64,000 nt of DNA, from the NCBI GenBank assembly GCA_050123235.1, contig JASFHL010000007.1, positions 75 to 64,074 of the forward strand, written 5' to 3'. Both the position numbers and the translations under genes were made by a program. Shown one piece after another: positions 1 to 64,000 of the stretch. The stretch is from Candidatus Woesebacteria bacterium. GTDB lineage: Bacteria > Patescibacteriota > Microgenomatia > UBA1400 > PJMF01. Positions within the stretch are counted from its first letter, which is position 1. Each line of letters opens with the position of its first letter. Below the pieces are notes generated by a model. It saw only the letters and a program-made list of their open reading frames with translations. It searched no databases and had not been told where the DNA came from.

Positions 1-209
1 CTGATTAGTTGTATTAGTAATTAAATGTATTTTTTTATTAAACATTATATTTTTGTAAGTTGCTAAAGCCTTGATTAATAGATATAGTGTTAGATCTATA
101 ATTTGTTTATTTAATTGATTTTGAGCTAAATTGATCTTGCTTTAAGACTCACAAAAATATAATGTTTAATGAAAATAGCAATTACAATACAAGCTAATCA
201 AGGAAACTT

Positions 210-839
210 ATGGCTTTGAAAAAATATAAATACAAAAATATCACCATTTCTGGTTTGCCTGGTTGTGGCTCAACTACTTTATTGAATAAACTACGAGAGG
301 TTCTAAAATTTGATAAATGGACAGGTTTTAGTGGTGGTGAGTTTATGAGAGCATATGCAGTAGAAAAGGGTCTCTTTGATGACAATAGTAAATTCCACCA
401 TCCTGCTACTGCTTACGGGAGTGATTTTGATCGTCAAGTTGATATGGGAATGAGGCAAAAGCTGCAAACTCAGTCTAAATGGATACTTGAGTCATGGTTA
501 TCTGGTTTTTTTGCTCAGGGTGTCCCTGGTGTTTTGAAAATCCTCATGATTTGCAGTGATGATAGTGTTAGAGTAGACAGAATTGTTAACCGTGATAATG
601 TTACTCCCAATCAAGCTAAAAAAAATATTCTTGATAGATATAAAGCTAATTTAGGTAAATGGAGAAACTTGTATCACAAAGAATGGAAAGAATGGGTAGT
701 TAAAACTGGTATAGTAAAAGAACATGATCCAATTGATTTTTGGATCCCAGATCTTTACGATATAGTCATTGATACTTATTCTACTAATCAAGAACAAACT
801 TTAAAAAAGGTTTTAGATGCCATCAAAAAGAAAAAGTAA
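210..839 (+). CDS. P-loop nucleoside/nucleotide kinase-like protein (cytidylate-kinase-like AAA fold)
   Basis: N-terminal Walker A 'ISGLPGCGSTTLLNKL' in a 209-aa soluble ORF. No other family-specific motif recognised. Confidence 0.5.
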   Translation: MALKKYKYKNITISGLPGCGSTTLLNKLREVLKFDKWTGFSGGEFMRAYAVEKGLFDDNSKFHHPATAYGSDFDRQVDMGMRQKLQTQSKWILESWLSGFFAQGVPGVLKILMICSDDSVRVDRIVNRDNVTPNQAKKNILDRYKANLGKWRNLYHKEWKEWVVKTGIVKEHDPIDFWIPDLYDIVIDTYSTNQEQTLKKVLDAIKKKK

Positions 840-1509
840 AAAAAGAAGAATTGCCAAAAAATCTCATTTATTGTTTTTTCCATTGCTTTTTCTAGTTTTG
901 TTATTATGGGTAGTTTATCGCAGTATCTTCTCCTTTCCAGTTTGGTTTGATGAAAGCATTGGCAAGGCTATTTTTTTCGCTATCCCTGTCTGGCTTTATG
1001 TTTTAGTAAGTAATTTCAGGCCGATTGTTAACAGTTTTGCTTTTTTTAAAATGAAAAGAGGTTTAATGTTAGGTCTGGCTGTGGGTGGCATTTTTGGTTT
1101 TGTAACCTCTTTGATTGGAGTGATACAAAAAAATGCCAATATCGAAGCAGCTATGCTCTTCACTTCTGATAAATTTTGGTGGGAATTCTTTTTGGCTTTG
1201 ATGACTGCATTTTGGGAAACTCTATTTTTCTTCAGTTTCATTTATACAGTGATTCAAGATAAATATGCTCACTGGGATTTATTGAAAAGAGTTTTATTAG
1301 CTTCTTTAATTTTTCTTGTTTTCCATTTGCCCAATACATTTTTGAGATTTACTAGTTTAAATCATATTTTGGCTCAAATATTTTTATTATTTCTATTTGC
1401 TATTGGCCAGAGCTTACTGTTTGAAAAGGAAAAAAATGCTTACGCCTTGGTACTTTCTCATAGTATCTGGGGGATGGTGCTCTTGATTCATGTAAATTCT
1501 GGCCTATAA
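817..1509 (+). CDS. CPBP-family (CAAX/Abi-like) intramembrane metalloprotease
   Basis: Polytopic membrane ORF with ordered motifs 'WETLFF' (EExxxR-like), 'FLVFH' (FxxxH) and 'HSIWGMV' (HxxxN/D-like). The true start may lie downstream of the overlap with the preceding ORF. Confidence 0.45.
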   Translation: MPSKRKSKKRRIAKKSHLLFFPLLFLVLLLWVVYRSIFSFPVWFDESIGKAIFFAIPVWLYVLVSNFRPIVNSFAFFKMKRGLMLGLAVGGIFGFVTSLIGVIQKNANIEAAMLFTSDKFWWEFFLALMTAFWETLFFFSFIYTVIQDKYAHWDLLKRVLLASLIFLVFHLPNTFLRFTSLNHILAQIFLLFLFAIGQSLLFEKEKNAYALVLSHSIWGMVLLIHVNSGL

Positions 1510-1634
1510 AGCAAGCCCGATTTTGCAATAGTCCTTTGGCTATCAGAATTAAGGTCAGGATGTTATAATGATTACCCTGTGTTTCGATTATTTTCACAGG
1601 TTCTGCTTGAGCCGACTTGCTGATGTAGTAAAAA

Positions 1635-2189
1635 TTGAGGATTGATAACTTTATGAAAAATTTAAGATTTATAGCTTCTATAGGCGCTTTATTATTTGGT
1701 ATTGCCATTGTAGCAGCCTCCTTGTCTTCAGCAAGTATTGTGCAAGGCCAAGAAGAAACAGTCAGTCAAAAAAAACTTTATTGGTCACAAACCATCTTGC
1801 CTGACCATATTTTTTATCCCTTTGTAGCTGCTGCTGACAGAATTAAATTAGAGATTGCTTCTCCCAGCGAAAAACCTTATTTACAAATAGAATATGCTAA
1901 TAGACGTTTGGCTTATAGCAAAGAACTTTTGGAAAAAGGCAATCAGGGTTTAGCTTTGACTACTCTTACTAAATCTCAAAAATATCTAATTTTTGCTGTT
2001 CAAGAAGCTATTGATAATGATCAAGCTCCTGCTTTGACAAAAAAATACCTAAAAGATGCACTTGAACAACATATGACAGAAGTAAAAAACATGATTAGTA
2101 AATTCTCTGCTTCAGAGAGAGATGTGATTGAAAAATTGTGTGCTGAAACCCAAACATTAAAGGAGCAATTAGAAAGTGAAATTAAATAG
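1635..2189 (+). CDS. secreted hypothetical protein
   Basis: N-terminal signal-peptide-like hydrophobic segment 'LLFGIAIVAASLSSA' followed by a hydrophilic helical body. No recognisable domain. Confidence 0.45.
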   Translation: MRIDNFMKNLRFIASIGALLFGIAIVAASLSSASIVQGQEETVSQKKLYWSQTILPDHIFYPFVAAADRIKLEIASPSEKPYLQIEYANRRLAYSKELLEKGNQGLALTTLTKSQKYLIFAVQEAIDNDQAPALTKKYLKDALEQHMTEVKNMISKFSASERDVIEKLCAETQTLKEQLESEIK

Positions 2190-2327
2190 TTCAAATTCTT
2201 ATTTTTTGATTGTTGTTTAAGGAAAAATAATTTTTAAGTTTTAAAAACTGATAGTTTTTGACCCATTTGATTATAGTTGACAGGTATCCCCTTTGTGTGA
2301 GATTCTTTTATCCCATAAGCTCAATAA

Positions 2328-2343
2328 ACACAAGTTATTGTGG
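2328..2343 (+). promoter_or_regulatory. NrdR box-like palindrome upstream of nrdR-nrdJ
   Basis: ACACAAGTTATTGTGG is a 16-bp palindrome matching the ACACAA...TTGTGT NrdR operator pattern. It lies about 60 bp upstream of the nrdR start. Confidence 0.45.
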
Positions 2344-2402
2344 TTAATCTTTAACAAAGATACAAGAGTTAGTAGTTTTTTAGTTGAGTTTATTTTAATT
2401 AA

Positions 2403-2849
2403 ATGCAATGTCCTTATTGTCAAAACAGCGACACTTTTGTAATTGACTCACGTGAAGCTGACAATGGCTCTACTATTAGAAGAAGAAGAGTGTGCAATAA
2501 ATGCCAGCGTCGTTTTACCACTTATGAAAGAGTGGAAAAAATAGACTTACTAGTGGTGAAAAAAGATGGTTCAAAACAAGAATTTGACAGAGAGAAAATT
2601 AAAAGAGGCCTGATGAAGGCTACTTGGAAAAGGCCTATTTCGATTGCCCAAATCAATGAGTTAATTGAGGAAGTAGAAAAAAAATTAAAATTAAAAGAAA
2701 CAAGAGAAGTTAAAAGTTGGGAGGTAGGGAATCTAGTGATCAATCGTTTAAAGAAAATTGATCCATTATCATATTTATTATTTGCTTGTGTTTATCGAGA
2801 TTTTGAAAGTCTAGAAAATTTTGAACAAGAATTAAAAAAAATAAGATAG
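2403..2849 (+). CDS. nrdR: transcriptional repressor NrdR
   Basis: Zinc ribbon 'CPYCQ...CNKCQRRFTTYERVE' followed by an ATP-cone. Sits immediately upstream of the ribonucleotide reductase gene. Confidence 0.9.
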   Translation: MQCPYCQNSDTFVIDSREADNGSTIRRRRVCNKCQRRFTTYERVEKIDLLVVKKDGSKQEFDREKIKRGLMKATWKRPISIAQINELIEEVEKKLKLKETREVKSWEVGNLVINRLKKIDPLSYLLFACVYRDFESLENFEQELKKIR

Positions 2850-2855
2850 ATTTAT

Positions 2856-5057
2856 ATGGCACAGAAGAAAAAAACAAGATCTAGTCATAAACAGTCATTG
2901 CCAAAAAGAAGAATGAGGTTTGCTGTGCGTAAGTTAGCTAAGGGTTTGGGTGAGGCTGTAGCTAAAAGAACTTATTTGCGTACAGATAAAGATGGCAATT
3001 TAGAGAAATGGGCGGAAGTTGCTCATCGGGTTGCTTTGGGAAATTCTTCTTTGGCTATTGATAGCAATAAAAAACATCGTCAAGAAGAGTATGAGATTTT
3101 GAAAAAGCATATTGCTAATGCTTCTTTGTTGATGAGTGGTCGTCACTTACAACATGGTGATAAAGATCAGATTAAGAAAAACATGGAGGTCTTTACTAAC
3201 TGTGCTACTGCTTCTAGTTCTTTCTTGCTTTTTTATCTTTTGTTGAATGGTTCTGGAGTAGGTAGGGCTTATGATGATGATTTGATGGTTGTTGATTGGG
3301 ACAACATGCCCAATATTCACTGTGTTTTATCTGAAGATCACAAAGATTTTGTTTGGGGTGAGGATGAAAGTACTCAAGAGGCTAGACATAAATATCATAA
3401 GGCACATTGGTATAAAATACCTGATACTCGTGAGGGCTGGGCTCAAGCAGTAGAAAAAATAGAAGTGATGGCTTTTGAAAAGAAATATAAAGATGATTTG
3501 CTAGTAGTTGATTTCTCTGATGTTAGGGGCAAAGGTTCTTTGATTAAAGGAATGCAAAATAGACCTGCGTCAGGTCCTAGACCCTTGATTAAGGCTATTC
3601 AAAAAGTAGCGACTGTACGTAGCGCTGGTATGGAGCGTTGGAAACAAACACTATTTATTGATCATTATTTGTCTGAATGCGTTTTGGTTGGAGGGGCTAG
3701 AAGGGCAGCTAGAATTGCCACTAAAGCTTGGACTGATCCTGGTATTTTAGATTTTATCTCAGTTAAAAAGAATGGTTTCTTGTGGTCAGCTAATAATAGC
3801 GTGGCAGTTGATGATAAGTTTTGGAAGCAGAAAAGTAAGCACTCACAAAAGGTTTTGGATGCTGTTTTGCATGCTTCTTATCATCATAAAACAGGTGAAC
3901 CAGGTTTTGTAAATCAACACAAACTAGTACAGAATGATGAGGATTTTGATGGTTATCTAGATGGAAAATATGCTAGGAGCAAAAAATATAAGTCATTTAA
4001 AAGAACGACCAAGATGATGGCAGCAATTGCTAGGCATGCTAGTAGTAAATACTACACCCAAATTCCTAATCCTTGTGGTGAAATTACTCTCAATATGTTG
4101 GGTGGCTATTGTGTGATTGCTGATGTAGTACCTTATTTTGCTCCTAATACTGAGGCTGCAGAAGAAGCTTTTAGAGCTGCCAGCAGAGCTTTGATTAGAG
4201 TGAATACATATATGGATTGTTTGTACAAACGTGAGGTTAAAAGGACCAATAGAATTGGAGTTAGTATAACTGGGATTCATGAATATGCTTGGAATGCATT
4301 TGGTTTTGGTTTCAGAGATTTGATTGATGAAGAAAAGAGTAAGGATTTTTGGATGACCATTGCAAGATATAAAAGAGCAGTTATGGAAGAGGCAGAGAAA
4401 TACTCCAAACAGCTGAAAGTAACAGTACCTCACACCAATACTACTATCAAACCTTCTGGTACGATTTCTAAGTTATTTGCTTTGAGCGAAGGAGCACATC
4501 TACCGGCTATGCGTGAGTATTTACGCTGGGTGCAGTTTAGAGATGATGAGCCTTTAGTTAAGCGTTATAAACGCTTAGGTTATCCAGTGAAAGTTCTTAA
4601 GAGCTATCGTGGGACTACAGTAGTTGGTTTTCCCACCCAACCAGAAGTTTGTAAATTAGGTATGAATGGTAAGCTAGTGACTGCCAGCGAAGCAACCCCA
4701 GAGGAGCAATATAAATGGTTGATGTTATTAGAAAAGTATTGGATTGTTGGGGTTGATGTAAATGGTCAAGCTTTGTCAGAAGATACGGGTAATCAAGTTT
4801 CTTATACTCTCAAATATGATCCTAAAAAAGTTAGCTACAGACAGTTTTCTAGAATGCTAAGAAAATATCAACCTTTGATTAAAACTTGTAGTGTCATGCC
4901 ACAAGTAGATCGTACTGCTTATGAATATCAACCAGAAGAATCGCTAACGATTAATGAGTTTATGAAAGTGATCCGTGAGATTACTGATGATGAGGATGTT
5001 TTGGAAGATATTGATTTGGAGCACCTCAAGTGCCAAAATGGAGCTTGTCCGATATAG
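2856..5057 (+). CDS. nrdJ: class II (adenosylcobalamin-dependent) ribonucleotide reductase, monomeric RTPR-like
   Basis: 733-aa ORF carrying the active-site thiyl-cysteine motif 'NPCGEITL'. Operon position directly after nrdR. Length is similar to the Lactobacillus RTPR type. Confidence 0.7.
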   Translation: MAQKKKTRSSHKQSLPKRRMRFAVRKLAKGLGEAVAKRTYLRTDKDGNLEKWAEVAHRVALGNSSLAIDSNKKHRQEEYEILKKHIANASLLMSGRHLQHGDKDQIKKNMEVFTNCATASSSFLLFYLLLNGSGVGRAYDDDLMVVDWDNMPNIHCVLSEDHKDFVWGEDESTQEARHKYHKAHWYKIPDTREGWAQAVEKIEVMAFEKKYKDDLLVVDFSDVRGKGSLIKGMQNRPASGPRPLIKAIQKVATVRSAGMERWKQTLFIDHYLSECVLVGGARRAARIATKAWTDPGILDFISVKKNGFLWSANNSVAVDDKFWKQKSKHSQKVLDAVLHASYHHKTGEPGFVNQHKLVQNDEDFDGYLDGKYARSKKYKSFKRTTKMMAAIARHASSKYYTQIPNPCGEITLNMLGGYCVIADVVPYFAPNTEAAEEAFRAASRALIRVNTYMDCLYKREVKRTNRIGVSITGIHEYAWNAFGFGFRDLIDEEKSKDFWMTIARYKRAVMEEAEKYSKQLKVTVPHTNTTIKPSGTISKLFALSEGAHLPAMREYLRWVQFRDDEPLVKRYKRLGYPVKVLKSYRGTTVVGFPTQPEVCKLGMNGKLVTASEATPEEQYKWLMLLEKYWIVGVDVNGQALSEDTGNQVSYTLKYDPKKVSYRQFSRMLRKYQPLIKTCSVMPQVDRTAYEYQPEESLTINEFMKVIREITDDEDVLEDIDLEHLKCQNGACPI

Positions 5058-5141
5058 TCATTTAGCCATCGCTGCCACTACAAATCTTCCGTCCTTTTCA
5101 CCAATCAACTACTTTCATCGTTAGACAGTTTTTTTTATTTT

Positions 5142-6473
5142 TTAATCTGCCAGACCACTTACATCTTCTTGTTTTTTTTCTTGAATTAGAAAATCAGCCT
5201 TTGTTTTTTCAACTATAACTGGCTTAACGTAATCTGTCACCATTTTTTTCGAATCTACCACATTTAGAGCTTTAAAAAAGAAGCTAAAACGTTGAGCCAA
5301 GCTATCACGGATTTTAGCTTTGTTTTCTTCAGGAATATTCCAGATTTCTTGTTTAAATTGTCCCCATCCTTTTTTTCTCATTTTGTAGTGGAATTGAGCA
5401 GTGCTTTGATCAGCTTTTTTTTCATTGATTTGTTCAGTATCTAGCCAATGATAGATTTTATTTAGCAGATCTTGGGGAAAGGCAGGGTGATCCATTTGTA
5501 AATTTTGTATACCAGTAGCTAGATGTACCTCAATAGCCTCAGAAGCAGGGAATTGCTCAAAATATTTATCGTCAAGTGTCGAAGCTCCATGTTGCACAGT
5601 TCCTCCAAGCTGATACTTTTCCCGTCCTAATTTTGAGATTTTATCAAGAATTGAAAAATCGATCTTAATATCAGCCAAAGAACCATCAGTCAAAACTACT
5701 CCTCCATGATGGCTACCTGTTTGCACACTGATTTTACTTAAGCCTGCCATTTTTGAAGGCAAGCCAGCTTTAAAGCCATTCATAAAGGCTTCAAAGTCTG
5801 CTATGGTACTATTTTTACCACCAATGTGTCCGATTTCTCCACCTATAGAAATAGTTATTCCTTTAGGCTCAAGAGATCTAATTAATTTAGTCATTTCCAA
5901 GGAGTATTTAATATTAGCAACTTGTTGTTCTGTTTCTATGTCTTGGCTGAGATCTACCAAAGTAGACATATCAATATCAATGTTGTAAAAACCAGCTTTG
6001 ATTGCTTGTCTAATTAGTTTTTTGATTGTTTCGATTTCTCCTGTTTTTGGCTGCCCGGCTTGATTAGAGACTTTAGCTTGAAAATGATCGCCTTGGATAA
6101 ACAACGGTCCAGACCAATTTTCCCTGAAAGCAGCAGCAGCAATGACAGTCACATATTCTTGAGGAGATTGATTGGTATAAGTTATCTCAGAACGAGCAAG
6201 TTCAAAAATCATTGCTCCTACATTGATTTGTTTAGCAGCCTGGAAAGCCGCTCTAGCAGTATCGTAAGTCAAACCTTTGATATTAAAAGCAGGCACAGTG
6301 AAATCGTGAGCTAATTTATTTTTGGCTCTTGCTAGATAAAGATCATGGATTGAAGCAGGAATAATCTTGTTTTCTGTGGATAGCTGCCAGATTTGGTAGC
6401 GTGCTGCTTGCTTTTGCTCATCAGAGCCAAAAACAGCTTTTTGTACTAAATCATCCATCTTATCTTTTTTCAT
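5142..6473 (-). CDS. class II fructose-bisphosphate aldolase family (long form)
   Basis: Class II aldolase motifs 'PAFN', 'IQGDHF' (zinc His), 'SIGGEIGHIGG' and 'QTGSHHGG'. Lies in the same minus-strand block as pgk. Confidence 0.6.
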   Translation of the reverse strand: MKKDKMDDLVQKAVFGSDEQKQAARYQIWQLSTENKIIPASIHDLYLARAKNKLAHDFTVPAFNIKGLTYDTARAAFQAAKQINVGAMIFELARSEITYTNQSPQEYVTVIAAAAFRENWSGPLFIQGDHFQAKVSNQAGQPKTGEIETIKKLIRQAIKAGFYNIDIDMSTLVDLSQDIETEQQVANIKYSLEMTKLIRSLEPKGITISIGGEIGHIGGKNSTIADFEAFMNGFKAGLPSKMAGLSKISVQTGSHHGGVVLTDGSLADIKIDFSILDKISKLGREKYQLGGTVQHGASTLDDKYFEQFPASEAIEVHLATGIQNLQMDHPAFPQDLLNKIYHWLDTEQINEKKADQSTAQFHYKMRKKGWGQFKQEIWNIPEENKAKIRDSLAQRFSFFFKALNVVDSKKMVTDYVKPVIVEKTKADFLIQEKKQEDVSGLAD

Positions 6474-6475
6474 AA

Positions 6476-7294
6476 TTATTTTTGATTAATATTTTTAATT
6501 ACTTTTTTATAATTACTATCACTGCTTACATCGAACCAAATTCCCTGAAAAGGAAAAGCTAATAAGCGATTGTTTTCTGTTAATTTGGGAAAAACATCTT
6601 GTTCTAGTGTAGTTGGAGTTTTATCAGGAATAGCTTGAAAGATTTCATGCTCAAATATATAAATACCAGTATTGACGATACTGGCGGTTTGCCCAAGTTG
6701 ACGTTTTTTAAAGTCCACGATCCTATGACCCTGCATAAAAACATTGTCATAAGAATCCTGTGACATTCTGGGTTTAACAGCCATTGTGACAAGACTTTTA
6801 TTTTGAATATGAAATTCCAGCATATCTTCTAAGTTGATATTTGTGAGGATATCTCCGGCGATAACATAAAAAGTATCTTTGATTAATTTTTTAGTATTTT
6901 TAATTGCTCCAGCTGTTCCGAGAGGTTTTTTTTCATAAAGATAATCAATTGTAAGATTAAATTGTGAGCCGTCACCCAATAGTTCTTGTATTTTTTTTCC
7001 TCGTGAATTAGTGGCAATGATTACTTTTTCTACTCCATATTTTTTAAGATGATCAATGGTGTAGCTAATGAGAGGTTTTTTATCAATCAAAGTCAGTGCT
7101 TTAATCATAGTTTCATTGGGAAGCTTAACTCCACCAGCTAAAATAACAGCGGTTTTAAGACGATGCTTTAGACTTTGTTCAAGTAAATGCTCAATGGCGT
7201 GAGAACGATTACGGATTTCTTTTTTATCAATCAATTGATCAATTTTTTTAAGAGTAGAGCTGGATAAGCTGATAGTTAATCTGGATTTACTCAT
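6476..7294 (-). CDS. sugar-phosphate nucleotidyltransferase with N-terminal ribbon-helix-helix (CopG-like) domain
   Basis: First ~45 aa 'LTISLSSSTLKKIDQLIDKKEIRNRSHAIEHLLEQSL' has an RHH pattern. This is followed by an NTP-transferase fold with 'VILAGGV...' and 'GTAGAI'. Confidence 0.5.
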   Translation of the reverse strand: MSKSRLTISLSSSTLKKIDQLIDKKEIRNRSHAIEHLLEQSLKHRLKTAVILAGGVKLPNETMIKALTLIDKKPLISYTIDHLKKYGVEKVIIATNSRGKKIQELLGDGSQFNLTIDYLYEKKPLGTAGAIKNTKKLIKDTFYVIAGDILTNINLEDMLEFHIQNKSLVTMAVKPRMSQDSYDNVFMQGHRIVDFKKRQLGQTASIVNTGIYIFEHEIFQAIPDKTPTTLEQDVFPKLTENNRLLAFPFQGIWFDVSSDSNYKKVIKNINQK

Positions 7295-7301
7295 TAGATC
7301 T

Positions 7302-8561
7302 CTATAATTTTTTGATTAGGGGTTTAATTCCTGGCAACATTTTACCAGATAAAAATTCTAAAGCAGAGCCACCGGCTGCTGAAACATAGTCAAAACGATG
7401 TTCCAATTTAAATTTTTTGATAGCAGCGATGGTATCTCCACCTCCAAGGATGGTAGTGGCACTGCTTTTAGCAATCGCTTTAGCGATTTCTCTAGTCCCT
7501 TTTGCAAAAAGTTCATTTTCAAACACTCCCATTGGCCCGTTCCAAAAAATAGTTTGCGCTTGAAGAATTAGTTCTTTGAAAAGGCGGATGGTTTTTTTAC
7601 CAATATCCAAGTACATCAGGTTTTTATGAGGATGATCGTCAACTAGATCTATGCTGACAATTTTTTTACTATTCACTGATCTTGCAGCCAGTACATCTGT
7701 AGGATAGATAATTTTAGGCAGAGGAATATAGTTATCTTTGAGTAGTCTTTCTTGCTTTGTATCTTCGATCAATTCTTCTGCTATTTCAACATAATCCACG
7801 CCTTGTTTTTTAAGATCAGCTGGTGCATCTTGTAAATAGGATTTAGAGATATCAAAACCTTCTGCTTTCAAAAAATTGTTAGCCACTCCACCCCCAACTA
7901 AAACAGCATCAGCAATTTTAGCTAGATGTTCAATAGCTGCAACCTTATCAGAAATTTTGGCACCGCCAATTACAATGATAAAAGGACGTCTGGGTTGAGT
8001 CATTAGAGAAGACAGAGCCTCTACCTCTTTTTTGAGAACGAAACCAGGATAACTAGGTAGATACTTAGTCACTGCTACAAAAGAAGCATGAGATCGGTGA
8101 GAGGTGGAAAAGGCTTCGTTGACATAAATGTCTGCCAGTTTAGCCAGCTGTTTAGCAAACTGTTGATTATTCTTTTTTTCTTCTGGATAGAAACGTAAAT
8201 TTTCCAATAATAATATTTCTCCATTTTGAGCTGCTTTTATTTGGCTTTCAACTTCATCCCCAATGCAGTCATCAATAAATTTGACAGATTTTTTTAATAA
8301 AGAAGCAAGATGTTTAGCAATTGGTTTAAGACTAAGTTCTTTTTTAGCTTTACCAGCAGGTCTGCCCAAGTGAGAAATAATAACTATTTTGGCATTGCTT
8401 TTGAGTAAAAAATTAATTGTTTCCAGAGAATCCTGGATGCGCTTGTCATCACTGATGATGATTTTTCCATTCTTTTCTTTTAAAGGCACATTATAATCAG
8501 CTCTTAAGAGAACAGTTTTATTTTGTATATCTTGTGGAGATAAAATTTTGAGTTTTAACAT
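7302..8561 (-). CDS. pgk: phosphoglycerate kinase
   Basis: Motifs 'RADYNVPL', 'ISHLGRP' and 'IIVIGGAKISDK', with the expected length. Confidence 0.9.
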   Translation of the reverse strand: MLKLKILSPQDIQNKTVLLRADYNVPLKEKNGKIIISDDKRIQDSLETINFLLKSNAKIVIISHLGRPAGKAKKELSLKPIAKHLASLLKKSVKFIDDCIGDEVESQIKAAQNGEILLLENLRFYPEEKKNNQQFAKQLAKLADIYVNEAFSTSHRSHASFVAVTKYLPSYPGFVLKKEVEALSSLMTQPRRPFIIVIGGAKISDKVAAIEHLAKIADAVLVGGGVANNFLKAEGFDISKSYLQDAPADLKKQGVDYVEIAEELIEDTKQERLLKDNYIPLPKIIYPTDVLAARSVNSKKIVSIDLVDDHPHKNLMYLDIGKKTIRLFKELILQAQTIFWNGPMGVFENELFAKGTREIAKAIAKSSATTILGGGDTIAAIKKFKLEHRFDYVSAAGGSALEFLSGKMLPGIKPLIKKL

Positions 8562-8601
8562 ATTTCTGCTTGCCGCGCTTGTATCTTAGTTTAATAAGAT
8601 A

Positions 8602-9075
8602 CTAAGTAAGTTTATTTTTAATCCAATTGCCTGCTATTTTGCTTAAAAAAATTACAATTAGGGCAATTAACAGGTGTTCAGTCACAGCTTTCCAAGCAGC
8701 CTTTTTTTGCTGTTTTGCCATCATGAAACTAAAAATTGTTAACAATGTTATTCCCCAGCTAAGATCAAGCATAAAAGCAGTTTTGAGAGAAAAGAATATG
8801 AAGGGCCAGACAAAACTAAGGGCAAAAATGAATTTGAAAAATAAAGTGGTTATGGTAGCTAGCCAGATTTCTTTATGTTTTTTTTTCTTAATTTCTTCTG
8901 CAATATGAATACCTAGAGCATCTGACATAGAATCAGCAATGGCAATAGTCAAAATTCCAGCAATAATGACATTGTTTGAAGCATCTCCAGAGATTAAACC
9001 TGTAATTAAACCTAAAGTAGTGATTATCCCTGAAGTTAGTCCAAAACTAAAACCAGTTTTAACTGAATTTTTCAT
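8602..9075 (-). CDS. small polytopic membrane protein (VIT/CCC1-like?)
   Basis: Four predicted TM helices with a glycine-rich 'GLITGLISGDASNN' segment. Family assignment is uncertain. Confidence 0.35.
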   Translation of the reverse strand: MKNSVKTGFSFGLTSGIITTLGLITGLISGDASNNVIIAGILTIAIADSMSDALGIHIAEEIKKKKHKEIWLATITTLFFKFIFALSFVWPFIFFSLKTAFMLDLSWGITLLTIFSFMMAKQQKKAAWKAVTEHLLIALIVIFLSKIAGNWIKNKLT

Positions 9076-9216
9076 GATTAAGGTTTATATTAAGCTTAAT
9101 CATGAAATTAGCCAAGAGTCTATTTTTAATTTGAGATTAGATTATTGCTAGATTTTTTAAAATATTAATATCCGTTATATTGATCAATATAGGATCTCAT
9201 GTTAGGATAACACATT

Positions 9217-11772
9217 GTGAAAAAGAAGCATCCTATAAGAAGAGCAAATAAAAGAAAAAATATCAAAAGATATAAAAATATTACCAAAAAAAACAATGGT
9301 ATTAATTTTATTTTAGAGATAAAAAAGATAATCAAAAGATTAATTAATTTATCAGAATATAAAAAAAATATTCAAAAAATCAAAAAAAAGCTATTAAAAC
9401 TTAGAATTGCTATAAAGAAAAAGAATAAGTCTTTAAATAAAAAATATAGGATTGTTTTTAAACAAAAAAGAATTAAATCAAAATTTGAAAAATTTAAGCA
9501 AAAGTTTAATAAATCAAAAAAAGACTTTCAAAAATCTCTAAGAGCATATTTGCAAAATAAAAAGAAAACAATCAAGATTAAAAAAAAATCTGGTGTTATT
9601 TTTTCCCAAGGGATTTCTTTCAAAAGTTTTTATCAAGCTAAAAGAAAGTATTTAAGTAGTTTTTCAAAAAAATCATTAACTAAGCTTCAGCAGAATTTTT
9701 TCCATCCTATTGCCTTCTATTTAAAAAGACATCCCAGAAGAAGCTCTTTATCTTTGGGTATTACGGTATTAATCATTGTTAATAGCATTGCTGTTTATAA
9801 TTGGATTTTCAAGGATTTACCTTCACCAATGGGTTTGAGTGAGAATGAACAAGTGGTGACTACCAGAATATTAGATCGCAATGGTAATTTGCTTTTCAGG
9901 ATCTATAAAGATGAAAATCGCACTCTAATTCCGCTTTCTCAGGTACCAGAGCACATGATACAGGCTACTTTAGCTATAGAGGACCAAGATTTTTATAAGC
10001 ATCATGGTTTTTCTATTAAAGGAATTATCAGGGCTTTGATTGCCAATGTCCAAGGCAAGTCGATTCAAGGAGGTTCTACTATCACCCAACAATTAGTGAA
10101 AAATAGATTGCTTAGTTCAGAAAGAACCATTAGAAGAAAAATAAGAGAGGTGATTTTGTCAATTTTGGTAGAGGGAAGTTATTCCAAAGAAGAGATCTTA
10201 GAAATGTATTTAAATCAAGTTGCTTATGGTGGCTCAACCTATGGCATTGAGGAAGCAGCCTGGAGATACTTCAATAAAAAAGCAAAAAATTTAACTTTAG
10301 CTGAAAGTGCGATGTTGGCAGCTTTACCTGCAGCTCCTAGTGTTTACACGCCATTTGGCTCTAATCCAGAATTAGCCTATACTAGGCAACGTGAGGTACT
10401 AAGGAGGATGGTAGAAGATGATTATATTGAGCAAGAACAAGCAAATGTAGCTAAAAACGAAGAATTGAAATTTAGACAAGATGTAATTGATATAAGAGCT
10501 CCTCACTTTGTGATGTATTTGAAAAGACTATTGGCAGAAAGGTATGGTGAAGAGATTTTATATGAAGGTGGCTTAGAGGTAAGGACCACTCTAGATCTTG
10601 CTTTGCAAGAAGAGGTACAAAAAATTGTTACAGCAGAGGTAGAAAAACTAGCTCCTTTACGAGTGAATAATGGTGCCAGTCTGGTCACTAATCCTCAAAC
10701 TGGAGAAATTCTAGCGATGGTGGGTAGTAAGAATTACTTTGATTTTGCCAATGATGGACAAGTGAATGTTACAATTAGACCAAGACAGCCAGGTAGTTCT
10801 ATTAAACCTTTGACTTATGCCTTAGCTTTTGAGAAAGGTAAAACTCCATCTTCCACTATTGATGACAGCCCAATTACTTATAGTATTCCTGGCAGTCAAC
10901 CTTATAGCCCTAAAAACTATGATGGTAAATATCATGGTAGGGTAACTATTAGAGAAGCCTTAGCTTCTTCTTATAATATTCCTGCAGTGAAAACCTTAGC
11001 CAGTATTGGAGTTGAGCAAATGCTTGATAAGGCGGAAGAAATAGGTATTAGCACTTGGACTGATCGTAAGCGTTTTGGTTTATCTCTGACTTTAGGAGCT
11101 GGTGAAGTATTGATGACTGATATGGCAAAACTCTATGCTACTTTTGCTAATTTGGGGAACACAGTGGATCTAAATCCTTTTTTGGAAATAAAAAATTATA
11201 AAGGAGAAGTTTTATATAAAAACAGCTGTGTCTTAAATAAAAAAGACTGTGTGGTTAGACCTACTTTTGATGCTCAGATAGCTTATCAAATCACTAGTAT
11301 TCTAGCTGATAATCAAGCTCGCACACCTGCTTTTGGCCCCAGAAGCGTTTTACATATTCCTAATCAAGAAGTGGCTGTCAAGACAGGTACAACTAATAAT
11401 TTACGTGATAACTGGACAATTGGTTATACTACTGATCGTTTGGTAGCAGTTTGGGTGGGTAATAACGACAATCAACCTATGAGTTATGTAGCTTCTGGTA
11501 TCACTGGCGCTTCGCCAATTTGGAACAACATTATGCTCTTATTGCTAGATGATGAGCAAGCACATGTTTTTGCTATTCCTGATGGTTTTGTAAAGCTTAA
11601 AGTTTGTAGTCCAACAGGCACTTTGCCATGTAAAGGTTGTCCAGTGATAAGAGAAGAAATTTTTATTATTGGCACTGAACCTAAAAAGGCTTGTAATCCT
11701 GCTTGGTTTAAACCAGAAGATGAGGAAGAAGGGGAGAATAGAGACAAGATTTTAGAAGGAATTAGTATCTAA
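9217..11772 (+). CDS. class A penicillin-binding protein (PBP1A; transglycosylase + transpeptidase) with polylysine N-terminal extension
   Basis: GT51 motifs 'EDQDFYKHHGF' and 'GGSTITQQLVKN'. Transpeptidase motifs 'SSIKP' (SxxK), 'SYN' and 'KTGTT'. A single TM precedes the GT51 module. Confidence 0.85.
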   Translation: MKKKHPIRRANKRKNIKRYKNITKKNNGINFILEIKKIIKRLINLSEYKKNIQKIKKKLLKLRIAIKKKNKSLNKKYRIVFKQKRIKSKFEKFKQKFNKSKKDFQKSLRAYLQNKKKTIKIKKKSGVIFSQGISFKSFYQAKRKYLSSFSKKSLTKLQQNFFHPIAFYLKRHPRRSSLSLGITVLIIVNSIAVYNWIFKDLPSPMGLSENEQVVTTRILDRNGNLLFRIYKDENRTLIPLSQVPEHMIQATLAIEDQDFYKHHGFSIKGIIRALIANVQGKSIQGGSTITQQLVKNRLLSSERTIRRKIREVILSILVEGSYSKEEILEMYLNQVAYGGSTYGIEEAAWRYFNKKAKNLTLAESAMLAALPAAPSVYTPFGSNPELAYTRQREVLRRMVEDDYIEQEQANVAKNEELKFRQDVIDIRAPHFVMYLKRLLAERYGEEILYEGGLEVRTTLDLALQEEVQKIVTAEVEKLAPLRVNNGASLVTNPQTGEILAMVGSKNYFDFANDGQVNVTIRPRQPGSSIKPLTYALAFEKGKTPSSTIDDSPITYSIPGSQPYSPKNYDGKYHGRVTIREALASSYNIPAVKTLASIGVEQMLDKAEEIGISTWTDRKRFGLSLTLGAGEVLMTDMAKLYATFANLGNTVDLNPFLEIKNYKGEVLYKNSCVLNKKDCVVRPTFDAQIAYQITSILADNQARTPAFGPRSVLHIPNQEVAVKTGTTNNLRDNWTIGYTTDRLVAVWVGNNDNQPMSYVASGITGASPIWNNIMLLLLDDEQAHVFAIPDGFVKLKVCSPTGTLPCKGCPVIREEIFIIGTEPKKACNPAWFKPEDEEEGENRDKILEGISI

Positions 11773-11982
11773 AAAGCAAAGCTTTGAATAGCCGTTTGCC
11801 TAATTTTAGTATTTTTGGCAGAGTTTTATTTTCTTGTCTGCATGATAAGATAGGAAATGATCACTGTGACCAGCAAGAGAATTGGAGCTACCAATTTTTC
11901 TGCTAAACTAACTTCTTCTTTTTTGTGATTGGCAGTGAGCTTTTTAGGTTTTTTTCGTCTTTTTTCGTCTTTTAATTTTTTT

Positions 11983-12747
11983 TCAGAAGTTTTTTTTATA
12001 AAATTTTTCATAAAATCCATTTTTTTGATTTTCTTGTTCTTGTTTTAGGAATCTAACTCTTTCTACAATCATATCAACTACTTTATCAATATTTAAATCA
12101 GAGCTTTCTATCACCCAAGCATCAGGCATAATATAGAGTGGGTCTGTTGATCGATTTCTATCTCTCTCATCTCTTTTTTTTATTTCTTCTTGCATTTGGT
12201 CAAAGTTAACATCTATTCCATGAGATTGTCTTTGAAAGTGTCTCCTTCTAGATCTAACTAATTCATTGGCAGTAAGGAAAATTTTTAAACTAGCATTAGG
12301 TAGTACTCTATAAGTAATATCTCTACCTTCCATAATGACGTCTTGTTGTTTGGCAATTTCTTGTTGTTTTTCAACTAAAATATTTCTTACCTTAGGATGA
12401 GTAGAAACGATAGAAGATCCCAAAGCCAATTTCTCTGTCCTAATTTTCCAAGACACATCTTCACCATTAAGCAGCGCTGTAGTTAAGCGACCATCTCGTT
12501 CTTCAGCTCTAGGGTTTCTTAATTCTATACGAGCATTTTTAATAAGCTCAACAATAGCATCTTCATCCTCCCATGAGACATTATGTTGATCACATAGTAG
12601 AGCAACCATCCGATACATAGCACCAGTGTCAACATAAAGTAAGCCTAATCTCTGAGCTACTAATCTGGAAACAGTACCTTTGCCAGCTGCCACTGGGCCA
12701 TCAATTGCAATTTGAAGTGGTTTTTTCATAGCAAGCTTTAATAACAA
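11983..12747 (-). CDS. cmk: cytidylate kinase
   Basis: 'IAIDGPVAAGKGTVSRLVAQRLGLLYVDTGAMYR' is the canonical Cmk N-terminus. Confidence 0.85.
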   Translation of the reverse strand: MLLKLAMKKPLQIAIDGPVAAGKGTVSRLVAQRLGLLYVDTGAMYRMVALLCDQHNVSWEDEDAIVELIKNARIELRNPRAEERDGRLTTALLNGEDVSWKIRTEKLALGSSIVSTHPKVRNILVEKQQEIAKQQDVIMEGRDITYRVLPNASLKIFLTANELVRSRRRHFQRQSHGIDVNFDQMQEEIKKRDERDRNRSTDPLYIMPDAWVIESSDLNIDKVVDMIVERVRFLKQEQENQKNGFYEKFYKKNF

Positions 12748-12816
12748 GATTTTTTATGAAGTAAAAGAACGCTTACTTTCTATTCCGCTACAAGTCTATT
12801 CAGTTTTTAAAATGAC

Positions 12817-13053
12817 TTATTTCTTTCTTCTTCTGGTTCTTTTTGAAGTAGTTTTTCTTTTTTTACGAGTTTTCTTTTTATTATCTACTAGCCAGTCATC
12901 TCTATCAGAAGTTAATAATCCTCCCAGCCCAACTACAATCAATATCACTGGCCAGAGATTCCAGAATGATTTTGGTAACATACCCATATTAGAGGCCAAA
13001 AAGATTAATCCCATCACAACTAAAGTAGCTGGCCAAAATACTTTTTTAGGCAT
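12817..13053 (-). CDS. small membrane protein with polybasic C-terminal tail
   Basis: Two TM helices then 'KKKTRKKRKTTSKRTRRRKK'. Same strand as its neighbours. The overlapping plus-strand ORF looks like a shadow ORF. Confidence 0.35.
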   Translation of the reverse strand: MPKKVFWPATLVVMGLIFLASNMGMLPKSFWNLWPVILIVVGLGGLLTSDRDDWLVDNKKKTRKKRKTTSKRTRRRKK

Positions 13054-13169
13054 AATTCCTCCTTTTATTTATAAATTCTTATTTAAGAATAAGTCTATTA
13101 AAACTTAATTTTTCTATCTAGACAAGAGGAAGAAAGTAAAGTTAGTTTATATCTTTCAATAATCTCTTG

Positions 13170-14651
13170 CTATTTTTTTAGATTTTTAATAAAAATCACA
13201 GCATATTCATCTTGATAAGTTAATTGCCATTCCGGATCTAAATTCCTGGCTTTAAGAAAAGCTTGTCCCCAATCTGTCAGATCTAAATGACTGAAAAATA
13301 TGCTTTGGAAATCATATTGATTCATTAATTCTTGCCATTTTTTTTCACTTATTTGCATCGGAATATATTGTTCTTGAAAAAATATTTTGCCATATGCTTC
13401 AGGACGGTTGTCAGTAAAGACTTGCCAATCAGGATAAAGTGTATAAATTAGATAACTACCAATATCATAGTTATTAAAGATTTTACCTTTGATATTGAGC
13501 TTGATGAAAAATTCAGCAGCAGCAAATTGTTCTTTAGCAGGGGCCAAGGCGCGATTTTTAAAAGAAAAAAGAGGAGAGAATTTGCCAGATACAACTAGGG
13601 CAGAAATAAATAGATAAATAATACTGATAATAACTAGAATATTTTGTTTTTGATTTTGGATCTTGATTTTCTTTTTTAAGCGCTGGCAAATTCTAGATAG
13701 GGAAATGGCCATTATTGGTAAAGTGAAAAAACAAAAAATAGGTAAATTTCTTAAGGCCATAAATCCAAGCAAAATCCCTGATAAGTTAATAATCTTATGA
13801 TCTAATTCACTATGTTTAAAATCGATGATAAAGAAAAGCAATCCCAAACTAGCAAAAATAAGATATAAGTACATTACTGGACTGATAAAAAATTTACTTA
13901 GAAAAAGCAAATCCTGATTTTCTAATACCTGGTAGCCATAATCATTGAAGATAGTGAAAGGTGTCAGTAAGCCTTGGTAAGTGTGAGGATTGATCAAAGA
14001 CAGCAAAGTGAGCGTTACAGTGAGGTAGACTAGCTTTTTTTTCTCAGTTGGGTGAAATTTATCGCTCAATAGGGCAGTAAAAGTAAAAATTAGACTAAGA
14101 TAAATAGCAAAGACAAATGAAATATGCAAGTTGACCCAGAGTAACTGTTGCAAGCTAAGTAAAAAAAATTGCTTTTTTCTAATTTTTTTATTTTTTTTAA
14201 TAATTGTAAATTGCCATAGACTATAGCCCAAAAAAAGATAGCCAAAACTTTCAGGTCTAATATCATAACGATGGGAAACAATTAAAACGGCCACTAGAGT
14301 TAAAATTAAGGCTAAATTAGTGGATGAGTTGGCTTTAATAGTTTTAAATAAAAATAAAAGTGCTATCAGTAAAATGAAAATATGAAAGATAGTTAGAGTT
14401 TGAAAATTAAAAGTTTTGACAATTAGAAAAAAAACTAAGCCAGAAAGCCAATGGTGATTAATGAATTTTTTTTCTGGCAAAGTATAAGAGTAGTGGTTTT
14501 TAAAAAGAACATTGAAATTGCCATTGATAATCTCTCTGCCATTACTTAGATGGCGGCCTAAGTCAATTCTAGTTAAATCATTTGGGGTGGCAAGTATAAA
14601 ACCATAAAGAGCCATGACCGTAATTAAGAGTAAAGTTTGGAATTTAGACAT
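13170..14651 (-). CDS. polytopic membrane protein (possible GT-C/ligase-like)
   Basis: More than ten hydrophobic helices with a large C-terminal soluble domain. No specific motif identified. Confidence 0.45.
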   Translation of the reverse strand: MSKFQTLLLITVMALYGFILATPNDLTRIDLGRHLSNGREIINGNFNVLFKNHYSYTLPEKKFINHHWLSGLVFFLIVKTFNFQTLTIFHIFILLIALLFLFKTIKANSSTNLALILTLVAVLIVSHRYDIRPESFGYLFLGYSLWQFTIIKKNKKIRKKQFFLLSLQQLLWVNLHISFVFAIYLSLIFTFTALLSDKFHPTEKKKLVYLTVTLTLLSLINPHTYQGLLTPFTIFNDYGYQVLENQDLLFLSKFFISPVMYLYLIFASLGLLFFIIDFKHSELDHKIINLSGILLGFMALRNLPIFCFFTLPIMAISLSRICQRLKKKIKIQNQKQNILVIISIIYLFISALVVSGKFSPLFSFKNRALAPAKEQFAAAEFFIKLNIKGKIFNNYDIGSYLIYTLYPDWQVFTDNRPEAYGKIFFQEQYIPMQISEKKWQELMNQYDFQSIFFSHLDLTDWGQAFLKARNLDPEWQLTYQDEYAVIFIKNLKK

Positions 14652-14655
14652 GCTT

Positions 14656-15099
14656 TCAATAGGATGATTTCATTTGTTTGGCAATTTGCCTTTTGATATC
14701 TCGTTTTTTAATTTTTTCCCTTTTTTCGTATTCTTTTTTCCCTTTGCCAACGCCAAAGTTTAATTTAATCACATTGCGTTTCAATTCAAAAGACAAAGGA
14801 ACTATAGTCCAGCCTTTTTGGTCACTAAGACCAATCAATTGCTGGATTTCTTTTTTTTTAAGTAGCAATTTGCGACTCCGTTTTGGATCGTAGTCTGTGT
14901 TGTCAGCAAATTTATAGGGATTGATCTGGGCATTAATTAGAAAGGCCTCTCCATCTAGGATTTTGATAAAACTACCACGCAGGCTAGCATGTTTGTTTCT
15001 CAGACTTTTGACTTCTGGTCCAGTTAAAACAATCCCAGCGTGGTAGGTTTTGGAAATCTGATAGTCAAATTTGGCTCTTTTGTTGATGACCAGTGGCAT
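14656..15099 (-). CDS. smpB: SsrA-binding protein SmpB
   Basis: 'KFDYQISKTYHAGIVLTGPEVKSLR...GSFIKILDGEAFLINAQINPY' is the SmpB core. Confidence 0.85.
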   Translation of the reverse strand: MPLVINKRAKFDYQISKTYHAGIVLTGPEVKSLRNKHASLRGSFIKILDGEAFLINAQINPYKFADNTDYDPKRSRKLLLKKKEIQQLIGLSDQKGWTIVPLSFELKRNVIKLNFGVGKGKKEYEKREKIKKRDIKRQIAKQMKSSY

Positions 15100-15180
15100 A
15101 GTGATAGTATACAGTTGGTGAAGCTCGGTAGTAAATTGTCTGCTAACTCAAGCTTAGCCAGACCTCGCTTCAACGCTCTA
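15100..15180 (-). repeat. family-A hairpin repeat, copy A1 (truncated), abutting the smpB start codon
   Basis: Contains the core GTTGAAGCGAGGTCTGG...TTTACTACCGAGCTTCACC in minus orientation. Ends 1 nt before the smpB ATG. Confidence 0.7.
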
Positions 15181-15243
15181 AGATTCATCATATAGTAAAT
15201 TAAAATCAATAAATCAAAGGAACATTTAGTAAAATATTAGCTG

Positions 15244-17337
15244 TCACAACTCCATCTCATAGAGCAGTGATCCACTGACAGCAAAAATCTTATTTTTTTC
15301 TTTACTAATCACAAAATCAGTTACGCTCTTCAAGGAAAGGCTTTTCTTTTCACTAAAGTATTTACCATCCTTAGTTAAAGCTACCACTCTAAATTGATTT
15401 GCATCCAAAACATAGAGATATTCTAGTTCTTCGCTAGTAAAGATTTTTATTTTTGAATCAAAAGCATCAACTAAACCTTCGATATTAAATTCCACTTCAC
15501 TACCTTTGGAAAATTTTTTTATTTCTCCAGAATTAGTAGTTAGCCAGATAGAACCATCAATAGTCATTGAATCTATTTCTTCAAACTTAATGTCTTTTTT
15601 AGACACAAACCAACCAATTGCCTGACTCAAACCATCTTCACCTTGGCTGTAGCGATAGAGATTTCTTTTTTCTGGGTTAAGAATATAAAGATAGCTGTTG
15701 AATCTGCCAAAAATATTACCAGCCCTATCTGAGTCTCCTTCCTCTTTCAGAACTGTTATCTTTTTACTGCCTAAATCAATTTGGCGAATACCATTGCCAA
15801 GTAAATAAATTTTATTTTCGCCCAAAACTACATCCACTAATTTATCAGCATCTTCTACATTAAAGACCTCATGTTCTTTGTTATCCAAATTGATAACAAT
15901 AATTTGTTTTTTACCAGTATCCAAAAAGGCTAATTTTTCCTTGTTAATCGCGATTTTGGAACTGACAAAATTAGATTCAATATTTCTTAAGTCAACGAAA
16001 ACAGTCAATTCGTCAAATTCTTGTCTGCCTGATATTTCCTGATAAAAATCTTTAGCGGCTGAAAGTTCTTTTTGGATTTCTTTGAGTGATCGTTTTTTTT
16101 GCTCTTTTGCTTTAGCCAAGTTTTCTAAATTTTCAATAGCAAGAGTTAATTTTTCTCTAGCAGTAATCGGATCTTGCTCTGCAATGTCTTTAGCTTCAGC
16201 AATCATTTGCACAAAGGGATTAATTTCTTCTCTGATAGCATTTAGTTCTTTGTTGACCTTCATCCTCCAGACAACAATTAAAGTCGAGCCAACAATGATA
16301 AAAACTAAGATCGAAAACAGCACTTTAGCGATTTTTTTTGATGAATATTTGCTGACATAAGTTTCTTTGGAAGATAGATTCTGTTTCAGGAAATCACTAC
16401 CCTTTTGTAGAATTTTTTGGCTTAATTTAAGACTTTTAAGAACAGTGTTTTTACTGCCACTTAGGCCGCGTTTAATAAGTACGCTGGCAGATTTAAGAAA
16501 TTTTTTAAATTGAAAATTTGGCCTTTTTTTAGAAATATTGCTAGTTGTTTGAGTAGGGGCAAAGTTATCTATTATTTCTAAATCAGGATCTGCAATGCTT
16601 TCTTCTTGCCAGTCAAGTTCATTTTGTTTTTTTACTTTGTTTTTTTGCTTGAAAATATCATCTGCTGCTTGCTCTAGCACGTTATCAGTATTTAAACTTT
16701 GTTCTAATCTTTCTGCTTCAGTATCAATTTCTAAACTAAAATCTAGATTCTTTGTTTTTTCAACTTTTTCTTCACTTAATTTTTGGTAGACAAAGCTCAG
16801 CGCAGACAATGATGAATTTGCTTGAGCATGGATGGCCGGCACAATTGAGGTAATCACAGTTTCCAGCTCAAACCCTTGATTTAGTTTTTGTTTGATTTCT
16901 TCTAAAAATTTAAATACTTGATGAGTAGTGAGGAGAAGCACATCCTCTTTTTTAAATTCACCTTGGATGATTTTAATTCTATTAGTACTGGAAAGTATCT
17001 TGCCAATTTTATCGCCTCTTTTAAGGGTAATACTACCGTTATATGTGAGAAAGAAGGCCTGTCCTTCTTGAGGAAAAAAAGCTGCTGACAATTGTAATTG
17101 GCAGTTATTATCTCTGAGATTTTTGATAGAACTTAAAAGCAGCTGATGAAGAGCGGCCGCACTAGCATTAGCAGGAGTTTGTTTGAGTTGTTGACTGAAA
17201 TCTTTGCCAATGTTTTTTGCATTTTTTCCAGCTATGGAAAAAGCACAGATCAGGTTGCCAGCCTCATTTGCAGTTATTTGAGACCAACCATTAGCAAGTG
17301 GCAGGCCAATCAGGGGTGTTGACTGCACTCTTGGCAT
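15244..17337 (-). CDS. large membrane-anchored protein: N-terminal cytoplasmic domain, coiled-coil, single TM, C-terminal extracytoplasmic beta-rich domain
   Basis: 697-aa ORF. The TM is 'VLFSILVFIIVGSTLIVVW' and there is an E/K-rich helical region. No catalytic motif recognised. Confidence 0.45.
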   Translation of the reverse strand: MPRVQSTPLIGLPLANGWSQITANEAGNLICAFSIAGKNAKNIGKDFSQQLKQTPANASAAALHQLLLSSIKNLRDNNCQLQLSAAFFPQEGQAFFLTYNGSITLKRGDKIGKILSSTNRIKIIQGEFKKEDVLLLTTHQVFKFLEEIKQKLNQGFELETVITSIVPAIHAQANSSLSALSFVYQKLSEEKVEKTKNLDFSLEIDTEAERLEQSLNTDNVLEQAADDIFKQKNKVKKQNELDWQEESIADPDLEIIDNFAPTQTTSNISKKRPNFQFKKFLKSASVLIKRGLSGSKNTVLKSLKLSQKILQKGSDFLKQNLSSKETYVSKYSSKKIAKVLFSILVFIIVGSTLIVVWRMKVNKELNAIREEINPFVQMIAEAKDIAEQDPITAREKLTLAIENLENLAKAKEQKKRSLKEIQKELSAAKDFYQEISGRQEFDELTVFVDLRNIESNFVSSKIAINKEKLAFLDTGKKQIIVINLDNKEHEVFNVEDADKLVDVVLGENKIYLLGNGIRQIDLGSKKITVLKEEGDSDRAGNIFGRFNSYLYILNPEKRNLYRYSQGEDGLSQAIGWFVSKKDIKFEEIDSMTIDGSIWLTTNSGEIKKFSKGSEVEFNIEGLVDAFDSKIKIFTSEELEYLYVLDANQFRVVALTKDGKYFSEKKSLSLKSVTDFVISKEKNKIFAVSGSLLYEMEL

Positions 17338-17452
17338 AGGGCTATTGTATCATAAGCGAGTTTGGAGGATTTTAGTGGAGTTATACCTTAGATCTTAAAA
17401 TAGTGATAATTATAATTTAAATAATCTTAAGTCTGCTAAAATACTATAATTA

Positions 17453-18541
17453 ATGATCATTTTAAATACAAAAGACACCAGTCAAGCAGAAATAATTGAA
17501 CAAGCGGTAGCTGTTTTAAAAAAAGGCGGTTTAGTGATTTATCCTACAGAGACCGTGTATGGGGCCGGGGTAGACGTCAGCAATCAGGCGGCAGTGAATA
17601 AGTTATTGCAGTACAAGTCACGTCGAGAAGGAAAGCCTTTGTCAGTGGCAGTCACTGATCAAAAAATGGCTGAAAAATATGTAGAGATTAATAAGCAAGC
17701 CAAAAAATTATATAAACAATTTTTACCTGGGCCAATGACAATCATTTCTAAAGGCAAAGATACAGTGGCGGCTGGAGTTGAATCTGAATTTGGAACTTTA
17801 GGAATTAGAATTCCTGATTATGATTTGATTTTGAAAATAGTAGCAAAATTAGGCAGAGGGATTACTGCTACTTCTGCTAATGCCTCTGGTAAAAAAAGAC
17901 CCTATACAGTAGCAGATATTTTAAATAATCTTTCAGCAAAGCAGAAAAACTTGATAGATTTAATTATTGATGCTGGCAAATTAGCGCCTAATCCACCCTC
18001 TACAGTGATTGATACCACTTTATCTACTCCTACTATTTTACGAAAAGGCAAGACTAAGCTTGTTGGTTCTGATGAAAAAAGCACTCAACTTAAATCAGAA
18101 TCAGAAAAGATGACTAAAGAAATTGCCGGTCGAATTATGCTCAAATACTGGGATCGAATTAAAAAAACAGCTTTGATTTTAGGCTTAGATGGTCAATTAG
18201 GAGCTGGTAAAACAATTTTTACCAAAGGTGTGGCTGAATTTCTTAAAATCAAAGAAACTATCAGTTCCCCAACTTATACTTATCTCAATGAATATGACTT
18301 TAAAAGATACCAAACAAAAGGGAAACTCTACCACTTTGACATGTGGAAAGTAGATTCAGAAAAGGAGTTGACTTTGTTTGAGATAGATAAGTTAGTTAGA
18401 CCTAATAATGTCTTGGTGATCGAGTGGTGGGATCAGATTGCTGGCTTTTTAGCTAATAAGAGATATGCAATTATTAAAATAAATATTGATGTATTAGATA
18501 AAGAAAATAGGGAGTTGATAATTACTGAAAAATTTTCATAA
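17453..18541 (+). CDS. fused TsaC (YrdC, L-threonylcarbamoyladenylate synthase) and TsaE (P-loop ATPase) t6A biosynthesis protein
   Basis: N-terminus 'VIYPTETVYGAGVDVSNQAAVNKLLQYKSR' is the YrdC fold. C-terminus has the TsaE motifs 'LGLDGQLGAGKTIFTKG', 'SPTYTYLNEY' and 'YHFDMWKV'. Confidence 0.75.
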   Translation: MIILNTKDTSQAEIIEQAVAVLKKGGLVIYPTETVYGAGVDVSNQAAVNKLLQYKSRREGKPLSVAVTDQKMAEKYVEINKQAKKLYKQFLPGPMTIISKGKDTVAAGVESEFGTLGIRIPDYDLILKIVAKLGRGITATSANASGKKRPYTVADILNNLSAKQKNLIDLIIDAGKLAPNPPSTVIDTTLSTPTILRKGKTKLVGSDEKSTQLKSESEKMTKEIAGRIMLKYWDRIKKTALILGLDGQLGAGKTIFTKGVAEFLKIKETISSPTYTYLNEYDFKRYQTKGKLYHFDMWKVDSEKELTLFEIDKLVRPNNVLVIEWWDQIAGFLANKRYAIIKINIDVLDKENRELIITEKFS

Positions 18542-18614
18542 TTCAGAGAAGCTGCTGATAAGGTCAGATTAGATTAATAAAATATCAACTTATTTAAGTG
18601 ATTTTTAGAAAAAA

Positions 18615-18768
18615 CATTAGTATATATAAATCTTGACCGTTGAAGCGAGGTCTGATTAGGATTGACCTAGATCTTTATATACTACCGAGCTTCACCGAGT
18701 GAGCTTTGTATCTTATAAAACAGAAGAAATATTTCTGCGAACGTGTTCAAGATTTATGTATAGTAATG
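18615..18768 (+). repeat. family-A repeat, copy A2 (about 154 bp, 24-bp imperfect TIRs)
   Basis: TIRs are CATTAGTATATATAAATCTTGACC and GTTCAAGATTTATGTATAGTAATG. Carries the conserved core and the GCGAACG...ATTTAT 3' module. Lies between tsaCE and tsaD. Confidence 0.7.
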
Positions 18769-18819
18769 TTTTGGATGCTGAACTTTACATGAACTCGTCT
18801 GATATTTTATTAATTAATT

Positions 18820-20058
18820 ATGACCAATCTACTACCTCTCATCCTCGCCATCGACACTTCTTGTGATGATACTTCAGTCGCTATTACTCAAGGTCAAGTA
18901 GTCTTGGCCAATGTCATTTCCTCTCAAACTCAGCTACACAAACCTTATGGAGGAGTTTTTCCTACTATAGCTAAGCAAGCTCATAAAGAAAATATTGATG
19001 CAGCTATTAAAATAGCTCTTAAGCGTGCTAGTCTTACAATAGGTAAAATTGATGCTTTTGCGGTAACCATAGGTCCAGGTTTGGCACCAGCTCTGGAAGT
19101 TGGCATTGCTAAAGCAAAAGCTTTAGCCAAATTAGATCAAAAACTTTTAATAGCCATCAACCACACAGAAGGGCATATTTTATCGGTTTTGGCTCAAAGG
19201 AAATCCAGAACTGGCAGGCAAGGTTTGGAGCAAAAAGTCAAAACCACAGCTCGAAAGTCAACAACAGGAGTAAGAAAAACAAATTTATCCCAAGCAAAAA
19301 GCATCCACCCTCTTCCGACAGAAAAATTTCCAGCCCTAGCCATTGTAGTTTCAGGGGGTCACAGTCAATTTATTCTGGTCAAAAATATTGGCGATTATCA
19401 GATTTTAGGTTCCACTATCGATGATGCTGCTGGAGAATGTTTAGACAAAGTAGGCCGAATGCTCAATCTAGGTTATCCTGCTGGGCCAGTAATAGAAGAA
19501 TTTGCCAAAAAAGGCAATGCAAAAAAGTTTGAATTTCCTTTACCAATGACTACTATTAAAAATTTTAATTTAAGTTTTTCTGGTCTTAAAACTTATGCTA
19601 GCAATTTGATTAGGCAATTAGAGGCAGCAGGCAAACTAAACAAACAAGCAATTTATGATATTTCTGCCTCTTTTCAAAGAGCTGTATTTAAACATATTGC
19701 TTATAAATTGGACAAGATTCTTAAAGCAGAAACAAGTCTACTCCAAAGCGAAAAATATTTTCAAGAAATCTGGTTGGGTGGAGGGGTCAGTGCCAATATT
19801 AGTTTAAGAAAAATGATTCGTGAGACAATAAAAAACTATCTTAGTTCTACTGATAAGTCACTTTTAAAATTAGAACAAGATAGAGAAAAATTAATGAGTT
19901 CCCAGAAGCGGAAACTCAGGCTCAAAGTTCCTTTCTCAAAAAAATTATGTAGTGATAATGCTGCTATGATTGGCATAGCTGCTTTTTATAAATATCAACA
20001 AGCTGAATTTGTCGACAAAATAGATCAGTTAGAAAGAAAACCAAGATTCTTAGTTTAG
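18820..20058 (+). CDS. tsaD: tRNA N6-adenosine threonylcarbamoyltransferase TsaD (Kae1/YgjD family) with basic insertion
   Basis: 'ILAIDTSCDDTSVAI' and the metal-binding 'NHTEGH', plus 'VSGGHS' and 'SGGVSAN'. An R/K-rich insert of about 40 aa is absent from canonical TsaD. Confidence 0.8.
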   Translation: MTNLLPLILAIDTSCDDTSVAITQGQVVLANVISSQTQLHKPYGGVFPTIAKQAHKENIDAAIKIALKRASLTIGKIDAFAVTIGPGLAPALEVGIAKAKALAKLDQKLLIAINHTEGHILSVLAQRKSRTGRQGLEQKVKTTARKSTTGVRKTNLSQAKSIHPLPTEKFPALAIVVSGGHSQFILVKNIGDYQILGSTIDDAAGECLDKVGRMLNLGYPAGPVIEEFAKKGNAKKFEFPLPMTTIKNFNLSFSGLKTYASNLIRQLEAAGKLNKQAIYDISASFQRAVFKHIAYKLDKILKAETSLLQSEKYFQEIWLGGGVSANISLRKMIRETIKNYLSSTDKSLLKLEQDREKLMSSQKRKLRLKVPFSKKLCSDNAAMIGIAAFYKYQQAEFVDKIDQLERKPRFLV

Positions 20059-20088
20059 CAGTCGGCTTATTTTATAAATTTGATATAA

Positions 20089-20457
20089 TTGCCCTGCTCT
20101 ATGAAATATAGTAAAAGTAAGCATGATCAATCCTTATTATCTCTTACTCAAGAAGTATCTGCTGATGAGGTTAAATTTGATTTATATATTAAAGCTCGAG
20201 AAATTAAACAGATTAATGAGTATTTAGAAAGGATTATGCTCTTTAGTAAAAAAAGAAAGCAAGCATGGCTTGGTGAAAACGAAGAAATGATTAATCAGCT
20301 TTTGGATTCTATAATGGAAGACTCAATGATGGTCATGGATGGTTTGGAAGTAGATAGTGAATCAATGGAGCTAAGTGTTGAATTAATGATTAACCTCAGA
20401 AATGCAGTCTATACTCTTAGAAATTTAATTTATTCAAAACAGAGGATTAAACATTGA
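20089..20457 (+). CDS. hypothetical protein
   Basis: 122-aa acidic helical ORF whose stop overlaps the start of the CHASE2-cyclase gene. Confidence 0.35.
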   Translation: MPCSMKYSKSKHDQSLLSLTQEVSADEVKFDLYIKAREIKQINEYLERIMLFSKKRKQAWLGENEEMINQLLDSIMEDSMMVMDGLEVDSESMELSVELMINLRNAVYTLRNLIYSKQRIKH

Positions 20458-22073
20458 CAATGTCTCGTTATGGTCATTTAAAAATCATTTTCTATTTGCT
20501 AACTACTTTTTTTGTATTTGTTATTTTGCTTCTTTTTTTTCAACCTTTTTATAATTTAAATAATAAAATTAATGATTTATTTTATAGCTCTACAAATCAG
20601 AAATCAGAAATTGTAATTGTAGCTATCGATGATTTATCCTTGCAAACAGTACAAGCTTGGCCATGGTCAGCTGAAAAGCAAGCTGAGTTAATTAATATTA
20701 TCAAAGAGCAGCATCCCAAATTGATTGCCTATGCAGCAAGCTATCCTAGCCCAGATGTAGAAGAACAAGTAGTTTTAAGTAAATTGAATGAAATTGATAA
20801 TCTAGTGATGAGCAAGGTAAATAATTTTTATTTAGGACCAAAGGGTCATCTAGATTTAGAAAAATCCTCAGATGGAAAAGTAAGACAGATTTTAACTGAA
20901 AAAAACCTATTTCCTTCATTTTCACTTGTCAGTGCCGAAGTTTTGAACTATACCATGACTGAAACACATTTAAATATCAATTATCGATTTAAAACTGGCA
21001 GCCTATTACAATTATCTGCTCAAGATATTTTTTCAGGCAGGAATTTAATTAAACTTAAAGATAAAATTGTTTTGATTGATTTAGTGAATGCTGATTCCAG
21101 TATGGATGTAGAAACGCCTTTAGGTTTAATGAAGCCAATTGAGGTTCAGGCAAATGCAATTGATACAGTTTTGAGTTTGAGAGCCTTACGCAAATTACCA
21201 AAAAGTCAAGAAACAATTATTGCTCTTTTTTTAGCAATTTTACCTCTTTTTCTTGCTAAATTTATTCGCATTAAACAATGGCTTGGTTCAGCAATTTTCC
21301 TTTTATTAGGGATTGTTTTAATTGCTTTCCTAGCTTTTAGATTCTTTTATATTATTACACCTGTTTTTTATTGGTTACTGCTAATTTTATTTGGAGTTTT
21401 ATTAGCTATTTTTATTAAGTGGAAATTAAAAAATCTAACTCAAGTTCTTCTGAAAAAAATTTTTGGCAACACTGTTTCTCCAGAAGTGCTAAGCACTTTG
21501 TTAAAGAATCCAGAAAAAGTATCTTTGCAAGGTGAGAAACTTGAGTTAACTGTTTTGTTTGTAAGAATCAAAAATTTCAGTGATTTTGTAGAAAAAAATG
21601 ATGCTAAAACAACAGTGTCTAAATTAAAGAATTTTTTAGAAACTTGCACAGACATTGTTATTAGTCACCAAGGTACAATTGATAAATACTCAAGAAATAC
21701 AATAATAGCTTTTTGGGGAGCGCCACTATCAGATAAGCAACAGGCTAGTAAGGCTTGTGTGACTGCTTTAGAGATTCAAGATCGTATTGGGGAAGAAAGT
21801 CAACTTGAGCTAAGTATTGGCATCAGCTATGGGCTAGCAACTGTTGCTAGTTTGGAACTTGAAGGTTTAGATTATTCAGCCATTGGTGAAACAGTGGATC
21901 AAGCAATTATGCTTGAATCTGCTACTCAGGAACTAAAACAGACAATGCTTGTTTCTGAAAGCGTAGTTAAGAAGAACAAAGAAGAAAATAGTGATTTTAG
22001 ATTTACAAAACTTAAGGCAATTAAAGTGGAAGGAAGTAGAAAGTCTGTTAAAGCTTATGGATTAGAGGGATAG
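20454..22073 (+). CDS. CHASE2 sensor domain - class III nucleotidyl cyclase (degenerate motifs)
   Basis: N-terminal TM, then the CHASE2 signature 'VIVAIDDLSLQ...WPWS', then three TM helices. C-terminal cyclase-like 'LTVLFVRIKNFSDF...IAFWGAPL'. Confidence 0.55.
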   Translation: MTMSRYGHLKIIFYLLTTFFVFVILLLFFQPFYNLNNKINDLFYSSTNQKSEIVIVAIDDLSLQTVQAWPWSAEKQAELINIIKEQHPKLIAYAASYPSPDVEEQVVLSKLNEIDNLVMSKVNNFYLGPKGHLDLEKSSDGKVRQILTEKNLFPSFSLVSAEVLNYTMTETHLNINYRFKTGSLLQLSAQDIFSGRNLIKLKDKIVLIDLVNADSSMDVETPLGLMKPIEVQANAIDTVLSLRALRKLPKSQETIIALFLAILPLFLAKFIRIKQWLGSAIFLLLGIVLIAFLAFRFFYIITPVFYWLLLILFGVLLAIFIKWKLKNLTQVLLKKIFGNTVSPEVLSTLLKNPEKVSLQGEKLELTVLFVRIKNFSDFVEKNDAKTTVSKLKNFLETCTDIVISHQGTIDKYSRNTIIAFWGAPLSDKQQASKACVTALEIQDRIGEESQLELSIGISYGLATVASLELEGLDYSAIGETVDQAIMLESATQELKQTMLVSESVVKKNKEENSDFRFTKLKAIKVEGSRKSVKAYGLEG

Positions 22074-22109
22074 TTGATGGGTTTTTTTGAGAAAATATGA
22101 TTACATAAT

Positions 22110-22263
22110 CTTAATATTTAATTAATTTGAGAGTCGTTCGCGGCAGCATTTCGTTTATTTTTAAGATGCAAGGCTCACTGGTGAAGCTCGGCAGTAAATT
22201 GATTACTTGATCAAGACCGAACCAGACCTCGCTTCAACACTCTCAAATTAATTAAATATTAAG
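22110..22263 (-). repeat. family-A repeat, copy A3 (154 bp, 24-bp perfect TIRs CTTAATATTTAATTAATTTGAGAG)
   Basis: Perfect inverted repeat at 22110-22133 and 22240-22263. The conserved core and the GCGAACGACTC module lie between them. Confidence 0.75.
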
Positions 22264-22325
22264 ATTATTTGATCGACTCTTTCAAAATAAAACCCATCTA
22301 ACATCCTTATAACCGCAATCCGTGG

Positions 22326-22363
22326 TTGACAGATTTTTAGCAGTCTTTTAAGATATCTGCTAG
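22326..22363 (+). promoter_or_regulatory. sigma70-like promoter (TTGACA-N17-TAAGAT) overlapped by a CIRCE-like HrcA operator
   Basis: TTGACA at 22326-22331. TTAGCAGTC-TTTTAAGAT-ATCTGCTAG at 22337-22363. Located upstream of groES. Confidence 0.6.
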
Positions 22364-22415
22364 TAATTAACTATTTTAACTGCCAATTTTTAAAATCAAA
22401 TAGAAAGGATTATTT

Positions 22416-22724
22416 ATGTCAGCTCAAATCAAAGTTTCTCAACTCAAACCCCTGTCAGGGTATATTTTAGTAGAACCAGCTAAATCAGAAACTAAAACCG
22501 CTGCTGGGATTTATTTACCAGAAAATGATAGTGACAAACCCCAACATGGTAAAGTTTTAGCTTGTGGTGCTTCAGTTTGGGAAAGTGGAGTCAAAGAAAT
22601 CAAATGCCCTGTTAAAAAAGGCGATCAGGTGATCTACAAAAAATGGGGTGGTAATGATGTCAAAATTGATGATGTAGAATATCAATTTTTAAAATTTGAC
22701 GATGTCTTAGCAGTTATTAAATAA
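22416..22724 (+). CDS. groES: co-chaperonin GroES
   Basis: 'LKPLSGYILVEP...GKVLACG' with about 100 aa, immediately upstream of groEL. Confidence 0.9.
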   Translation: MSAQIKVSQLKPLSGYILVEPAKSETKTAAGIYLPENDSDKPQHGKVLACGASVWESGVKEIKCPVKKGDQVIYKKWGGNDVKIDDVEYQFLKFDDVLAVIK

Positions 22725-24389
<1,665 letters not shown>

Positions 24390-24423
24390 GTTTAGCCAAA
24401 AATTTAGAATAATATTTGGAAAA

Positions 24424-24453
24424 AAGGGCGAGTGTTTTTACTCGCTCTTTTTA
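24424..24453 (+). terminator. Rho-independent terminator after groEL
   Basis: GGGCGAGTG-ttttt-ACTCGCTC followed by a T-run. Confidence 0.65.
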
Positions 24454-24496
24454 GTTTTGACTTGATTTATTGAGTTAGTCTTGTCATAGTTAATTT

Positions 24497-25054
24497 ATGT
24501 CTTTACAAAAAAAATTTACCAGTATTTTTCCATTTTCTAAATTTTTTGGAAATGAAATTGGGCCTTCAAACGATGAAGAGAATTTGGAAGAAAATTTATT
24601 TTGGGTAAATGCCGCTTTAAACAAGATTAATTATGAATTAACTCAGGCTGGTCTAGAAAGTTACCACGTCTTAGGAACTAAAGAAAATCAAGGTGAACCA
24701 GTAATTCTTACTAATAATTCTCCAAAAGCAGCTTACAATCTTTTATATGAATTGATTTTGTCTGAGCTTGACAAAATTAGTAATCACTATGTAGCTACTA
24801 TTAATCAGGACAAGGCTGTTACTATTTGGCATTTAAATCCAACTGGGGCGTATAAATCTTATTTAGCTTTAGTCAAGGTCAATATTAGGGTTTATGCAAG
24901 ATATTCACCCAGTTTTTCTCAGGAGCCTAGAATTTTTTTAAATTTTAATCCTCCTAATAGATTGAATATCAAAAAAATTCAAGCAATTATGTCACCAGAA
25001 GAATATAGGAGGATTTTTGTTTTACAGGAGTTGCAGCGTGAAGTTGGAGAATAA
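24497..25054 (+). CDS. hypothetical protein
   Basis: 185-aa ORF with no recognisable domain. Confidence 0.4.
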   Translation: MSLQKKFTSIFPFSKFFGNEIGPSNDEENLEENLFWVNAALNKINYELTQAGLESYHVLGTKENQGEPVILTNNSPKAAYNLLYELILSELDKISNHYVATINQDKAVTIWHLNPTGAYKSYLALVKVNIRVYARYSPSFSQEPRIFLNFNPPNRLNIKKIQAIMSPEEYRRIFVLQELQREVGE

Positions 25055-25141
25055 ACAATAAATGTAAGTCTTTAGAGCGCGAAGCTTCACTTCTTAGATT
25101 AGTGGAACTTTACTAGGATTGTTTTAAAATGTAGCAGAGGT

Positions 25142-25215
25142 GGGATTTGAACCCACGACCTTCGGTTTATGAATCCGATGCTCTAACCAACTGAGCTACC
25201 CTGCCAAGTAAAACG
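25142..25215 (-). tRNA. tRNA with CAU anticodon (Met elongator or Ile2-lysidine type)
   Basis: Reverse complement reads GGCAGGGTAGCTCAGTTGGTTAGAGCA-TCGGA-TTCATAA-ACCGA-AGGTC-GTGGGTTCAAATCCCAC-CTCTGC. D and T arms are canonical and the anticodon loop is TT-CAT-AA. G1:C72 means it is not an initiator. CCA is not encoded. Confidence 0.8.
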
Positions 25216-25357
25216 AGTTAGAATTTTTATAAGTCGCTTATTAGCTTAACTGCAAACATGCAGATCGCTTAGATTAAATTCAACGTCCTTGATTATATCA
25301 GACTACTTGGGGTATAATAAACCCCTCTTTATATCTCTTTAGGAAAATATAAAAGAC

Positions 25358-25425
25358 GCGCGGGATAGTGTACGGTGCACGTGAGGCTCATAATCTTACA
25401 GGCTAGGTTCGACTCCTAGTCCCGC
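25358..25425 (+). other. tRNA-like sequence with CAU anticodon loop (possible second tRNA, or an att-site tRNA remnant)
   Basis: CGCGGGA...TCCCGCA acceptor with a C1:A72 mismatch. T arm CTAGG-TTCGACT-CCTAG. Anticodon arm TGAGG-CTCATAA-TCTTA. The D loop is short (5 nt). It abuts or overlaps the 3' end of the serine recombinase gene. Confidence 0.35.
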
Positions 25426-27176
25426 AACAATGAGGGAATGAGAGGTTGTAGATAGGTTAATTTGTCCTCTACATCCATCAATTTTCCAGGTTCGACCGAA
25501 ATACCTAAGTCTTTTGCTTCTTGCTTGCATTTTTCTATCATCCAAAATGGGTTATCCCGATTTATCAACACTTTTTTATTATGTAGCTTTAGGTTCGACC
25601 CAAGCATCTGAAGTATTTGAGTCTTAGTTTTAACATCACCTTGAGCAAACCAATAACGGGCATAGCAGGCAAACTCGAAAGTTTTTTTTGATATTTCAAT
25701 CCAATCATATTGCCTTTGGTCCGTTGTTTGCATATCATTTTTTACTGTCTCAATTTCTTTTTTAAGTTTACTGAGTTCTGCCTCATAAGCTTCTTTCTCT
25801 TCTTCACTGGATTCTTCATATAGATCAGTAAAGCGGTGCTTTGTCATCCTTCTAAGCCTGGATTTGAGCTTCTCGTAGTTGGTAGTATTTCGTTTAGTAG
25901 CATCCTGGTCCTGGTCCACTTCTTTGTCATTTAATTCACTTATGTGATTAATAGCCCAATCTTTGAAGTCAGGATCAATCTCGAATTTTTTTAACTCATT
26001 GTCAATTTGTTCTTCAAGCTTTCCTATTTCTAAATATCCTTGAGAACAATTTTTATTGACCTTTTTGGTGCAGTGATAGTAGATGTAATGGAGAATAGTG
26101 GGGTTTTTCATCAATTCTATTTTCAAACCACACTTAATACACCTATCTCTTTTCCTTGTTTTAGCAAATTTTTTGCTACATTTTGGACAAATTATTTGCC
26201 ATTTTTCCTCAGCAGTGATAAAACCACCACATTCACCACAAGTCATAATCCCTTTATAGGGAAAATCATATTTTTTTTGTATCGAGCGGCTTTTTTTACC
26301 TAGTCTAATCTGGATAATATCCCATTCATCTTTAGTAAACATTTTTGGGTATTTATGTTCACTTTCTTGGGTTACGCCTTCGATCTTTCTACTCATAACT
26401 CCATAATAAAAAGGGTCAGATAAAAGTCTGTAATAAGTTGATCTTGAAAGCGGTCCATCTCCTTGTTTTCTTTGAGGTAGGGTCCTGTATCCCATATCAT
26501 TATTGAGCCAGTTTAAACTTTCTAAAACGGTCATTTCACCGCTAATTATTTTTTTTCCAGCCTGTTGTAGCAAAGAAAATCTTTTTTGATCTACTTTAAC
26601 ATCGCGTTTTTTGGTAAAAGGATGAGTAAAATTAATAAATCCTTGCTTAGCTGGACCACCCCATTCTTTATTCTCAAAAAATTTATACTTATTTCCACTA
26701 TGAACATGGTCCGAAAGCTTAGTTGATTCATACTGTGATTGACTCAAGGCAAACTGGAGCAGCAAAATACCTTCGGCACTGTTATCAAATGTATAAGTGG
26801 CAAACTTAATATCTAGAATCTTTTTATCTGCTATGAGTTGCACGATTTTTCCTGCCTCAGTGGGGTTCCTTGAGAGTCTATTAGGGTGAAATACAATTAA
26901 GCCTGTTACTTTGCCTGCCTCAATTAAGTTAATCAATTTATTAAACTCGGGACGGTTGTCTGGTTTATAAGCACTTTTGCTTTCTGATAGATGATAACTT
27001 CTCTTATATTCTTTTTTTGGGAAACGTTTTGCTAGTTCTTGTCTCTGGCGAGGTATTGAGACATTCTGCTTATTAGATTTTTCATCTGATGAACGCCTGC
27101 TATATTCTGCCCAGATAATTTTATTTGGTGTGATGTTTATTCTTGGCATATAAAAACCCTCTCTGGGTGGACTCAA
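25416..27176 (-). CDS. large serine recombinase (phage-integrase type)
   Basis: N-terminal resolvase catalytic motif 'AEYSRRSSDEKSNKQ' (nucleophile Ser). Followed by a recombinase domain and a zinc ribbon 'CGECGG...CPKCSKKF', then a coiled-coil C-terminus. Confidence 0.8.
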   Translation of the reverse strand: MSPPREGFYMPRINITPNKIIWAEYSRRSSDEKSNKQNVSIPRQRQELAKRFPKKEYKRSYHLSESKSAYKPDNRPEFNKLINLIEAGKVTGLIVFHPNRLSRNPTEAGKIVQLIADKKILDIKFATYTFDNSAEGILLLQFALSQSQYESTKLSDHVHSGNKYKFFENKEWGGPAKQGFINFTHPFTKKRDVKVDQKRFSLLQQAGKKIISGEMTVLESLNWLNNDMGYRTLPQRKQGDGPLSRSTYYRLLSDPFYYGVMSRKIEGVTQESEHKYPKMFTKDEWDIIQIRLGKKSRSIQKKYDFPYKGIMTCGECGGFITAEEKWQIICPKCSKKFAKTRKRDRCIKCGLKIELMKNPTILHYIYYHCTKKVNKNCSQGYLEIGKLEEQIDNELKKFEIDPDFKDWAINHISELNDKEVDQDQDATKRNTTNYEKLKSRLRRMTKHRFTDLYEESSEEEKEAYEAELSKLKKEIETVKNDMQTTDQRQYDWIEISKKTFEFACYARYWFAQGDVKTKTQILQMLGSNLKLHNKKVLINRDNPFWMIEKCKQEAKDLGISVEPGKLMDVEDKLTYLQPLIPSLLRD

Positions 27177-27250
27177 ATCAAACTAATGACTTGTCCCAAA
27201 GAGGGTATTTATAGTCACTAGTTTAAGATTGAGTCCATAATCATTTTATA

Positions 27251-27439
27251 CTAATTTTCATTACTAAGTTGATTTAAAATATCTTGGTCCTCAATTGGGA
27301 TTGGTTTATAAATTAGAGCGAATCGCTTTAATTCCTTTAAAGCCATAACTTGAGCTTCTTCATAATCAAGCCATACACCGCATTTCTTTTGGTAAAGTTT
27401 TTGAAAGCTGGTGATGGCTTCGTGGCTTAGTTGCATCAC
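27251..27439 (-). CDS. hypothetical small protein
   Basis: 62-aa ORF in the same orientation as the recombinase block. Confidence 0.3.
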   Translation of the reverse strand: MMQLSHEAITSFQKLYQKKCGVWLDYEEAQVMALKELKRFALIYKPIPIEDQDILNQLSNEN

Positions 27440-28092
27440 AGAATAGTCCTTTCATCTGCTGTAATGTGTTCATCAAGCCATTTCATGTCTTCTGGTGGTA
27501 AATACTGGAAACCTTCTTCCTTATGAATGCGTTGGTAATCAGCCATAGTTCTTTGGTTTCCAACGGGGAGTGTGGTAACCACAGGGCTATTAACTTTAGA
27601 GTTAACCTTAGAGGAATTTAGAGTTCTAGGAGAATCAATCTCGAGGCAATTACGAACGGTTTGTTCAAAAGATTGAACTTTTGCTTCAGTTATTTGAAAA
27701 TTAGGTGCAATATTTTGAATAATTTGTTCAAACGATTGATTTAGTTCTTTTTGCTGAAATTGACTAGCTTGACCACCCCATTTTTTAGTTGTGGCTATAT
27801 ATCTTTCAGCATTGAAAATCTCATAAGTCTGTGGTTCTTGTGTAGGAATTAAAATACCTAAGGTTGTTAACTTAGTTATTTTTGTCCTAATTGAATTTGT
27901 GGAGCTATACCCTAAACAGGAGGCAAACTGTTTAAAATCTATTTTTACCTTTTTATATTGGCTATTTCTTGAATCAAACCCCATTTGATCAAGGCATAAC
28001 TCAAAAATAATAAATTCCTCTCTAGTTAAAATTTCGTGTTTTACCAGGAGAAAGCGGTTGCGATGAGAGGGGCGATAAGCATTGAAATTCAT
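27436..28092 (-). CDS. hypothetical protein with N-terminal winged-helix-like region (element replication/regulation candidate)
   Basis: 218 aa. No catalytic motif. Overlapping stop/start couplings with its neighbours suggest an operon. Confidence 0.35.
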   Translation of the reverse strand: MNFNAYRPSHRNRFLLVKHEILTREEFIIFELCLDQMGFDSRNSQYKKVKIDFKQFASCLGYSSTNSIRTKITKLTTLGILIPTQEPQTYEIFNAERYIATTKKWGGQASQFQQKELNQSFEQIIQNIAPNFQITEAKVQSFEQTVRNCLEIDSPRTLNSSKVNSKVNSPVVTTLPVGNQRTMADYQRIHKEEGFQYLPPEDMKWLDEHITADERTIL

Positions 28093-28358
28093 TACACCCC
28101 TTCATTAAATGCCTCCCAGGCAATCATGAAGTCAGTTAAGGTTCTATAATTACCTTCATTAATTGCTTGAACTGTTTCACCAAAATTAGTTAAAATTTTT
28201 CCATAATTGATTTTTAGGTAAAAAAAATCGACTTCTGAGATTTTTGCTTGCTTAACTTTATAAAGAATTCGTCTTCTTTTTTTGGAAAAGTAGTGCTTAA
28301 CCCTTCCATCTTTAAAAAAGATTTTTAGTTGATATCTCTTGGGTTTTTGAATTTTCAT
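28092..28358 (-). CDS. hypothetical small basic protein
   Basis: 88 aa, basic, first gene of the leftward block. Confidence 0.3.
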   Translation of the reverse strand: MKIQKPKRYQLKIFFKDGRVKHYFSKKRRRILYKVKQAKISEVDFFYLKINYGKILTNFGETVQAINEGNYRTLTDFMIAWEAFNEGV

Positions 28359-28383
28359 AAAAAAACTCCTTAGTAACTCCAGG

Positions 28384-28465
28384 TACGGAGTGTGACCTAG
28401 AGTTGCTAAAGAGTTTTTATCACTCCGTTTTTAGGCAAAAAAAAACCACGCAAAAAATTGCGTGG
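28384..28465. terminator. divergent-block hairpins
   Basis: CGGAGTG...CACTCCG+TTTTT on the plus strand. On the minus strand, a 9-nt A-run followed by CCACGCA-aaaaat-TGCGTGG gives a hairpin with a downstream T-run. Confidence 0.4.
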
Positions 28466-28482
28466 ATGTATTTTTATCCTAG

Positions 28483-28830
28483 TTGAAAGCGATTATAACA
28501 TATAGTTTTTTTTACAAAAGTAGTATATTCTCTTTAGAGAAAGATAGTTTAGCTATGTATAACAAACCAATGTCCCGTCAAGCTCTTTATTCCAAGGTTA
28601 GTAGTTATACTCCAGAAATCATTGATCGTCTTTTAGAGCTGAGTCGATCTTCCAATGAGAATGTTGCATTAGGAGCTTGCAAAACTTTACTTAGCAAATC
28701 AATTCCAGACTTAAAGGCTTTAAATGCAGCTGGTTTTGAAAATTATCAGCATGTGCGGAATGTTATCTATTTGCCTATAGAAAAAAAATGTTTGATCAAT
28801 AATGGGACGACTAACTTACCAGACTCATAG
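28483..28830 (+). CDS. hypothetical protein
   Basis: 115 aa. A more likely start is the internal Met 'MYNKPMSRQ'. Confidence 0.3.
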   Translation: MKAIITYSFFYKSSIFSLEKDSLAMYNKPMSRQALYSKVSSYTPEIIDRLLELSRSSNENVALGACKTLLSKSIPDLKALNAAGFENYQHVRNVIYLPIEKKCLINNGTTNLPDS

Positions 28831-28883
28831 AGGGGGGAGTGGTATAATGTATAATAGATTAAGTAAAATTAATCTTTGGACTT

Positions 28884-30548
28884 ATGCCTTCAAATAAAAC
28901 CTCTAAAACTAAGGTAAAAACGAAAAAACGTAAAACTTCAACTAAAACTCGCAAAAAAAAGTCTATTTCAAAAGTAAAAAAGGGAACTAAAAAGACTTCT
29001 ATTGCATCATTTTGCCCTGATTGTGGTACAAAACTTACTAAGACTGCTAAATTTTGTTCAGGCTGTGGTGAGAAGATAGCAAGTATCACAAGTAATAGTG
29101 AAAAGAGTAGAAATAAGCAAACTTTTTCATTGTTTAAAACTGTAATTCACTACTTTGAACGGATAAAACAAATTGATCGGAAAGTTGCTATAGCTATCGT
29201 GGTTATGATAGGCATACTATGCATTGGCATAGGCCATAAGTTAGGTGTTACAGATAGAATCATAATTGCAACGAGACAATGTTCAATAACCAATTCATCA
29301 GAAAAAGCACTTAACTCAGTTGTAAAAATAACAACTGATATGAATAGTGGTAGTGGTTTTTTTGTTGACGAGACTCATATTGTTACGAATAACCATGTTA
29401 TGGAGGGTGTTAAAGAAGCTAATATCACGCTTGGAACAGGTAAACTGACGAAAGCTAAGATTATTGGTTCAGATGAAGAAGCCGATATTGCTGTTCTAGA
29501 AATTGATGATGAAATAAAACCAGAATATTTGAAATGGGCTGAAGTAAAAGAAAAAGTTGCATCGGATATTGTAGCTATAGGTTTTCCTTTAAGTGACGAA
29601 GAATCGCTTAAGGGTGATGCTACTGTTACCAAAGGGACTATTTCTGCATATCGTGATGGTCTATATGGTATTCAGTATATACAAACTGATACGAGCATAA
29701 ATCCCGGCAATAGCGGTGGACCATTGCTTAATGAATGTGGTGAAGTGATCGGAGTAAATGATTTATATTTTAATCCCATAGGAAGTGCAGATCCTATTTT
29801 TTATGCCATCAACACAAAGTCAGCTAAGAAGGCAGTTGAAAAAATTCTAAAAGATCCTTCATATTCTGAACCTGTAGGCACATTGCCAAGATTTGAGGAT
29901 AACATAGAGCCTACTGATGTTGTCATGGCTTATTATCAGGGTTTGACAGAGGGCAGCTACATGATGTCGTATCAACTATTTACTATTGGCCGTCAAAAGG
30001 AATGGAAACCTGAGGAATGGCAAAATTTGTTTACAAATGTTCTGTCTATTGAGGTAAAAAATATCCAACAAATATCTACTGATCCAGTAAAAGTAAAAGC
30101 TGAAATGGATTTATATACAACTGATGGAGTTAATCTTTTAGTTAAGACAGCAGATTCGATTTGGACATTAAAGTATTCTCTTGGAAGGCTGGCACTTGAT
30201 GATGTTGAAATAGAATATGGTGAAGAGAAAGCGATATTTAATCAAGATTACGAAGATGCAATTAGGTTTAACAAAAGTTTAGCCGATACAGTTTATCCGG
30301 CTATTTTAAATAAAGACATGTCCTATTATCCTCAGCAACAGGTTGTAATTATTAAAGCTTTGATTGAAGAAAATACTGAAATTATCAACAGGCTTTTTCA
30401 AAAGGTAACCAATGGTGAGCCTTTGGATGAGTCGGAATTTTATGATAATGATCTTTTTGTTTCCAATCATGATCAAATATTAGACATAAACAAGGAATTT
30501 GAAAGCATTGATTTACAGAATTATTATTTAAATTATTACTCTGAGTAG
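28884..30548 (+). CDS. membrane-anchored trypsin-like (S1/HtrA-fold) serine protease with N-terminal zinc ribbon and unknown C-terminal domain
   Basis: Polybasic N-terminus, then 'CPDCGTKLTKTAKFCSGCGEKI', then TM 'VAIAIVVMIGILCIGI'. Catalytic triad contexts 'THIVTNNHV', 'DIAVLEID' and 'GNSGGPLLN'. The C-terminal ~220-aa domain matches nothing I recognise. Confidence 0.65.
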   Translation: MPSNKTSKTKVKTKKRKTSTKTRKKKSISKVKKGTKKTSIASFCPDCGTKLTKTAKFCSGCGEKIASITSNSEKSRNKQTFSLFKTVIHYFERIKQIDRKVAIAIVVMIGILCIGIGHKLGVTDRIIIATRQCSITNSSEKALNSVVKITTDMNSGSGFFVDETHIVTNNHVMEGVKEANITLGTGKLTKAKIIGSDEEADIAVLEIDDEIKPEYLKWAEVKEKVASDIVAIGFPLSDEESLKGDATVTKGTISAYRDGLYGIQYIQTDTSINPGNSGGPLLNECGEVIGVNDLYFNPIGSADPIFYAINTKSAKKAVEKILKDPSYSEPVGTLPRFEDNIEPTDVVMAYYQGLTEGSYMMSYQLFTIGRQKEWKPEEWQNLFTNVLSIEVKNIQQISTDPVKVKAEMDLYTTDGVNLLVKTADSIWTLKYSLGRLALDDVEIEYGEEKAIFNQDYEDAIRFNKSLADTVYPAILNKDMSYYPQQQVVIIKALIEENTEIINRLFQKVTNGEPLDESEFYDNDLFVSNHDQILDINKEFESIDLQNYYLNYYSE

Positions 30549-30673
30549 TTAATATTATTTTGCTGTAGCTGCAAGTAAGTCTTCTTGACTATTTTTATCT
30601 TTTATTTATTTTTATTAGGTTAATAGATGATTATAGATTGTGTATTTTTTTGATGCATTAAGCTATACTAACA

Positions 30674-30889
30674 ATGTGGGAAGAAAAACAAGATTTAAGC
30701 AAATTTGTATTTGAATTACCAGGTAGATATTATGCTCAAGCAGATTGCTTAACTAGAGGTAGGTATAAAATAACTATATCTGTTTATGGTAAAAATGCGA
30801 AAAAAATAACCAGAAATTTTTTTATATCATGGTCGGGTAATTGGAAAGACAATACAAATGATATGTTTAAAGAGTTAGTTATTAAGTGA
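30674..30889 (+). CDS. hypothetical small protein
   Basis: 71-aa ORF. Confidence 0.25.
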   Translation: MWEEKQDLSKFVFELPGRYYAQADCLTRGRYKITISVYGKNAKKITRNFFISWSGNWKDNTNDMFKELVIK

Positions 30890-30930
30890 GAGGATATCTA
30901 TCATGATAATTTGGTATACTCTATTTTAGA

Positions 30931-31437
30931 ATGCTTAGCTTTTTTGGTACCAAATCCCCTCCAAAGTTTACTCCTAAAGATACTAAGGATACAAAAAAAT
31001 TGATGAAGTTTGTTAAGTGGTTTGTTAACAATACCTCTAATGGAAAACTTTTGATTGATGAAGTGTCACGGTCTATTTTTGCTAGTGGTATTAGACCTGT
31101 TTCTGGTACAAGGAATACACCAAATTTGCCTCCTGAATTGGATACTGATCCGTATTATTGGTTTTTAGAGAGAATTAGATTAAGCCTAATAATGATATCT
31201 GAGAGAGAAGAAAACGACGTTAATGGAGTTATTTCCTTGATGGAGGAAGAGCTTGCTAGACATACTGCTGAGCTTAAAAGTTTATGCGAACAATATGGTG
31301 TAGTGTTTGAAGGTACGGATGTTTTAGCTGAAATTGAAAAAATTAGTAATGATATTGATAGGAAATGGTTTAAAAGTAAGTTGTTAGATTTTCGTTTTTC
31401 AATTCTAGAGTTAGATATCATCAAAACACTTTATTAG
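30931..31437 (+). CDS. hypothetical protein
   Basis: 168-aa ORF, helical and acidic. Confidence 0.35.
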   Translation: MLSFFGTKSPPKFTPKDTKDTKKLMKFVKWFVNNTSNGKLLIDEVSRSIFASGIRPVSGTRNTPNLPPELDTDPYYWFLERIRLSLIMISEREENDVNGVISLMEEELARHTAELKSLCEQYGVVFEGTDVLAEIEKISNDIDRKWFKSKLLDFRFSILELDIIKTLY

Positions 31438-31549
31438 TGATGGTTTTATAGCTAGCTTTTACAATTACGATTTAACTTATAGTGACGTAATTTACTGCTT
31501 TTTTTGAGGTAAAATAGGTTCTAACTTTCTCCCACATTGTCAACAATAG

Positions 31550-31575
31550 AAAAAAGACCCACAAGTGGGTCTTTT
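31550..31575. terminator. bidirectional Rho-independent terminator between convergent genes
   Basis: AAAAAGACCCAC-aa-GTGGGTCTTTT, with a perfect 10-bp stem flanked by A and T runs. Confidence 0.65.
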
Positions 31576-31616
31576 AAGTATTCTTCCAAAACACTTTTTT
31601 ATCTAAGAACATTTTC

Positions 31617-32252
31617 TCACTTCCTAGTTATTTTAAAAGATGTACTTTGCTCCTTTTTTAAAATATGATCTCCTCTTTCTCTTAATAAAAGTCTGTGACT
31701 GGCTACATCAACTAATGGAGAACTAATCAGCCAGTCAGTATAAAAATTGGGAATTCTTTCTGATAGTACGCGATAGAGAGCTGTTAGATCATCTTTACTA
31801 ATTGAGCAGGCGATAGCTACAAAACAGCCACTTTTTTCTTTTAAACGTGATGTTGCCGTAACTAGTAAAGAAACAATTTTTTCTAAATCAGGCAAGTTAT
31901 GCAATTCATGAGCTTTCTTTGTTTTGAACTCTTTTTCAGTTAAAAATCTACCCCAGATAGGAGGAGCTTTCATAATAATATAATCAAAATAATGAAGAGG
32001 ATAATACTCTCCCAGCTTATAAGCATCACCAATGATATGATTTGGTCCATTGAATGTTCCTAGATCTACTGAATGATACTCACCACCACGCTCTCTGATA
32101 GGGAGCATCATCGATGATTGAGCATCTCCTGAAAAAAGTTCAAGTATGCATTTACCTCTTAGATCTTCTGGTAATTGAAGCCATTCTTTGACTGCTTTTT
32201 CTGCCACAGGTTCAGGATCTGGATACCACTTTATTCTTGGATCTTCTGACAT
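31617..32252 (-). CDS. SAM-dependent methyltransferase-like protein (amino-MTase motif order I then IV, atypical 'APPIW')
   Basis: 'ILELFSGDAQSS' is an FxGxG-like motif I. About 55 aa later, 'DYIIMKAPPIW' resembles (D/N/S)PP(Y/F/W) with Ala in the first position. Confidence 0.3.
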   Translation of the reverse strand: MSEDPRIKWYPDPEPVAEKAVKEWLQLPEDLRGKCILELFSGDAQSSMMLPIRERGGEYHSVDLGTFNGPNHIIGDAYKLGEYYPLHYFDYIIMKAPPIWGRFLTEKEFKTKKAHELHNLPDLEKIVSLLVTATSRLKEKSGCFVAIACSISKDDLTALYRVLSERIPNFYTDWLISSPLVDVASHRLLLRERGDHILKKEQSTSFKITRK

Positions 32253-32418
32253 AAAGATAGTTTATTACTAAGTCATCGCTTTTATCAAATGATGATTGGG
32301 ATCTTAGTATTGTTCAAAGTTTGGTCTTTGAGATAAGATTATTTAGAAAGATTTTAATCCATTTATCAAGTCAAACTTAGAAATAAACCTTAAGATAATC
32401 ATACTATATTTGGGATTT

Positions 32419-32775
32419 TTAATCTCCAAATAACAACTTTTTCCATTCCTGCCAAGGACTTTCTATCTCTATTGCGATTTTTTTATTCTCGTTTTTTGTC
32501 TCAGTAGGAATTTGGATAATATATTCTCCTGGACGTTGCATCAAAAGATCATTTCTTTGAATTTTTTCTTTTGTTAGAGGATAGTCTGCTTCTGCAATCT
32601 TATTTTCTAATTCTTGGATGTTTTCAGATTGTTTTTTGACTTCGTTTTGTAAAATTTCTACATTTTTCTGTGATTGATGGCTAATATTTTCAGTTTTCTT
32701 GAGGGAAAGAATAAAAGATAAGCTAAGAATGCTAAAAGCAATAAGAATAATTGGTTGTGATAGAAAACGATTCAT
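32419..32775 (-). CDS. membrane-anchored coiled-coil protein
   Basis: N-terminal TM followed by an E/K-rich heptad region. Confidence 0.35.
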   Translation of the reverse strand: MNRFLSQPIILIAFSILSLSFILSLKKTENISHQSQKNVEILQNEVKKQSENIQELENKIAEADYPLTKEKIQRNDLLMQRPGEYIIQIPTETKNENKKIAIEIESPWQEWKKLLFGD

Positions 32776-32919
32776 AATATATAATACTATTTGCTAAAAA
32801 GCCTTATTTATGATACTATAAGATAGTCGAGAAATAGATTTTTCGTTATCTGGTCACGAAATAACTGTTTTTAGACTAATTTTGTATTTAATTGTAATAA
32901 TATCTAAGATAAACAAAAT

Positions 32920-33789
32920 ATGTCAATTACTTTAACTGACGCACAAGTTAAATTTAAGCAACACCTAGAAGAGTCTGGAAAGGCTCATGCCACGGTGATT
33001 GCTTACAGTAAAGATATAGAACAATTAGTAGAGTTCTTAAATAAAGGAGGCAAACTTCAAGCTGAAGAAGTACTTGCCGATAATATTGATGATTTTAAAG
33101 AACTCTTAAAAAAGCAACGCTATACCAGTAAGTCTATTTCAAGAAAAATCAATTCAATCAAAGCCTTTTTTAGATATTTAGTTAATCAAGGTTTGGTAGA
33201 AAGCAATCCTGCTAAGGTAATTTCTCATCCTAAGTTTGAACAAAGCTTACCTAGAGTTTTATCAAAGGTTGAATATCGAGCTTTAAGAGATGCCTGTAGG
33301 GGTGATGTGCGTATTGCTGCAATCGTAGAGTTATTATTGCAAACTGGAATGAGAATTAGTGAATTAGCTAATTTAAAGCTCCAGGAACTTGATTTAGAAA
33401 GAAATGTGATTAATATTGTTGCTCAGAATTCTAGAGATGCTAGAAAAGTGCCTATCAATAAAGCAGCCAAGAATGCTTTGATGGATTATTTGAAAATTAG
33501 GCCAAGAGCTAGAGAAAAGACTATTTTTTTAACCAAAACTTGTCGACCTTTTTTGGTTAGAAATATTCGTACTGCAATTGACAGGTATTTTAGATTAGCT
33601 GGAATCAAAGGTGCTAAAGTTAATGACTTAAGACATACCTTTATTGTTGAACAACTTAAGGCCGGTACTCCATTGGTTTATATTTCCCAATTAGTGGGCC
33701 ACAAAAGAATTACTACTACTGAAAAATACCTTAAATTGGTTGAGCAAAATGATGAGTTGAGTCCAACTGTACAGATAGAGGAATTGTAA
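32920..33789 (+). CDS. tyrosine recombinase, XerC/XerD family
   Basis: N-terminal core-binding domain. Catalytic region 'TGMRISELANL', 'DLRHTF' and 'VGHKRITTTEKY' matches the R...HxxR...Y pattern. Confidence 0.75.
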   Translation: MSITLTDAQVKFKQHLEESGKAHATVIAYSKDIEQLVEFLNKGGKLQAEEVLADNIDDFKELLKKQRYTSKSISRKINSIKAFFRYLVNQGLVESNPAKVISHPKFEQSLPRVLSKVEYRALRDACRGDVRIAAIVELLLQTGMRISELANLKLQELDLERNVINIVAQNSRDARKVPINKAAKNALMDYLKIRPRAREKTIFLTKTCRPFLVRNIRTAIDRYFRLAGIKGAKVNDLRHTFIVEQLKAGTPLVYISQLVGHKRITTTEKYLKLVEQNDELSPTVQIEEL

Positions 33790-33929
33790 ATTGTAATTTG
33801 ACAAAATAATTTTTTGTGTAAAAATATAAAAGATATGAAATATAACAATCAAAGCACTAACAACAGTTGGTGGAGTTCCCTCAGCTAAAAGGGAGTCTGA
33901 TTGTATTGTTTTAAAAATAAATAGAGATT

Positions 33930-33952
33930 GAGCTCCCAAAAGGGAGTTTTTT
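33930..33952 (+). terminator. Rho-independent terminator after the xer-like gene / in the trpS leader
   Basis: GAGCTCCC-aaaa-GGGAG followed by TTTTTT. Confidence 0.55.
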
Positions 33953-34053
33953 AGTGCCTCAATAGCTCACTGCACTAAAAAGTAGAATCTTTAAAGAATT
34001 ACTCAGAGGAGAATCAATTTTATTTTGTTATTATATTAATAAGGAGAAAATTT

Positions 34054-35082
34054 ATGAAAAATAATAAAGTTATTTTAACTGGTATCACCCCTTCAGGCAC
34101 GGGTGAAGTTCATATTGGCAATTATTTCGGAGCCGTAGTTCCTTTTTTTGAATTGCAAAAGAATGCAACTAGAGTTTATTTTTTTATTGCAGATTTACAT
34201 GCTTTAACCACCATTAAAAATAAAAAACAATTACAAAGAAATGTAGAAAATTTATTACTCTCTTACTTATCTTTTGGTATAGATCCTGACAAAGTATTTT
34301 TTTATCGACAGTCAGATATCCCACTTCACACGGAATTGCAAAGTATTCTGAATAATGTCACTCCCATTGGTTTGGTCAAAAGATGTCATGCTTATAAAGA
34401 CAAATTGCAAAAAGGTTTTGATCCTGAAAAAGTAAATATGGGTTTGTTCAGTTATCCAGTCTTAATGGCGGCTGACATTTTGCTCTATGATGCTGATTAT
34501 GTCCCAGTAGGTGAAGACCAAAAACAGCATATTGAGGTTACTAGAGATATTGCAGAGAGTTTTAATAAAACTTTTGGCAAAACCTTTAAGTTGCCAGATA
34601 TTTACAACGTTAAAGAAACTGCACGATTGCTAGGCACTGATGGCAAACGTAAAATGAGTAAGAGTCTAGGTAATTATATTTCTATTTTTGATGATGAGAA
34701 AGTTATTAGGAAGCAAATAATGGCTTGTTTCACAGATCCAGATAGATTGCGCTCAACTGATCCTGGACAGGTGGAAGGAAATCCTGTTTTCATTTACCAT
34801 AATCTGATCAATGAAAATAAAAATGAAGTTACAGATTTAAAAGATCGATATAGACAGGGTAAGGTTGGCGATGTAGAGGTCAAAGAGAAATTGTTTAAAG
34901 CTTTATTAAAGAGATTTAAAAAAGAACGAGAGCTTTACCAAAAATTGAAAAATGATCCCAAAAGAATCAAGGAAATTTTGCAACAAGGAACAAAAAAAGT
35001 CAGAAAACAGGCGGTAAAAAAGATGACTTTGGTAAGAGAAAAAATTGGAATCACTAATCAGTATTCATTTTTTGAGTATTAA
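34054..35082 (+). CDS. trpS: tryptophanyl-tRNA synthetase
   Basis: HIGH-type motif 'GEVHIGNY' and 'KMSKS'. Length 342 aa. Confidence 0.9.
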   Translation: MKNNKVILTGITPSGTGEVHIGNYFGAVVPFFELQKNATRVYFFIADLHALTTIKNKKQLQRNVENLLLSYLSFGIDPDKVFFYRQSDIPLHTELQSILNNVTPIGLVKRCHAYKDKLQKGFDPEKVNMGLFSYPVLMAADILLYDADYVPVGEDQKQHIEVTRDIAESFNKTFGKTFKLPDIYNVKETARLLGTDGKRKMSKSLGNYISIFDDEKVIRKQIMACFTDPDRLRSTDPGQVEGNPVFIYHNLINENKNEVTDLKDRYRQGKVGDVEVKEKLFKALLKRFKKERELYQKLKNDPKRIKEILQQGTKKVRKQAVKKMTLVREKIGITNQYSFFEY

Positions 35083-35094
35083 AGAAAGGTCATC

Positions 35095-35430
35095 ATGAAA
35101 GATATTATCACTTATCAAGATTTTGACAAATTAGATTTGCGTGTCGGTAAGATAATTGCTGCCACTGAGCCGGACTGGAGTGAAAAAATGTTAGAATTCA
35201 AGGTAGATTTTGGATCAGATATTGGTGAGCGTATAATTTTAGCAGGCATGAAAAAGTGGCATCAAGCAACAGAGTTTGTTGGTAAGAATTATCTATTTAT
35301 TGTTAATTTGGCAGAACGGAAAATAGGTCCTGCTGTTAGCCAAGGCATGATGTTGGCGATTGATGATGGAGAAAAACCAGTTTTATTTGAAATTAATCAG
35401 TCAGTTGAACCTGGTTCAATTGTTAGATAG
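35095..35430 (+). CDS. tRNA-binding protein (Trbp111/CsaA/EMAP-like OB-fold domain)
   Basis: 'LDLRVGKIIAA...KMLEFKVDFG...LIVNLAERKIGP...SQGMMLA' is the classic Myf/tRNA-binding domain. Confidence 0.7.
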   Translation: MKDIITYQDFDKLDLRVGKIIAATEPDWSEKMLEFKVDFGSDIGERIILAGMKKWHQATEFVGKNYLFIVNLAERKIGPAVSQGMMLAIDDGEKPVLFEINQSVEPGSIVR

Positions 35431-35538
35431 TTGAAATCATCTCTTTTTTTACACAGCTTGAATAGAGGGTTTAAAACCCGAAGTTGAATGAGAGGCTTAT
35501 TAAAAAAGCCTTTACTACATGATAGAATATAGCTTCAT

Positions 35539-37485
35539 ATGGCAAAAAAGATACAAAAAGATTCCAAAGAGATTGAAAAAAAAGAGCCTCAGATTAATCA
35601 AAAAGCTCAATTAAGTAAAAAGAAACTTCCCAAAAATTTAAAAATTCGTAGAGTTGAAGTGAATGTTAACTTAAATAAGTTCTTAAATAAAGGTTTGATC
35701 TATATTATCATCGCCCTTTTGTTTTTTCCTTTTTTTATTTCTTTATTTAAAAACGGTCGCGATGATCAAATCACTTTAAGTCAACTAGTCAAAGATATTA
35801 GAGAAGAAAAAGTTGAAAAATTGGAAGTAGCTGGCCCAGAATTAAGAGTTGTTTACAAAGATTTTAGCCGTAAGTTTGCTCGTAAAGAGGACGGTCAACA
35901 AGCCTTATTTATTTTAGAATCAGCTGGCATCGATTTAGCTGAGATTGATTTAGAAGTGCAAAACATTAGCTACGGCCAGATGCTTTTCGAGTTAGCGATT
36001 AATGTTTTGCCTATTGTTCTGATGATTATTTTTTTCCTCTTCATTTTTCGTCAAGCTAAAGGAGGTGCTGGTGGTGGCCTATGGGGCATTGGTAAAAGCA
36101 AAGCTAAAGTTTTTATCAAAGGAAAGCAAGATTCTAAATTTAAAGATGTCGGCGGTATGAAGGAAGCTAAACAAGAGCTTGAGGAAGTGGTCGACTTTTT
36201 AAAACACCCTAGGAAATATCGTAAAGTTGGAGCTAGAACACCAAAAGGTGTTTTGTTGGTTGGTCCTTCTGGAACTGGTAAAACTTTACTTGCCAGAGCA
36301 GTGGCTGGTGAAGCCAATGTTCAATTCTTATCAATTGCTGGTAGTGAATTTATGGAAATGTTGGTTGGTGTTGGTGCTTCTAGAGTGAGGGATCTTTTTG
36401 CCACTGCTAAAAAATTAGCACCTTCAATTATTTTTATTGACGAAATTGACGCTATCGGTCGGATGAGAGGTCATGGCCTATCAGGTGGCCATGATGAAAG
36501 AGAACAAACCTTAAATCAGATTCTGGTCGAGATGGATGGTTTTACACCTCATGATAATGTGATTGTGATGGCAGCAACTAATAGGGGTGATATGCTTGAT
36601 CCAGCTTTGATCCGTCCAGGACGTTTTGATCGTAGAGTAGTGCTGCGTTTACCAGATTTAGAAGAAAGAAAATTCATTTTAGAGATTCATGCTAAAGGCA
36701 AACCTTTAGCCACAAAAGTAGATTTAAATAAAGTAGCTAAACGCACTGTTGGTTTTTCTGGTGCAGATATTGAAAATATGTTAAATGAAGCAGCAATTGC
36801 CATTGCCAGGGCTAATAAACTTAAGATTAGCATGGATGACATAGAAGAAGCTTCTTTGAAGGTAAAGCTAGGGCCAAGTAAAAAACGTTTGCAGGATGAT
36901 TACGAAAGAAGTATGACTGCTTATCATGAAGCCGGACATGCTGTGATTGCCCATGTTTTGCCTAATGCTGATCCTGTTCATAGAATTTCTATTGTATCTA
37001 GGGGTCATTCTTTGGGTTATACGCTTACTCCCCCTGAAAAAGATAAACTGCAGACTACCAAGTCAGAATTATTAGATAGAATTGCAGTACTCTTGGGTGG
37101 TCGTGTTGCTGAACAGATGATTTTTAATGAACAAACTGCTGGAGCAAGCAATGATATTGATCGAGCTACTAGGATTGCTAGATCAATGGTGGTTGAGTTT
37201 GGGATGAGTGATTTAGGTCCGATGCACTTTGGCCCACAATATGAAGTTTCTAATTACTCTCGCGCTTTTGGTGAGCCTCACAAGATTTCTGATAATTTAC
37301 AAAATAAAGTTGATGCTGAAATAGCTAAAATTATTAGTAAAGCTAAACAAGAGGCTAGTAAAATTTTGAAAAAGTATAAAAAACAACTTGATAAAGTTTC
37401 TGCTAAACTTCTGGATGTAGAAACTTTAGATGCTGATGAGTTTAAGGAATTAATGGGCATTGAGAAGACTAAAAATAAGAGGTAG
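35539..37485 (+). CDS. ftsH: ATP-dependent zinc metalloprotease FtsH
   Basis: Walker A '[18 protein letters not shown]', second region of homology, and zinc site 'HEAGHAV'. Confidence 0.9.
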
Positions 37486-37509
37486 GTGAGTTAATGTTAA
37501 AATAGTTTT

Positions 37510-38541
37510 ATGAAACGGCAACACAATTTTCTCCTGATTGATGCTCATGCTGTTATCTACCGAGCTTTTTATGCCTTTCCCAAACAATTAACCGATCCTC
37601 AAGGGCAAATGGTCAATGCTGTCTATGGTTTTTCTAGAATTATTCTCACTGCCATCCGCAAATTTGAACCTGAATACATGGCGATTGCCTTTGATCATCC
37701 TAAGCCTACTTTTAGACATAAAGAATTTGATGCGTATAAAGCTCATCGGCCAGAAATGCCTGACGAGCTCAAGCCACAGATTGAGATAATCAAAAAGGTA
37801 GTGGAAGCTCTTAATATTCCTCAATATGAGATAGAAGGTTATGAGGCTGATGATTTAATTGGGACCATCAGTTTGCAGATAGATCAAGCAGTGGCTGCTA
37901 AAAACAAAAAAGCAAATTCAAAGCCAGCAGCTTTAAAAACTCTTTTATCACTTTTGACAATTATTGTGACAGGAGACCATGATACTTTTCAGCTAGTAGA
38001 TCAGAACACTCATGTTTGGTTGCCAGGCAGAGGAAAAAGACAACAGGATACAGAATATGATGCAGAAAAAGTAGAGGAGAAAATTGGGCTTAGACCAGAA
38101 CAAGTAATTGACCTAAAAGCGCTCATGGGAGATCCCTCAGATAACATTCCTGGTATTAAGGGCGTTGGGCCTAAGACTGCTGTAAAATTGATCAAGGAAT
38201 TTGGCAATATAGAAGAAATTTATCAGTTTATTGAAAATATGACTGATTATGGTCAAGTTAAGAAAGCTAAAAAGGCTAAGTCCGATAAAGCTACTCCAGC
38301 TTTCCTTAAAGGTTCCTTACTAAAAAAATTAAAAATAGGTAAAGAAGACGCTTTTTTAAGTAAGAAATTGGCAACAATTGATAGTCATGTCCCTCTGAAA
38401 TTCGATTTAGAAACCTGCAGAGTAAGCAGTTATGATAAAACCAAAGCAGTGGCTATATTTAAAAAATTAGATTTTAAATCTCTGATTCGTCTTTTACCAG
38501 ATGATGCTTTTGAAAGAGATTTACAAGAAGCATTATTTTAA
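37510..38541 (+). CDS. stand-alone 5'-3' exonuclease / flap endonuclease (Pol I N-terminal domain homologue)
   Basis: 'LLIDAHAVIYRAFYAF', acidic clusters, and H3TH 'GIKGVGPKTAVKLIKEFG'. No polymerase domain. Confidence 0.8.
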   Translation: MKRQHNFLLIDAHAVIYRAFYAFPKQLTDPQGQMVNAVYGFSRIILTAIRKFEPEYMAIAFDHPKPTFRHKEFDAYKAHRPEMPDELKPQIEIIKKVVEALNIPQYEIEGYEADDLIGTISLQIDQAVAAKNKKANSKPAALKTLLSLLTIIVTGDHDTFQLVDQNTHVWLPGRGKRQQDTEYDAEKVEEKIGLRPEQVIDLKALMGDPSDNIPGIKGVGPKTAVKLIKEFGNIEEIYQFIENMTDYGQVKKAKKAKSDKATPAFLKGSLLKKLKIGKEDAFLSKKLATIDSHVPLKFDLETCRVSSYDKTKAVAIFKKLDFKSLIRLLPDDAFERDLQEALF

Positions 38542-38547
38542 ATCAAT

Positions 38548-39768
38548 ATGAAAAAGAAATTTAAAAAAACATTGAAAGTTGCCCTAGTTCATGATTTTTT
38601 GCGTGAATATGGCGGAGCAGAGCGTGTCTTAGAAGCTTTACATGAGATTTTTCCTAAAGCACCAGTTTATACTGCTTTTTTTGACAAAAAAGCCCTTGGT
38701 ATCCATTGGCAGGTTTTTAAAGATTGGGATCTACGTCAAACTTGGTTAAGTAAAATTCCTTTAATTAAAAAGATTTATTCTCCATTGCGTTTCTTAGCAC
38801 CTAAAGCTTTTGCTGATTTAGATTTATCTGATTTTGATTTAGTAATTTCCTCTTCTAATGCTTTTGAAGCAAAAGCAGTCTTGAGTAAGAACCGAGCTAT
38901 TTATAATGATGCCAGCACTCATGATCGTAAGCCTGTTCATATCTGTTATTGCCACACTCCGCCGCGAGCACTTTATGGCTATTCAACGATGTCATCTTGG
39001 AAAAAGAATCCAGTAATTCATTTTTTCGGTAATTTGATCAATCATTATATGAGAATAATTGATTATCAGCTGGCGCAAAAAGTTGACTATTTTATTGCTA
39101 ATTCAGAAGAAGTAAAAAAGAGAATTAAAAAGTTTTATCGTCGAGACTCAACAGTGATTAATCCTCCAGTCAATGTAGAAAAAAATTTTGAATTAGTAAA
39201 AAAATTGCGAGCCAATCTCAAACAAAAACAACTAAGTTCAAAAACTGAGAAAAAAATACAAGACTATTATCTTTTTATTTCTCGCCTTGGTTTGCAAAAA
39301 CATCCAGAATTAGCAGTACAGGCTTGTAAGCAACTAGAACTACCATTAAAGCTGGCAGGCACTGGTCAAATGCTAAGAAGTTTGAAAGAAATAGCTGGCC
39401 CTACGATTGAGTTTTTAGGGGCAGTCACTGAGCAGGAATTAGTTGAACTTTATCTTGGAGCTAAAGCCCTTTTGTATCCAGTAGAGGATGAAGATTTTGG
39501 AATTGTACCAGTAGAAGCAATGGCCTATGGATTGCCAGTGATTGCTCATCGATCTGGAGGGCCGCAAGAGACAATTTTAGAAGGCAAAACAGGTTTGTTT
39601 TTTAATGAGTTAAATGTAAAGTCTCTGATTGCATCAATTAAAAAATTTGAAAAATCAGATCATGAAAAATTCAATCCCCAAAGAATTCATCAGCATGCTT
39701 CACAGTTTAATAAAAGAAATTTTCAAAAGAAAATTTTGGCATTTATGAATAGAATTATTGAGAAATAA
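38548..39768 (+). CDS. GT4-family glycosyltransferase
   Basis: C-terminal EX7E region 'EDFGIVPVEAMAYGLPVIAHRSGGPQE'. Confidence 0.7.
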   Translation: MKKKFKKTLKVALVHDFLREYGGAERVLEALHEIFPKAPVYTAFFDKKALGIHWQVFKDWDLRQTWLSKIPLIKKIYSPLRFLAPKAFADLDLSDFDLVISSSNAFEAKAVLSKNRAIYNDASTHDRKPVHICYCHTPPRALYGYSTMSSWKKNPVIHFFGNLINHYMRIIDYQLAQKVDYFIANSEEVKKRIKKFYRRDSTVINPPVNVEKNFELVKKLRANLKQKQLSSKTEKKIQDYYLFISRLGLQKHPELAVQACKQLELPLKLAGTGQMLRSLKEIAGPTIEFLGAVTEQELVELYLGAKALLYPVEDEDFGIVPVEAMAYGLPVIAHRSGGPQETILEGKTGLFFNELNVKSLIASIKKFEKSDHEKFNPQRIHQHASQFNKRNFQKKILAFMNRIIEK

Positions 39769-39840
39769 AAATATGATAAAGTAATCTTGCTTTGGTTTGG
39801 CAGTGATCTTTTTAAAGTTTTTTAATTGCTCAACTAGAGA

Positions 39841-41355
39841 TTAGTTGACTTTCTCTAACTCCAGAAGCAAGACATCATTCACTCTCATATCTACCTGAGT
39901 GCCGATTCTACCATTAGCGCTTAAAATTTGCTGTCTGATTTCTTTTCCGTTAAGGAATTTATATTTTAAATTATAAGTTCCCATGTCTAAGTTAATAAAA
40001 GTGATAGGCACAATTTCTTTATGAGTCACTGCAGGATCAAAGTTAACTACTATCAGCACAATTTTACCTCCCTTATCTTTTGCTGCTATGGCTTTAATGT
40101 ATTGATTTTGGCCACTGAGTTTTAATTCTTCATCACCCAGGGAGTTAAGCATTCTAAGAGCATAAAAGCGAGGCTTGGCTTGATTTTCTGAATCTATTAT
40201 GCCCCAGCGTCCCCATTTGGTTTGGCCGTCAGGATTCTCACCATCCTGAATTTCAAAAATCAAAGCTTCCCTAATATTGTTGACCATTACAATGGATGTA
40301 GCTACTGTATGAGCAGCGCCATAATATGAATCATAGCCAGGATGATTTTCACTATCATGCCCCCATTCAGTGATATGTAATTCCAAACTACTTTGTAAGT
40401 CAGGATATTCTTTGCTCCAAGATTGAGCTTTTTTCATATCTTCTTCAAAATCTTCCAGGGAATGGCTGTAACGGTGCCAAGAAAAGAAATCTAGTCTTAG
40501 ATTGTTAGCTCTGGCGTGTTTTACTAAAGCATCAAACCAGCTTTTATAAAGACCAGTAGTAGCTGGACCTCCAAATTTAAAGTCTTCAACGCCTTTGGCA
40601 TTAGCAGCCCCTTTAGCTGCATGAGTGTAAAGCTCCAGGTAATTTTTATCACCTTGATAATCCCAGTCGCCAAAATGATCAGGTTCATTCCAAACTTCGT
40701 AATAAACATCTTTAATTTTTTTAGTTCCAGAAATATGTTCAATGCTGCGCTGCACTGTATATTGCCAATCTTCCCAGCGTTTTGGTTTATTAACCACATC
40801 TCCATCGGCAATTACAGGTGGCATATATCCAAGAGAAATATACGGCTTGGCACCACTAGCTAAAATATCATCTAGGATGAGATCAAATTTAGTCCAATCA
40901 AATTCCAAATTACCAGGTTCTCCTTTAACTATTTCATAAAAGTCATAAATATGGTCAATTCTGATATATTTTGGTTTTAAGGTTTTAACTTGGCTCAATA
41001 TTGGTTGCAATCGCCATTCTTTATCTTCTCCTCCTTGAGATAGATCTTGCCAAGGGCGTTGTAGAGGCCCGACCACAGAGCCAGTATCAATGACTAAATT
41101 GGCTGGCTGGCTGGCTAAAGCTGAGTCATCGATATCACTTTCACCTAGCACTTGCCTATGAGAACTAAGCCATTGAAAAATGCCAAAAGTGACTAAGAAC
41201 ATGGCTGTTATCACGAAACTAGCCACCATGAATTTTGAAGTAAAAATTTTATCCAAATGTTTATTTTCAATCTTTTTTGTTAAAATTTTACCCAATTTGA
41301 TTTTTTTTGATTGTTTCAGAGCTTTAATTTTTAGCTTTTTATCCATAATATCCAC
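39841..41355 (-). CDS. membrane-anchored glycoside hydrolase, clan GH-A (GH5/GH39-like)
   Basis: N-terminal TM. The 'YYEVWNEPD' acid/base motif is typical of GH-A (beta/alpha)8 hydrolases. Confidence 0.5.
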   Translation of the reverse strand: MDIMDKKLKIKALKQSKKIKLGKILTKKIENKHLDKIFTSKFMVASFVITAMFLVTFGIFQWLSSHRQVLGESDIDDSALASQPANLVIDTGSVVGPLQRPWQDLSQGGEDKEWRLQPILSQVKTLKPKYIRIDHIYDFYEIVKGEPGNLEFDWTKFDLILDDILASGAKPYISLGYMPPVIADGDVVNKPKRWEDWQYTVQRSIEHISGTKKIKDVYYEVWNEPDHFGDWDYQGDKNYLELYTHAAKGAANAKGVEDFKFGGPATTGLYKSWFDALVKHARANNLRLDFFSWHRYSHSLEDFEEDMKKAQSWSKEYPDLQSSLELHITEWGHDSENHPGYDSYYGAAHTVATSIVMVNNIREALIFEIQDGENPDGQTKWGRWGIIDSENQAKPRFYALRMLNSLGDEELKLSGQNQYIKAIAAKDKGGKIVLIVVNFDPAVTHKEIVPITFINLDMGTYNLKYKFLNGKEIRQQILSANGRIGTQVDMRVNDVLLLELEKVN

Positions 41356-41449
41356 GATATCAAAATTTTTTTCTTAAAAGAAGTATTAATTACTAAATTA
41401 TTACTTTTTTAAATTTAAGGAGCTGGAAGTGAGTGGAGAGGACATTATT

Positions 41450-41513
41450 GTACACAAATCTTGATCGTTGAAGCGAGGTTGGGCTTATTTGTATTATAGA
41501 TTAGTATTTTAAT
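41450..41513 (+). repeat. family-A repeat fragment A5 (left TIR and 5' core only)
   Basis: ACAAATCTTGATCGTTGAAGCGAGG matches the left end of A2. It is truncated where B1 begins. Confidence 0.55.
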
Positions 41514-41671
41514 CACTTACATATATTATTAAACTAGGAACCTTGAAGTGAAGTCAAAAAAGATAAGAATAAGATATAAGTAAGGACTGAGCTTCAGAGA
41601 AGGAGCTCTGTAGTGATGATTTAGCAGCTAACTTACTGCGACTGTGTCCTAGTTTAATAATATATTAAGTG
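41514..41671 (+). repeat. family-B repeat, copy B1 (158 bp, ~26-bp TIRs CACTTAcATATATTATTAAACTAGGA)
   Basis: About 92% identical to B2 (50775-50931). TIRs are CACTTA...ACTAGGAAC and GTCCTAGT...TAAGTG. Confidence 0.75.
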
Positions 41672-41696
41672 AAGTATAATACTATTCTTAATCTGC

Positions 41697-41731
41697 TTGA
41701 CTTTTTAGCAGTCTATAAGATATATTGCTAG
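41697..41731 (+). promoter_or_regulatory. promoter (TTGACT -35) overlapped by a CIRCE-like operator upstream of hrcA
   Basis: TTGACT at 41697-41702. TTAGCAGTC-TATAAGATA-TATTGCTAG at 41705-41731. A -10-like ATATAT sits within the spacer. Confidence 0.55.
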
Positions 41732-41734
41732 CAA

Positions 41735-42454
41735 ATGATCGATCTTGTAGCTAGGCAAGTTCAAATTTTACGTGCCATTATTGAAGAATTTATCCAAACC
41801 GCTAAACCAGTTGGTTCTGAAACTATTGATAAAAAATATAACATTGGTGTTTCTCCAGCAACCATTCGCAACGAAATGGTTTATCTAACCAAACAAGGTT
41901 ATTTAAATAAAGCTCATACCAGCTCTGGTAGAGTACCTACGCCTTTGGCTCTAAAACTTTATGTTAATGAACTGATGAAAGAGAAGGAGCTATCAGTGGC
42001 AGATGAAGTTGGTGCTAAAGAGAAAATCTGGGAGAGCAGGAAAGAAGTAGATAGACTTTTGCATGAGTCGGCCAAGGTCCTAGCCAATAAAGCCAAAGCC
42101 TTAGGTTTGGCTATGACTGATGAACGTCGACTTTATCATGCTGGTTATGCCAACTTACTCCACATGCCTGAATTCTATGATATTAAAGTGATGCGCCATG
42201 TTTTGACCCTAATTGAAGAGGCTAGTCTGATGGAAGAAGTTTTTGAACAAGGAGCCAGTGAAAATCCTGTTCAATTAGTTTTTGGCCAGGAGTTAGGCAA
42301 CAAGCATTTGGAACCAATCAGTATTATTTACATTTCAGTTAATGCCGGTGGTCACCCTTGTAAAGTTGGAGTTTTGGGTTCCAACCGTTTTGATTATCCA
42401 TACTTAATTCCAATGATGAAATACTTCAAAGCTCTAATTGAAGAGATGGTGTAA
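41735..42454 (+). CDS. hrcA: heat-inducible transcription repressor HrcA (short form)
   Basis: 'LRAIIEEFIQTAKPVGSETI...VSPATIRNEMVYLTKQGYL...HTSSGRVPT' is the HrcA wHTH. Operon with grpE-dnaK and CIRCE. Confidence 0.8.
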   Translation: MIDLVARQVQILRAIIEEFIQTAKPVGSETIDKKYNIGVSPATIRNEMVYLTKQGYLNKAHTSSGRVPTPLALKLYVNELMKEKELSVADEVGAKEKIWESRKEVDRLLHESAKVLANKAKALGLAMTDERRLYHAGYANLLHMPEFYDIKVMRHVLTLIEEASLMEEVFEQGASENPVQLVFGQELGNKHLEPISIIYISVNAGGHPCKVGVLGSNRFDYPYLIPMMKYFKALIEEMV

Positions 42455-42968
42455 AATATTCCATATGAAAAAAGATCAAAGTAAGCATGCCAAAGTTAAA
42501 GTTACTGCTGCTAAAAATTCAACTTCAAAACAAAAGAAGTCAGAATTAGCTCAACTGAAATCTCTTTGCCAAGAATTACAAACAAAATTAACAGCTGCAG
42601 AAGAAAAAGAAAAGCGAACTTTAGCAGACTATCAAAATTTAATCAGGCGCAATCGTGAAGAAAGAGCAGCTCTGATTAAAATGGCAAACAAAGATTTACT
42701 ATCAGGATTATTACAAGCACTTGATAATCTTAGTCGCGCTAGTCAGGAAATTGATAATCCTGGACTTAATATGGTTATTAAGCAATTTTGGCAAAGCTTA
42801 AAAGAATTTGGTTTGGAAGAGATTGAAGTAATGGATCAAGAATTTGATGTCGATACTATGGAAGTGGTAGATAAAAAAGATAAAGCCAAAAAAGTAATTG
42901 CAGTGGTCAGCAAAGGTTATAAACTTAATGGTGAAGTCATACAACACGCCAAGGTAATTTTAGATTAA
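42438..42968 (+). CDS. grpE: nucleotide exchange factor GrpE
   Basis: Coiled-coil 'TLADYQNLIRRNREE' (the conserved DFxNYRKR region) and a C-terminal beta domain. The start may instead be Met 42465. Confidence 0.8.
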   Translation: MKRWCKIFHMKKDQSKHAKVKVTAAKNSTSKQKKSELAQLKSLCQELQTKLTAAEEKEKRTLADYQNLIRRNREERAALIKMANKDLLSGLLQALDNLSRASQEIDNPGLNMVIKQFWQSLKEFGLEEIEVMDQEFDVDTMEVVDKKDKAKKVIAVVSKGYKLNGEVIQHAKVILD

Positions 42969-43004
42969 TATTTCATGCTTTTTACTAAATTTAAAAATTC
43001 CTAC

Positions 43005-43040
43005 TTGCAAAAATTAGCAGTCTATGATTTACTCTGCTAA
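43005..43040 (+). promoter_or_regulatory. CIRCE-like operator with upstream -35-like TTGCAA, 250 nt upstream of dnaK
   Basis: TTAGCAGTC-TATGATTTA-CTCTGCTAA at 43014-43040. Confidence 0.55.
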
Positions 43041-43084
43041 TAGTCGTGATTGAATATAATAATAATTTATAAATTAGATTTTAA

Positions 43085-43241
43085 CATTTACTACAGATAA
43101 ATTTTGAAGCGTTGAAGTGAGGTCTGGCTAGGCTTGAAGTAGCAAGTAATTTACTACCGAACTTCACCGAGTGAGCCTTATGTTTAGAAAGATAACGAAA
43201 ATGTAGCAGCGAACGACTCCAAAATTTATCTGTAGTAAATG
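43085..43241 (+). repeat. family-A repeat, copy A4 (157 bp, 21-bp perfect TIRs CATTTACTACAGATAAATTTT) in the dnaK leader
   Basis: Perfect TIRs at 43085-43105 and 43221-43241. The core carries the compensatory pair GTTGAAGTGAGG / CCGAACTTCACC. Confidence 0.75.
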
Positions 43242-43292
43242 TGACACAATCTTATTTTTAATAAATGTTAAAACAAAATATAAGGAGAATAT

Positions 43293-45254
43293 ATGGCAAA
43301 CAAAACTACTGCTAAAATCATTGGTATTGATCTTGGAACCACTAATTCTGCTGTGGCTGTCATGGAAGCAGGTACAGCCAAAGTTATTCCAACAGCTGAA
43401 GGTCGCAATACTTTTCCTTCAATTGTTTCTTTCAAAGGAAAAGAAATCAAAGTTGGTGATCCAGCTAAACGCCAAATGGTGATGAATCCCAAGACTACTG
43501 TCCACTCAGTCAAAAGATTTATGGGTAGGCGTTTAAAAGATAAAGAAGTGCAAACTGCTATCAAAAATGTATCTTATGATATTGTGGAAGGTAAAGATGG
43601 CATGGCTGTGGTTGAAGTAGCTGGTAAAAAATATACTCCTCAAGAAATTTCTGCCAAAGTTTTATCTAAAGCTAAAGAGGATGCAGAAAGCTATCTGGGC
43701 TCCAAAGTTGAGCGAGCAGTGATTACTGTGCCAGCATATTTTGATGACTCCCAGCGTCAAGCTACCAAGCAAGCTGGTGAAATTGCTGGGCTGAAAGTAG
43801 AAAGAATTGTTAATGAGCCAACCGCTGCTGCTTTGGCCTATGGTTTGGATAAAAAAGGTAGCCAAACGATTGCTGTTTATGATCTTGGTGGTGGTACTTT
43901 TGATATTTCCATTTTAGAAATTGGAGACGGTGTTTTTGAAGTTAAATCTACCAATGGTGACACTTTTCTTGGTGGGAATGATTTTGATAATAAAATCATG
44001 GATTGGATTGTAGATGAATTTAAAAAAGAAACAGGCAAAGATCTATCCAAAGACCCACAAGCTATGCAGCGCATTAAGGATAGCGCAGAAAAAGCTAAAA
44101 TAGAGTTATCATCTTCTCAACAAACTGAGATCAATCAACCTTTTATTGCTCAAGGTGAAGACGGTCAAGCTTTACATCTTACCATGACACTCAGTCGTTC
44201 TAAGCTTGAAGAACTAGTTGATGATCTGATCAAAAGATCTATTACCCCGGTTAAAAAGGCACTCAAAGATGCCAAGCTAGATCCCAAAGATATTGACGAA
44301 GTGATCTTGGTTGGTGGTCAAACTAGGATGCCTAAAGTTCAAGAGGAAGTTAAAAAATTGTTTGGCAAGGAAGCACACAAAGGGGTTAATCCTGATGAGG
44401 TAGTGGCCATTGGCGCAGCTGTGCAAGCTGGCGTGATTTCTGGCGATGTTTCTGATGTAGTGCTTTTGGATGTCACTCCCTTGACTCTAGGTTTGGAAAC
44501 TTTAGGAGGAATTAGGACTCCTCTGATCGAGCGTAATACCACCATTCCCACCAGCAAGTCTCAGACTTTTTCAACAGCTGCTGATAATCAAACCCAAGTG
44601 GAAATTAATGTACTACAGGGCGAGCGCGAAATGGCTGCTGACAACAAAAGTTTAGGTCGTTTTTTCCTGGATGGTATTCCACCTGCTCCAAGAGGTGTGC
44701 CTCAAGTTGAAGTGGCCTTTGACATTGATTCCAATGGTATTCTGAACGTCACTGCTAAGGATAAAAATACTGGCAAAGAACAAAAAATTACCATTCAAAA
44801 CTCAACTAATTTGTCTGATGAAGAAATTGAAAAAATGAAAACTGACGCAGAAAAGCATGCTGAGGAAGATAAACAAAAGAAAGAGTTGATAGAAAGCAAA
44901 AACAAAGCCAATAGTGTTGCCTTTGAAATAGAAAAACAGCTCAAAGAATACGGTGATAAACTTGATGAAAAAGACAAAACCGCCATTGAAGAGAATGTAA
45001 AACAGCTCAAAGAAATGGCAGCCAAAGAGGACGCTAAAAAAGAAGAGTTGGATAAGGCTGTAGAAGAAACTCTCACTAGCGCTCAAAAAATTGGTGAGGC
45101 CATGCAAAAAGCACAAGCTACTCAGGCACAAGCAGGCGCTGGGGCTAAAGGTGATGATGCTGGTAAAGGCGGCAAAAAAAAGGCCAAAAAATCAGACAAA
45201 AAAGCTGCTGATGAGAAAAAAGATGCTGAAGAAGGGGAGGTAGTTGAAGAATAA
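43293..45254 (+). CDS. dnaK: chaperone DnaK (Hsp70)
   Basis: '[14 protein letters not shown]', 'DLGGGTFD' and a C-terminal 'EEGEVVEE'. Confidence 0.95.
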
Positions 45255-45432
45255 GGGGATGAGTTTGAGTTGATTTTCAAGATCAGCAAATTTAGCTGCA
45301 TATTGATCGTAATATTATTAGTTAAAAACTAACTTTAGCTGTGTCCCAATCAAAAACAGGATCAGCAGTTGCTTCTTAACTTTGCTTCATCCATCTCTGG
45401 TGATGCCTCAGCTATGCCTACTCTGCTTCTAA

Positions 45433-45753
45433 CTAATCTAAAAGTTGTTTTATCTCTGCTAAGGACTGCTCTACTTTGTCTTTATCTACATATTGTACTT
45501 TATTAGGAAAATACATTCTTTTTAACAAACGTTTTACCTTTAGCAAGGTATCAATCGCGGTTATGTCCAGACTAGCTATCTTTCCCTCATCACCATAAGG
45601 ATATAAACGCATAGCTATCGCTATAAAGCTGTCATATAATTCTCCCTAACCTTCCTGCCTATATAAAATGATGTTATTTACATAGTCATAAAAAAGATTT
45701 CTAAAAAAATCTTGAGCAGAATTGATTTCCCTTTGACGATCCATTTCTGACAT
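45433..45753 (-). pseudogene. ORF interrupted by a single in-frame TAG (possible degraded TA-island gene)
   Basis: Minus-strand reading 'MSEMDRQREINSAQDFFRNLFYDYVNNIILYRQEG*GELYDSFIAIAMRLYPYGDEGK...EIKQLLD*'. The stop is at plus 45646-45648. Frame continuity was checked by hand. Confidence 0.3.
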
Positions 45754-45825
45754 AAGTTATCCTTTCGGAGTTAAATTTTAAAAATTATTAATAGCTTGAT
45801 TATACTACAAAAAATTAGATGATTA

Positions 45826-46131
45826 TTGACATATAATTATACATATAATATTATGTTTTATATGAGTCTAATGCCAACCATCGTCTCAGCTAGGGACATT
45901 CAAAGGAATTATCGCAAGATATTTGACCAAGTTAAAAATTCTAATCCTATTTTTGTGTTAAACAACAATCAACCTGAAGTAGCTATTATTGATATTAAAT
46001 TACTTGAAAGGCTATATCAAAAAGCCAAAAGAACCGACTTGCTAGAAGCATTGCAAGCTGTTAATATCTATCAAAAAGAGAAACAACTTAAGAAACTCAA
46101 AAAACTAAATTCACTTCGAGACTTGACTTAA
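45826..46131 (+). CDS. type II antitoxin, Phd/YefM family
   Basis: 'TIVSARDIQRNYRKIFDQVKNSNPIFVLNNNQPEVAIIDIKLLERL' matches the Phd/YefM pattern. The true start is probably an internal Met. Confidence 0.6.
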   Translation: MTYNYTYNIMFYMSLMPTIVSARDIQRNYRKIFDQVKNSNPIFVLNNNQPEVAIIDIKLLERLYQKAKRTDLLEALQAVNIYQKEKQLKKLKKLNSLRDLT

Positions 46132-46189
46132 ATCATTTAGTCTAATTAGCTGCCCAATACTCAGATAATTTTTTAATCACATTCAATTA

Positions 46190-46456
46190 ATGAATATCCA
46201 TACTATCTACTATACAAGCCATTTTGCCAAAAAGTATAAAAAGCTCCCTGTGAGAATCAAAAAATTAGCAGAAAAAAAAGAAAAAGTTTTTAGAAATAAC
46301 CTTGCTGCAAAAATATTGAAAACTCATAAATTAACTGGAAAATTAAAAAATTACTATGCTTTTTCCATTAATCGAGAATACCGCATTTTATTTTGTTTTG
46401 AAAAAGATGGCAGTGTGACTTTTATTAATATCGGGACGCACGCGATTTATCAATAG
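46190..46456 (+). CDS. type II toxin, RelE/ParE superfamily
   Basis: 88 aa. 'FAKKYKKL...KLTGKLKNYYAFSINREYRILFCFEKDGSVTFINIGTH' matches the RelE/YoeB-like pattern. Lies downstream of the antitoxin. Confidence 0.6.
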   Translation: MNIHTIYYTSHFAKKYKKLPVRIKKLAEKKEKVFRNNLAAKILKTHKLTGKLKNYYAFSINREYRILFCFEKDGSVTFINIGTHAIYQ

Positions 46457-46554
46457 GCTGGTCCATTGTTAATACTCTTTCAGAGTAAGCTGTTTATTTC
46501 AGCAACATTTAAACATCCTTTGCCTTGCTCTAAATTAGCTTGTAAACTAAAAGC

Positions 46555-48120
46555 ATGAAGCATAAACAAGCTTTGTTTGGTTTGTTGCTAGTTTTAAAAA
46601 AAGAAAAAAAATTAATTGCTATTTGTTTTGCTCTCTGTGCGCTTTTTCTTTTTCTTAGAATTTATAAACTTACTAGCTCATTTGAGCTGTTTGCTGATAT
46701 CGGACGTGATTTGCATGTCTTGATGTTGATGGTGATTGAAAAAAAACCACCTCTTTTAGGGCCGAGTACTAGCTGGCTGCCCATTAACCAAAGCCCAATA
46801 TATTTTTATATGCTTGTGCCGATTTTCTTACTTAGTGGCTTTTCCGGCTTTACTGTTCAGCTTACAGTTTTTGCCTTGTATTTAGTTTTTTTTGTGCTGG
46901 GAGTTTTATTTTTGCGACAGGATAAATTACTCTTAGCTGTGTTACTGGTAACAGCTTTACTGCTGACTATGCACCCAGAAGTTGTTTTACAAACTAGGTT
47001 ACCATGGAATCCTTCATTTGCTCCGCCTTTTTTACTCATGAGTATTTTTGTTTTAGTTTTGTTGCGGCAGAAATTTAGTCAATTAAAACTTTTTTTCCTA
47101 AGCTTGGGTTTGGTAATAGCAATTGCCTTGAGTTACTCCAATTTTCCAATCTTATCTTTGTTTTTTCTGTATTTGCTTTTCTCGTTTAGAAAAAATAGAC
47201 AGAGAATCTTGTCACTTTTTAGCAGTTTTTTCGTTTCTTTTTTGATTGCTTTTTTGCCAATTCTGATTTTTGAACTCAGAAATAAATTTTTCTTTTTCAA
47301 GCGTCTGACTATGGACGAACCATTTTTGATGAAGCCAAAAATTGATTATTTGCAAAAACTCACTTTATTTTTGAAATATTTAGGAGGTAGTTTTTTACCA
47401 GAGATGAATAGCTTAGTACTGCTAGTCATGTTTTTAGCCTTGTTGATTAATTTAATTTTGATCAAAGGACAATGGTGGCATAATTTTTTAAACAGAAAAA
47501 ACAAAAATGCTAAGGCAGCTAAGAAAGTTAGCAAGAACAAAGCTGTGAAAAAAACTAATTTTTCAGAACAAGATCAGTTATTTCTTTTCTTTTTAAAATT
47601 CTTCTTATTAATCTTTTTCTTTACTCTGCTGATGCCATTTAAGATTATGGCTCATTATATTTTTGCCACTTTGTGCTTGCTGTTTGTCACTTTGGCTTTA
47701 ATCAGGAAAGAACTGCTTTTGCCGTTGCTAGTAATTTTAGCCTTAATTTGGTTGCGACCAAGACAAGTCATTTTTTATACTGCCCCAGCCAAAAGGACAG
47801 TAGCTCAACTAGAAGCTTGTGCTAAAAAAGTTTGTCAAATAGAAAAAGAGCCGCTCTTTGTAACAGTGCAGGCTTGGTATCATTATCATTTTGCACCAGA
47901 TCATATTTTTTTCATGAATAAACATGGTTGCCAAGCTAGAGATATCACACAAAGTCCGGGCTTTGCTAATAAAATGGCCGTAGTCTCTGATCAATCAAAG
48001 TATGAACATGGTAAAACAGCTTTTAATGAGTTGACTTTATTTGGTGAGTCTGAATTGATGTTAGAATATCATTGCGAGGGTAATATTAGTATCTATATAT
48101 TAGAGAGGGTAGCAGAATAG
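46555..48120 (+). CDS. GT-C-like polytopic membrane protein (paralog 1)
   Basis: More than ten TM helices with an N-terminal periplasmic loop. 'LGPSTSWLPINQSPIYFYMLVPIF' is shared with paralogs 2 to 4. Confidence 0.45.
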   Translation: MKHKQALFGLLLVLKKEKKLIAICFALCALFLFLRIYKLTSSFELFADIGRDLHVLMLMVIEKKPPLLGPSTSWLPINQSPIYFYMLVPIFLLSGFSGFTVQLTVFALYLVFFVLGVLFLRQDKLLLAVLLVTALLLTMHPEVVLQTRLPWNPSFAPPFLLMSIFVLVLLRQKFSQLKLFFLSLGLVIAIALSYSNFPILSLFFLYLLFSFRKNRQRILSLFSSFFVSFLIAFLPILIFELRNKFFFFKRLTMDEPFLMKPKIDYLQKLTLFLKYLGGSFLPEMNSLVLLVMFLALLINLILIKGQWWHNFLNRKNKNAKAAKKVSKNKAVKKTNFSEQDQLFLFFLKFFLLIFFFTLLMPFKIMAHYIFATLCLLFVTLALIRKELLLPLLVILALIWLRPRQVIFYTAPAKRTVAQLEACAKKVCQIEKEPLFVTVQAWYHYHFAPDHIFFMNKHGCQARDITQSPGFANKMAVVSDQSKYEHGKTAFNELTLFGESELMLEYHCEGNISIYILERVAE

Positions 48121-48125
48121 AATTT

Positions 48126-48860
48126 ATGTCAGAAATAGAAACCATCCAAGAACCACAAAATTATCAAGAAGCTAAAGAATTCTTGATCAATTCAAGTCAT
48201 CCTAGAACTCATGCTGGTAAAGATACTAGAATTGCTCTCTTGAATAAAGTTTATGAAGGGGAAAGAGAAACTGTTTATGCAAAAATGCTTCAACAATATT
48301 TAAAAAAAGCATTTGAAGATAGAAGACGAGGCACAATTTTTCATTTATTGGAATTTCCAGAAACACGCAGATTAATGCTCATTAAAGCAGATAAAGATCG
48401 TTTCCCTAGAGAAATGTATGCAGAGGAAGTAAAAATTTTTCCCAGTGAATTATTGCCCTTTTTCCGTAATTATCTTGAAAGAATTGAAAGCTACTGCCAG
48501 GATCTCGATCCAAACACAGAGCGAGATGCAGAAGTAAAAACTCGAGTAGAAGAATTATTATTGGCAATTTTAAATAAACAAATTCCTGATACTAATTTTA
48601 CGCTTTATAAATTTTTATTTGATCATTTCAGGAGGAGTGATACTTCTCTAGATGAAACAAAAGGTGTTATTTATGATTATATAAGCTTGCCACTCAGTAA
48701 TTTAATTTTAGAAATAAAAAGTCATGCTGAAGATAGAAAATATCAAATGGCTAAAAGAGCCAGAATTATTTCAGAAGATCAATTTAGAAGAATAAAAACA
48801 TGGGAAGATGCTGATAGACAAAAAGGGTTACTACGAGCTAGACAAGCTAGGCTGCGCTAA
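48126..48860 (+). CDS. hypothetical soluble protein within the glycosyltransferase island
   Basis: 244 aa, R/E-rich and helical. Confidence 0.4.
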   Translation: MSEIETIQEPQNYQEAKEFLINSSHPRTHAGKDTRIALLNKVYEGERETVYAKMLQQYLKKAFEDRRRGTIFHLLEFPETRRLMLIKADKDRFPREMYAEEVKIFPSELLPFFRNYLERIESYCQDLDPNTERDAEVKTRVEELLLAILNKQIPDTNFTLYKFLFDHFRRSDTSLDETKGVIYDYISLPLSNLILEIKSHAEDRKYQMAKRARIISEDQFRRIKTWEDADRQKGLLRARQARLR

Positions 48861-48933
48861 GCCGCTAAGTAAGTATAAAATCTCGCAGTCGCTAGTTGTT
48901 AAGATCTAAGCTCAGGCATTACAATATTGCTAA

Positions 48934-50745
48934 ATGAAAAATAAAAAAGTTTCTCATCTTTTACAAAAAATTTTTCCAAAGAGCAAAAAATTTAAATTTT
49001 TTTTCAAAAAGGGTCTTTCTTGCCCTTTTTTAAAGAGATTTAGCTCATACTTTGCTATCTTTTTTTTGGTCGCGTTTACAGTAGCTCTTCGTTTTTTACC
49101 AATCTCCACAGGCAATTTTTCTTTTATGTATGATAATGCTAAGGATTCCCTGCTGATTCGCAGAATAGGGGTGCAACATAAACCCGCTTTATATGGAGCT
49201 GTCACTAGTATTGATGGAGTTTATAATGGACCACTTTGGTATTACTTAGCTCTACCTCTCAATTGCTTGCTTAATTATCACCCCATGGCTAGTATTTTGA
49301 TGGTGATTGTTTTGGCGGTTCTGTCTGTTTTAATTTTGTATTTTTCACTGGGTTTTTTTGAAGCATTTCTTTATGCCATCTCTTTTGGTCTAATTGCCAG
49401 TCAGCAATCGGCTTGGACGCCATACATGACGCCATTTGTGCTTTTACTAATTCTCTTAATTTTTTTAAGTTTTAAGTCAGAGTCTAAAAACAAACAATCA
49501 AAGTTTAAAAAAATTTCTAGTTTTTCAGGATTGATAAAATCTAAGCTGCTTAGGCTAGCTAGCCCCTTCCGCGCACTAAAAAAATTTAAATATCGATCTT
49601 TATGCCAAGCTTGTTTTGAGCAGCAAACTCTCAAATTAGCTAGTATTTTTTTACTCACATCTTTTGCTTTCCATTTTCAAACAGCCTATGGCATGGTTTT
49701 ATTACCCACGGTTTTAATTTTACTTTTTGTTTTAAAGATCAGACCAAATTCAAAACAAATTTTAATTAGCTTGCTGGCTTTTCTGATACCATTCACTCCT
49801 TTTTTTATTTTTGAACTTAGAAATGACTTTCATCAGAGCAAAGCAATTTTGCATTTTATCAAAGATTATAAAAATCAAGCTCAAGTGATTAATCCTAACC
49901 AAAAGGGTTTAGCCAGATGGGGAGAAATAGCAGGCTATATCTATCAAAGTAGCTGGCAAGCTTTAGCTCCAGCAGAAATTCCAGCTTTGGGTTGCTTGGG
50001 GGTGATGGGGATTTTTATATATTTGCTTGATCGCTGTTTATTGCGAAGATCAGTAGATAGATTTGAAGGGAAAATCTTTGCTGTTTTTATTTTAAGTCCA
50101 CTTATTTTTTATCAAATTTTACCTTGTAAATCATATTACCTAGTTGCCTTAATGCCAGTCTGGATTATTTTTTTTGCTAAATTTATTAGGGCTTATTTTG
50201 CTAAAATTCTACCGTTGCTAATAATTTTATTCACTGGGGTAGCTTTAATTAATTTAAGCCAAAGTCTTGATCATTACCAATTACTTGCTCAAACAGAATC
50301 TTTTCCATTCTCAGCTAAACTAGCTGCAGTTAAAAAAGTTTATCAATTAAGTGAAGGTCAAAAATTTAGTTCCTATCATTTTGTGCCAGAAGTATATGAT
50401 TACACTTACCAGCAAATTTATTTGTATTTGATTGACCAGGATTATCCAGAGCCTTTGGAGTTTAGCTATGCGCCAGGTGAATTTACTTATATGAGACCAC
50501 AGTATTTACCTTTGCAACCGCCTAAATTGCAAAAACAAGATAGTAGCCAAGCGGATGACTCCATGATGGCAGAAAATATCGAAACATCAAACTTAGTATT
50601 TTTAATTGTTGAGAAATATTACAGCCAAGAGGTTTTTAATCAATGGTGGCAACGAGTGAGTGCTGATTTGGAAATTTTGGAAAGTTCTCAAATTAATGAT
50701 GCGATTAGGGTTTATAAAGCGAGGAGGGTACAAATAAATGAGTAG
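48934..50745 (+). CDS. GT-C-like polytopic membrane protein (paralog 2)
   Basis: 'KPALYGAVTSIDGVYNGPLWYYLALPL' aligns with paralogs 3 and 4. Has a large C-terminal soluble domain. Confidence 0.45.
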   Translation: MKNKKVSHLLQKIFPKSKKFKFFFKKGLSCPFLKRFSSYFAIFFLVAFTVALRFLPISTGNFSFMYDNAKDSLLIRRIGVQHKPALYGAVTSIDGVYNGPLWYYLALPLNCLLNYHPMASILMVIVLAVLSVLILYFSLGFFEAFLYAISFGLIASQQSAWTPYMTPFVLLLILLIFLSFKSESKNKQSKFKKISSFSGLIKSKLLRLASPFRALKKFKYRSLCQACFEQQTLKLASIFLLTSFAFHFQTAYGMVLLPTVLILLFVLKIRPNSKQILISLLAFLIPFTPFFIFELRNDFHQSKAILHFIKDYKNQAQVINPNQKGLARWGEIAGYIYQSSWQALAPAEIPALGCLGVMGIFIYLLDRCLLRRSVDRFEGKIFAVFILSPLIFYQILPCKSYYLVALMPVWIIFFAKFIRAYFAKILPLLIILFTGVALINLSQSLDHYQLLAQTESFPFSAKLAAVKKVYQLSEGQKFSSYHFVPEVYDYTYQQIYLYLIDQDYPEPLEFSYAPGEFTYMRPQYLPLQPPKLQKQDSSQADDSMMAENIETSNLVFLIVEKYYSQEVFNQWWQRVSADLEILESSQINDAIRVYKARRVQINE

Positions 50746-50774
50746 TTATAAATATTATAGATAAGTATTTACAT

Positions 50775-50931
50775 CACTTAGTATATTATTAAACTAGGAA
50801 CCTTGAAGCGAAGTCATAAAAGAAAAGAATAAGATATAAGTAAGGACTGAGCTTCAGAGAAAAAGCTTTGTAGTGATGATTAAGCATTTAGCTTACTGCG
50901 ACTGTGTCTTAGTTTAATAATATACTAAGTG
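50775..50931 (+). repeat. family-B repeat, copy B2 (157 bp)
   Basis: Near-identical to B1 and followed by the A-type module GTAGCGAACGACTCTAAGATTTAT. Confidence 0.75.
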
Positions 50932-51002
50932 AAACAGCATACTATTCTGTAGCGAACGACTCTAAGATTTATTGCTATTGAGTTTTCAACAGTTTCCTTA
51001 AT

Positions 51003-52679
51003 ATGAAAAAAAGGATTAAATTACCAACAATTAATCTGTCCCGCAGAGAATTATGCTTATTCTTTTTAATTTTTTTACTGGGTTTAACTTTACGCCTCTA
51101 TCCTGGTCGTGATCACTACATTTGGTTTTACGACCAGGCTCGTGATCGCGCAGTCATTCAGTCTATCATTGAAGATAAAAATTTAGTTTTGTTGGGGCCA
51201 GCTACTTCTAAGTGGGGACTGTTTCATGGGCCATTATTCTATTATTTTTTAGCTCCCTTTTATTTTTTATCTCAAGGAGATACATTTTTAGCAATCTGGG
51301 CAATGATTTTGTTCAATTTATCAGCCATGATTCCTTTGGCACTCTTAACTTTTGCTCTTTTTAAAAATAAGAAAATAGTTTATTTATCTTTGTTTTTCTT
51401 TGCTATTTCTTATGAAATGATCGAATATGCTCGCTGGCTAACTAATGTTTCGATGGCCATTCCTTTTTTACTGTGGGCTTTTTACTTTGCTTATCGAATC
51501 AGACCTGATTTGTCTGAGCGAGAAATAATTAGCTATTTTTTAGGAAAAAGCAAATTACTTCCACAGAGCATTGCTAATCTTGTTCAACAGAAAAAAACAG
51601 TTTTACTGCCTATTTGTTTTGCTATCTCTCTAGGTTTAGCAATTCAAAGTGAGATTTTTTTAATTTATTTGATCCCTTTTTTCTTGCTATATTTTTTCTT
51701 GATTCATTTGTCTTTGCGCAAAATTCTACTATCAGCTTTGACTTTGATCTTAACTTTATCTCCTTTGGTTTTAGCGGAGTTTAAATTTTCCTTTCAGATG
51801 AGTAAAAGTTTTTTTCAGCAACTTTTGCAGACTGGAGCAGAAACTAGATTCTTTGTCAAAGAATCACTCTTAAAATATTTTGAACGGCTAGCTCTGAGTG
51901 CCCAACTTAATTTGTTTGGGCTGCCTTTAACTATGAGTTTTTTCATCTTATTAGTTACTTTTACTGCTGTTGTCTATTTTATGCGGCGAGAATCAGATAG
52001 AAATAAAAAAACTCTCTATTTTCTATTCTTTTTCTTATTTAGCCAAATAGTTTTATTTATTTTTCCCTTTGTTGATAGAATTTATTTAAATTTAACAGTA
52101 GGCATGTTGCTGATTATTTTAGCGGCTTATTTTTTGAACAAACTAATGCAATCTAAATTTGCAGCTTTAGCTAAACTAATACTGCTGTTATTTTTTTTAT
52201 TGCAAATTTTTCAATTGCGCAGCAATACTTTGGGTAAAACTCCTTTTAGTAAATATGAATCAACTTCACCAGCTTATATAATGTCTAGCTATTTTGCAGT
52301 GCTTGATAAAATTTATGAAGAAGCTGAAGGTGAGAAGTTTAGTATTGCAGTTTTGGCTAATCCTTATGGAGTACGTACCACTTGGGCTGGCATTTTTCAG
52401 ATTTATTTTAATAGAAAATCACTAGCAAATGAAGATCCGCCCACTTGGTTTGGCTACCATGCTAATGGTTACTGGGAGGATGATTACTTTCCCACTCTTG
52501 ACTATCCTCAAGACCTGCATTTTTTAATTATTTATCCGCAGTCTGATGGATTTTTGCCAGCACCGATTCTAGAAGAGTTTTTTGAGCAGCAGGATGACGC
52601 AACCTTGAAAATATCTGAGTATAATATTGATGAGATTATGGTGGAAAAGAGAATTAGAAAAGCAGAAATAGATAAATAA
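51003..52679 (+). CDS. GT-C-like polytopic membrane protein (paralog 3; ArnT/PMT-like topology)
   Basis: 'IWFYDQARDRAVIQSIIEDKNLVLLGPATSKWGLFHGPLFYYFLAPFYFLSQGD' near the N-terminus and 'WFGYHANGYWEDDYF' near the C-terminus. Confidence 0.5.
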   Translation: MKKRIKLPTINLSRRELCLFFLIFLLGLTLRLYPGRDHYIWFYDQARDRAVIQSIIEDKNLVLLGPATSKWGLFHGPLFYYFLAPFYFLSQGDTFLAIWAMILFNLSAMIPLALLTFALFKNKKIVYLSLFFFAISYEMIEYARWLTNVSMAIPFLLWAFYFAYRIRPDLSEREIISYFLGKSKLLPQSIANLVQQKKTVLLPICFAISLGLAIQSEIFLIYLIPFFLLYFFLIHLSLRKILLSALTLILTLSPLVLAEFKFSFQMSKSFFQQLLQTGAETRFFVKESLLKYFERLALSAQLNLFGLPLTMSFFILLVTFTAVVYFMRRESDRNKKTLYFLFFFLFSQIVLFIFPFVDRIYLNLTVGMLLIILAAYFLNKLMQSKFAALAKLILLLFFLLQIFQLRSNTLGKTPFSKYESTSPAYIMSSYFAVLDKIYEEAEGEKFSIAVLANPYGVRTTWAGIFQIYFNRKSLANEDPPTWFGYHANGYWEDDYFPTLDYPQDLHFLIIYPQSDGFLPAPILEEFFEQQDDATLKISEYNIDEIMVEKRIRKAEIDK

Positions 52680-52697
52680 TGGTAAATTTAATTAATT

Positions 52698-54269
52698 ATG
52701 CAATCAGTCAAAAATTTAACTAAGATAGAAATATTAATTTTGGTTTTCATTGTTATTCTAGGAATTTTTATAAGATTAATTCCAGGAAAAGGTCATTTCA
52801 TTTGGGATTATGATCAAGCAAGAGATTCTTTTGAAATTAGAAAAATTATTCAAAACAAAGATCTAATTTTAATTGGCCCACAAGCTGAAAAACATGGAAT
52901 GTTTCACGGGCCGTTATATTATTATTATTTGGCTCCTTTTTACTATCTTTCTCATGGTGATCAAAATTTACCTCTGTTAGCTATGATTTTTTTAAATTTA
53001 TCTAGCATTATTCCTCTGGCTTTATTAAGCAAACAATTATTTTCTAAACTTGGTTCAAAACAAAGTAAGTTGATCACGTTCTTAGTTATTTTTTTATTCG
53101 TAATTTCTTATGAACAAGTTGAATACGCTCGCTGGTTATCTAATGTTTCAATTACCATTCCACTTTTAGCATGGAGTTATTATTTTATTTGGAAATTGTT
53201 TAGCAGCAGAAAATATGCTTTTTATTTAGGCTTATCATTGGGTTTGGCAATTCAAGGAGAAATTTTTCTAATCTATTTAATTGCATATTCGTATCTATTA
53301 TTGCTTTTAAATAGACATAAAATAAAGGATTGGATAAAATTTCATTTTGGTCTAGCTGTTGGCCTATTACCTTTAATTCTTGCGGAATTAAAATTTAATT
53401 TTCAAAGCACAAAAACTTTTATCAATTATTTTATTAATCGTCATAGTGTAGAAGATTTATCAGCTGGACAGTCAATTCTAAGTTATTTAGATCATATGGG
53501 TTTTACTGTTAAGAATAATTTATCTGGTTTTTCAAACTCATTTGGTCTTTATTTTTTAATCCTGATATTAATTTTATATTTATTTTGGAAGAGAGATATT
53601 ACAAAACTGAAAATTAAGAAAGAAATTGCTTATATTTTCATTTGGCTTTTTTCTCATTTTATTCTTTTCTCATTTCATTTTGTTGATGCAGTATTTCTGA
53701 ATTTAGGCATAGGCTTAAGTATGATTTTTTTAATGTCATTTTTAATCTATTTATTTTGCTACAAAAAACAAAAAATCATGGCTTCTTTATTTTTGATTTT
53801 TGTAGTATTTATGCAAATCAGATTGTTAATGGTTAATACTCATCATAATCAACCATTTAATAAATTTAAGTTTGTTCAAAAAGATGCAATTCTTTTTAAA
53901 GAAAAGATAGCAATTGTTGATCAGATATATCAGTTAGCCAATAATGAGTCATTTACTTTTGCTGTTTTAGGAACACCTTATGGTGTAAGAACAAAATGGG
54001 CCAGTGTTTTTGAACAATATGCCAGACAAAATGATGTTGAGATACCACATTGGTTTGGCTACTATGCCAACGGCTATCCAGGGGAAAAACTGTTTATAAC
54101 TCAAGATTTTCCAGAACAAAAACATATTGTCTTAATCGAATCAAGTCAACACTTAATTGATCCTTACACCAGAAAAAATTATCTAATAGAGCAGGATAGA
54201 ACAACGAGATTGATAGAGGAAAAGGAATTGTATGGTCATAGAATTCAGTTGCGGGAGAGAAAAGAGTAA
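52698..54269 (+). CDS. GT-C-like polytopic membrane protein (paralog 4; tandem duplicate of paralog 3)
   Basis: 'IWDYDQARDSFEIRKIIQNKDLILIGPQAEKHGMFHGPLYYYYLAPFYYLSHGD' and 'WFGYYANGYPGEKLF' are collinear with paralog 3. Confidence 0.5.
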   Translation: MQSVKNLTKIEILILVFIVILGIFIRLIPGKGHFIWDYDQARDSFEIRKIIQNKDLILIGPQAEKHGMFHGPLYYYYLAPFYYLSHGDQNLPLLAMIFLNLSSIIPLALLSKQLFSKLGSKQSKLITFLVIFLFVISYEQVEYARWLSNVSITIPLLAWSYYFIWKLFSSRKYAFYLGLSLGLAIQGEIFLIYLIAYSYLLLLLNRHKIKDWIKFHFGLAVGLLPLILAELKFNFQSTKTFINYFINRHSVEDLSAGQSILSYLDHMGFTVKNNLSGFSNSFGLYFLILILILYLFWKRDITKLKIKKEIAYIFIWLFSHFILFSFHFVDAVFLNLGIGLSMIFLMSFLIYLFCYKKQKIMASLFLIFVVFMQIRLLMVNTHHNQPFNKFKFVQKDAILFKEKIAIVDQIYQLANNESFTFAVLGTPYGVRTKWASVFEQYARQNDVEIPHWFGYYANGYPGEKLFITQDFPEQKHIVLIESSQHLIDPYTRKNYLIEQDRTTRLIEEKELYGHRIQLRERKE

Positions 54270-54400
54270 GTTTGTTTTTAGAAGCTAGACGTTTGATTAA
54301 ATATGGTCACCAGGTAAAGTAGGCCTTGAATGAGTTCCTGTCTTTCAAACTATAACAGTTGGCAGCTCCATTTATACTGAATTTTGCTATACTAAAACTC

Positions 54401-55090
54401 ATGAAACTATCTGTCATCGTTCCCGTTTATAATGAAGCGGCTACCATTGCGGAAATTCTTAATAAATTAGTCAAAGTCAAGGACGTTTATGAAATTATTA
54501 TTGTTAATGACGGCTCTACTGATCACAGTCTCCAAATTATTGAAAAAACGAAAAAAGAATTAGGCAAGCTTAAAGCTAGAAAGATCAAAGTTTTTGACAA
54601 AGAAAATGGAGGCAAGGGTAGTTCAGTCCGTTTAGCTTTGACTAAGGTCACTGGAGATTATGTTTTAATCCAAGATGCTGATCTGGAATATGACCCTGAT
54701 GATATTGCTGCTTTATTGGAGCCGATCAAAAAAGGCAGAGTTGAGGTGGTTTATGGCTCTCGTTTTTTAGGTCCACATTCCAATCTTTTGTTTTGGCACA
54801 AAGTTGGCAATACTTTTTTAAATTTAGTGGTAAATATACTCTACGACACCACGCTTTCTGATATGGAGACTTGTTATAAAGTTTTACCCACTAAGCTCTT
54901 TAAGGAACTTGATATTAAAGCAGCTAAATTTGATTTAGAACCAGAAATTACTTGTAAAGTTTTAAAAAAAGGTATCAGGATTTTTGAAGTACCAATTACT
55001 TATATAGGGAGAGATTTTTCTGAAGGTAAAAAAATTACTTGGAAAGATGGCTTTTCAGCTTTGTGGACTATTATCAAGTTGAGGTTTTAG
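54401..55090 (+). CDS. GT2 polyprenol-phosphate glycosyltransferase (DPM1/GtrB/ArnC-like)
   Basis: 'MKLSVIVPVYNEAATI', 'IIVNDGSTDHS' and 'LIQDADLEYDP' (DxD). The start is set at the ATG at 54401 rather than the TTG at 54359. Confidence 0.75.
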   Translation: MKLSVIVPVYNEAATIAEILNKLVKVKDVYEIIIVNDGSTDHSLQIIEKTKKELGKLKARKIKVFDKENGGKGSSVRLALTKVTGDYVLIQDADLEYDPDDIAALLEPIKKGRVEVVYGSRFLGPHSNLLFWHKVGNTFLNLVVNILYDTTLSDMETCYKVLPTKLFKELDIKAAKFDLEPEITCKVLKKGIRIFEVPITYIGRDFSEGKKITWKDGFSALWTIIKLRF

Positions 55091-55101
55091 TGCCACTTAA
55101 A

Positions 55102-57216
55102 ATGAAAAATTTGTTAAATTTATATGATTTAATAATACTGAACATGTCCTACCCGTTATTTAGTATTTCATTCATCCTACATTTCTTACTCTTCATCTTA
55201 GCTTTGTTTTTTTCTCTTTATTTACCAGGGTCTTTCTTTATCAATTCTCTTTTTTCTAAAAGCAAAGTTCCTCAATTAAAAAAATATAGCGCCTTACTCA
55301 AACTGGTTTCATCTTTGGTTTTGGGATTAGTGTTATGGACAGCTCAAGGTGTATTTTTTGGCTATTTACGATTGAGAAATCTAAGTTATCTTTATATAAT
55401 TTTTTTCTTTTTAGCTTTTTTGTGGCAAAAAAAACCCAGTTTGAGCAAAATTTTTGTTGCCGCAAAAGCAATTGGCAAAAATTTTAAATCAATCAATCCT
55501 GTTGTTTTAATTTTTCTAACAATTGGCTCTTTTTTGCAACTCTTAGTGATCAGTGGCTCTGGCTTTTTGAGTGAGCAAGGAATTAAGTTTTATTTTGATA
55601 ATGCAGCTGAACCGATCATGCATTTAGCCTATATCCAAGCTTTGATTCGTAATTTTCCAGCAATAGAACCTGGTTTAGCAACAGTGCCTTTGCTTAATTA
55701 TCATTATTGGTCAGATTTTTTTATGGCCGAACTAGCTAGAGTTTGGCAATTACCAGTTATTCATCTCTATTTTCATTTTTTACCCCCGCTACTCGCTATC
55801 TTGAGTAGTTTTTTGATTTATTTGATTGTTAAAGCATGGCGAGGTACTGATTTAGTGGCTTTTTTAGCTTTGTTTTTCTTTTTCTTTGGGGCTGATGCTG
55901 CCTATACTATTTATTTTTTACTTCACCGACAACTTAGTTTTCATGTTGCTGGGATTGATAATGGCATGGAACAGTTTTTCAATTCACCTCATGTTTTTGC
56001 CAAGCTGATTTTTTTGGCAAGTTTACTGGTTTTATTTTTCTGGCAAAAGCTGAGTTCAAAACAAAGAAGCCTAGATAAAAAATGGGGCTTACTTTATTTG
56101 ACTTTAGCAGCTCCTTTAGTTGGTTTTAAGGTTTATTATGGTATTTTTTCAGCTATTGCTTTGTCAGTGCTGGTAGCTGTTAGAGTTTTGAAAGCTATCT
56201 ATAAAAAAGACTGGCGAAACTGGCGTTCAATTTTTCTCCAAGAAAAATTTTCACTGTTTTTATTGTTTTTATTCGCTCTAATTTCGGCGACTATTTATTT
56301 TCCAACTAATAGCAGTGCTGGCGGCCTATTTTTCATTCCATTGGAATGGCCGAAATTGTTATTAGCGCCACACAATTTAGATTTTAATGATTGGTTTCTT
56401 CGTCAACAGGTCTATCACGCTGCTGGAAATATTCGCAATTTACTAATTCTGGACTTTTTGGCAATATTAATTGCTTTGATTAGTATTCATGGCACAAGAT
56501 TAATTGGTTTTTTGCCCACCAAAAAATTGGCTAAAATTCTGGGATTTGAATATTTACTTTACTTATTAATTCCTAGCATTATTTTCACTATTGCTGGTTT
56601 TTTTACCCTGCAACAGTCAGGCGCTTTTAATGTGTTTAATTTTTTTATTGTCAGTTTAATTGTTTTTAGTTTTTTTGCTGCCTTTAGATTGGCAGATTTT
56701 TTAAAGTCAAAAAACTTTTTCCTAAAAATTCTGGCTGTGTTGATTATAATTTTGACAGTCCCCAAATCAACTCATGCTCTTTATTTAGCCGCCACAGAAC
56801 TGAATGATGCAGAAGCACAGATCTTGGTTAGTAAAGTTGAACTAGAAGCTTTTATAAAATTACGCAGTCTTTTGCCAGCAACGGCAGTTGTCCAATCTCA
56901 TCCTAAAAATAGCTTAGACCAAGACACACCTTATTTATCTTTTTTTCTTAATAGACAAAGTTATTCAGCTGGTTTCAATCTATTGGAGAATCTGGGCAAA
57001 GCTAATTTAGAAAGAAAAACTAATTTAGAAAAAATGTTTTTAACTGAAGATGCTACCAGTCTAGCCAGTGAGATGAGGCAGCGTGGTATAGATTACCTTT
57101 ATTTACAAAAAAAGCCAGCTCAAAAGCTGAATTTTGATTTAGCAAAAAGTGATAATATATTTAAAGTGCTTTATGAAGATGAACTAGTGCTGGTAGTGGG
57201 TCTTGCAGAACAGTGA
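55102..57216 (+). CDS. large polytopic membrane protein, YfhO/GT-C-like
   Basis: About 700 aa with more than 12 TM helices. Immediately downstream of the GT2, as in CsbB/YfhO and GtrB/GtrC pairs. The start is set at Met 55102. Confidence 0.4.
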   Translation: MKNLLNLYDLIILNMSYPLFSISFILHFLLFILALFFSLYLPGSFFINSLFSKSKVPQLKKYSALLKLVSSLVLGLVLWTAQGVFFGYLRLRNLSYLYIIFFFLAFLWQKKPSLSKIFVAAKAIGKNFKSINPVVLIFLTIGSFLQLLVISGSGFLSEQGIKFYFDNAAEPIMHLAYIQALIRNFPAIEPGLATVPLLNYHYWSDFFMAELARVWQLPVIHLYFHFLPPLLAILSSFLIYLIVKAWRGTDLVAFLALFFFFFGADAAYTIYFLLHRQLSFHVAGIDNGMEQFFNSPHVFAKLIFLASLLVLFFWQKLSSKQRSLDKKWGLLYLTLAAPLVGFKVYYGIFSAIALSVLVAVRVLKAIYKKDWRNWRSIFLQEKFSLFLLFLFALISATIYFPTNSSAGGLFFIPLEWPKLLLAPHNLDFNDWFLRQQVYHAAGNIRNLLILDFLAILIALISIHGTRLIGFLPTKKLAKILGFEYLLYLLIPSIIFTIAGFFTLQQSGAFNVFNFFIVSLIVFSFFAAFRLADFLKSKNFFLKILAVLIIILTVPKSTHALYLAATELNDAEAQILVSKVELEAFIKLRSLLPATAVVQSHPKNSLDQDTPYLSFFLNRQSYSAGFNLLENLGKANLERKTNLEKMFLTEDATSLASEMRQRGIDYLYLQKKPAQKLNFDLAKSDNIFKVLYEDELVLVVGLAEQ

Positions 57217-57240
57217 ATAATTTAGCTATGTTTCTATTAT

Positions 57241-59712
57241 ATGAATATGTTTAGTAATTTTAAACAAATAAAGTTTAATATGAAACTCCTTCGACAGCCT
57301 TATTTTAAATTTGCTTTGATATTTTTAATTTTATTGGGCATCCGTTTTTACCCAATTTTTTTTCAAAATAAGAGTTTATTTTTTGGCGACAACTATGCTT
57401 TGATGGTGCCTGGAAAAATTTTTACAGCCCGCTGGCTAAGGCATGGCGTTTTGCCTTTATGGAATCCAACGATTTTAGCTGGTATCTCTTGGATTGGGGA
57501 TGTAAATCAATCTATTTTGTATCCTAGCACTTTATTTTTTGTTTTTTTGGAAGCAAGCACTGCATTAACAGTAACTGTTATCAGTCATTTGCTGATTTCA
57601 GTGTTAGGCATGTATTACATCGTATTACAATGTATACAGAATAAGAAAAACACTAAGCAAGTTAATTTAGTTAGCAATAAACAATCAATCTCTTTTTTAT
57701 CCGCCTGTCTGTGGGTTTTTTCCACTCAGCTCACTAACTCAATTAATAATATTTCAATGCTGCAGTCATTAGCTTGGCTGCCATGGCTGGTTTTCTTAGC
57801 TTTTAAAATTAGGAAAAACTTAAAAAATAAGTTTTTATTTGCCATAGTAGTTTTTTTACAATTTGCTGGTGGTTATCCGCAACATGTGATTTATGGCATC
57901 TTGACAGCAGTTTTGATTTCTAGTTTTTATTTTTTTCAGCCTCAACTTACTGCTAAGAAAATAAAAATTTGGCTAAATCATTGGTCTATAACAGCTCTTT
58001 TTACTTTACTATTATCAGCAGTTATTTATTTGCCATTTCTCGAAACTCTGTTAAATTCCACCCGCACTTTACAAACAGAAACACAAGCAGTGTCTGGTTC
58101 ATTGCATCCGATGGAATTAATTAAAATGCTGCTGCCTTATTTTTTTGAAAGCCCACATGATGGGATGCGTTGGGGGCCGATGTGGAACAGCATGCCCAAC
58201 GTAACAATTTATTTCACTGGCTTTGCTTTTTTGATGTTGCTACTTTCTTTGCTTAATAAAAAATTAAGAGACTCGGAAATTAAATTTTTTGCGCTATTCC
58301 TTTTTTTAACTTTAATTTTAGCTTTAGGAAAGTATTTACCTTTTTTTGCTACTTTGCAGCAGATTTTGCCTATCTTTAAAATTACCAGAGGGCCGAGCTT
58401 GATTTTAACTGTCAGTACTTTTGTGGCAATCACTTACTTAGGTTTGGCTTTGACAAAAATTATATCAAAAACTAAAAACTCTAAAACTAAATTTCGATTT
58501 CTTACTAAGATCAATTTTTTAAGTAAATTGCCTGTTTTCAGTAAAAATGCTGGGCGAATTTTTTCTTTTTTTCTTTTTTTAATACTGATCATATTTTTAA
58601 GTTTATCCCTCTTAGCTAAATTCAATTTTAACTTAGTTTGGGATTTAGCTAATAGAATGGGTAACAATTTTTTAATCAACAGTGCTTTTCATAGTTTTGA
58701 AAAAGATCAGATAATTTTGAAGGTGATTAGTCAAAATGTTTTATTTAACTGTATTTTCTTTTTGATCGCAGTTTTAGCTTGGCAAAGAAAAAGGATTTTA
58801 TTACTGACTTTAATTTTGTCTCTAGACATGATTTACAACACTCAAGGCATGCTCTTTTTTGCCCCGCGAGATATTTATCCATCGTGGCAAGAGATAGAGA
58901 CAGCTAATCCGATTTTTAGTCAAACAAATAATTATCGTTATTTGATCCGCAACTACAATTATCCTTATACAGATTTTGGTGCTTATTGGGAGGCTTTGCT
59001 AGTTAGAAAACCATTTTCTGATTCTTATATTGATGAAGAAGAATTAGCTAGTTACAAAAATCTAAAGCGTTTTGCTAAAGGTATGACCCCTGATTGGAAT
59101 ATACCCTTTTTATTGCAGTCAATTAATGGTTACACCACGCTTTTACCCAAAGACAGTCATCAGTTATGGAATCCAGATCAGGAGACAAGAATTAATAATT
59201 TGGCAGAAATTAAATTAGATAATCCATTACTTAAAAAGTGGGCAGTTAAATTTTATTTAGTGGATGATTGGTTTTTTGTAAATGAAGATTTGTCTTCCTT
59301 AGCAGTTATTTATGAAAAAGATTGGTGGCAAGTTTATGAATTGCCAGCTCTACCAAGGTTTAGATATGAAGACGATACAGCTATCAACTTTGACCAAGAC
59401 CATATTGAGAATCCTAATTTTATCTCGCTGAAATTCAATAATGATAGCAGTCATAGTCACTTATTAATTGCTGATCGCTATGATAAAAATTGGCGGGCTT
59501 GGGTGAATGGTCAAGAAGTTGAGATTGAAAATTTTGAAAGGATGAGAAAAGTTAAAATTACAGCTGGTAAGAATCAGGTAGTATTTAAATATCAGCCAAA
59601 GTTGTTTTATTTGGGAGCTGCTATCTCTATTTTAAGTTTTTTAGCAGTCTCCTTATTCATCTGCTTAACATTTTTTATTTTCCCTGTTAAAATTAAACGC
59701 GTTGCCAAATAG
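57241..59712 (+). CDS. large polytopic membrane protein, YfhO-like
   Basis: 823 aa with many TM helices, an extracytoplasmic C-terminal domain and a final TM anchor. Confidence 0.4.
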   Translation: MNMFSNFKQIKFNMKLLRQPYFKFALIFLILLGIRFYPIFFQNKSLFFGDNYALMVPGKIFTARWLRHGVLPLWNPTILAGISWIGDVNQSILYPSTLFFVFLEASTALTVTVISHLLISVLGMYYIVLQCIQNKKNTKQVNLVSNKQSISFLSACLWVFSTQLTNSINNISMLQSLAWLPWLVFLAFKIRKNLKNKFLFAIVVFLQFAGGYPQHVIYGILTAVLISSFYFFQPQLTAKKIKIWLNHWSITALFTLLLSAVIYLPFLETLLNSTRTLQTETQAVSGSLHPMELIKMLLPYFFESPHDGMRWGPMWNSMPNVTIYFTGFAFLMLLLSLLNKKLRDSEIKFFALFLFLTLILALGKYLPFFATLQQILPIFKITRGPSLILTVSTFVAITYLGLALTKIISKTKNSKTKFRFLTKINFLSKLPVFSKNAGRIFSFFLFLILIIFLSLSLLAKFNFNLVWDLANRMGNNFLINSAFHSFEKDQIILKVISQNVLFNCIFFLIAVLAWQRKRILLLTLILSLDMIYNTQGMLFFAPRDIYPSWQEIETANPIFSQTNNYRYLIRNYNYPYTDFGAYWEALLVRKPFSDSYIDEEELASYKNLKRFAKGMTPDWNIPFLLQSINGYTTLLPKDSHQLWNPDQETRINNLAEIKLDNPLLKKWAVKFYLVDDWFFVNEDLSSLAVIYEKDWWQVYELPALPRFRYEDDTAINFDQDHIENPNFISLKFNNDSSHSHLLIADRYDKNWRAWVNGQEVEIENFERMRKVKITAGKNQVVFKYQPKLFYLGAAISILSFLAVSLFICLTFFIFPVKIKRVAK

Positions 59713-59786
59713 AGTGAAATTAGCCAAGGTGCTATTTCGAGATTCAATTTAATAACAAGTCTACTAATCAGCATTGAAATTTACCT

Positions 59787-60641
59787 ATGTCAAATAAAAG
59801 AGACTATTATGAAGTGCTAGGTCTTAAAAAAGACGCTACTGATCAAGCAATTAAATCAGCTTATCGCAAAATGGCTCTGAAATATCATCCCGATAAAAAT
59901 AAAGCTAAAGATGCAGAAGAAAAGTTTAAGGAGATAAACGAAGCTTACCAAGTTTTATCTGATAAAAAAAAGCGTCAAACTTACGACCAGTTTGGTCATA
60001 GTGCCTTTAATGCTGGAGCTGCTGGGGGCGCTAATCCTTTTGGTGGTGGTTTTCAATCTGGGCCATTTACTTGGAGTTATTCCACTACCGGGGCGAATCC
60101 TTTTGATGGCTTTGATTTTGGAGATCCATTTGAGATTTTCGAGTCATTTTTTGGAGGTGCTGGATTTAGACAAGCGCGTCGTCGACCACGTTACACTTTG
60201 AAGATTGATTTTATAGAAGCTGTCAAAGGAACGAACAAAGAGGTGGAGATTGAAGGTAAAAAACAAAAAATTAAAGTTCCTGCTGGTGTTAATGATGGCA
60301 CAAGAATTCGTTTTGATGAATTTGATATTAGTTTTGATGTGGCCGCTCATCCTCAGTTTAAACGAGATGGCTATGATTTATTTATTGATAAAAAAATTAA
60401 TCTTAGTACTGCTTGTCTAGGTGGAAAAATAGAAGTTCCGACAGTAGATAAAAAACTCAAAATGAAAGTCAGGTCAGGTACGCAGTCTCACACTTTGGTG
60501 CGACTCCGCGGTGAAGGTGTGCCACATATCAGAGGCAGGGGCAAGGGTGATTTATATGTCAGATTGATAGTGGAAATTCCTGAGGATCTGACAAGAGAAC
60601 AGAAAAAATTGTTGGAGCAGTTGAAGGAAAACGGATTATAA
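59787..60641 (+). CDS. DnaJ-like co-chaperone lacking the zinc-finger domain (CbpA-like)
   Basis: J-domain '[12 protein letters not shown]...KYHPDKN', a G/F-rich region and C-terminal substrate-binding domains. No CxxCxGxG repeats. Confidence 0.75.
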
Positions 60642-60768
60642 GAATTTTTTGCTTTTTCACTTGCTTTGTTTTATAATGATAGTGTTATAAATATGTTTAG
60701 AAGACGGGCTCAAAAGCGCGTTTTTTTATTTTTTAATTTAAACAAAACAAGCAATAATAAAGGATTTT

Positions 60769-62025
60769 ATGTCAAATCTTAATACTGTGGTCAGAACAGA
60801 GTTTGCTGCTGCTATCTCTCAGATTGCCAGCGAACGTAAAATCAGCGAAGAGTCAATCTATGAGGCAATTAAGCAAGCTCTTATTTCTGCTTATCGTAAG
60901 CAAATCGGTGAATTAGCTACAGATTTCTACTACTTTGTAAAACTTAATAAAGAAACAGGGGTAGCTAGGATTTTCAAAGCCCCAGTCACTAAAAAAGATG
61001 AAGAAACTGAAGAAATTCTAGAATGGGATGAAAATAAAGCTGAAGATGTCACGCCGGCAGGCTTTGGTAGAATTGCTGCTCAAACTGCCAAGCAAGTAAT
61101 TTTGCAAAAAATTAGGCAATCTGAAAAAGATCAAATAATTTCTGATTATCAAGCTAGGATAGGTGAATTAGTCACTGCCCAAGTTCTCAGAATGGATAAA
61201 CGCAGTGTTGTTTTTGACATTGGTAGAGGGCAGGGATATATGCCTCCAGAAGAGCAAATGCGTGGTGAATTCTATCGCACTAATCAGCGTTTGGCAGTTT
61301 TAATAAAAGAAATAAGAGAAGGTTTCAAAGGTAAACAGATCATTTGTTCTCGAGCAGATAGAGATTTAGTACTTAAACTTTTTACTAGAGAAGTACCAGA
61401 AGTTGCATCCGGGGCAGTAGAAATTGTAAGTATTGCTAGAGAAGCAGGTGTGCGTAGCAAAATTACTGTTAGATCTACTCAAGAGGGTGTTGATCCAGTT
61501 GGTGCTTGTGTAGGACAACGTGGTGTCAGAGTTCAAAAGGTGATTGAAGAATTAAATAATGAAAAAATTGACATTATTCCCTTTAGCGAAGATTTAAAAT
61601 TATTATTACAAGGAGCTTTAGCTCCAGCTGAGAGTTTAACAATTGAAATTGATGAAAAGAACAGGAAAGTAATAGTAACAGCGCCAGACGATCAGTTGTC
61701 ACTAGCAATTGGCAAAGGTGGTCAAAATGTAAGATTAGCAGCTAAGCTCACTGGTTTCCAGATTACTGTTAAATCAGCCACTGGTCAAGTTGCATCCAAA
61801 GTTACCGGTGATGAACAATATGAGATTGATACTTTTGAAGATTTAACAGATGAGGCAAGAGAAATTTTAATTCAACATAAACTTACTACTTTGGAAGATT
61901 TATCTAGATTTAAAGATAAATGGTTAGGTCTTAAGGATTTGGCCAAGGATCAACAAGAATTATTGTTGAAAAAAGTAGAAGAATACGAAAAAGAGGAGGA
62001 AACAAAAAAAGATGCTGCAAAATAG
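60769..62025 (+). CDS. nusA: transcription termination/antitermination factor NusA
   Basis: N-terminal domain 'EAIKQALISAYRK', an S1 domain and two KH domains ('GACVGQRGVRVQKV', 'AIGKGGQNVRLAAKL'). Confidence 0.9.
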   Translation: MSNLNTVVRTEFAAAISQIASERKISEESIYEAIKQALISAYRKQIGELATDFYYFVKLNKETGVARIFKAPVTKKDEETEEILEWDENKAEDVTPAGFGRIAAQTAKQVILQKIRQSEKDQIISDYQARIGELVTAQVLRMDKRSVVFDIGRGQGYMPPEEQMRGEFYRTNQRLAVLIKEIREGFKGKQIICSRADRDLVLKLFTREVPEVASGAVEIVSIAREAGVRSKITVRSTQEGVDPVGACVGQRGVRVQKVIEELNNEKIDIIPFSEDLKLLLQGALAPAESLTIEIDEKNRKVIVTAPDDQLSLAIGKGGQNVRLAAKLTGFQITVKSATGQVASKVTGDEQYEIDTFEDLTDEAREILIQHKLTTLEDLSRFKDKWLGLKDLAKDQQELLLKKVEEYEKEEETKKDAAK

Positions 62026-63496
62026 AGCCGCTGTCATTACTATCATGGGCCATGTTGATCATGGTAAAACCACTCTCCTAGACTATATTAGGAAAACTAA
62101 AATTCAGTCTAGAGAAGCTGGTGGTATCACTCAACATATTGGAGCTTATCAAATTGAGTTTAAAAATAGGAAAATTACTTTTATCGATACTCCTGGACAT
62201 GCTGCTTTTAATAAAATGCGACAACGTGGTGCTCAAATTACTGATCTAGTAATTTTAGTTGTAGCTGCCAACGATGGTGTAAAGCCACAAACCATTGAAT
62301 CTATTCGTTATATCAAGGAAAGCAAAGTTCCTTTTATTGTAGCTATTAACAAAATTGATTTAAAAGATATTCATTTAGACAAAGTTAAATCTGAATTAGC
62401 AGAACAAGAGGTCTTGGTGCAGGATTATGGCGGGGATATTGATGTAGTAGAAGTTTCTGCCAAAACTGGCAAGGATGTAGACAAATTATTAGAAACAGTG
62501 GTTACCATGGCAGAATTGCTAGAACTCAAAGCTGATCCGGATCAAGCTTTGGAGGCAGTGGTAATTGAGTCAACCAAAGATAAAAGAAAAGGCCCAGTTG
62601 CTACAGTCATTGTCCAACAAGGAACTTTAAAAGCTCGCCAAGATGTTTTTGTGGACAATATCATAGGCAGAGTGAGATTATTAACTGATGAAAATGGACA
62701 AGCTTTGAGTGAAGTTAAACCAGGTTCACCAGCTGAGATTATCGGTTTAAAAGATGTGCCAGAGGTTGGTGCTATTCTCAAAGAAGAAGGGGCGGATTAT
62801 CAAAAAACGAAACTTAAGACAGGGGCGAGTGCTGAACAAAGTTCCGAGCTTGAGCTAGATCAAAGCCAAGTTTGGGAAAATTTAGACTTTGATGCTTTAC
62901 TTGGAGAAAAGAGAAAACTTAAACTTATTGTTAAAGCAGATGTTAAGGGTACTTTGGAAGCAATTTTACAAACTCTTGATGAAGAAAGTGTTGAGCTGAT
63001 TAGTTCTGGAGTAGGTCAGGTAACTCAGAAGGATCTTGAATTAGCTGAAACAAGCCAGGCTTTATTGGTGGCTTTTGGTATCAAAGTTCCTAAAAAGATA
63101 AAAAATTTAGCCAAGCAATTAGGAGTCAAACTTAAGGAATATGACATTATTTATCATCTTTTAGAGGATTTACAAAAACAAATGTTGAAGATCATGGAGC
63201 CTACTATTGATGAAGTCGTTACTGGTGAGGCTGAGATTTTGCAGGTCTTTGAAATGAAAGGTGAAAAGATCGCTGGGATCAGAGTCAAAACAGGAGAAAT
63301 TAAGAAAAGTGATCTATTACATTTAAAAAGAGGCGATGAGATTATTCTCAATCCGGTCATTAATTCAATGAAACATGGCAAAGATGATATCTTGGTAGTC
63401 AAAAGTAAAAATGAAGCTGGTTTGACTTTCAAAAATAAAAAATTAGATTTCCAAGTAGGTGATATTTTGCTGGCTTATAAAAAGGATGATAGTTAG
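62012..63496 (+). CDS. infB: translation initiation factor IF-2 (short form starting at the G domain)
   Basis: 'VITIMGHVDHGKTTLLD', 'DTPGH' and 'NKID'. Overlaps the end of nusA. Confidence 0.85.
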   Translation: MLQNRAAVITIMGHVDHGKTTLLDYIRKTKIQSREAGGITQHIGAYQIEFKNRKITFIDTPGHAAFNKMRQRGAQITDLVILVVAANDGVKPQTIESIRYIKESKVPFIVAINKIDLKDIHLDKVKSELAEQEVLVQDYGGDIDVVEVSAKTGKDVDKLLETVVTMAELLELKADPDQALEAVVIESTKDKRKGPVATVIVQQGTLKARQDVFVDNIIGRVRLLTDENGQALSEVKPGSPAEIIGLKDVPEVGAILKEEGADYQKTKLKTGASAEQSSELELDQSQVWENLDFDALLGEKRKLKLIVKADVKGTLEAILQTLDEESVELISSGVGQVTQKDLELAETSQALLVAFGIKVPKKIKNLAKQLGVKLKEYDIIYHLLEDLQKQMLKIMEPTIDEVVTGEAEILQVFEMKGEKIAGIRVKTGEIKKSDLLHLKRGDEIILNPVINSMKHGKDDILVVKSKNEAGLTFKNKKLDFQVGDILLAYKKDDS

Positions 63497-63629
63497 CTCT
63501 TATTTTGCTTGATACCCATTAAGAAAAGCATGTTATAATACAAGTTCTTAAAATTAAAACAAATAAAATAAATGACTACTTTACTTGCTGGTTTCAGACT
63601 CGCAAGCTAAGGGCAAAGAAAGGCAAATT

Positions 63630-63899
63630 ATGTCATTAACTAAAAAACAAAAACAGCAAATAATTCAAGATTTTGCTTTAATGAAAGGAGACACAGGATC
63701 TCCAGAGGTACAGATAGCTCTTCTCACTGCTTCTATCCAACATTTGACTGCACATCTTAAAAAACATAAAAAAGATAATCACTCAAGAAGAGGTCTGCTT
63801 AAACAAGTATCTAAAAGAAGGAGATTGTTACGTTTCCTTTTGCAACGCAGTGAAGAGAGATATAGGAAGTTGATTGAAAACTTGGGTTTAAGCAAATAA
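63630..63899 (+). CDS. rpsO: 30S ribosomal protein S15
   Basis: '[37 protein letters not shown]'. The start is set at the ATG at 63630, which has an upstream AAAGG. Confidence 0.85.
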
Positions 63900-64000
63900 G
63901 AATGTTATAATAGTTTTATTAAAAAGTTATATAGAGGAAATTTGGATAATCTTAAAAGGATTTTCGATTGGCAAGTAGTGAATGTGGTAAGAAATTTGCA

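Follow-up and report, generated by a model that had tools for sequence, protein, structure and literature searches.

A gene for a predicted membrane-anchored HtrA-type serine protease with an NTF2-like domain in Candidatus Woesebacteria

HtrA, DegP, DegQ and DegS (MEROPS S1C) are extracytoplasmic serine proteases that form trimer-based oligomers and in which the catalytic domain is classically accompanied by one or two C-terminal PDZ domains, and DegS is anchored to the membrane by an N-terminal helix. Proteases of the MarP type (NF033740) are PDZ-less, extracytoplasmic and membrane-anchored S1 enzymes; MarP itself spans the membrane with four helices at its N-terminus and is not known to contain an NTF2-like domain. 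The combination of a membrane anchor, an S1C protease domain and an NTF2-like domain is a recurrent architecture that has no name, and the sensor RsgI9 of Clostridium thermocellum is, to our knowledge, the only representative that has been studied. RsgI9 is an anti-sigma-I factor with an RsgI domain at its N-terminus and an autoproteolytic domain in the periplasm. Its S1C domain has been described as protease-like and cellulose-binding (PMC10328401). A further single-pass type is TcaA of Staphylococcus aureus (TcaA_2nd, TcaA_3rd_4th and TcaA_5th), which is predicted to cross the membrane once, with a zinc finger inside the cell and most of the protein outside it (PMC10328498).

Here we compare these proteins with a 554-aa protein encoded in a 64,000-nucleotide stretch of a Candidatus Woesebacteria contig, the whole of which is referred to as the window (Table 1). 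The protein is identical to one deposited at NCBI from a Candidatus Woesebacteria MAG, and the analysis offers a better annotation for a gene that is at present labelled only 'trypsin-like peptidase domain-containing protein'. The source is an uncultured, ultra-small bacterium of the CPR. CPR bacteria live attached to other cells, and their surface proteases are of interest; nothing in the data presented here shows a special role of the protease.

Table 1. Coordinates of the protease gene, its encoded domains and the flanking features in the window.
Feature	Position	Strand	Remarks
tRNA-Met (CAU)	25359-25428	+	ARAGORN; Rfam tRNA 43.3 bits
Large serine recombinase	25416-27176	-	Resolvase E 1.6e-16; PHROG integrase E 8.8e-45; left end of element
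218-aa protein, weak WH1 replication-initiator match	27436-28092	-	Rep3_N E 2.7e-4, 21.8 bits, just under the 22.4-bit cut-off
Small protein, 91 aa (ORF open from TTG 28483, 115 aa)	28555-28830	+	Homologues beside large serine recombinases
554-aa membrane-anchored S1C (HtrA-type) serine protease gene	28884-30548	+	Main gene; Trypsin_2 E 2.5e-30
Lys/Arg-rich low-complexity N-terminus, residues 1-42	28884-29009	+	18 K/R, 0 D/E; predicted cytoplasmic
C4 zinc ribbon, residues 43-64 (C44, C47, C58, C61)	29010-29075	+	Pfam Zn_Ribbon_1 E 3.2e-6
Single transmembrane helix, residues ~98-118	29175-29237	+	Sole hydrophobic peak, Kyte-Doolittle 2.27 over 19 residues; AF2 helix 99-119
S1C protease domain, residues ~133-325	29280-29858	+	Triad H171, D201, S277; invariant C133/C285
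NTF2-like domain, residues ~338-452	29895-30239	+	AF2 alpha+beta cone; Foldseek; profile searches; hhalign
C-terminal three-helix bundle, residues ~454-553	30243-30542	+	AF2 helices 454-475, 484-510, 516-553, pLDDT >90
71-aa ORF	30674-30889	+	Coding in own frame only
168-aa ORFan	30931-31437	+	Sole database match is itself
Terminator-like hairpin, both strands	31552-31575		10-bp stem, 4 G-C pairs, T tracts either side; between the 168-aa ORF and a convergent 211-aa ORF

The architecture read from the DNA in the initial annotation, comprising a polybasic N-terminus, a C4 zinc ribbon, one transmembrane segment and a complete S1 triad, was borne out by the sequence in each of its elements. The protein contains one hydrophobic segment, the N-terminal flank of which is strongly basic, and on this basis the lysine-rich tail and the zinc ribbon would lie on the cytoplasmic side, with the helix acting as the anchor, while the protease domain, the NTF2-like domain and the three-helix bundle are predicted to be outside the cell. 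In the alignment of five full-length family members the basic N-terminus, for which pLDDT was <50 in the AF2 model, was also present in P0004 and absent from P0002, P0003 and P0005. The zinc ribbon, which scored above the Pfam gathering cut-off (27.2 against 25 bits), is carried by three of the five members. Both elements are missing from P0003 and P0005, that is from two of the five aligned full-length relatives, and also, as judged from its sequence, from P0122. The loss of the zinc ribbon and basic tail in some relatives indicates that the conserved core of the protein comprises the membrane helix and the ectodomain.

The catalytic serine of the protease domain sits in a GNSGGP motif, and the three triad residues, together with C133 and C285, are invariant both in the narrow family alignment (A1, five full-length relatives) and in a wider S1C-NTF2 alignment (A4). 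From this intact and conserved triad the protease is predicted to be catalytically competent. The top matches to the protein in a sequence search of the PDB were the protease domains of HtrA, DegQ, DegS and MucD, those in NCBIfam were Do/HtrA, MarP and DegS, and DegS, DegP and HtrA1 were among the structural matches. The domain is 30-42% identical to members of the HtrA/DegP/DegQ/DegS family, with which it shares the triad, the GNSGGP motif and a predicted extracytoplasmic location, and its anchoring by an N-terminal helix resembles that of DegS. In contrast with the HtrA family, the protein contains no PDZ domain, the place of which is taken by an NTF2-like domain with a bundle of three helices behind it, and possesses a predicted cytoplasmic zinc ribbon; against the Do family model TIGR02037 it scored 138.1 bits, far below the cut-off of 416.2. 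The likeness to MarP extends to the membrane anchor, the lack of a PDZ domain and a predicted extracytoplasmic S1 domain (domain match E 3.3e-26); the protein is nevertheless not a member of that family, as its 92 bits fall below the 250-bit cut-off of NF033740.

In none of the five family members did the last ~230 residues match any Pfam family, and no PDZ domain was detected in any of the five tails, in both cases at E values up to 10. The modelling covered the monomer. The AF2 model of the tail (pLDDT 82.7) comprises an NTF2 cone followed by a three-helix bundle, and when this portion was submitted by itself Foldseek returned NTF2-family structures and the S1C-NTF2 bi-domain of RsgI9 (7SJY). 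The same bi-domain was the best match of the full-length model in the whole PDB (E 3.4e-19, 326 aligned columns, 23% identity), a comparison in which the placement of the two domains relative to each other in the model cannot be relied on (rmsd of ~15 Å to 7SJY across both domains). Sequence comparison placed 7SJY outside the 60 best matches listed, and the tail profile also missed it. That profile retrieved 88 representatives, and the 85 scanned against Pfam included 18 Trypsin_2 proteins, 18 TcaA-like proteins, 15 with Zn_Ribbon_1 and three protein kinases; the matches of the NTF2-like domain comprised Trypsin_2 proteins, TcaA-like proteins, DUF4864 and MecA_N. Alignment of the tail with TcaA-like C-termini by hhalign gave a probability of 98.9% (E 3.1e-17), the partner set consisting of the C-termini of 18 matches chosen by length and C-terminal match, among which P0139 and P0143 were confirmed as TcaA-like; there was no direct Pfam match to TcaA_5th in the tail. 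Proteins in which the S1C domain precedes the NTF2 domain aligned across both domains at 32-34% identity.

By the model and the profile comparisons the tail is only partly new, its first half being an NTF2-like domain and a homologue of the domain with which TcaA-like proteins end. The final ~100 residues are the only part without a family, the three-helix bundle having neither a Pfam nor a PDB sequence match, and constitute a small new module on S1C proteases, which also follows the S1C domains of P0124 and P0167. The earlier description of a ~220-aa C-terminal domain without motifs thus holds to the extent that no Pfam family was matched, but residues ~340-452 are NTF2-like and only the bundle is unmatched. 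The C-terminal domain is of a known kind, although NTF2-like and not PDZ, and, as detailed below, the neighbouring genes are not conserved, a combination that speaks largely against the novel system initially proposed.

With RsgI9 the protein has in common an S1C fold followed directly by an NTF2-like domain, in this case predicted to lie outside the cell, in a single-pass membrane protein. It differs in the absence, as assessed with Pfam, of both the RsgI domain and the autoproteolytic domain, in its intact triad, and in the presence of a zinc ribbon and a C-terminal helical bundle, neither of which occurs in RsgI9. Neither an RsgI anti-sigma-I domain nor an adjacent sigI was found in the protein or the neighbouring ORFs. 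TcaA-like proteins display the same zinc ribbon, single span and homologous terminal NTF2-like domain (PMC10328498), but here their middle domains are replaced by the S1C protease, there is no match to PF22813 or PF22820, and P0136, the TcaA-like sequence examined, ends without a helical bundle. The NTF2-like domain is thus common to the ends of TcaA-like proteins and to some Ser/Thr kinase ectodomains, and its sharing by proteases, TcaA-like proteins and kinases points to a common function in extracellular recognition.

We favour, with moderate confidence, the view that the 554-aa protein is a stand-alone, single-pass surface protease of the HtrA/S1C type with an outside-facing ectodomain. 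The NTF2-like and helical module would take the place of the classical HtrA PDZ domains and would probably mediate substrate or ligand recognition or gate the active site; the enzyme would be likely to process proteins of the envelope or the cell surface, or to control their quality, and would act without the flanking small ORFs. A pure quality-control role does not account for the cytoplasmic zinc ribbon. Furthermore, RsgI9, the nearest solved structure, is known as a sensor whose domain is 'protease-like' and not as a substrate-cleaving enzyme (PMC10328401, PMC12203970).

The initial annotation had proposed that the protease and the co-oriented ORFs of 115, 71 and 168 aa, which do all lie on the plus strand, form a candidate novel system. 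Neighbour conservation was judged from five loci with short flanks (the window, L001, L002, L003 and L174/L175), the protease family being very rare (about seven clusters). Relatives were found in five different contexts (rplS/pyrG/dnaE, ATP synthase epsilon, Fic, a transposase fragment and an ABC ATPase), and comparison of the small ORFs of the window with the flanks of the other four loci by tblastn, blastp and phmmer revealed no shared neighbour. A metagenome scan with alignment A1 returned generic HtrA genes only, none with the C-terminal module. Of the wider S1C-NTF2 proteins, P0137 and P0124 lie on contigs too short to reveal their gene context. The matches of the 554-aa protein in PADLOC (RT-Protease, HamA and Avs1b) were confined to the protease fold, as were those in PHROGs, and among the neighbours an 88-aa ORF gave the sole match, which was borderline (E 0.0095). 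The data do not support a multi-gene system in which the small ORFs act as partners: no neighbour is common to the five loci, the 168-aa ORF is an ORFan, the 115-aa ORF is tied to serine recombinases and phage terminases and not to proteases, and the PADLOC matches are generic. A viral origin of the protease was likewise rejected, since matches in IMG/VR and GenBank phage records span the protease domain only; the C-terminal profile found nothing in those loci or in BFVD.

Each of the small ORFs shows coding potential, and does so in no frame but its own. The 115-aa ORF more likely encodes 91 aa from ATG 28555, because both the NCBI annotation and homology start there. Homologues of the 91-aa protein in two phage contigs (L184 and L185) lie immediately upstream of the large terminase gene, the usual place of the small terminase, and no small-terminase family model matched the family, nor did PDB or HMM searches lend it support; the protein is possibly small-terminase-like, a suggestion drawn solely from gene position in these two related contigs. 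The 91/115-aa gene is a backbone gene of the serine-recombinase mobile element on the left and not a partner of the protease. The 71-aa ORF was not near any protease relative at the loci examined, and it recurs only once, as an identical copy in a contig of a different sample (L176). In 5.8 billion protein clusters the 168-aa ORF matches nothing but itself, and it has no family match in Pfam, PHROGs, PADLOC or NCBIfam; both ORFs are probably lineage-specific genes. The bidirectional terminator noted earlier agrees with the hairpin, flagged as terminator-like on both strands, and the 211-aa ORF beyond it is indeed convergent, but its former label, 'methyltransferase-like', could not be verified, the ORF having no match in Pfam, NCBIfam, PHROGs, PADLOC, phage records or plasmids.

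At the left end of the element lies the serine recombinase gene, the 3' end of which overlaps the tRNA-Met gene; the recombinase also gave weak, sub-threshold matches to Recombinase and Zn_ribbon_recom. The Rep-like 218-aa protein has no plasmid or phage matches. A second att copy was not seen, as the 3' half and anticodon arm of the tRNA are not repeated elsewhere in the window, and the region 25060-25520 contains no significant repeat. There is no shift in composition at the element (GC 0.334 versus 0.338). In the closest genome found (L014, TrpRS 75% identical) synteny held only to the right of trpS, so an empty site was not available from it. The protease gene adjoins the mobile element, and its placement inside the island is no more than plausible. 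The flanking element resembles phage satellites (phage-inducible chromosomal islands, PICI) in being small and tRNA-linked and in combining an integrase with a putative initiator of replication and a homologue of the gene in the small-terminase position, but its integrase is a serine and not a tyrosine recombinase; the window contains no large terminase, portal or capsid gene. Were the 91-aa protein a true small terminase, the element could be put forward as a phage satellite of a CPR bacterium, for which a narrow literature search returned no published report. It is unlikely that the whole of ~25.4-31.6 kb is a small phage-satellite-like integrative element that unites a tRNA-associated serine integrase, a Rep-like initiator and its own small-terminase-like gene and in which the protease and two ORFans are accessory cargo, remodelling the cell surface to exclude competing phages or to attach to the host cell.

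It could be argued that the protein functions in transmembrane signalling, the external S1C-NTF2 portion sensing a ligand in the manner of RsgI9 and the zinc ribbon and basic tail relaying the signal inward, perhaps through a regulated cleavage that frees this fragment. The ectodomain of the RsgI9 sensor, described as protease-like and cellulose-binding (PMC10328401), is the top structural match, and homologous NTF2-like domains cap the extracellular parts of Ser/Thr kinases and of TcaA-like zinc-ribbon proteins, TcaA itself being predicted to have the same topology (PMC10328498). We consider this explanation unlikely, however, as Pfam detected no RsgI_N anti-sigma domain, no sigma factor or regulator was recognized in the adjacent ORFs examined, and the putative relay is missing from P0003 and P0005 (two of five) and from P0122; strict conservation of the triad, moreover, argues for genuine proteolysis. 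The same conservation bears on the proposal, made for RsgI9, that the protease fold is catalytically silent and provides only a ligand-binding surface. Although the S1C domain of this closest structure is reported to be protease-like and to bind carbohydrate (PMC10328401, PMC12203970), neither the triad (H171, D201, S277) nor the GNSGGP oxyanion motif varies in the family or in wider relatives, and the sequence is far nearer to the active HtrA, DegS and DegQ than to 7SJY, which makes a silent module highly improbable.

Accessory genes with roles in defence or exclusion are often found beside or in mobile elements, and, as the initial annotation suggested, the protease might be such cargo, by itself or together with the ORFs of 71 and 168 aa; its role would then be to defend against phages, to exclude superinfection or to remodel the surface. 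Its gene lies directly 3' of the backbone genes for the tRNA-associated serine recombinase, the Rep-like protein and the small-terminase-position homologue; a PHROG family without an assigned function matches the protease region (E 9e-41), a two-way terminator closes the region, and the L001 orthologue is located 3' of a tRNA-Glu gene, with an ORF that weakly matches a CDI toxin nearby. Set against these observations, no element boundary was found, orthologues adjoin housekeeping genes, the partner genes are not conserved, and the PADLOC matches are restricted to the generic fold. The catalytic domain is, in addition, predicted to be extracellular, unlike that of known protease defence effectors. 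Cargo thus seems an improbable role compared with that of a surface protease acting by itself. The codon usage of the protease and of the 168-aa ORF is host-like (0.21 versus a host mean of 0.23); that of the five backbone genes ranges from 0.09 to 0.15.

The 554-aa protease is best described as a rare combination, found in about seven clusters, of known modules and one small helical module that has no known family. A Woesebacteria MAG protein at NCBI, annotated as 'trypsin-like peptidase domain-containing protein', matches the product with 100% identity; the genome to which the window belongs has a low GC content (0.34), and Candidatus Woesebacteria belongs to the Candidate Phyla Radiation. 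Much of what the initial annotation had read from the sequence was borne out. ORF calling recovered its four plus-strand ORFs at the same positions, the polybasic N-terminus contains 18 Lys/Arg and no acidic residues between positions 1 and 42, and the C4 zinc ribbon (Cys 44, 47, 58 and 61) scores above the Pfam threshold. The single transmembrane helix corresponds to the sole hydrophobic segment (approximately residues 98-118), and the S1 triad is complete (H171, D201 and S277, the last in GNSGGP) within a Trypsin_2 domain (E 2.5e-30). Consistent with a tail lacking recognized motifs, Pfam, searched at E values as high as 10, matched the last ~230 residues in none of five family members, and the hairpin proposed as a bidirectional terminator was flagged as terminator-like on both strands. 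Each small ORF has codon-usage log-odds above zero in its annotated frame and below zero in the remaining five, and thus looks like a real gene. Feature coordinates are collected in the table.

Coordinates of features in the window and in contigs carrying relatives of the protease (L001) or of the 91-aa protein (L177-L185)
Feature	Sequence	Position	Strand	Remarks
tRNA-Met(CAU)	window	25131-25205	−	Rfam 71 bits; back to back and divergent with the tRNA at 25359-25428
tRNA-Met(CAU)	window	25359-25428	+	short, 70 nt; Rfam 43 bits; starts CGCGGG, initiator-tRNA-like
Serine recombinase	window	25416-27176	−	gene 3' end overlaps tRNA-Met(CAU) 3' end, last codons common to both
Hairpin CCACGCAAAAAATTGCGTGG	window	28446-28465		perfect 8-bp stem, A/T tracts on either side; flagged as two-way terminator
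Extended -10-like motif TGGTATAAT	window	28840-28848		35 nt before protease start codon
Protease	window	28884-30548	+	C133 at 29280, C285 at 29736
Three-helix bundle	window	30243-30542
Extended -10-like motif TGGTATACT	window	30912-30920		10 nt before start codon of 168-aa ORF
Terminator-like hairpin	window	31552-31575
211-aa ORF	window	31617-32252	−
tRNA-Glu	L001	9693-9767		protease gene follows directly
Protease relative P0004	L001	10001-11716
Direct repeats	L177	4366-4562, 9938-10137		~200 nt, 91% identical, include tRNA-Val
91-aa homologue	L177 (L177/L178)	8001-8309		directly upstream of serine recombinase
91-aa homologue	L179	449-895		two small genes upstream of serine recombinase
91-aa homologue	L181	1334-1612		directly downstream of serine recombinase
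91-aa homologue	L184	148-438		IMG/VR phage contig; directly upstream of large terminase gene
91-aa homologue	L185	787-1044		IMG/VR phage contig; stop overlaps large terminase start (ATGA)

By sequence the protease domain is of the HtrA type (S1C), its top PDB sequence matches being the protease domains of HtrA, DegQ, MucD, DegS, AlgW and HTRA1. The enzyme works like HtrA/DegS but fails membership, as it lacks a PDZ domain and its top NCBIfam matches (Do family, HhoA/HtrA, MarP and DegS) all score well under the family cut-offs. Only four other full-length relatives (P0002-P0005, 38-50% identity) were found among 5.8 billion protein clusters, and scanning all 1.84 billion representatives with HMMER added one complete protein (P0122) and one fragment (P0121). 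The triad and two cysteines, C133 and C285, are invariant in the five-sequence alignment. The first of these cysteines is ~20 residues ahead of the first protease-domain strand and the second follows the catalytic serine by eight residues.

Modelled with AlphaFold2 (mean pLDDT 82.7), the tail (residues 322-554) falls into two parts, an alpha+beta cone in which three helices are combined with a long, curved sheet of four strands, and a three-helix bundle whose pLDDT exceeds 90. Foldseek comparison of the tail with the PDB returned NTF2-fold proteins, ketosteroid isomerase and bile-acid dehydratase, together with the 'S1C-NTF2 bi-domain' of Clostridium thermocellum RsgI9 (PDB 7SJY). When the full-length model was compared with the entire PDB, 7SJY was again found and was the top match (E 3.4e-19, 326 aligned columns, 23% identity); all HtrA structures rank below it, since its two domains align with those of the model in the same order. 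With an overall rmsd of ~15 Å, how the domains are oriented to each other is not reliable. A tail profile search retrieved 88 representatives at E ≤ 0.001. Pfam scanning of 85 matches identified Trypsin_2 in 18, TcaA domains in 18, Zn_Ribbon_1 in 15 and TcaA_5th ('TcaA protein NTF2-like domain') in 5, with DUF4864 or MecA_N in some and three protein kinases. In profile-profile comparison the NTF2-like part matched the C-termini of TcaA-like proteins (probability 98.9%, E 3e-17). This structural and sequence evidence places the first half of the tail in a widespread extracellular NTF2-like family. The pairing of S1C and NTF2-like domains is recurrent: three unrelated-looking proteins ordered membrane helix, S1C, NTF2 are 32-34% identical to the query across both domains. 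C133 and C285 are invariant in these distant proteins as well as in the narrow family, which suggests a putative conserved disulfide, extracytoplasmic and typical of the architecture. Thus, the claim of a novel C-terminal domain survives only for the three-helix bundle, the sole part of the tail without a known family in Pfam or PDB sequence profiles. The bundle is a separable module that recurs after S1C domains in other architectures. In P0124 the NTF2-like domain is followed by the bundle and then by a Pro/Thr-rich linker and another domain; P0167 is a multi-span membrane protein with a single profile match, located after the S1C domain and spanning the bundle and not the NTF2-like part.

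The further proposal, that the protease and its small neighbours constitute a novel system, was not upheld by the loci of its relatives. P0004 lies downstream of dnaE, pyrG, upp, rplS and tRNA-Glu, P0002 adjoins an ATP synthase epsilon gene, P0003 a Fic gene, P0005 a transposase fragment, and P0122 unknown ORFs, a hydrolase and an ABC ATPase. None of these loci contains a detectable relative of the window protease's neighbours, nor do they have any neighbours in common. The 168-aa ORF matched only itself in the 5.8-billion-cluster database. In the protease, PADLOC and PHROGs matches were confined to the protease fold and the zinc ribbon; neither library matched the 115-, 71-, 168- or 211-aa ORF, and each gave the 88-aa ORF a single borderline match (E about 0.009).

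To the left of the protease, the serine recombinase is followed by a 62-aa ORF, a 218-aa protein that matches Rep3_N below threshold, an 88-aa ORF and then a divergent gene. The last, called as a 115-aa ORF open from TTG 28483, is annotated by NCBI as 91 aa from 28555, where homology also begins. Three database homologues of the 91-aa protein, ~60% identical across the first ~55 residues, all adjoin a large serine recombinase on cellular contigs. In one of these contigs, L177, direct repeats bound a 5.57-kb segment. Within it are the homologue, a serine recombinase gene overlapping the tRNA-Val at its 3' end, a gene for a SEC-C-motif protein and a 100% identical tRNA-Ser duplicate. The segment is a bounded relative of the window element with other cargo. 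Recombinase and tRNA are arranged in the same way in window 25359-28830, a stretch that resembles a small integrative or phage-satellite-like element of a CPR genome; homologues of the large terminase, portal and capsid are absent from the 64-kb window. On both phage contigs, portal and major head genes come after the large terminase, and the position directly upstream of the large terminase is normally that of the small terminase subunit. As the 91-aa family matches no terminase, PHROG or PDB model, the small-terminase assignment is one of gene position only, and the members of the family may be TerS-like or may act as recombination directionality factors. The 91/115-aa ORF belongs with the serine-recombinase element and not with the protease. 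This element, with its gene in small-terminase position, is a more unusual lead than the protease. Between the 5' ends of the divergent 88-aa and 91/115-aa ORFs sits the CCACGCAAAAAATTGCGTGG hairpin, which may be an operator, origin or recombination site rather than a terminator.

On balance, we favour a stand-alone surface protease that processes envelope or surface proteins. With one helix, the positive-inside rule would put the zinc ribbon and basic tail in the cytoplasm and everything else outside the cell. The NTF2-like domain and bundle might recognize a particular substrate or ligand, or gate the enzyme, by analogy with HtrA PDZ domains and with the NTF2-like sensor role in RsgI9, TcaA-like proteins and kinases. 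It could be argued that the protein signals through its zinc ribbon, which we consider unlikely. The S1C-NTF2 ectodomain is common to RsgI9, but the protease has neither its anti-sigma domain nor a sigI partner; with TcaA it has in common the zinc ribbon, single span and terminal NTF2-like domain, but it lacks the TcaA middle domains. The ribbon occurs in three of the five aligned family members and the long basic tail in two, the conserved core, as aligned, being a basic stub, membrane helix and ectodomain. That the protein is a catalytically silent binding module is very improbable; given its conserved triad and oxyanion motif, the protease is probably active.

An exclusion or defence role as mobile-element cargo is, like signalling, unlikely, and bears on where the element ends. 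The window contains no second att copy or repeat and no GC shift, and the closest available genome has no empty site. Against 42 host genes (mean codon-usage log-odds 0.23, sd 0.07), the five backbone genes score 0.09-0.15, 1.1 to 1.9 sd under the host mean and all in the lower tail, whereas the protease (0.21), 168-aa ORF (0.21) and 211-aa ORF (0.19) are host-like; the 71-aa ORF is low (0.11), and short. Codon usage thus hints weakly at an end of the foreign segment past the 91-aa gene, and taken together these observations leave two possible right ends: the element may stop straight after that gene or extend as far as the 31.55-kb terminator.

By eye, TGNTATAAT/TGNTATACT-like motifs lie just before the protease gene and before the 168-aa ORF, hinting that the two may have separate promoters, the 168-aa ORF with a very short leader. 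In the P0004 locus, two genes beyond the tRNA-adjacent protease, is an ORF with a weak CDI_toxin_EC869-like match, and the protease family may favour variable, tRNA-adjacent regions. The 211-aa ORF, methyltransferase-like according to the initial annotation, matched nothing in Pfam, NCBIfam, PHROGs, PADLOC or phage records; its ILELFSGDA loosely resembles, by eye, SAM-methyltransferase motif I and its KAPPIW a degenerate motif IV.

Follow-up and report, generated by a model that had tools for sequence, protein, structure and literature searches.

Predicted hairpin-forming interspersed repeats with variable stems and a conserved junction core in a Candidatus Woesebacteria genome

In the window, the 64-kb stretch of Candidatus Woesebacteria (Patescibacteria/CPR) DNA analysed here, two full copies of a repeat termed B lie 9.26 kb apart in the same orientation. 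B1 (41514..41671, + strand) abuts the truncated 5' half of a copy of a second repeat type, A; its full homologous unit, to 41688, ends 9-17 nt upstream of the hrcA promoter (TTGACT-18-TATATT) and its CIRCE-like operator (41697..41730, +; operator at 41705). B2 (50775..50931, +) is followed by an A-type 3' module. B1, delimited by alignment and fold, scores 151 bits against model R1, and B2 scores 149.5 bits. The two are 92% identical when 41514-41671 is aligned with 50775-50931, and an independent repeat search recovers them as an ungapped 167-nt pair of 90% identity, confirming the sequence-only reading of two real, recently copied repeats of about 158 bp. The copies placed by that reading hold, but not their length: homology reaches about 22 nt further on the 5' side and 17 nt further on the 3' side, giving whole homologous stretches of 41492..41688 and 50753..50948 (both +).

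Each B copy is predicted to fold into a long hairpin. In B1, the P1 arms (41514-41540 / 41646-41671) enclose the P2 strands (41541-41554 / 41586-41599) and a tentative P3 (41601-41606 / 41638-41643); in B2, the P1 arms span 50775-50800 / 50906-50931. Searched as inverted arms, B2 yields 26 nt at 96% complementarity (50774-50799 / 50907-50932), and B1, with its imperfect outer stem extension, yields 42 nt at 79% (41498-41539 / 41647-41688). The distance between the arms is 107 nt in both, and folding is much stronger than in the shuffles of each copy (z = -5.7 and -7.5).

The window inventory comprises five full copies, two half copies, one host remnant around B2 and one decayed copy, or roughly one copy every 8 kb. 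The three full A-subfamily copies lie at 18613..18770 (+, 160.8 bits against model R1), flanked by the tsaC/tsaE fusion gene and tsaD; at 43084..43242 (+, 163.3 bits), in the dnaK leader, downstream of the CIRCE operator and ahead of the ribosome-binding site; and at 22108..22265 (-, 154.1 bits), between a CHASE2-cyclase gene and the groES promoter/CIRCE. The flanks of copy 18613 pair further outward (18562-18587 / 18800-18825; flank duplex z = -5.6), and the stem of copy 22108 is extended to 56-nt arms (22079-22134 / 22239-22294; flank duplex z = -4.3). An A copy reduced to its 5' half or two-thirds, with the stem arm and a complete P2, occupies 15100..15205 (-, 47.2 bits against R1 over 15055-15185) and terminates at the smpB start codon. 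A probable decayed copy at 17..190 (-) is a weak match (17.7 bits against R1, E ~0.002-0.004), with arms of 44 nt at 80% complementarity and a core motif degenerated to CTTAAAGCAAGATC. The units measure 158-200 nt, have 31-37% GC and contain many stops in all six reading frames; the full copies are all intergenic. A typical unit would be an AT-rich element of about 160 nt (about 200 nt with the outer stem), in which a P1 of about 26 bp, often 40-56 bp, caps a conserved junction core of about 107 nt.

B had been read as a second, separate family, a view that the alignments overturn: B aligns with A over its full length, and the core motifs and the three-helix layout are common to both. The shared motifs are TTGAAGYGARGTC, GARCTTCA and GCGA, seen in 7-sequence and 5-sequence alignments, and the pattern running from TTGAAGYGARGTC through GARCTTCA to GCGA matches 5/5 full copies and 0 shuffles. 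Arms of at least 26 nt separated by 104-110 nt are likewise common to A and B. Sequence comparison demonstrates the common ancestry of A and B. Within the family, B1 and B2 represent a single diverged subfamily, both being copies of recent origin.

The family preserves the pairing of its stem rather than the sequence. The proposed 26-bp terminal inverted repeats (TIRs) exist as inverted ends, but they do not behave as transposase-binding TIRs, since identity between copies reaches only 35-66% in the stem arms, which are yet about 97% paired through compensatory changes, with the conserved part, the core (62-100% identity), in the interior. Paired cells amount to 96.6%, whereas shuffles give 76% and sliding the partners against each other gives 35-38%. 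Both sides have changed in 22 of 41 pairs, 18 of these in P1 (26 stem pairs), and the wobble counts in P1, 3 G-U against 1 A-C, do not tell which strand folds. Within the core, P2 and the tentative P3 each carry a tandem G-A/A-G mismatch (GCGAGG/CCGAGC and GUGAGC/GCGAAC); support for these two helices is thin, because the structure statistics rest on five full copies and the A/B differences represent few independent events. The alignments demonstrate that P1 is strongly maintained by compensatory change and that the core is conserved, a pattern of variable arms and conserved core that is the reverse of a classical MITE.

Both B copies are embedded in, or abut, A sequence, as the sequence-only reading had noted. 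Directly before B1, the A-subfamily 5' half (41442..41491, +) consists of a stem arm and the CGTTGAAGCGAGGT core; its segment 41442-41479 is 87% identical to 18614-18651, and the core-motif matrix scores the site at 25.5 (p<0.0002), this instance itself having been used in building the matrix. Directly after B2, the module GTAGCGAACGACTCTAAGATTTAT (50949..50972, +), made up of the GTAGCGAACGACTC core and the first part of the 3' stem arm, agrees with the A copies in their 3' core and stem. It scores 19.3 with the instance itself in the matrix, and its stem part complements, by eye, the 5' arm of the ~15.1 kb copy at 12/14 positions. Upstream of B2, AAGCGAGG (50717..50724, +), within the final codons of ORF 48934-50745, is tentatively a probable 5'-core remnant of the A copy hosting B2; by our own post hoc estimate, a 60-nt flank would contain this 8-mer by chance with a probability of ~3e-4, and the core-motif matrix test does not pick it up. 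The composite, nested arrangement therefore stands, while a possible preference of B for inserting into, or recombining with, A draws on n=2 only.

No target-site duplication is seen at any plausible border of B1, B2 or copies 18613, 43084 and 22108, with core and extended boundaries both considered; this negative is weak because it is uncertain where the copies truly end and because duplications erode with age. The flanks are TATTAT and TAATCT at B1, and TATTAT and GTAGCG at B2. The transposase with matching TIRs envisaged earlier has no counterpart in the 64-kb window, which also contains no HUH nuclease, no reverse transcriptase and no insertion sequence with ends matching B (CACTTA..TATTAAACTAGGAAC). 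The window encodes just two recombinases, one a large serine recombinase belonging to an integrated element, the other XerC/D-like.

The recent mobility suggested by the sequence-only reading agrees with the related genomes, which are too distant for exact empty-site alignment. No copies lie near hrcA or dnaK in L002, L003/L004, L019 and L020 (HrcA identity 86, 82, 79 and 75%). The spacer upstream of hrcA is 59-225 nt in relatives versus 380 nt in the window, and the distance from the dnaK CIRCE to the ribosome-binding site is 41 nt in the relative with 86% HrcA identity versus about 242 nt in the window; the hrcA promoter and operator are also present in relatives without the repeat. These sequences demonstrate absence at the same sites, and we infer mobility from that absence in relatives at most 86% identical in HrcA, with no sister-strain empty site.

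Beyond these relatives, the family is scarcely seen. The strict core pattern has 0 matches in the GTDB species genomes and JGI metagenomes, and the loose pattern only 12. A cmsearch over six GTDB loci from the loose pattern returns nothing; over six metagenome loci it returns short partial matches in three (14.6-20 bits, model positions 29-84). The three loci inspected by eye (L014, L016 and L018) have no closing stem, two of them being GC-rich. Phage and plasmid records contain no match to the repeat. In Rfam 15, no family matches the copies at gathering or E-value thresholds, two tRNAs being the only matches in the whole window; the best scores on B and A are at chance level (10-22 bits against thresholds of 40-87), and a described RNA family was rejected on this ground.

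The surroundings of the copies raise the question of a role in heat-shock control. The dnaK operator (43014..43040, +) lies 44 nt upstream of copy 43084, and the groES-groEL operator (22337..22362, +) lies 43 nt downstream of the extended stem of copy 22108-22265 (stem end 22294) and 72 nt from its core. With the hrcA operator, a copy is found within 17-45 nt of 3/3 CIRCE operators in the window (22337, 41705, 43014). Since it follows the dnaK operator and precedes the ribosome-binding site, copy 43084 is probably co-transcribed with dnaK; and since a copy stands beside all three CIRCE-controlled promoters of the window, the family may influence the expression of heat-shock genes. The selfish model covers this 3/3 proximity only through permissive or palindrome-rich target sites.

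Because every CIRCE operator in the window has a nearby copy, a functional RNA role is kept in play: the copies would be structured RNA genes or cis-elements duplicated in the lineage, for example an HrcA/CIRCE regulator, with selection on the RNA keeping the stem and the GA-motif junction. The strong covariation, the conserved core with its two tandem-GA motifs and the sense orientation of copy 43084 inside the dnaK leader fit this reading, as does the strand bias, 6/8 copies being on the + strand and five of these upstream of a + strand gene, with the minus-strand smpB copy likewise upstream of its own gene. A different hairpin repeat also lies directly upstream of the hrcA -35 box in relative L005. 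However, position and orientation relative to the promoters vary (upstream of the promoter at hrcA, downstream of the operator at dnaK, antisense and upstream at groES), four relatives have no copy at these sites, half and decayed copies occur, and copies also stand beside unrelated genes (tsaD, smpB and a PMT_2-like gene). No promoter or terminator enrichment is seen at the copies, and the 3/3 association is post hoc, losing significance if the possible sites are restricted to inter-operon gaps. We consider such a role unlikely.

The remaining rivals concern the route of spread. The model in which B stands apart from A as a classical MITE bounded by 26-bp TIRs, moved by a transposase encoded elsewhere and targeting A elements, would suit two 92% identical, AT-rich, intergenic, MITE-sized copies with TIRs, both in or beside A sequence. 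The copies do resemble MITEs in being short (<500 bp), AT-rich, non-coding, mostly intergenic and present or absent between related genomes. Yet the B core and architecture are the same as those of A, conservation across the family is lowest in the arms, which are not terminal inverted repeats common to its members, the B flanks carry no target-site duplication or other consistent direct repeat, and the window has no insertion sequence of matching ends; this origin is quite improbable. One local segmental duplication that took in a composite A-B block, with later decay and no mobility, would account for only two B copies being seen, close together, in the same orientation and both with A fragments. 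It is very unlikely, since the 92% identity ends abruptly after about 197 nt, falling to background level on both sides, and the adjoining A-like sequence is far more diverged; moreover, the adjoining A content differs (5' half only at B1, 8-mer remnant and 3' module at B2) and nothing else is duplicated between or around the two loci. Structure-specific recombination sites, integron attC-like or REP-like and served by a tyrosine or HUH enzyme, would explain why structure is conserved and stem sequence is not, as in attC sites and REPs, and a tyrosine recombinase gene does lie in the window (32920-33789). We give this proposal hardly any credence: there is no cassette array, the RYYYAAC/GTTRRRY boxes (R''/R') are absent at the hairpin bases, the copies are dispersed among housekeeping genes, and the sole tyrosine recombinase, 289 aa and XerC/D-like, occupies the same position in relative L020, which has no repeats. 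REP/RAYT systems were rejected as well, REPs being GC-rich, 20-40 nt long and bearing a conserved 5' tetranucleotide, as against AT-rich copies of 158-200 nt, about 4-5 times that length, with no Y1/HUH gene in the window.

Among known repeat systems, the A/B family is best read as nearest in kind to bcr1, ERIC and Correia. Like bcr1 of the Bacillus cereus group, which is about 155 bp long, intergenic, not conserved in distribution between related genomes and preserved in fold by compensatory changes (PMC3184786), it combines this size with intergenic siting, a patchy distribution and compensatory base changes between copies that preserve the structure. It differs in having no flanking direct repeats (5 bp in bcr1), a single long stem closing off a junction core in place of a cruciform with two separate stem-loops, and no sequence similarity to bcr1. 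With Correia elements (CREE/NEMIS) of Neisseria the family shares a length of about 100-200 bp, inverted ends of about 26 bp, sites beside promoters and in mRNA leaders, and long hairpins. The inverted repeats of Correia elements are conserved in sequence between copies and their insertion duplicates TA, whereas the sequence of the A/B arms is free to vary from copy to copy and no regular TA duplication is seen in the flanks, so that a Correia element proper was rejected. RNase III cleaves the transcribed stems of Correia elements, and ERIC sequences, imperfect palindromes of about 127 bp in transcribed intergenic regions whose copy number differs strongly among lineages, are reported to affect mRNA stability (PMC10969869). 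The imperfect palindrome, intergenic siting and lineage dependence recur here, but ERIC is highly conserved in sequence across genera, and the A/B family is found in one metagenome-assembled genome with copies differing by 30-50%. The pneumococcal BOX, RUP and SPRITE repeats cluster and insert into each other (PMC10969869), much as B lies within A, and differ in architecture (modular boxA-B-C; terminator-like) and host phylum, with no resemblance in sequence.

On balance, A and B probably form one lineage-specific, non-autonomous, structure-dependent, hairpin-forming interspersed repeat family, and a selfish mobile repeat is the most likely identity of that family. It would spread, or would lately have spread, by mobilisation in trans, through an enzyme that recognises not a conserved terminal sequence but the folded core with its hairpin, whether as single-stranded DNA or as RNA; each B copy would have entered an A copy older than itself, by insertion or by recombination. 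The stem could be upheld by two routes, either because only hairpin-competent lineages propagate or because a hairpin intermediate allows each arm to correct the other, and either route would let stems drift in sequence while remaining paired. Transcribed copies, such as that in the dnaK leader, could form a long double-stranded RNA stem that affects mRNA processing, by analogy with Correia and ERIC. A further reading, which we regard as unlikely, has the conserved three-way-junction core, with its pair of tandem-GA motifs, serve as recognition module for an undescribed structure-dependent mobile element that homes into hairpin-forming DNA (its own copies, CIRCE palindromes), or else supposes that, in this reduced CPR genome, the HrcA regulon has taken up copies as an RNA layer specific to the lineage; both ways, function or arm-to-arm correction, and not ancestry alone, would uphold the stem.

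A literature search returned no report of MITE-like repeats in CPR/Patescibacteria genomes, which are small and compact. If merely selfish, the family would be an ordinary repeat, though one previously undescribed. It offers a clear case in which structure and not sequence is inherited, with near-randomised stems that stay 97% paired around a conserved junction core, and this pattern points to a mechanism of mobilisation or maintenance that reads structure. In practical terms, one copy lies within the dnaK leader, and short-read assemblies of this organism fragment at the copies, with contigs terminating inside them.

The two copies of repeat B, B1 (41514-41671) and B2 (50775-50931), are 92% identical, and both are closed by inverted repeats whose arms stand 107 nt apart. 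The arms of B2 measure 26 nt and are 96% complementary; those of B1 measure 42 nt with an outer extension counted in, and are 79% complementary. As single strands, B1 and B2 fold far better than shuffled sequences (z = -5.7 and -7.5). The repeat is real and a chance match is excluded, with alignment, inverted-repeat search and folding z-scores all confirming what the sequence-only reading had described: two copies about 92% identical with inverted-repeat ends. Both copies lie where it placed them, but the homologous unit is longer, about 197 nt (41492-41688 against 50753-50948), with similarity at background level beyond it on both sides. The observation is thus confirmed, and the interpretation attached to it is partly supported.

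B had been regarded as a second family, separate from the repeat A, and this division does not hold. The inverted-repeat search detects A copies with the geometry of B (arms of at least 26 nt, 104-110 nt apart) at 18611-18772, 43084-43242 and 22079-22294, and an alignment of all copies shows that A and B are homologous end to end. They have in common the motifs TTGAAGYGARGTC, GARCTTCA..(N)..AGC and GCGA; a pattern composed of these picks out exactly the five full copies, and 100 shuffles yield no match. The covariance model built from the five full copies (model R1) scores them at 149-163 bits. It also gives 47 bits to a copy that is truncated and lies upstream of smpB, and 17.7 bits to a weak, decayed one at 34-173; switching its filters off adds no further copy in the window. 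Counting the 5' half at 41442-41491 and a remnant around B2, the 64 kb hold about nine copies or fragments. The window DNA belongs to a metagenome-assembled genome that carries the label Candidatus Woesebacteria (Patescibacteria/CPR). It has a GC content of 31-36%, is densely packed with housekeeping genes, and encodes an HrcA identical to the NCBI protein PVJ09_04150; all six reading frames across the repeat are full of stops. The smpB copy (15100-15205, minus strand; also positions 1-87 of locus L021) runs right up to the start codon of smpB, leaving no obvious ribosome-binding site in between, and no tmRNA gene is found anywhere in the window, though smpB is present. Between divergent genes, at 28359-28420, a 62-nt AT-rich hairpin reaches 25.6 bits on one strand and 20.5 bits on the other with model R1; it is probably unrelated to the family, the score coming from stem pairing only.

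The consensus fold comprises three helices: a long closing stem (P1), P2 and a short P3. P2 pairs UGAAGC with GCUUCA, followed by a G-A/A-G tandem mismatch and 3-4 further pairs. P3 pairs GUGAGC with GCGAAC in A and AGGAGC with GCGACU in B1, again with a tandem G-A/A-G mismatch. Standard pairs occupy 96.6% of the cells over 41 pairs; shuffling the partners among the sequences lowers this to 76%, and sliding the partner column to 35-38%. Both sides have changed in 22 of the 41 pairs, 18 of them in P1, whose arms are 35-66% identical between copies (B1/B2 pair left out), compared with 62-100% for the core segments. The inheritance of structure over sequence is unusually clear. P2 and P3 are proposed tentatively, because their support is based on few differences between A and B; folding of single sequences favours local hairpins where P3 is placed. 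Wobble counts give no indication of which strand folds. In some copies the stem continues outward: flank complementarity is significant at copies 18613 (18613-18770, plus strand; z = -5.6) and 22108 (22108-22265, minus strand; z = -4.3) and moderate at B2 (z = -2.9), and the same test gives no significant complementarity for the flanks of copy 43084 in the dnaK leader. The self-complementary flanks at 18613 and 22108 would agree with nesting of each A copy in an older decayed copy. Scanned with a position-weight matrix for decayed core motifs, however, flanks show no significant signal (p = 0.05-0.98), and such nesting is not claimed. Formation of the stem from local target sequence at insertion is rejected, since arms are common to different loci, as with 41442-41479 and 18614-18651, which share 87% identity.

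An A copy reduced to its 5' half (a stem arm and CGTTGAAGCGAGGT) lies directly 5' of B1; downstream of B1 comes the hrcA promoter, with no A 3' half. B2 is followed by GTAGCGAACGACTCTAAGATTTAT, the 3' core of A and the start of its stem arm. Located 29 nt upstream of the B2 homology unit (50753), inside the last codons of the ORF at 48934-50745, AAGCGAGG is likely, on a post hoc reading, a remnant of the 5' core of A. A-like sequence flanking the two B units has diverged far more than the 92% identical units themselves, making it unlikely that one segmental duplication copied a composite block; local duplication was the origin that the sequence-only reading had named as refuting its account. 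A better fit comes from one event in each of two different A copies, or from conversion of their interiors. Neither locus retains the whole interior of its host A copy; the event was therefore no clean cut-and-insert. The earlier proposal that B inserts into or recombines with A stands as far as both B copies adjoin A fragments; a preference of B for A as target is only suggested, with n = 2. The pneumococcal repeats BOX, RUP and SPRITE offer an example of small bacterial repeats inserting into one another (PMC10969869).

The hrcA-grpE-dnaK region was compared in relatives with HrcA 86, 82, 79, 79 and 75% identical. In four of them (L002, L003/L004, L019 and L020), there is no model R1 match and no long hairpin near hrcA, grpE or dnaK. 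The spacer upstream of hrcA measures 380 nt in the window versus 59-225 nt in these four relatives without a copy. The hrcA promoter and its CIRCE operator, the heat-shock operator bound up with the HrcA regulon, are conserved in L002 and L003 and are positioned downstream of the B1 site. From the dnaK operator to the ribosome-binding site, the distance is 41 nt in the 86% relative versus about 242 nt in the window, where it holds copy 43084 (43084-43242, plus strand). Measured against these relatives, B1 and copy 43084 are insertions. Contigs assembled from short reads of this organism break off inside B1 and inside the smpB copy, as expected of a multi-copy repeat. In the dnaK leader of the 82% relative (L003, 12040-12215), an AT-rich stretch of about 170 nt, in which CACTAA(T/A)-like units recur, occupies the place of the hairpin repeat. 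The fifth relative, L005 (GCA_964645645.1, HrcA 79% identical), has hairpin repeats of its own at 429-480, 632-703 and 8588-8750. One of them is a 72-nt hairpin with a 27-bp stem and the loop CATTTCGCGAAGCGGTGC, which recurs as an incomplete copy 200 nt upstream. Another, located between dnaJ and nusA, is an almost perfect rod of 163 nt (-70.6 kcal/mol) in which AGCGA motifs recur. The repeats at 632-703 and 8588-8750 match model R1 through generic AT-rich stems only and are not counted as family members.

CIRCE-like operators of the form TTAGCAGTC-N9-..TGCTA precede groES-groEL (22337-22362), hrcA-grpE (41705-41730) and dnaK (43014-43040). All three in the window have a family copy 17-45 nt away, a proximity suggesting that the copies could be functional RNAs, and the unrelated 72-nt hairpin of L005 likewise sits immediately upstream of the hrcA -35 box. 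However, the three copies differ in side, position and orientation relative to promoter and operator, nothing is present at these sites in four relatives, and unrelated genes adjoin the other copies. The association may instead derive from permissive gaps between operons or from a liking for palindromic DNA. Promoter or terminator function is rejected, as consensus scans of the repeat show no enrichment. The core of a hammerhead or other small self-cleaving ribozyme is likewise discarded: the candidate CUGA motif is, by eye, not conserved between copies, and no such ribozyme family appears in any Rfam scan.

Rfam 15 was searched with the whole window at gathering score, and at permissive E-values with the window again and with B1, B2 and copy 43084; no family matches, and only tRNAs and chance-level matches are returned. 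The strict core pattern has no match in GTDB species genomes or JGI metagenomes; a looser pattern has six in each. By cmsearch, the six GTDB loci, from unrelated taxa, give no match, and the six metagenome loci give only three short partial matches of 14.6-20 bits, in three loci. The closing stem is absent from the three loci inspected (L014, L016 and L018), and the loose-pattern matches in both collections are judged to be chance. The looser pattern is not matched in viral contigs, blastn against phage and plasmid records returns nothing, and exact-protein look-ups return only short contigs of the same loci. The scanned collections apparently do not include the source genome, so absence there is weak evidence and restriction to this lineage is provisional.

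The family is a MITE-like small interspersed repeat, in view of its size, AT-richness, intergenic location, hairpin folding and patchy distribution, features listed for such elements (PMC3184786, PMC10969869). Unlike in classical MITEs, the inverted ends vary in sequence from one copy to the next and have no direct repeats beside them; no transposase is present within the 64-kb window. The nearest described behaviour is that of bcr1 of the Bacillus cereus group, about 155 bp long, with a non-conserved distribution and a fold kept through compensatory changes (PMC3184786). The kind of element is conceptually familiar; the family itself lies outside every named family and is previously undescribed. 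A and B have a common origin, their hairpin is preserved and their core conserved, some copies are decayed or truncated, and relatives lack copies. The family is hypothesized to be a non-autonomous element spreading through a folded single-stranded intermediate, which would be recognised by structure together with core sequence. The stem may be kept up by spread limited to hairpin-competent lineages or by mutual correction of its two arms, and either route would give stems that drift yet remain paired. Transcribed copies would place long double-stranded stems in mRNAs, where ERIC and Correia elements are comparable for possible effects.

Elsewhere in the window, the region 25131-28358 has the appearance of a small element integrated at a tRNA gene. 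There, the end of a large serine recombinase gene (25416-27176, minus strand) is flanked by one tRNA-Met gene on the minus strand (25131-25205) and another on the plus strand (25359-25428). The recombinase gene overlaps the latter by a few bases, and a weak Rep3_N-like gene (27436-28092) comes next. B2 lies inside a variable, lineage-specific gene block (46555-57216) between dnaK and the GT2/YfhO/dnaJ genes, absent from L003 and L005. The block contains several paralogous membrane proteins sharing DNA repeats (46555-48120, 51003-52679, 52698-54269 and 55039-57216). Homologues of one of the block's membrane proteins carry PF13231 (PMT_2); a paralogue search with the PMT_2-like gene returns none from the same genome. 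Just downstream of dnaK, at 45826-46456, is a pair consisting of a Phd/YefM antitoxin and a YafQ/RelE-like toxin; the corresponding position in L003 is taken by an antitoxin-like gene on the opposite strand.

Follow-up and report, generated by a model that had tools for sequence, protein, structure and literature searches.

A 14.5-kb block between dnaK and dnaJ in a Woesebacteria genome is probably an expanded, flexible cell-surface glycosylation locus

Introduction

The class I heat-shock genes of Bacillus subtilis represent the CIRCE/HrcA-type operon hrcA-grpE-dnaK-dnaJ of Firmicutes. We analysed a 64-kb stretch of DNA, hereafter the window, from an uncultured member of the Woesebacteria (candidate phyla radiation, CPR), which shares with this operon the gene order, the HrcA repressor gene, and CIRCE-like inverted repeats upstream of hrcA and groES. 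Unlike the Firmicutes operon, the half-site is TTAGCAGTC instead of TTAGCACTC, dnaK and dnaJ are each preceded by a separate CIRCE and lie up to 14.5 kb apart, HrcA is shortened to 239 residues, and DnaJ has no zinc finger.

The cell-wall GT-C sets of mycobacteria (EmbA/B/C and AftA-D) draw on one lipid-linked donor, and AftA, AftB, AftD, and EmbA-EmbB are among the fold matches of the GT-C models from the block between dnaK and dnaJ. By analogy, several GT-C enzymes of the block could share one polyprenyl-phosphate sugar donor for envelope glycans. In contrast to the mycobacterial sets, however, there is no sequence-level relationship and no donor-synthesis pathway such as that for DPA, and the proteins of the block are much smaller.

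Transmembrane glycosylation in Gram-positive bacteria combines a GT-A enzyme that synthesizes a C55-P-sugar (CsbB/GtlA), a GtcA/GtrA flippase, and a GT-C enzyme, YfhO/GtlB (PMC8035078, PMC5836110). The ArnC/ArnT and GtrB/Gtr pairs work like these multi-component systems. Similarly, the GT2 of the block, a candidate of the polyprenyl-phosphate-sugar-synthase class, adjoins GT-C transferases, one of which is assigned to Pfam YfhO. GT-A enzymes without a transmembrane segment are a known variant, the GacI type, described in a review. Unlike the Gram-positive system, the block holds six GT-C genes of three families for a single GT2, the window contains neither a GtrA/Wzx flippase nor a GacJ-like partner, and Pfam has no model for two of the GT-C families.

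The O-antigen rfb and pneumococcal cps loci are flexible glycan islands. A further example of flexible genomic islands for exposed glycans is the O-chain island fGI6 of Alteromonas macleodii (PMC3542563). As in such islands, the housekeeping flanks of the block are highly conserved, gene content differs, the cargo consists of glycosyltransferases, there is no integrase, and composition is host-like. In contrast, variation is documented here only between species-level lineages and not between co-occurring strains, GT2 and YfhO are inherited vertically and not replaced, and the flanks are heat-shock genes.

Gene content of the dnaK-dnaJ spacer

The left conserved flank of the block is dnaK (43293-45254, plus strand; HSP70, E 2.8e-256), 78-84% identical to the copies in relatives, and the right conserved flank is dnaJ (59787-60641, plus strand; PF00226, J domain, and PF01556, DnaJ_C, without zinc finger), followed by nusA-infB-rpsO. 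The initial annotation had described hrcA-grpE-dnaK as separated from dnaJ by a toxin-antitoxin module, a disrupted ORF, a family-B repeat, and seven glycosylation genes. Both the coordinates (45255-59786; 14,532 nt) and these contents hold, and an eighth ORF that had gone unlisted is located at 48126-48860. The cargo comprises a putative toxin-antitoxin pair of Phd/RelE type, a degenerate ORF on the minus strand, a hairpin repeat of ~200 nt, an orphan gene, and the glycosylation genes, namely one GT2 and six polytopic membrane glycosyltransferases. All genes lie on the plus strand with the sole exception of the degenerate ORF, and the coding space of the block is fully assigned, with none left over. 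An independent assembly (contig L001, SRR11698124) spans 50.8-63 kb with 99.6-100% protein identity.

The degenerate reading frame (about 45436-45753, minus strand), which corresponds to the disrupted ORF of the initial annotation and may be a pseudogene, is interrupted in a six-frame translation by an in-frame stop following codon 35 and by more stops downstream; a Pfam search at E<0.01 gave no match, and no homologue was found in any of the related loci. The predicted antitoxin gene, of Phd/YefM type (45826-46131, plus strand; PF02604, 30.0 bits at a cut-off of 29.8; probable start ATG at 45862), precedes the toxin gene with a gap of 58 nt. A promoter-like TTGACA-17-TATTAT at 45826-45854 matches 11/12 positions, in a promoter scan that did not exceed chance expectation. 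The predicted toxin is of RelE/YafQ type (46190-46456, plus strand); its scores for YafQ (27.2 bits, cut-off 30), HigB (22.8), and YoeB (21.0) all lie below the cut-offs, and NCBI names it RelE/StbE family.

The orphan gene (48126-48860, plus strand) starts 6 nt past the preceding stop codon and encodes a soluble protein of 244 residues with no match in Pfam or NCBIfam; a search of 1.84 billion representative proteins returned only the protein itself. The family-B hairpin repeat (50753-50948, 196 nt, plus strand), abutted by a 22-nt family-A fragment (50951-50972), has inverted arms of 42 nt and is 89% identical to a copy at 41490-41700, upstream of hrcA, whose RNA fold reaches a z-score of -4.67. 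This repeat is absent from all related loci, and contig L001 ends inside it. Multi-copy repeats of the window are located at 41490-41700, 43080-43250, and 50753-50948.

A candidate lipid-carrier-dependent glycosylation system

The GT2 gene (54359-55090, plus strand; PF00535, E 6.7e-33; probable start 54401) encodes a GT-A-fold candidate polyprenyl-phosphate sugar synthase with a DAD (DxD) motif. Neither a transmembrane segment nor a membrane anchor is present. The best PDB matches are the Dol-P-Man synthase of P. furiosus (5mlz, E 4.5e-14, residues 13-228), ArnC, and GtrB. The best NCBIfam match, AglJ, scores 125.8 at a cut-off of 325, and all equivalog scores remain far below their cut-offs. 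The match is clear at the level of the class, and the sequence places GT2 as a predicted member of the DPMS/ArnC/GtrB class. Orthologues of 64-69% identity (tblastn) occupy the same site in L002, L087, L090, L171, and L172.

Three sequence families can be distinguished among the six membrane enzymes. Structure models predict a GT-C fold for two of these families, and the Pfam YfhO assignment suggests it for the third. Four paralogues constitute the first family. Its best-characterized member here, the ArnT/PMT-like 558-residue protein (paralogue 3; 51003-52679, plus strand), yields an AF2 model with pLDDT 86.4 and pTM 0.87, whose top Foldseek PDB matches are ArnT (5f15, E 1.8e-7, TM 0.55), AglB, Pmt4, ALG9, DPY19, and AftB. 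PF13231 (PMT_2) is matched by 6/18 members of this family, and D44, R47, and D48 are invariant in all 18. In the model, the corresponding D-x-x-R-D motif is located at the start of helix 43-57 in the first loop, directly after TM1 (14-32). Conserved acidic residues in the first extracytoplasmic loop after TM1, a feature of the GT-C superfamily (ArnT/PMT/STT3-like), are present, and the motif is kept in 4/4 paralogues. It persists as ‘ADIGRD’ after TM1 even in the most divergent, the 521-residue paralogue 1 (46555-48120, plus strand), which hhalign aligns to the profile of the 558-residue family over 266 columns (97.2% probability, E 4.4e-11). Paralogue 2 (603 residues; 48934-50745, plus strand) aligns to the same profile over 409 columns (98.6% probability, E 6e-16) and has homologues of 35-38% identity in the dnaK-dnaJ spacers of L082 and L089. 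Paralogue 4 (523 residues; 52698-54269, plus strand) is 36% identical over its full length to the 558-residue protein (E 5e-101) and 40% identical to a same-site gene in L082.

The second family is represented by a 725-residue protein (55039-57216, plus strand; NCBI start 55144, giving 690 residues) with no Pfam match and no profile similarity to the 558-residue family (9.6% probability). Its AF2 model (pLDDT 90.9, pTM 0.92) best matches DPY19 (7zlh, E 2.7e-8), STT3/AglB/PglB, AftA, and ArnT among PDB entries searched with Foldseek. It has 49 homologues at E<=1e-5, of which the few with a source name belong to Woesebacteria, Roizmanbacteria, or Patescibacteria. Together, the 558- and 690-residue models match ArnT, AglB, PMT, DPY19, STT3, and Aft enzymes at E 1e-7 to 1e-8 with probability 1.0. 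The significant PDB matches of both are GT-C enzymes that use lipid-linked sugars (polyprenyl phosphate or diphosphate), with the exception of a GPI-transamidase (9ub7_B, E 0.02) in the list of the 558-residue model; this entry aside, non-GT-C matches begin at E>=0.07. The third family consists of the YfhO-family protein (823 residues, NCBI 810; 57241-59712, plus strand), in which PF09586 covers the C-terminal part only (E 7.5e-12) and whose orthologues in the dnaK-dnaJ spacers of L002, L087, L171, and L172 are 40-47% identical.

On the best reading of these sequences, the locus would encode a lipid-carrier-dependent extracytoplasmic glycosylation system. On the inner face of the membrane, the soluble GT2 would load polyprenyl phosphate with a sugar taken from a nucleotide donor, a flippase encoded outside the window would turn the lipid-linked sugar outward, and the six GT-C enzymes of three families would pass it to different extracytoplasmic acceptors, e.g., wall polymers, S-layer proteins, or pilins. 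Neither the block nor the rest of the 64-kb window contains a GtrA- or Wzx-type flippase, and the sole small hydrophobic ORF of the window encodes a VIT-like protein (8602-9075); another part of the genome may encode the flippase.

Variation of the spacer among related genomes

The synteny comparison covers a small sample of at least 11 related loci, among the matches listed, and the Woesebacteria relatives whose spacers were compared carry a DnaJ about 68-72% identical to that of the window (65-74% across Patescibacteria). Flank order is identical throughout, with FtsH, a 5'-3' exonuclease, GT4, and GH39 conserved to the left of the variable region and dnaJ-nusA-infB-rpsO to its right, and the spacers show seven content types. 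The spacer measures 0.33 kb without a gene in L088, 0.9 kb with one 277-residue ORF in L085, 2.6 kb with one GT-C gene and DUF3800 in L089, 2.7 kb with GT2 and a methyltransferase in L090, 3.5 kb with two GT-C genes in L082, and 3.7 kb with a carbamoyltransferase and others in L083. In L171, L172, L002, and L087, 3.7-4.5 kb hold GT2, a methyltransferase or 181-residue ORF, and YfhO. At 14.5 kb, the spacer of the window is the largest among the loci compared and unites both cassette types: the GT2...YfhO core common to one subclade and the GT-C pair (603-/523-residue type) common to another. In addition, it contains a tandem GT-C duplicate, a further GT-C paralogue, the orphan gene, and the toxin-antitoxin pair, and its second-family GT-C occupies the position of the relatives' methyltransferase. 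In a neighbor-joining tree of HrcA, DnaK, and DnaJ (drawn without support values), GT2-bearing loci cluster, as do those bearing the 603-residue type.

In six loci of outgroup Patescibacteria (L003, L007, L009, L010, L011, and L062), dnaJ directly adjoins dnaK, so that the occupied spacer is the derived state and the ancestral order is hrcA-grpE-dnaK-dnaJ-nusA-infB. Apart from the near-identical L001, the relatives found all represent distinct lineages at the level of species, their backbones being about 75-82% identical, and strain-level replacement, which is the hallmark of classical flexible islands, was not seen at the locus. An exact-match scan of JGI metagenomes for the 3' end of dnaK gave no match.

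Taken together, the dnaK-dnaJ spacer of this lineage is likely a flexible cell-surface glycosylation locus, of which the window holds the most expanded version among the loci compared. This supports one of the two readings offered initially, a hypervariable locus maintained at this position, since spacer content differs among relatives at the same site. Cassettes would be swapped, lost, or duplicated via homologous recombination on the highly conserved dnaK/dnaJ flanks, and the resulting diversity of surface glycans would plausibly be selected by phages or by interaction with hosts or partners.

CIRCE-like operators of the heat-shock genes

Apart from the block, the order hrcA-grpE-dnaK-dnaJ is kept, with CIRCE inverted repeats at the promoters. 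Short-form hrcA (41735-42454, plus strand; PF01628, E 1.6e-17; 239 residues) is 68-74% identical to its orthologues in L002, L082, L087-L090, L171, and L172, and is followed by grpE (42438-42968, plus strand; PF01025, E 6.1e-26). CIRCE-like repeats start at 41705, 43014, 59641, and 22337, one each for hrcA, dnaK, dnaJ, and groES, and the pattern TTAGCAGTC-N11-CTGCT has 4 matches in the window versus 0 in 100 shuffles. The operator upstream of hrcA (41705-41731, plus strand) reads TTAGCAGTC-N9-TATTGCTAG and that upstream of dnaK (43014-43040, plus strand) TTAGCAGTC-N9-CTCTGCTAA, while the dnaJ operator (59641-59667, plus strand) is located inside the 3' end of the YfhO ORF. Promoter-like TTGACT-18-TATATT overlaps the hrcA operator, and TTAACA-17-TAAAAT with TG (59665-59693) lies near that of dnaJ; both stem from the scan that stayed within chance expectation.

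Eight relatives (L002, L082, L083, L088, L089, L171, L172, and L003) carry a CIRCE at a distance of 35-39 nt upstream of dnaJ, even where dnaK and dnaJ are adjacent (L088 and L003). Separate operators before dnaK and dnaJ, kept in these eight, argue for several transcription units. Because dnaJ has retained a CIRCE of its own, the block would sit between units under HrcA control. With separate CIRCE-like operators at hrcA, dnaK, dnaJ, and groES, the regulon has probably not been split functionally by the block, contrary to the notion of a disrupted operon. An HrcA/CIRCE-controlled promoter of dnaJ would place the spacer between transcription units, which would explain why the site tolerates cassette change.

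Origin and regulation of the block

The initial annotation had also considered that a glycosyltransferase island was inserted into the heat-shock operon. A recently acquired foreign element with glycosyltransferases and toxin-antitoxin genes would account for the left edge of the block, where the toxin-antitoxin pair and the degenerate ORF are typical island cargo, and for the left five genes, which have no counterpart at the dnaK-dnaJ site in any relative. Moreover, in synonymous codon usage the block differs from the remainder of the window by a distance (2.43) larger than that of 98.8% of random gene sets. However, this value lies at the upper limit of what the backbone shows (1.46-2.42), contiguous backbone stretches reaching 2.42, and in GC, GC3, and tetranucleotide content the block stays inside the range of the backbone, so that the proposed composition profile turned out host-like with only a marginal deviation in synonymous codons. 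Further, the block and its boundaries are free of integrases, transposases, tRNAs, and att sites, and no flanking direct repeats were found at 45255 or 59786; the recombinases of the window (25416-27176 and 32920-33789) are 12-20 kb away. Finally, GT2 is orthologous to same-site genes in five relatives and YfhO in four of these, and identity matrices of both rank the genomes in the same order as DnaK and DnaJ, which indicates vertical inheritance at this site. Because the two diverge in step with DnaK/DnaJ and composition is host-like, the core is an old resident and not a recent foreign insertion, and we regard recent acquisition of the block as quite improbable. Given the marginal codon deviation, some of its genes may be partly foreign in origin. 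The counter-scenario named at the outset, the same conserved genes of host-like composition between dnaK and dnaJ in relatives, describes the vertically inherited GT2/YfhO part and the composition, but not the gene content, which differs among relatives. The block is real and probably represents a ‘flexible island’ of a fairly ordinary kind rather than a broken operon.

Alternatively, the cassettes could be co-transcribed with dnaK under HrcA/CIRCE or act with Hsp70/DnaJ, rendering glycosylation stress-responsive, which is compatible with variability of the locus. The block genes share the orientation of dnaK, the scan for terminator-like sites found none between that gene and the block, GT2 begins about 120 nt past dnaK in L171 and L172, GT-C genes of the 558-residue family occur in the spacer even in L092, whose DnaJ is only 53% identical, and GT4 and GH39 conservedly flank hrcA. 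Against such coupling, the spacer is geneless in L088 and L003 and holds unrelated genes in L083 and L085, a homologue of the 725-residue GT-C is located in an ordinary glycan cluster elsewhere, and the toxin-antitoxin pair with its own promoter-like site and the minus-strand remnant intervene. The promoter and terminator scans decide nothing here, as they are not above chance expectation. Overall, we consider coupling to the heat-shock response unlikely, and a flexible glycosylation locus between HrcA-controlled units the preferred reading. An assembly or binning artefact, i.e., a chimeric contig joining a glycosylation cluster to chaperone genes, is highly improbable. The multi-copy repeats can mis-join contigs, L001 breaks at the family-B repeat, and no independent contig was found across the left junction from dnaK to the toxin-antitoxin pair. 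Nevertheless, the right junction YfhO-dnaJ-nusA is reproduced in the independent assembly with 100% identity, four other genomes show the GT2...YfhO-dnaJ adjacency and five the dnaK-GT2 adjacency, and RelE, the orphan gene, and the 603-residue gene are also carried on a Logan contig.

Gene content of the dnaK-dnaJ interval

In the window, whose GC content is low (about 33%), hrcA (41735-42454), grpE (42438-42968), and dnaK (43293-45254) are separated from dnaJ (59787-60641) by an interval of 14,532 nt (45255-59786). Pfam confirms these genes as well as nusA, infB, and rpsO 3' of dnaJ, which itself encodes a J domain and a C-terminal domain and lacks a zinc finger. NCBI lists proteins identical to DnaJ, DnaK, and their neighbors under a Candidatus Woesebacteria metagenome-assembled genome. 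The coordinates and gene list of the initial annotation, which had described dnaK and dnaJ as kept apart by a block of accessory genes, hold, as does its count of seven glycosylation genes, corresponding to one GT2 and six membrane transferases.

From left to right, the block comprises a minus-strand reading frame with a stop after codon 35 (about 45436-45753), a Phd/YefM-like antitoxin and a RelE/YafQ-like toxin (both with marginal Pfam scores; the toxin is RelE/StbE according to NCBI), a 521-aa polytopic protein, a 244-aa soluble protein, a 603-aa polytopic protein, and a 196-nt repeat. The right part encodes a 558-aa and a 523-aa polytopic protein, the GT2, a 725-aa polytopic protein (690 aa with the NCBI start), and an 823-aa YfhO-family protein. 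The minus-strand frame has neither a family match nor a relative, and a pseudogene and chance ORFs both fit. The 244-aa ORF (48126-48860) is an additional block gene that the first inventory had missed. It starts 6 nt past the upstream membrane glycosyltransferase (GT-C) gene, its GC3 of 0.18 is the minimum of the window, and a search of 1.84 billion cluster representatives matched only the protein itself. Two readings fit: a true orphan gene, or an accessory to the GT-C genes that evolves rapidly.

Six membrane proteins belong to three GT-C families

For the 521-, 603-, 558-, 523-, and 725-aa proteins, neither Pfam nor NCBIfam nor the PDB sequences contain a match; a Pfam search relaxed to E ≤ 10, like NCBIfam, returned noise alone for these five and for the 244-aa ORF. 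Against PDB sequences, the 558-, 725-, and 823-aa proteins gave nothing useful, whether searched as single sequences or as profiles, and fold comparison was the sole approach that worked. The 558-aa protein has just 18 homologues in a word-indexed database search, and PF13231 (PMT_2) matches six of the 18 aligned family members (best E-value 1.2e-8). The AlphaFold2 model derived from this 18-member alignment (pLDDT 86.4, pTM 0.87) matches ArnT (E 1.8e-7, TM 0.55) as well as AglB/STT3, Pmt4, Pmt1-Pmt2, ALG9, DPY19, and AftB in the PDB. With the exception of a GPI-transamidase chain (9ub7_B, E 0.02), all significant matches are GT-C enzymes using lipid-linked (polyprenyl phosphate or diphosphate) sugars, and unrelated folds start at E ≥ 0.07 with low probability. 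D44, R47, and D48 are invariant across the family. In the model, they lie where the first loop helix following TM1 begins, which probably corresponds to the position where GT-C enzymes bear their catalytic acidic residues.

The 523-aa protein is a paralogue of the 558-aa protein over its full length (36% identity), and profile comparison places the 603- and 521-aa proteins in the same family with probabilities of 98.6% and 97.2%, respectively. The D-x-x-[RK]-D motif is kept in all four paralogues (521, 603, 558, and 523 aa). The 725/690-aa protein has 49 homologues at E ≤ 1e-5, none of which contains a Pfam domain; the few homologues with a named source come from Woesebacteria, Roizmanbacteria, or Patescibacteria. 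Its model (pLDDT 90.9, pTM 0.92) matches DPY19, STT3/AglB/PglB, AftA, and ArnT with E-values down to 2.7e-8. D156, D251, and an NYHYWS segment are conserved in the 690-aa form. Profile-profile comparison detects no sequence relationship of the 725-aa family to the 558-aa family or to YfhO, nor of YfhO to the 558-aa family. A description of the membrane enzymes as six paralogues is therefore wrong, and the block encodes six GT-C enzymes of three sequence families. Two of these lack a Pfam model and, judged by their predicted structures, appear to be previously unannotated GT-C families.

A putative extracytoplasmic glycosylation system

The GT2 matches PF00535 (E 6.7e-33), and its closest PDB entries are the Pyrococcus Dol-P-Man synthase, ArnC, and GtrB; the top NCBIfam match, AglJ, scores far under the cut-off. 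The protein contains a DAD motif and lacks a TM segment, and a cytoplasmic GT-A without a TM segment is a described variant (PMC8035078, PMC5836110). In Gram-positive bacteria, teichoic acids and polysaccharides are decorated in three steps: synthesis of a C55-P-sugar by a GT-A, export by a flippase, and transfer of the sugar to an extracytoplasmic polymer by a GT-C such as YfhO (PMC8035078, PMC5836110). The block gene set fits the GT-A and GT-C parts of this multi-component transmembrane glycosylation, and neither the block nor the rest of the 64-kb window encodes a flippase. Beyond the observed family and fold assignments, we infer a lipid-linked donor, a direction of transfer, and acceptors: The GT2 would be the single donor synthase for six GT-C transferases that differ in acceptor or linkage. 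The block is thus most likely a flexible surface-glycan locus for a GT-A/GT-C extracytoplasmic glycosylation system.

The dnaK-dnaJ spacer varies between conserved flanks

Loci around DnaJ relatives were collected from GTDB genomes, JGI metagenomes, and an assembly index, and the window proteins were mapped onto them. The conserved backbone, whose flanks the window shares, consists of FtsH, a 5'-3' exonuclease, GT4, GH39 (minus strand), hrcA, grpE, and dnaK on the left and of dnaJ, nusA, infB, rpsO, and PNPase on the right. In outgroup Patescibacteria (loci L003, L007, L009, L010, L011, and L062) and, in the same scan, in many other phyla, dnaK and dnaJ are adjacent. Among Woesebacteria relatives with DnaJ 68-72% identical to that of the window, the spacer is empty in L088 (331 nt) and holds a single 277-aa ORF in L085, a 603-type GT-C with DUF3800 in L089, and a 603-type with a 523-type GT-C in L082. 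Further, GT2 is accompanied by a methyltransferase in L090 and by a methyltransferase or 181-aa ORF and YfhO in L002, L087, L171, and L172, while L083 carries a carbamoyltransferase group. The alternative offered by the initial annotation, a hypervariable locus, is therefore right, as spacer content differs among relatives with conserved flanks. This variability is seen between species-level lineages, and no strain-level case was found; an exact 24-mer of the dnaK 3' end occurs in zero JGI metagenome contigs. In a DnaJ-profile scan of metagenome contigs, the matches listed were all distant (≤54% identity), and L092 alone was informative: This contig (DnaJ 53%) encodes a 504-aa member of the 558-aa GT-C family between dnaK and dnaJ.

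The block is the largest spacer version among the loci compared. Its content resembles the 603/523-type and GT2...YfhO cassettes combined, extended by the 558/523 tandem duplicate, a fourth paralogue, the orphan gene, the toxin-antitoxin pair, and the second-family GT-C (725 aa) in the methyltransferase slot of the relatives. Between GT2 and YfhO, where the window has this 725-aa GT-C, relatives encode a 181-201-aa ORF (L002, 5729-6274; L087, 7021-7566; L090, 9317-9922; L171, 7061-7606; L172, 7037-7582). In the four loci in which this ORF was compared with Pfam (L087, L090, L171, and L172), it is a class I SAM-methyltransferase-domain protein. This points to methylated sugars in the glycans of the relatives and to a swapped cassette in the window. 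One 725-aa homologue elsewhere resides in an ordinary glycan cluster, away from dnaK/dnaJ. Glycosyltransferase content that differs within the same context, between conserved flanks and in the absence of mobility genes, is the pattern of flexible genomic islands for exposed glycans (PMC3542563), and the locus matches it; selection on surface glycans would plausibly underlie the variability.

The adjacent dnaJ-nusA interval is a second variable spot downstream. It contains no genes in the window, L171, and L083, and one to three unrelated ORFs, spanning up to 4 kb (L090), in L082, L085, L087, L088, L090, and L172. On the other side, GT4 and a divergently oriented GH39 (38548-41355 in the window) precede hrcA in most Woesebacteria relatives examined. 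Hence, the heat-shock genes are embedded among glycan-related genes even where the spacer is empty.

CIRCE-like operators suggest separate heat-shock units

The textbook half-site of CIRCE, the HrcA operator, is TTAGCACTC. CIRCE-like inverted repeats with the variant half-site TTAGCAGTC occur four times in the window compared to zero times in 100 shuffles. They are located upstream of groES-groEL (22337-22363; genes confirmed), hrcA (41705-41731), and dnaK (43014-43040), as well as 120 nt upstream of dnaJ within the last codons of the YfhO ORF (59641-59667). An equivalent CIRCE lies 35-39 nt upstream of dnaJ in eight relatives, including L088 and L003, in which dnaK and dnaJ are adjacent. Thus, dnaJ in this clade is predicted to have its own HrcA-controlled promoter, which would place the spacer between transcription units, where cargo is tolerated. 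The class I heat-shock 'operon' of the clade would consist of separate CIRCE-controlled units tolerating cargo between them. Consensus scans of 41.3-61 kb yielded 76 promoter-like sites (69.7 in shuffled sequence) and 15 terminator-like sites (11.7 shuffled), neither above expectation, and their matches were used as local hints alone.

Origin of the block

The other alternative offered by the initial annotation, an island inserted into the heat-shock operon and splitting it, is too strong in view of host-like composition, a vertical core, and the CIRCE at dnaJ. A recent mobile island is unlikely: Integrase, transposase, tRNA, and boundary repeats are absent from the block, and its GC, GC3, and tetranucleotide profiles are inside the backbone range. 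In synonymous codon usage, the block departs from the rest further than 98.8% of random gene sets do, but the distance (2.43) hardly differs from that of the most deviant contiguous backbone stretch (2.42), and the block is almost all membrane protein. Moreover, pairwise identities of GT2 and of YfhO rank the genomes exactly like those of DnaK and DnaJ (closest are L087 and L172, followed by L171 and next by L002 and L090; the window is farthest away), and in a rough NJ tree of HrcA, DnaK, and DnaJ, GT2-bearing loci group together, as do 603-type loci. Both indicate vertical inheritance of the GT2...YfhO core at this site, and the nesting of the empty L088 beside GT2-bearing loci implies loss. 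For this core, the picture is in part the one that the initial annotation had named as arguing against its interpretation: dnaK and dnaJ separated in related genomes by the same genes with host-like composition. The evidence therefore favors at least part of the block as an old resident; the remaining genes would be lineage-specific gains or differential retentions. A chimeric assembly, which could also juxtapose such genes, is likewise unlikely. The left junction has no independent match, and an exact look-up of the 521-aa product was empty, probably due to a differently called start codon. However, an independent assembly (SRR11698124) shows the same right junction, and dnaK next to GT2, as well as YfhO next to dnaJ, is seen in other genomes too.

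It is further conceivable, albeit improbable, that the GT-C genes do not reside in the spacer incidentally and that expression in the HrcA/CIRCE regulon couples envelope or secreted-protein glycosylation to proteotoxic stress. GT-C cassettes recur in the spacer across Patescibacteria as distant as 53% DnaJ identity, those of the block are co-directional with dnaK, and no terminator is recognisable after dnaK at scan counts not above shuffled expectation; together, these features could allow expression of the cassettes in this regulon. In contrast, some relatives have no gene at this site or carry unrelated ones. In the eukaryotic ER, PMTs O-mannosylate unfolded proteins alongside Hsp70, to which such coupling, if true, would be loosely analogous.

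Hairpin repeats next to CIRCE sites

Two repeat families, neither with a match in Rfam, accompany the operators, with a copy ≤100 nt from three of the four CIRCE sites. Family A (intergenic, ~170 nt; 43080-43250 and 18617-18766, inverted copies at 22121-22252 and 15112-15200, and a fragment at 50951-50972) shows 72-82% identity among copies and folds as one long hairpin (-53 kcal/mol, z -6.55). Of its copies, one separates the dnaK CIRCE from the start codon of dnaK, and another lies 85 nt upstream of the groES CIRCE; the related loci all lack the repeat. Either a MITE-like element or a leader structure would fit. Family B (~200 nt; 41490-41700, 50753-50948, and partially 8569-8623) has 42-nt inverted arms and a fold z of -4.67, and its two full copies are 89% identical. 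One ends 4 nt short of the hrcA CIRCE and the other is inside the block. This pair was rejected as island boundaries since it brackets hrcA through the 603-aa gene rather than the block. L001, the near-identical contig of the independent assembly, begins within the second copy, indicating that these repeats break assemblies.

Significance and neighboring elements

Bacteria of the candidate phyla radiation, whose genomes measure about 1 Mb, live attached to other cells; to our knowledge, almost nothing is known of their surface chemistry. For such genomes, a locus of 14.5 kb that encodes one lipid-sugar synthase along with six GT-C enzymes is a large investment in surface decoration. The locus is not a new kind of system, as flexible surface-glycan loci are already known. 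It stands out by a GT-A to GT-C ratio of 1:6 in a tiny genome, the orphan gene, the modular CIRCE arrangement, and the two structurally supported, Pfam-less GT-C families it contributes. Additionally, the dnaK-dnaJ site provides an easily located marker for comparing surface-glycan diversity among Woesebacteria.

Elsewhere in the window, a pair of tRNA-Met genes (25131-25205, minus strand; 25359-25428, plus strand) abuts a large serine recombinase (25416-27176, minus strand), followed by a weak Rep3-like initiator (27436-28092, minus strand) and a tyrosine recombinase (32920-33789). This region (25131-28092 and 32920-33789) may be an integrated element or remnant unrelated to the block.
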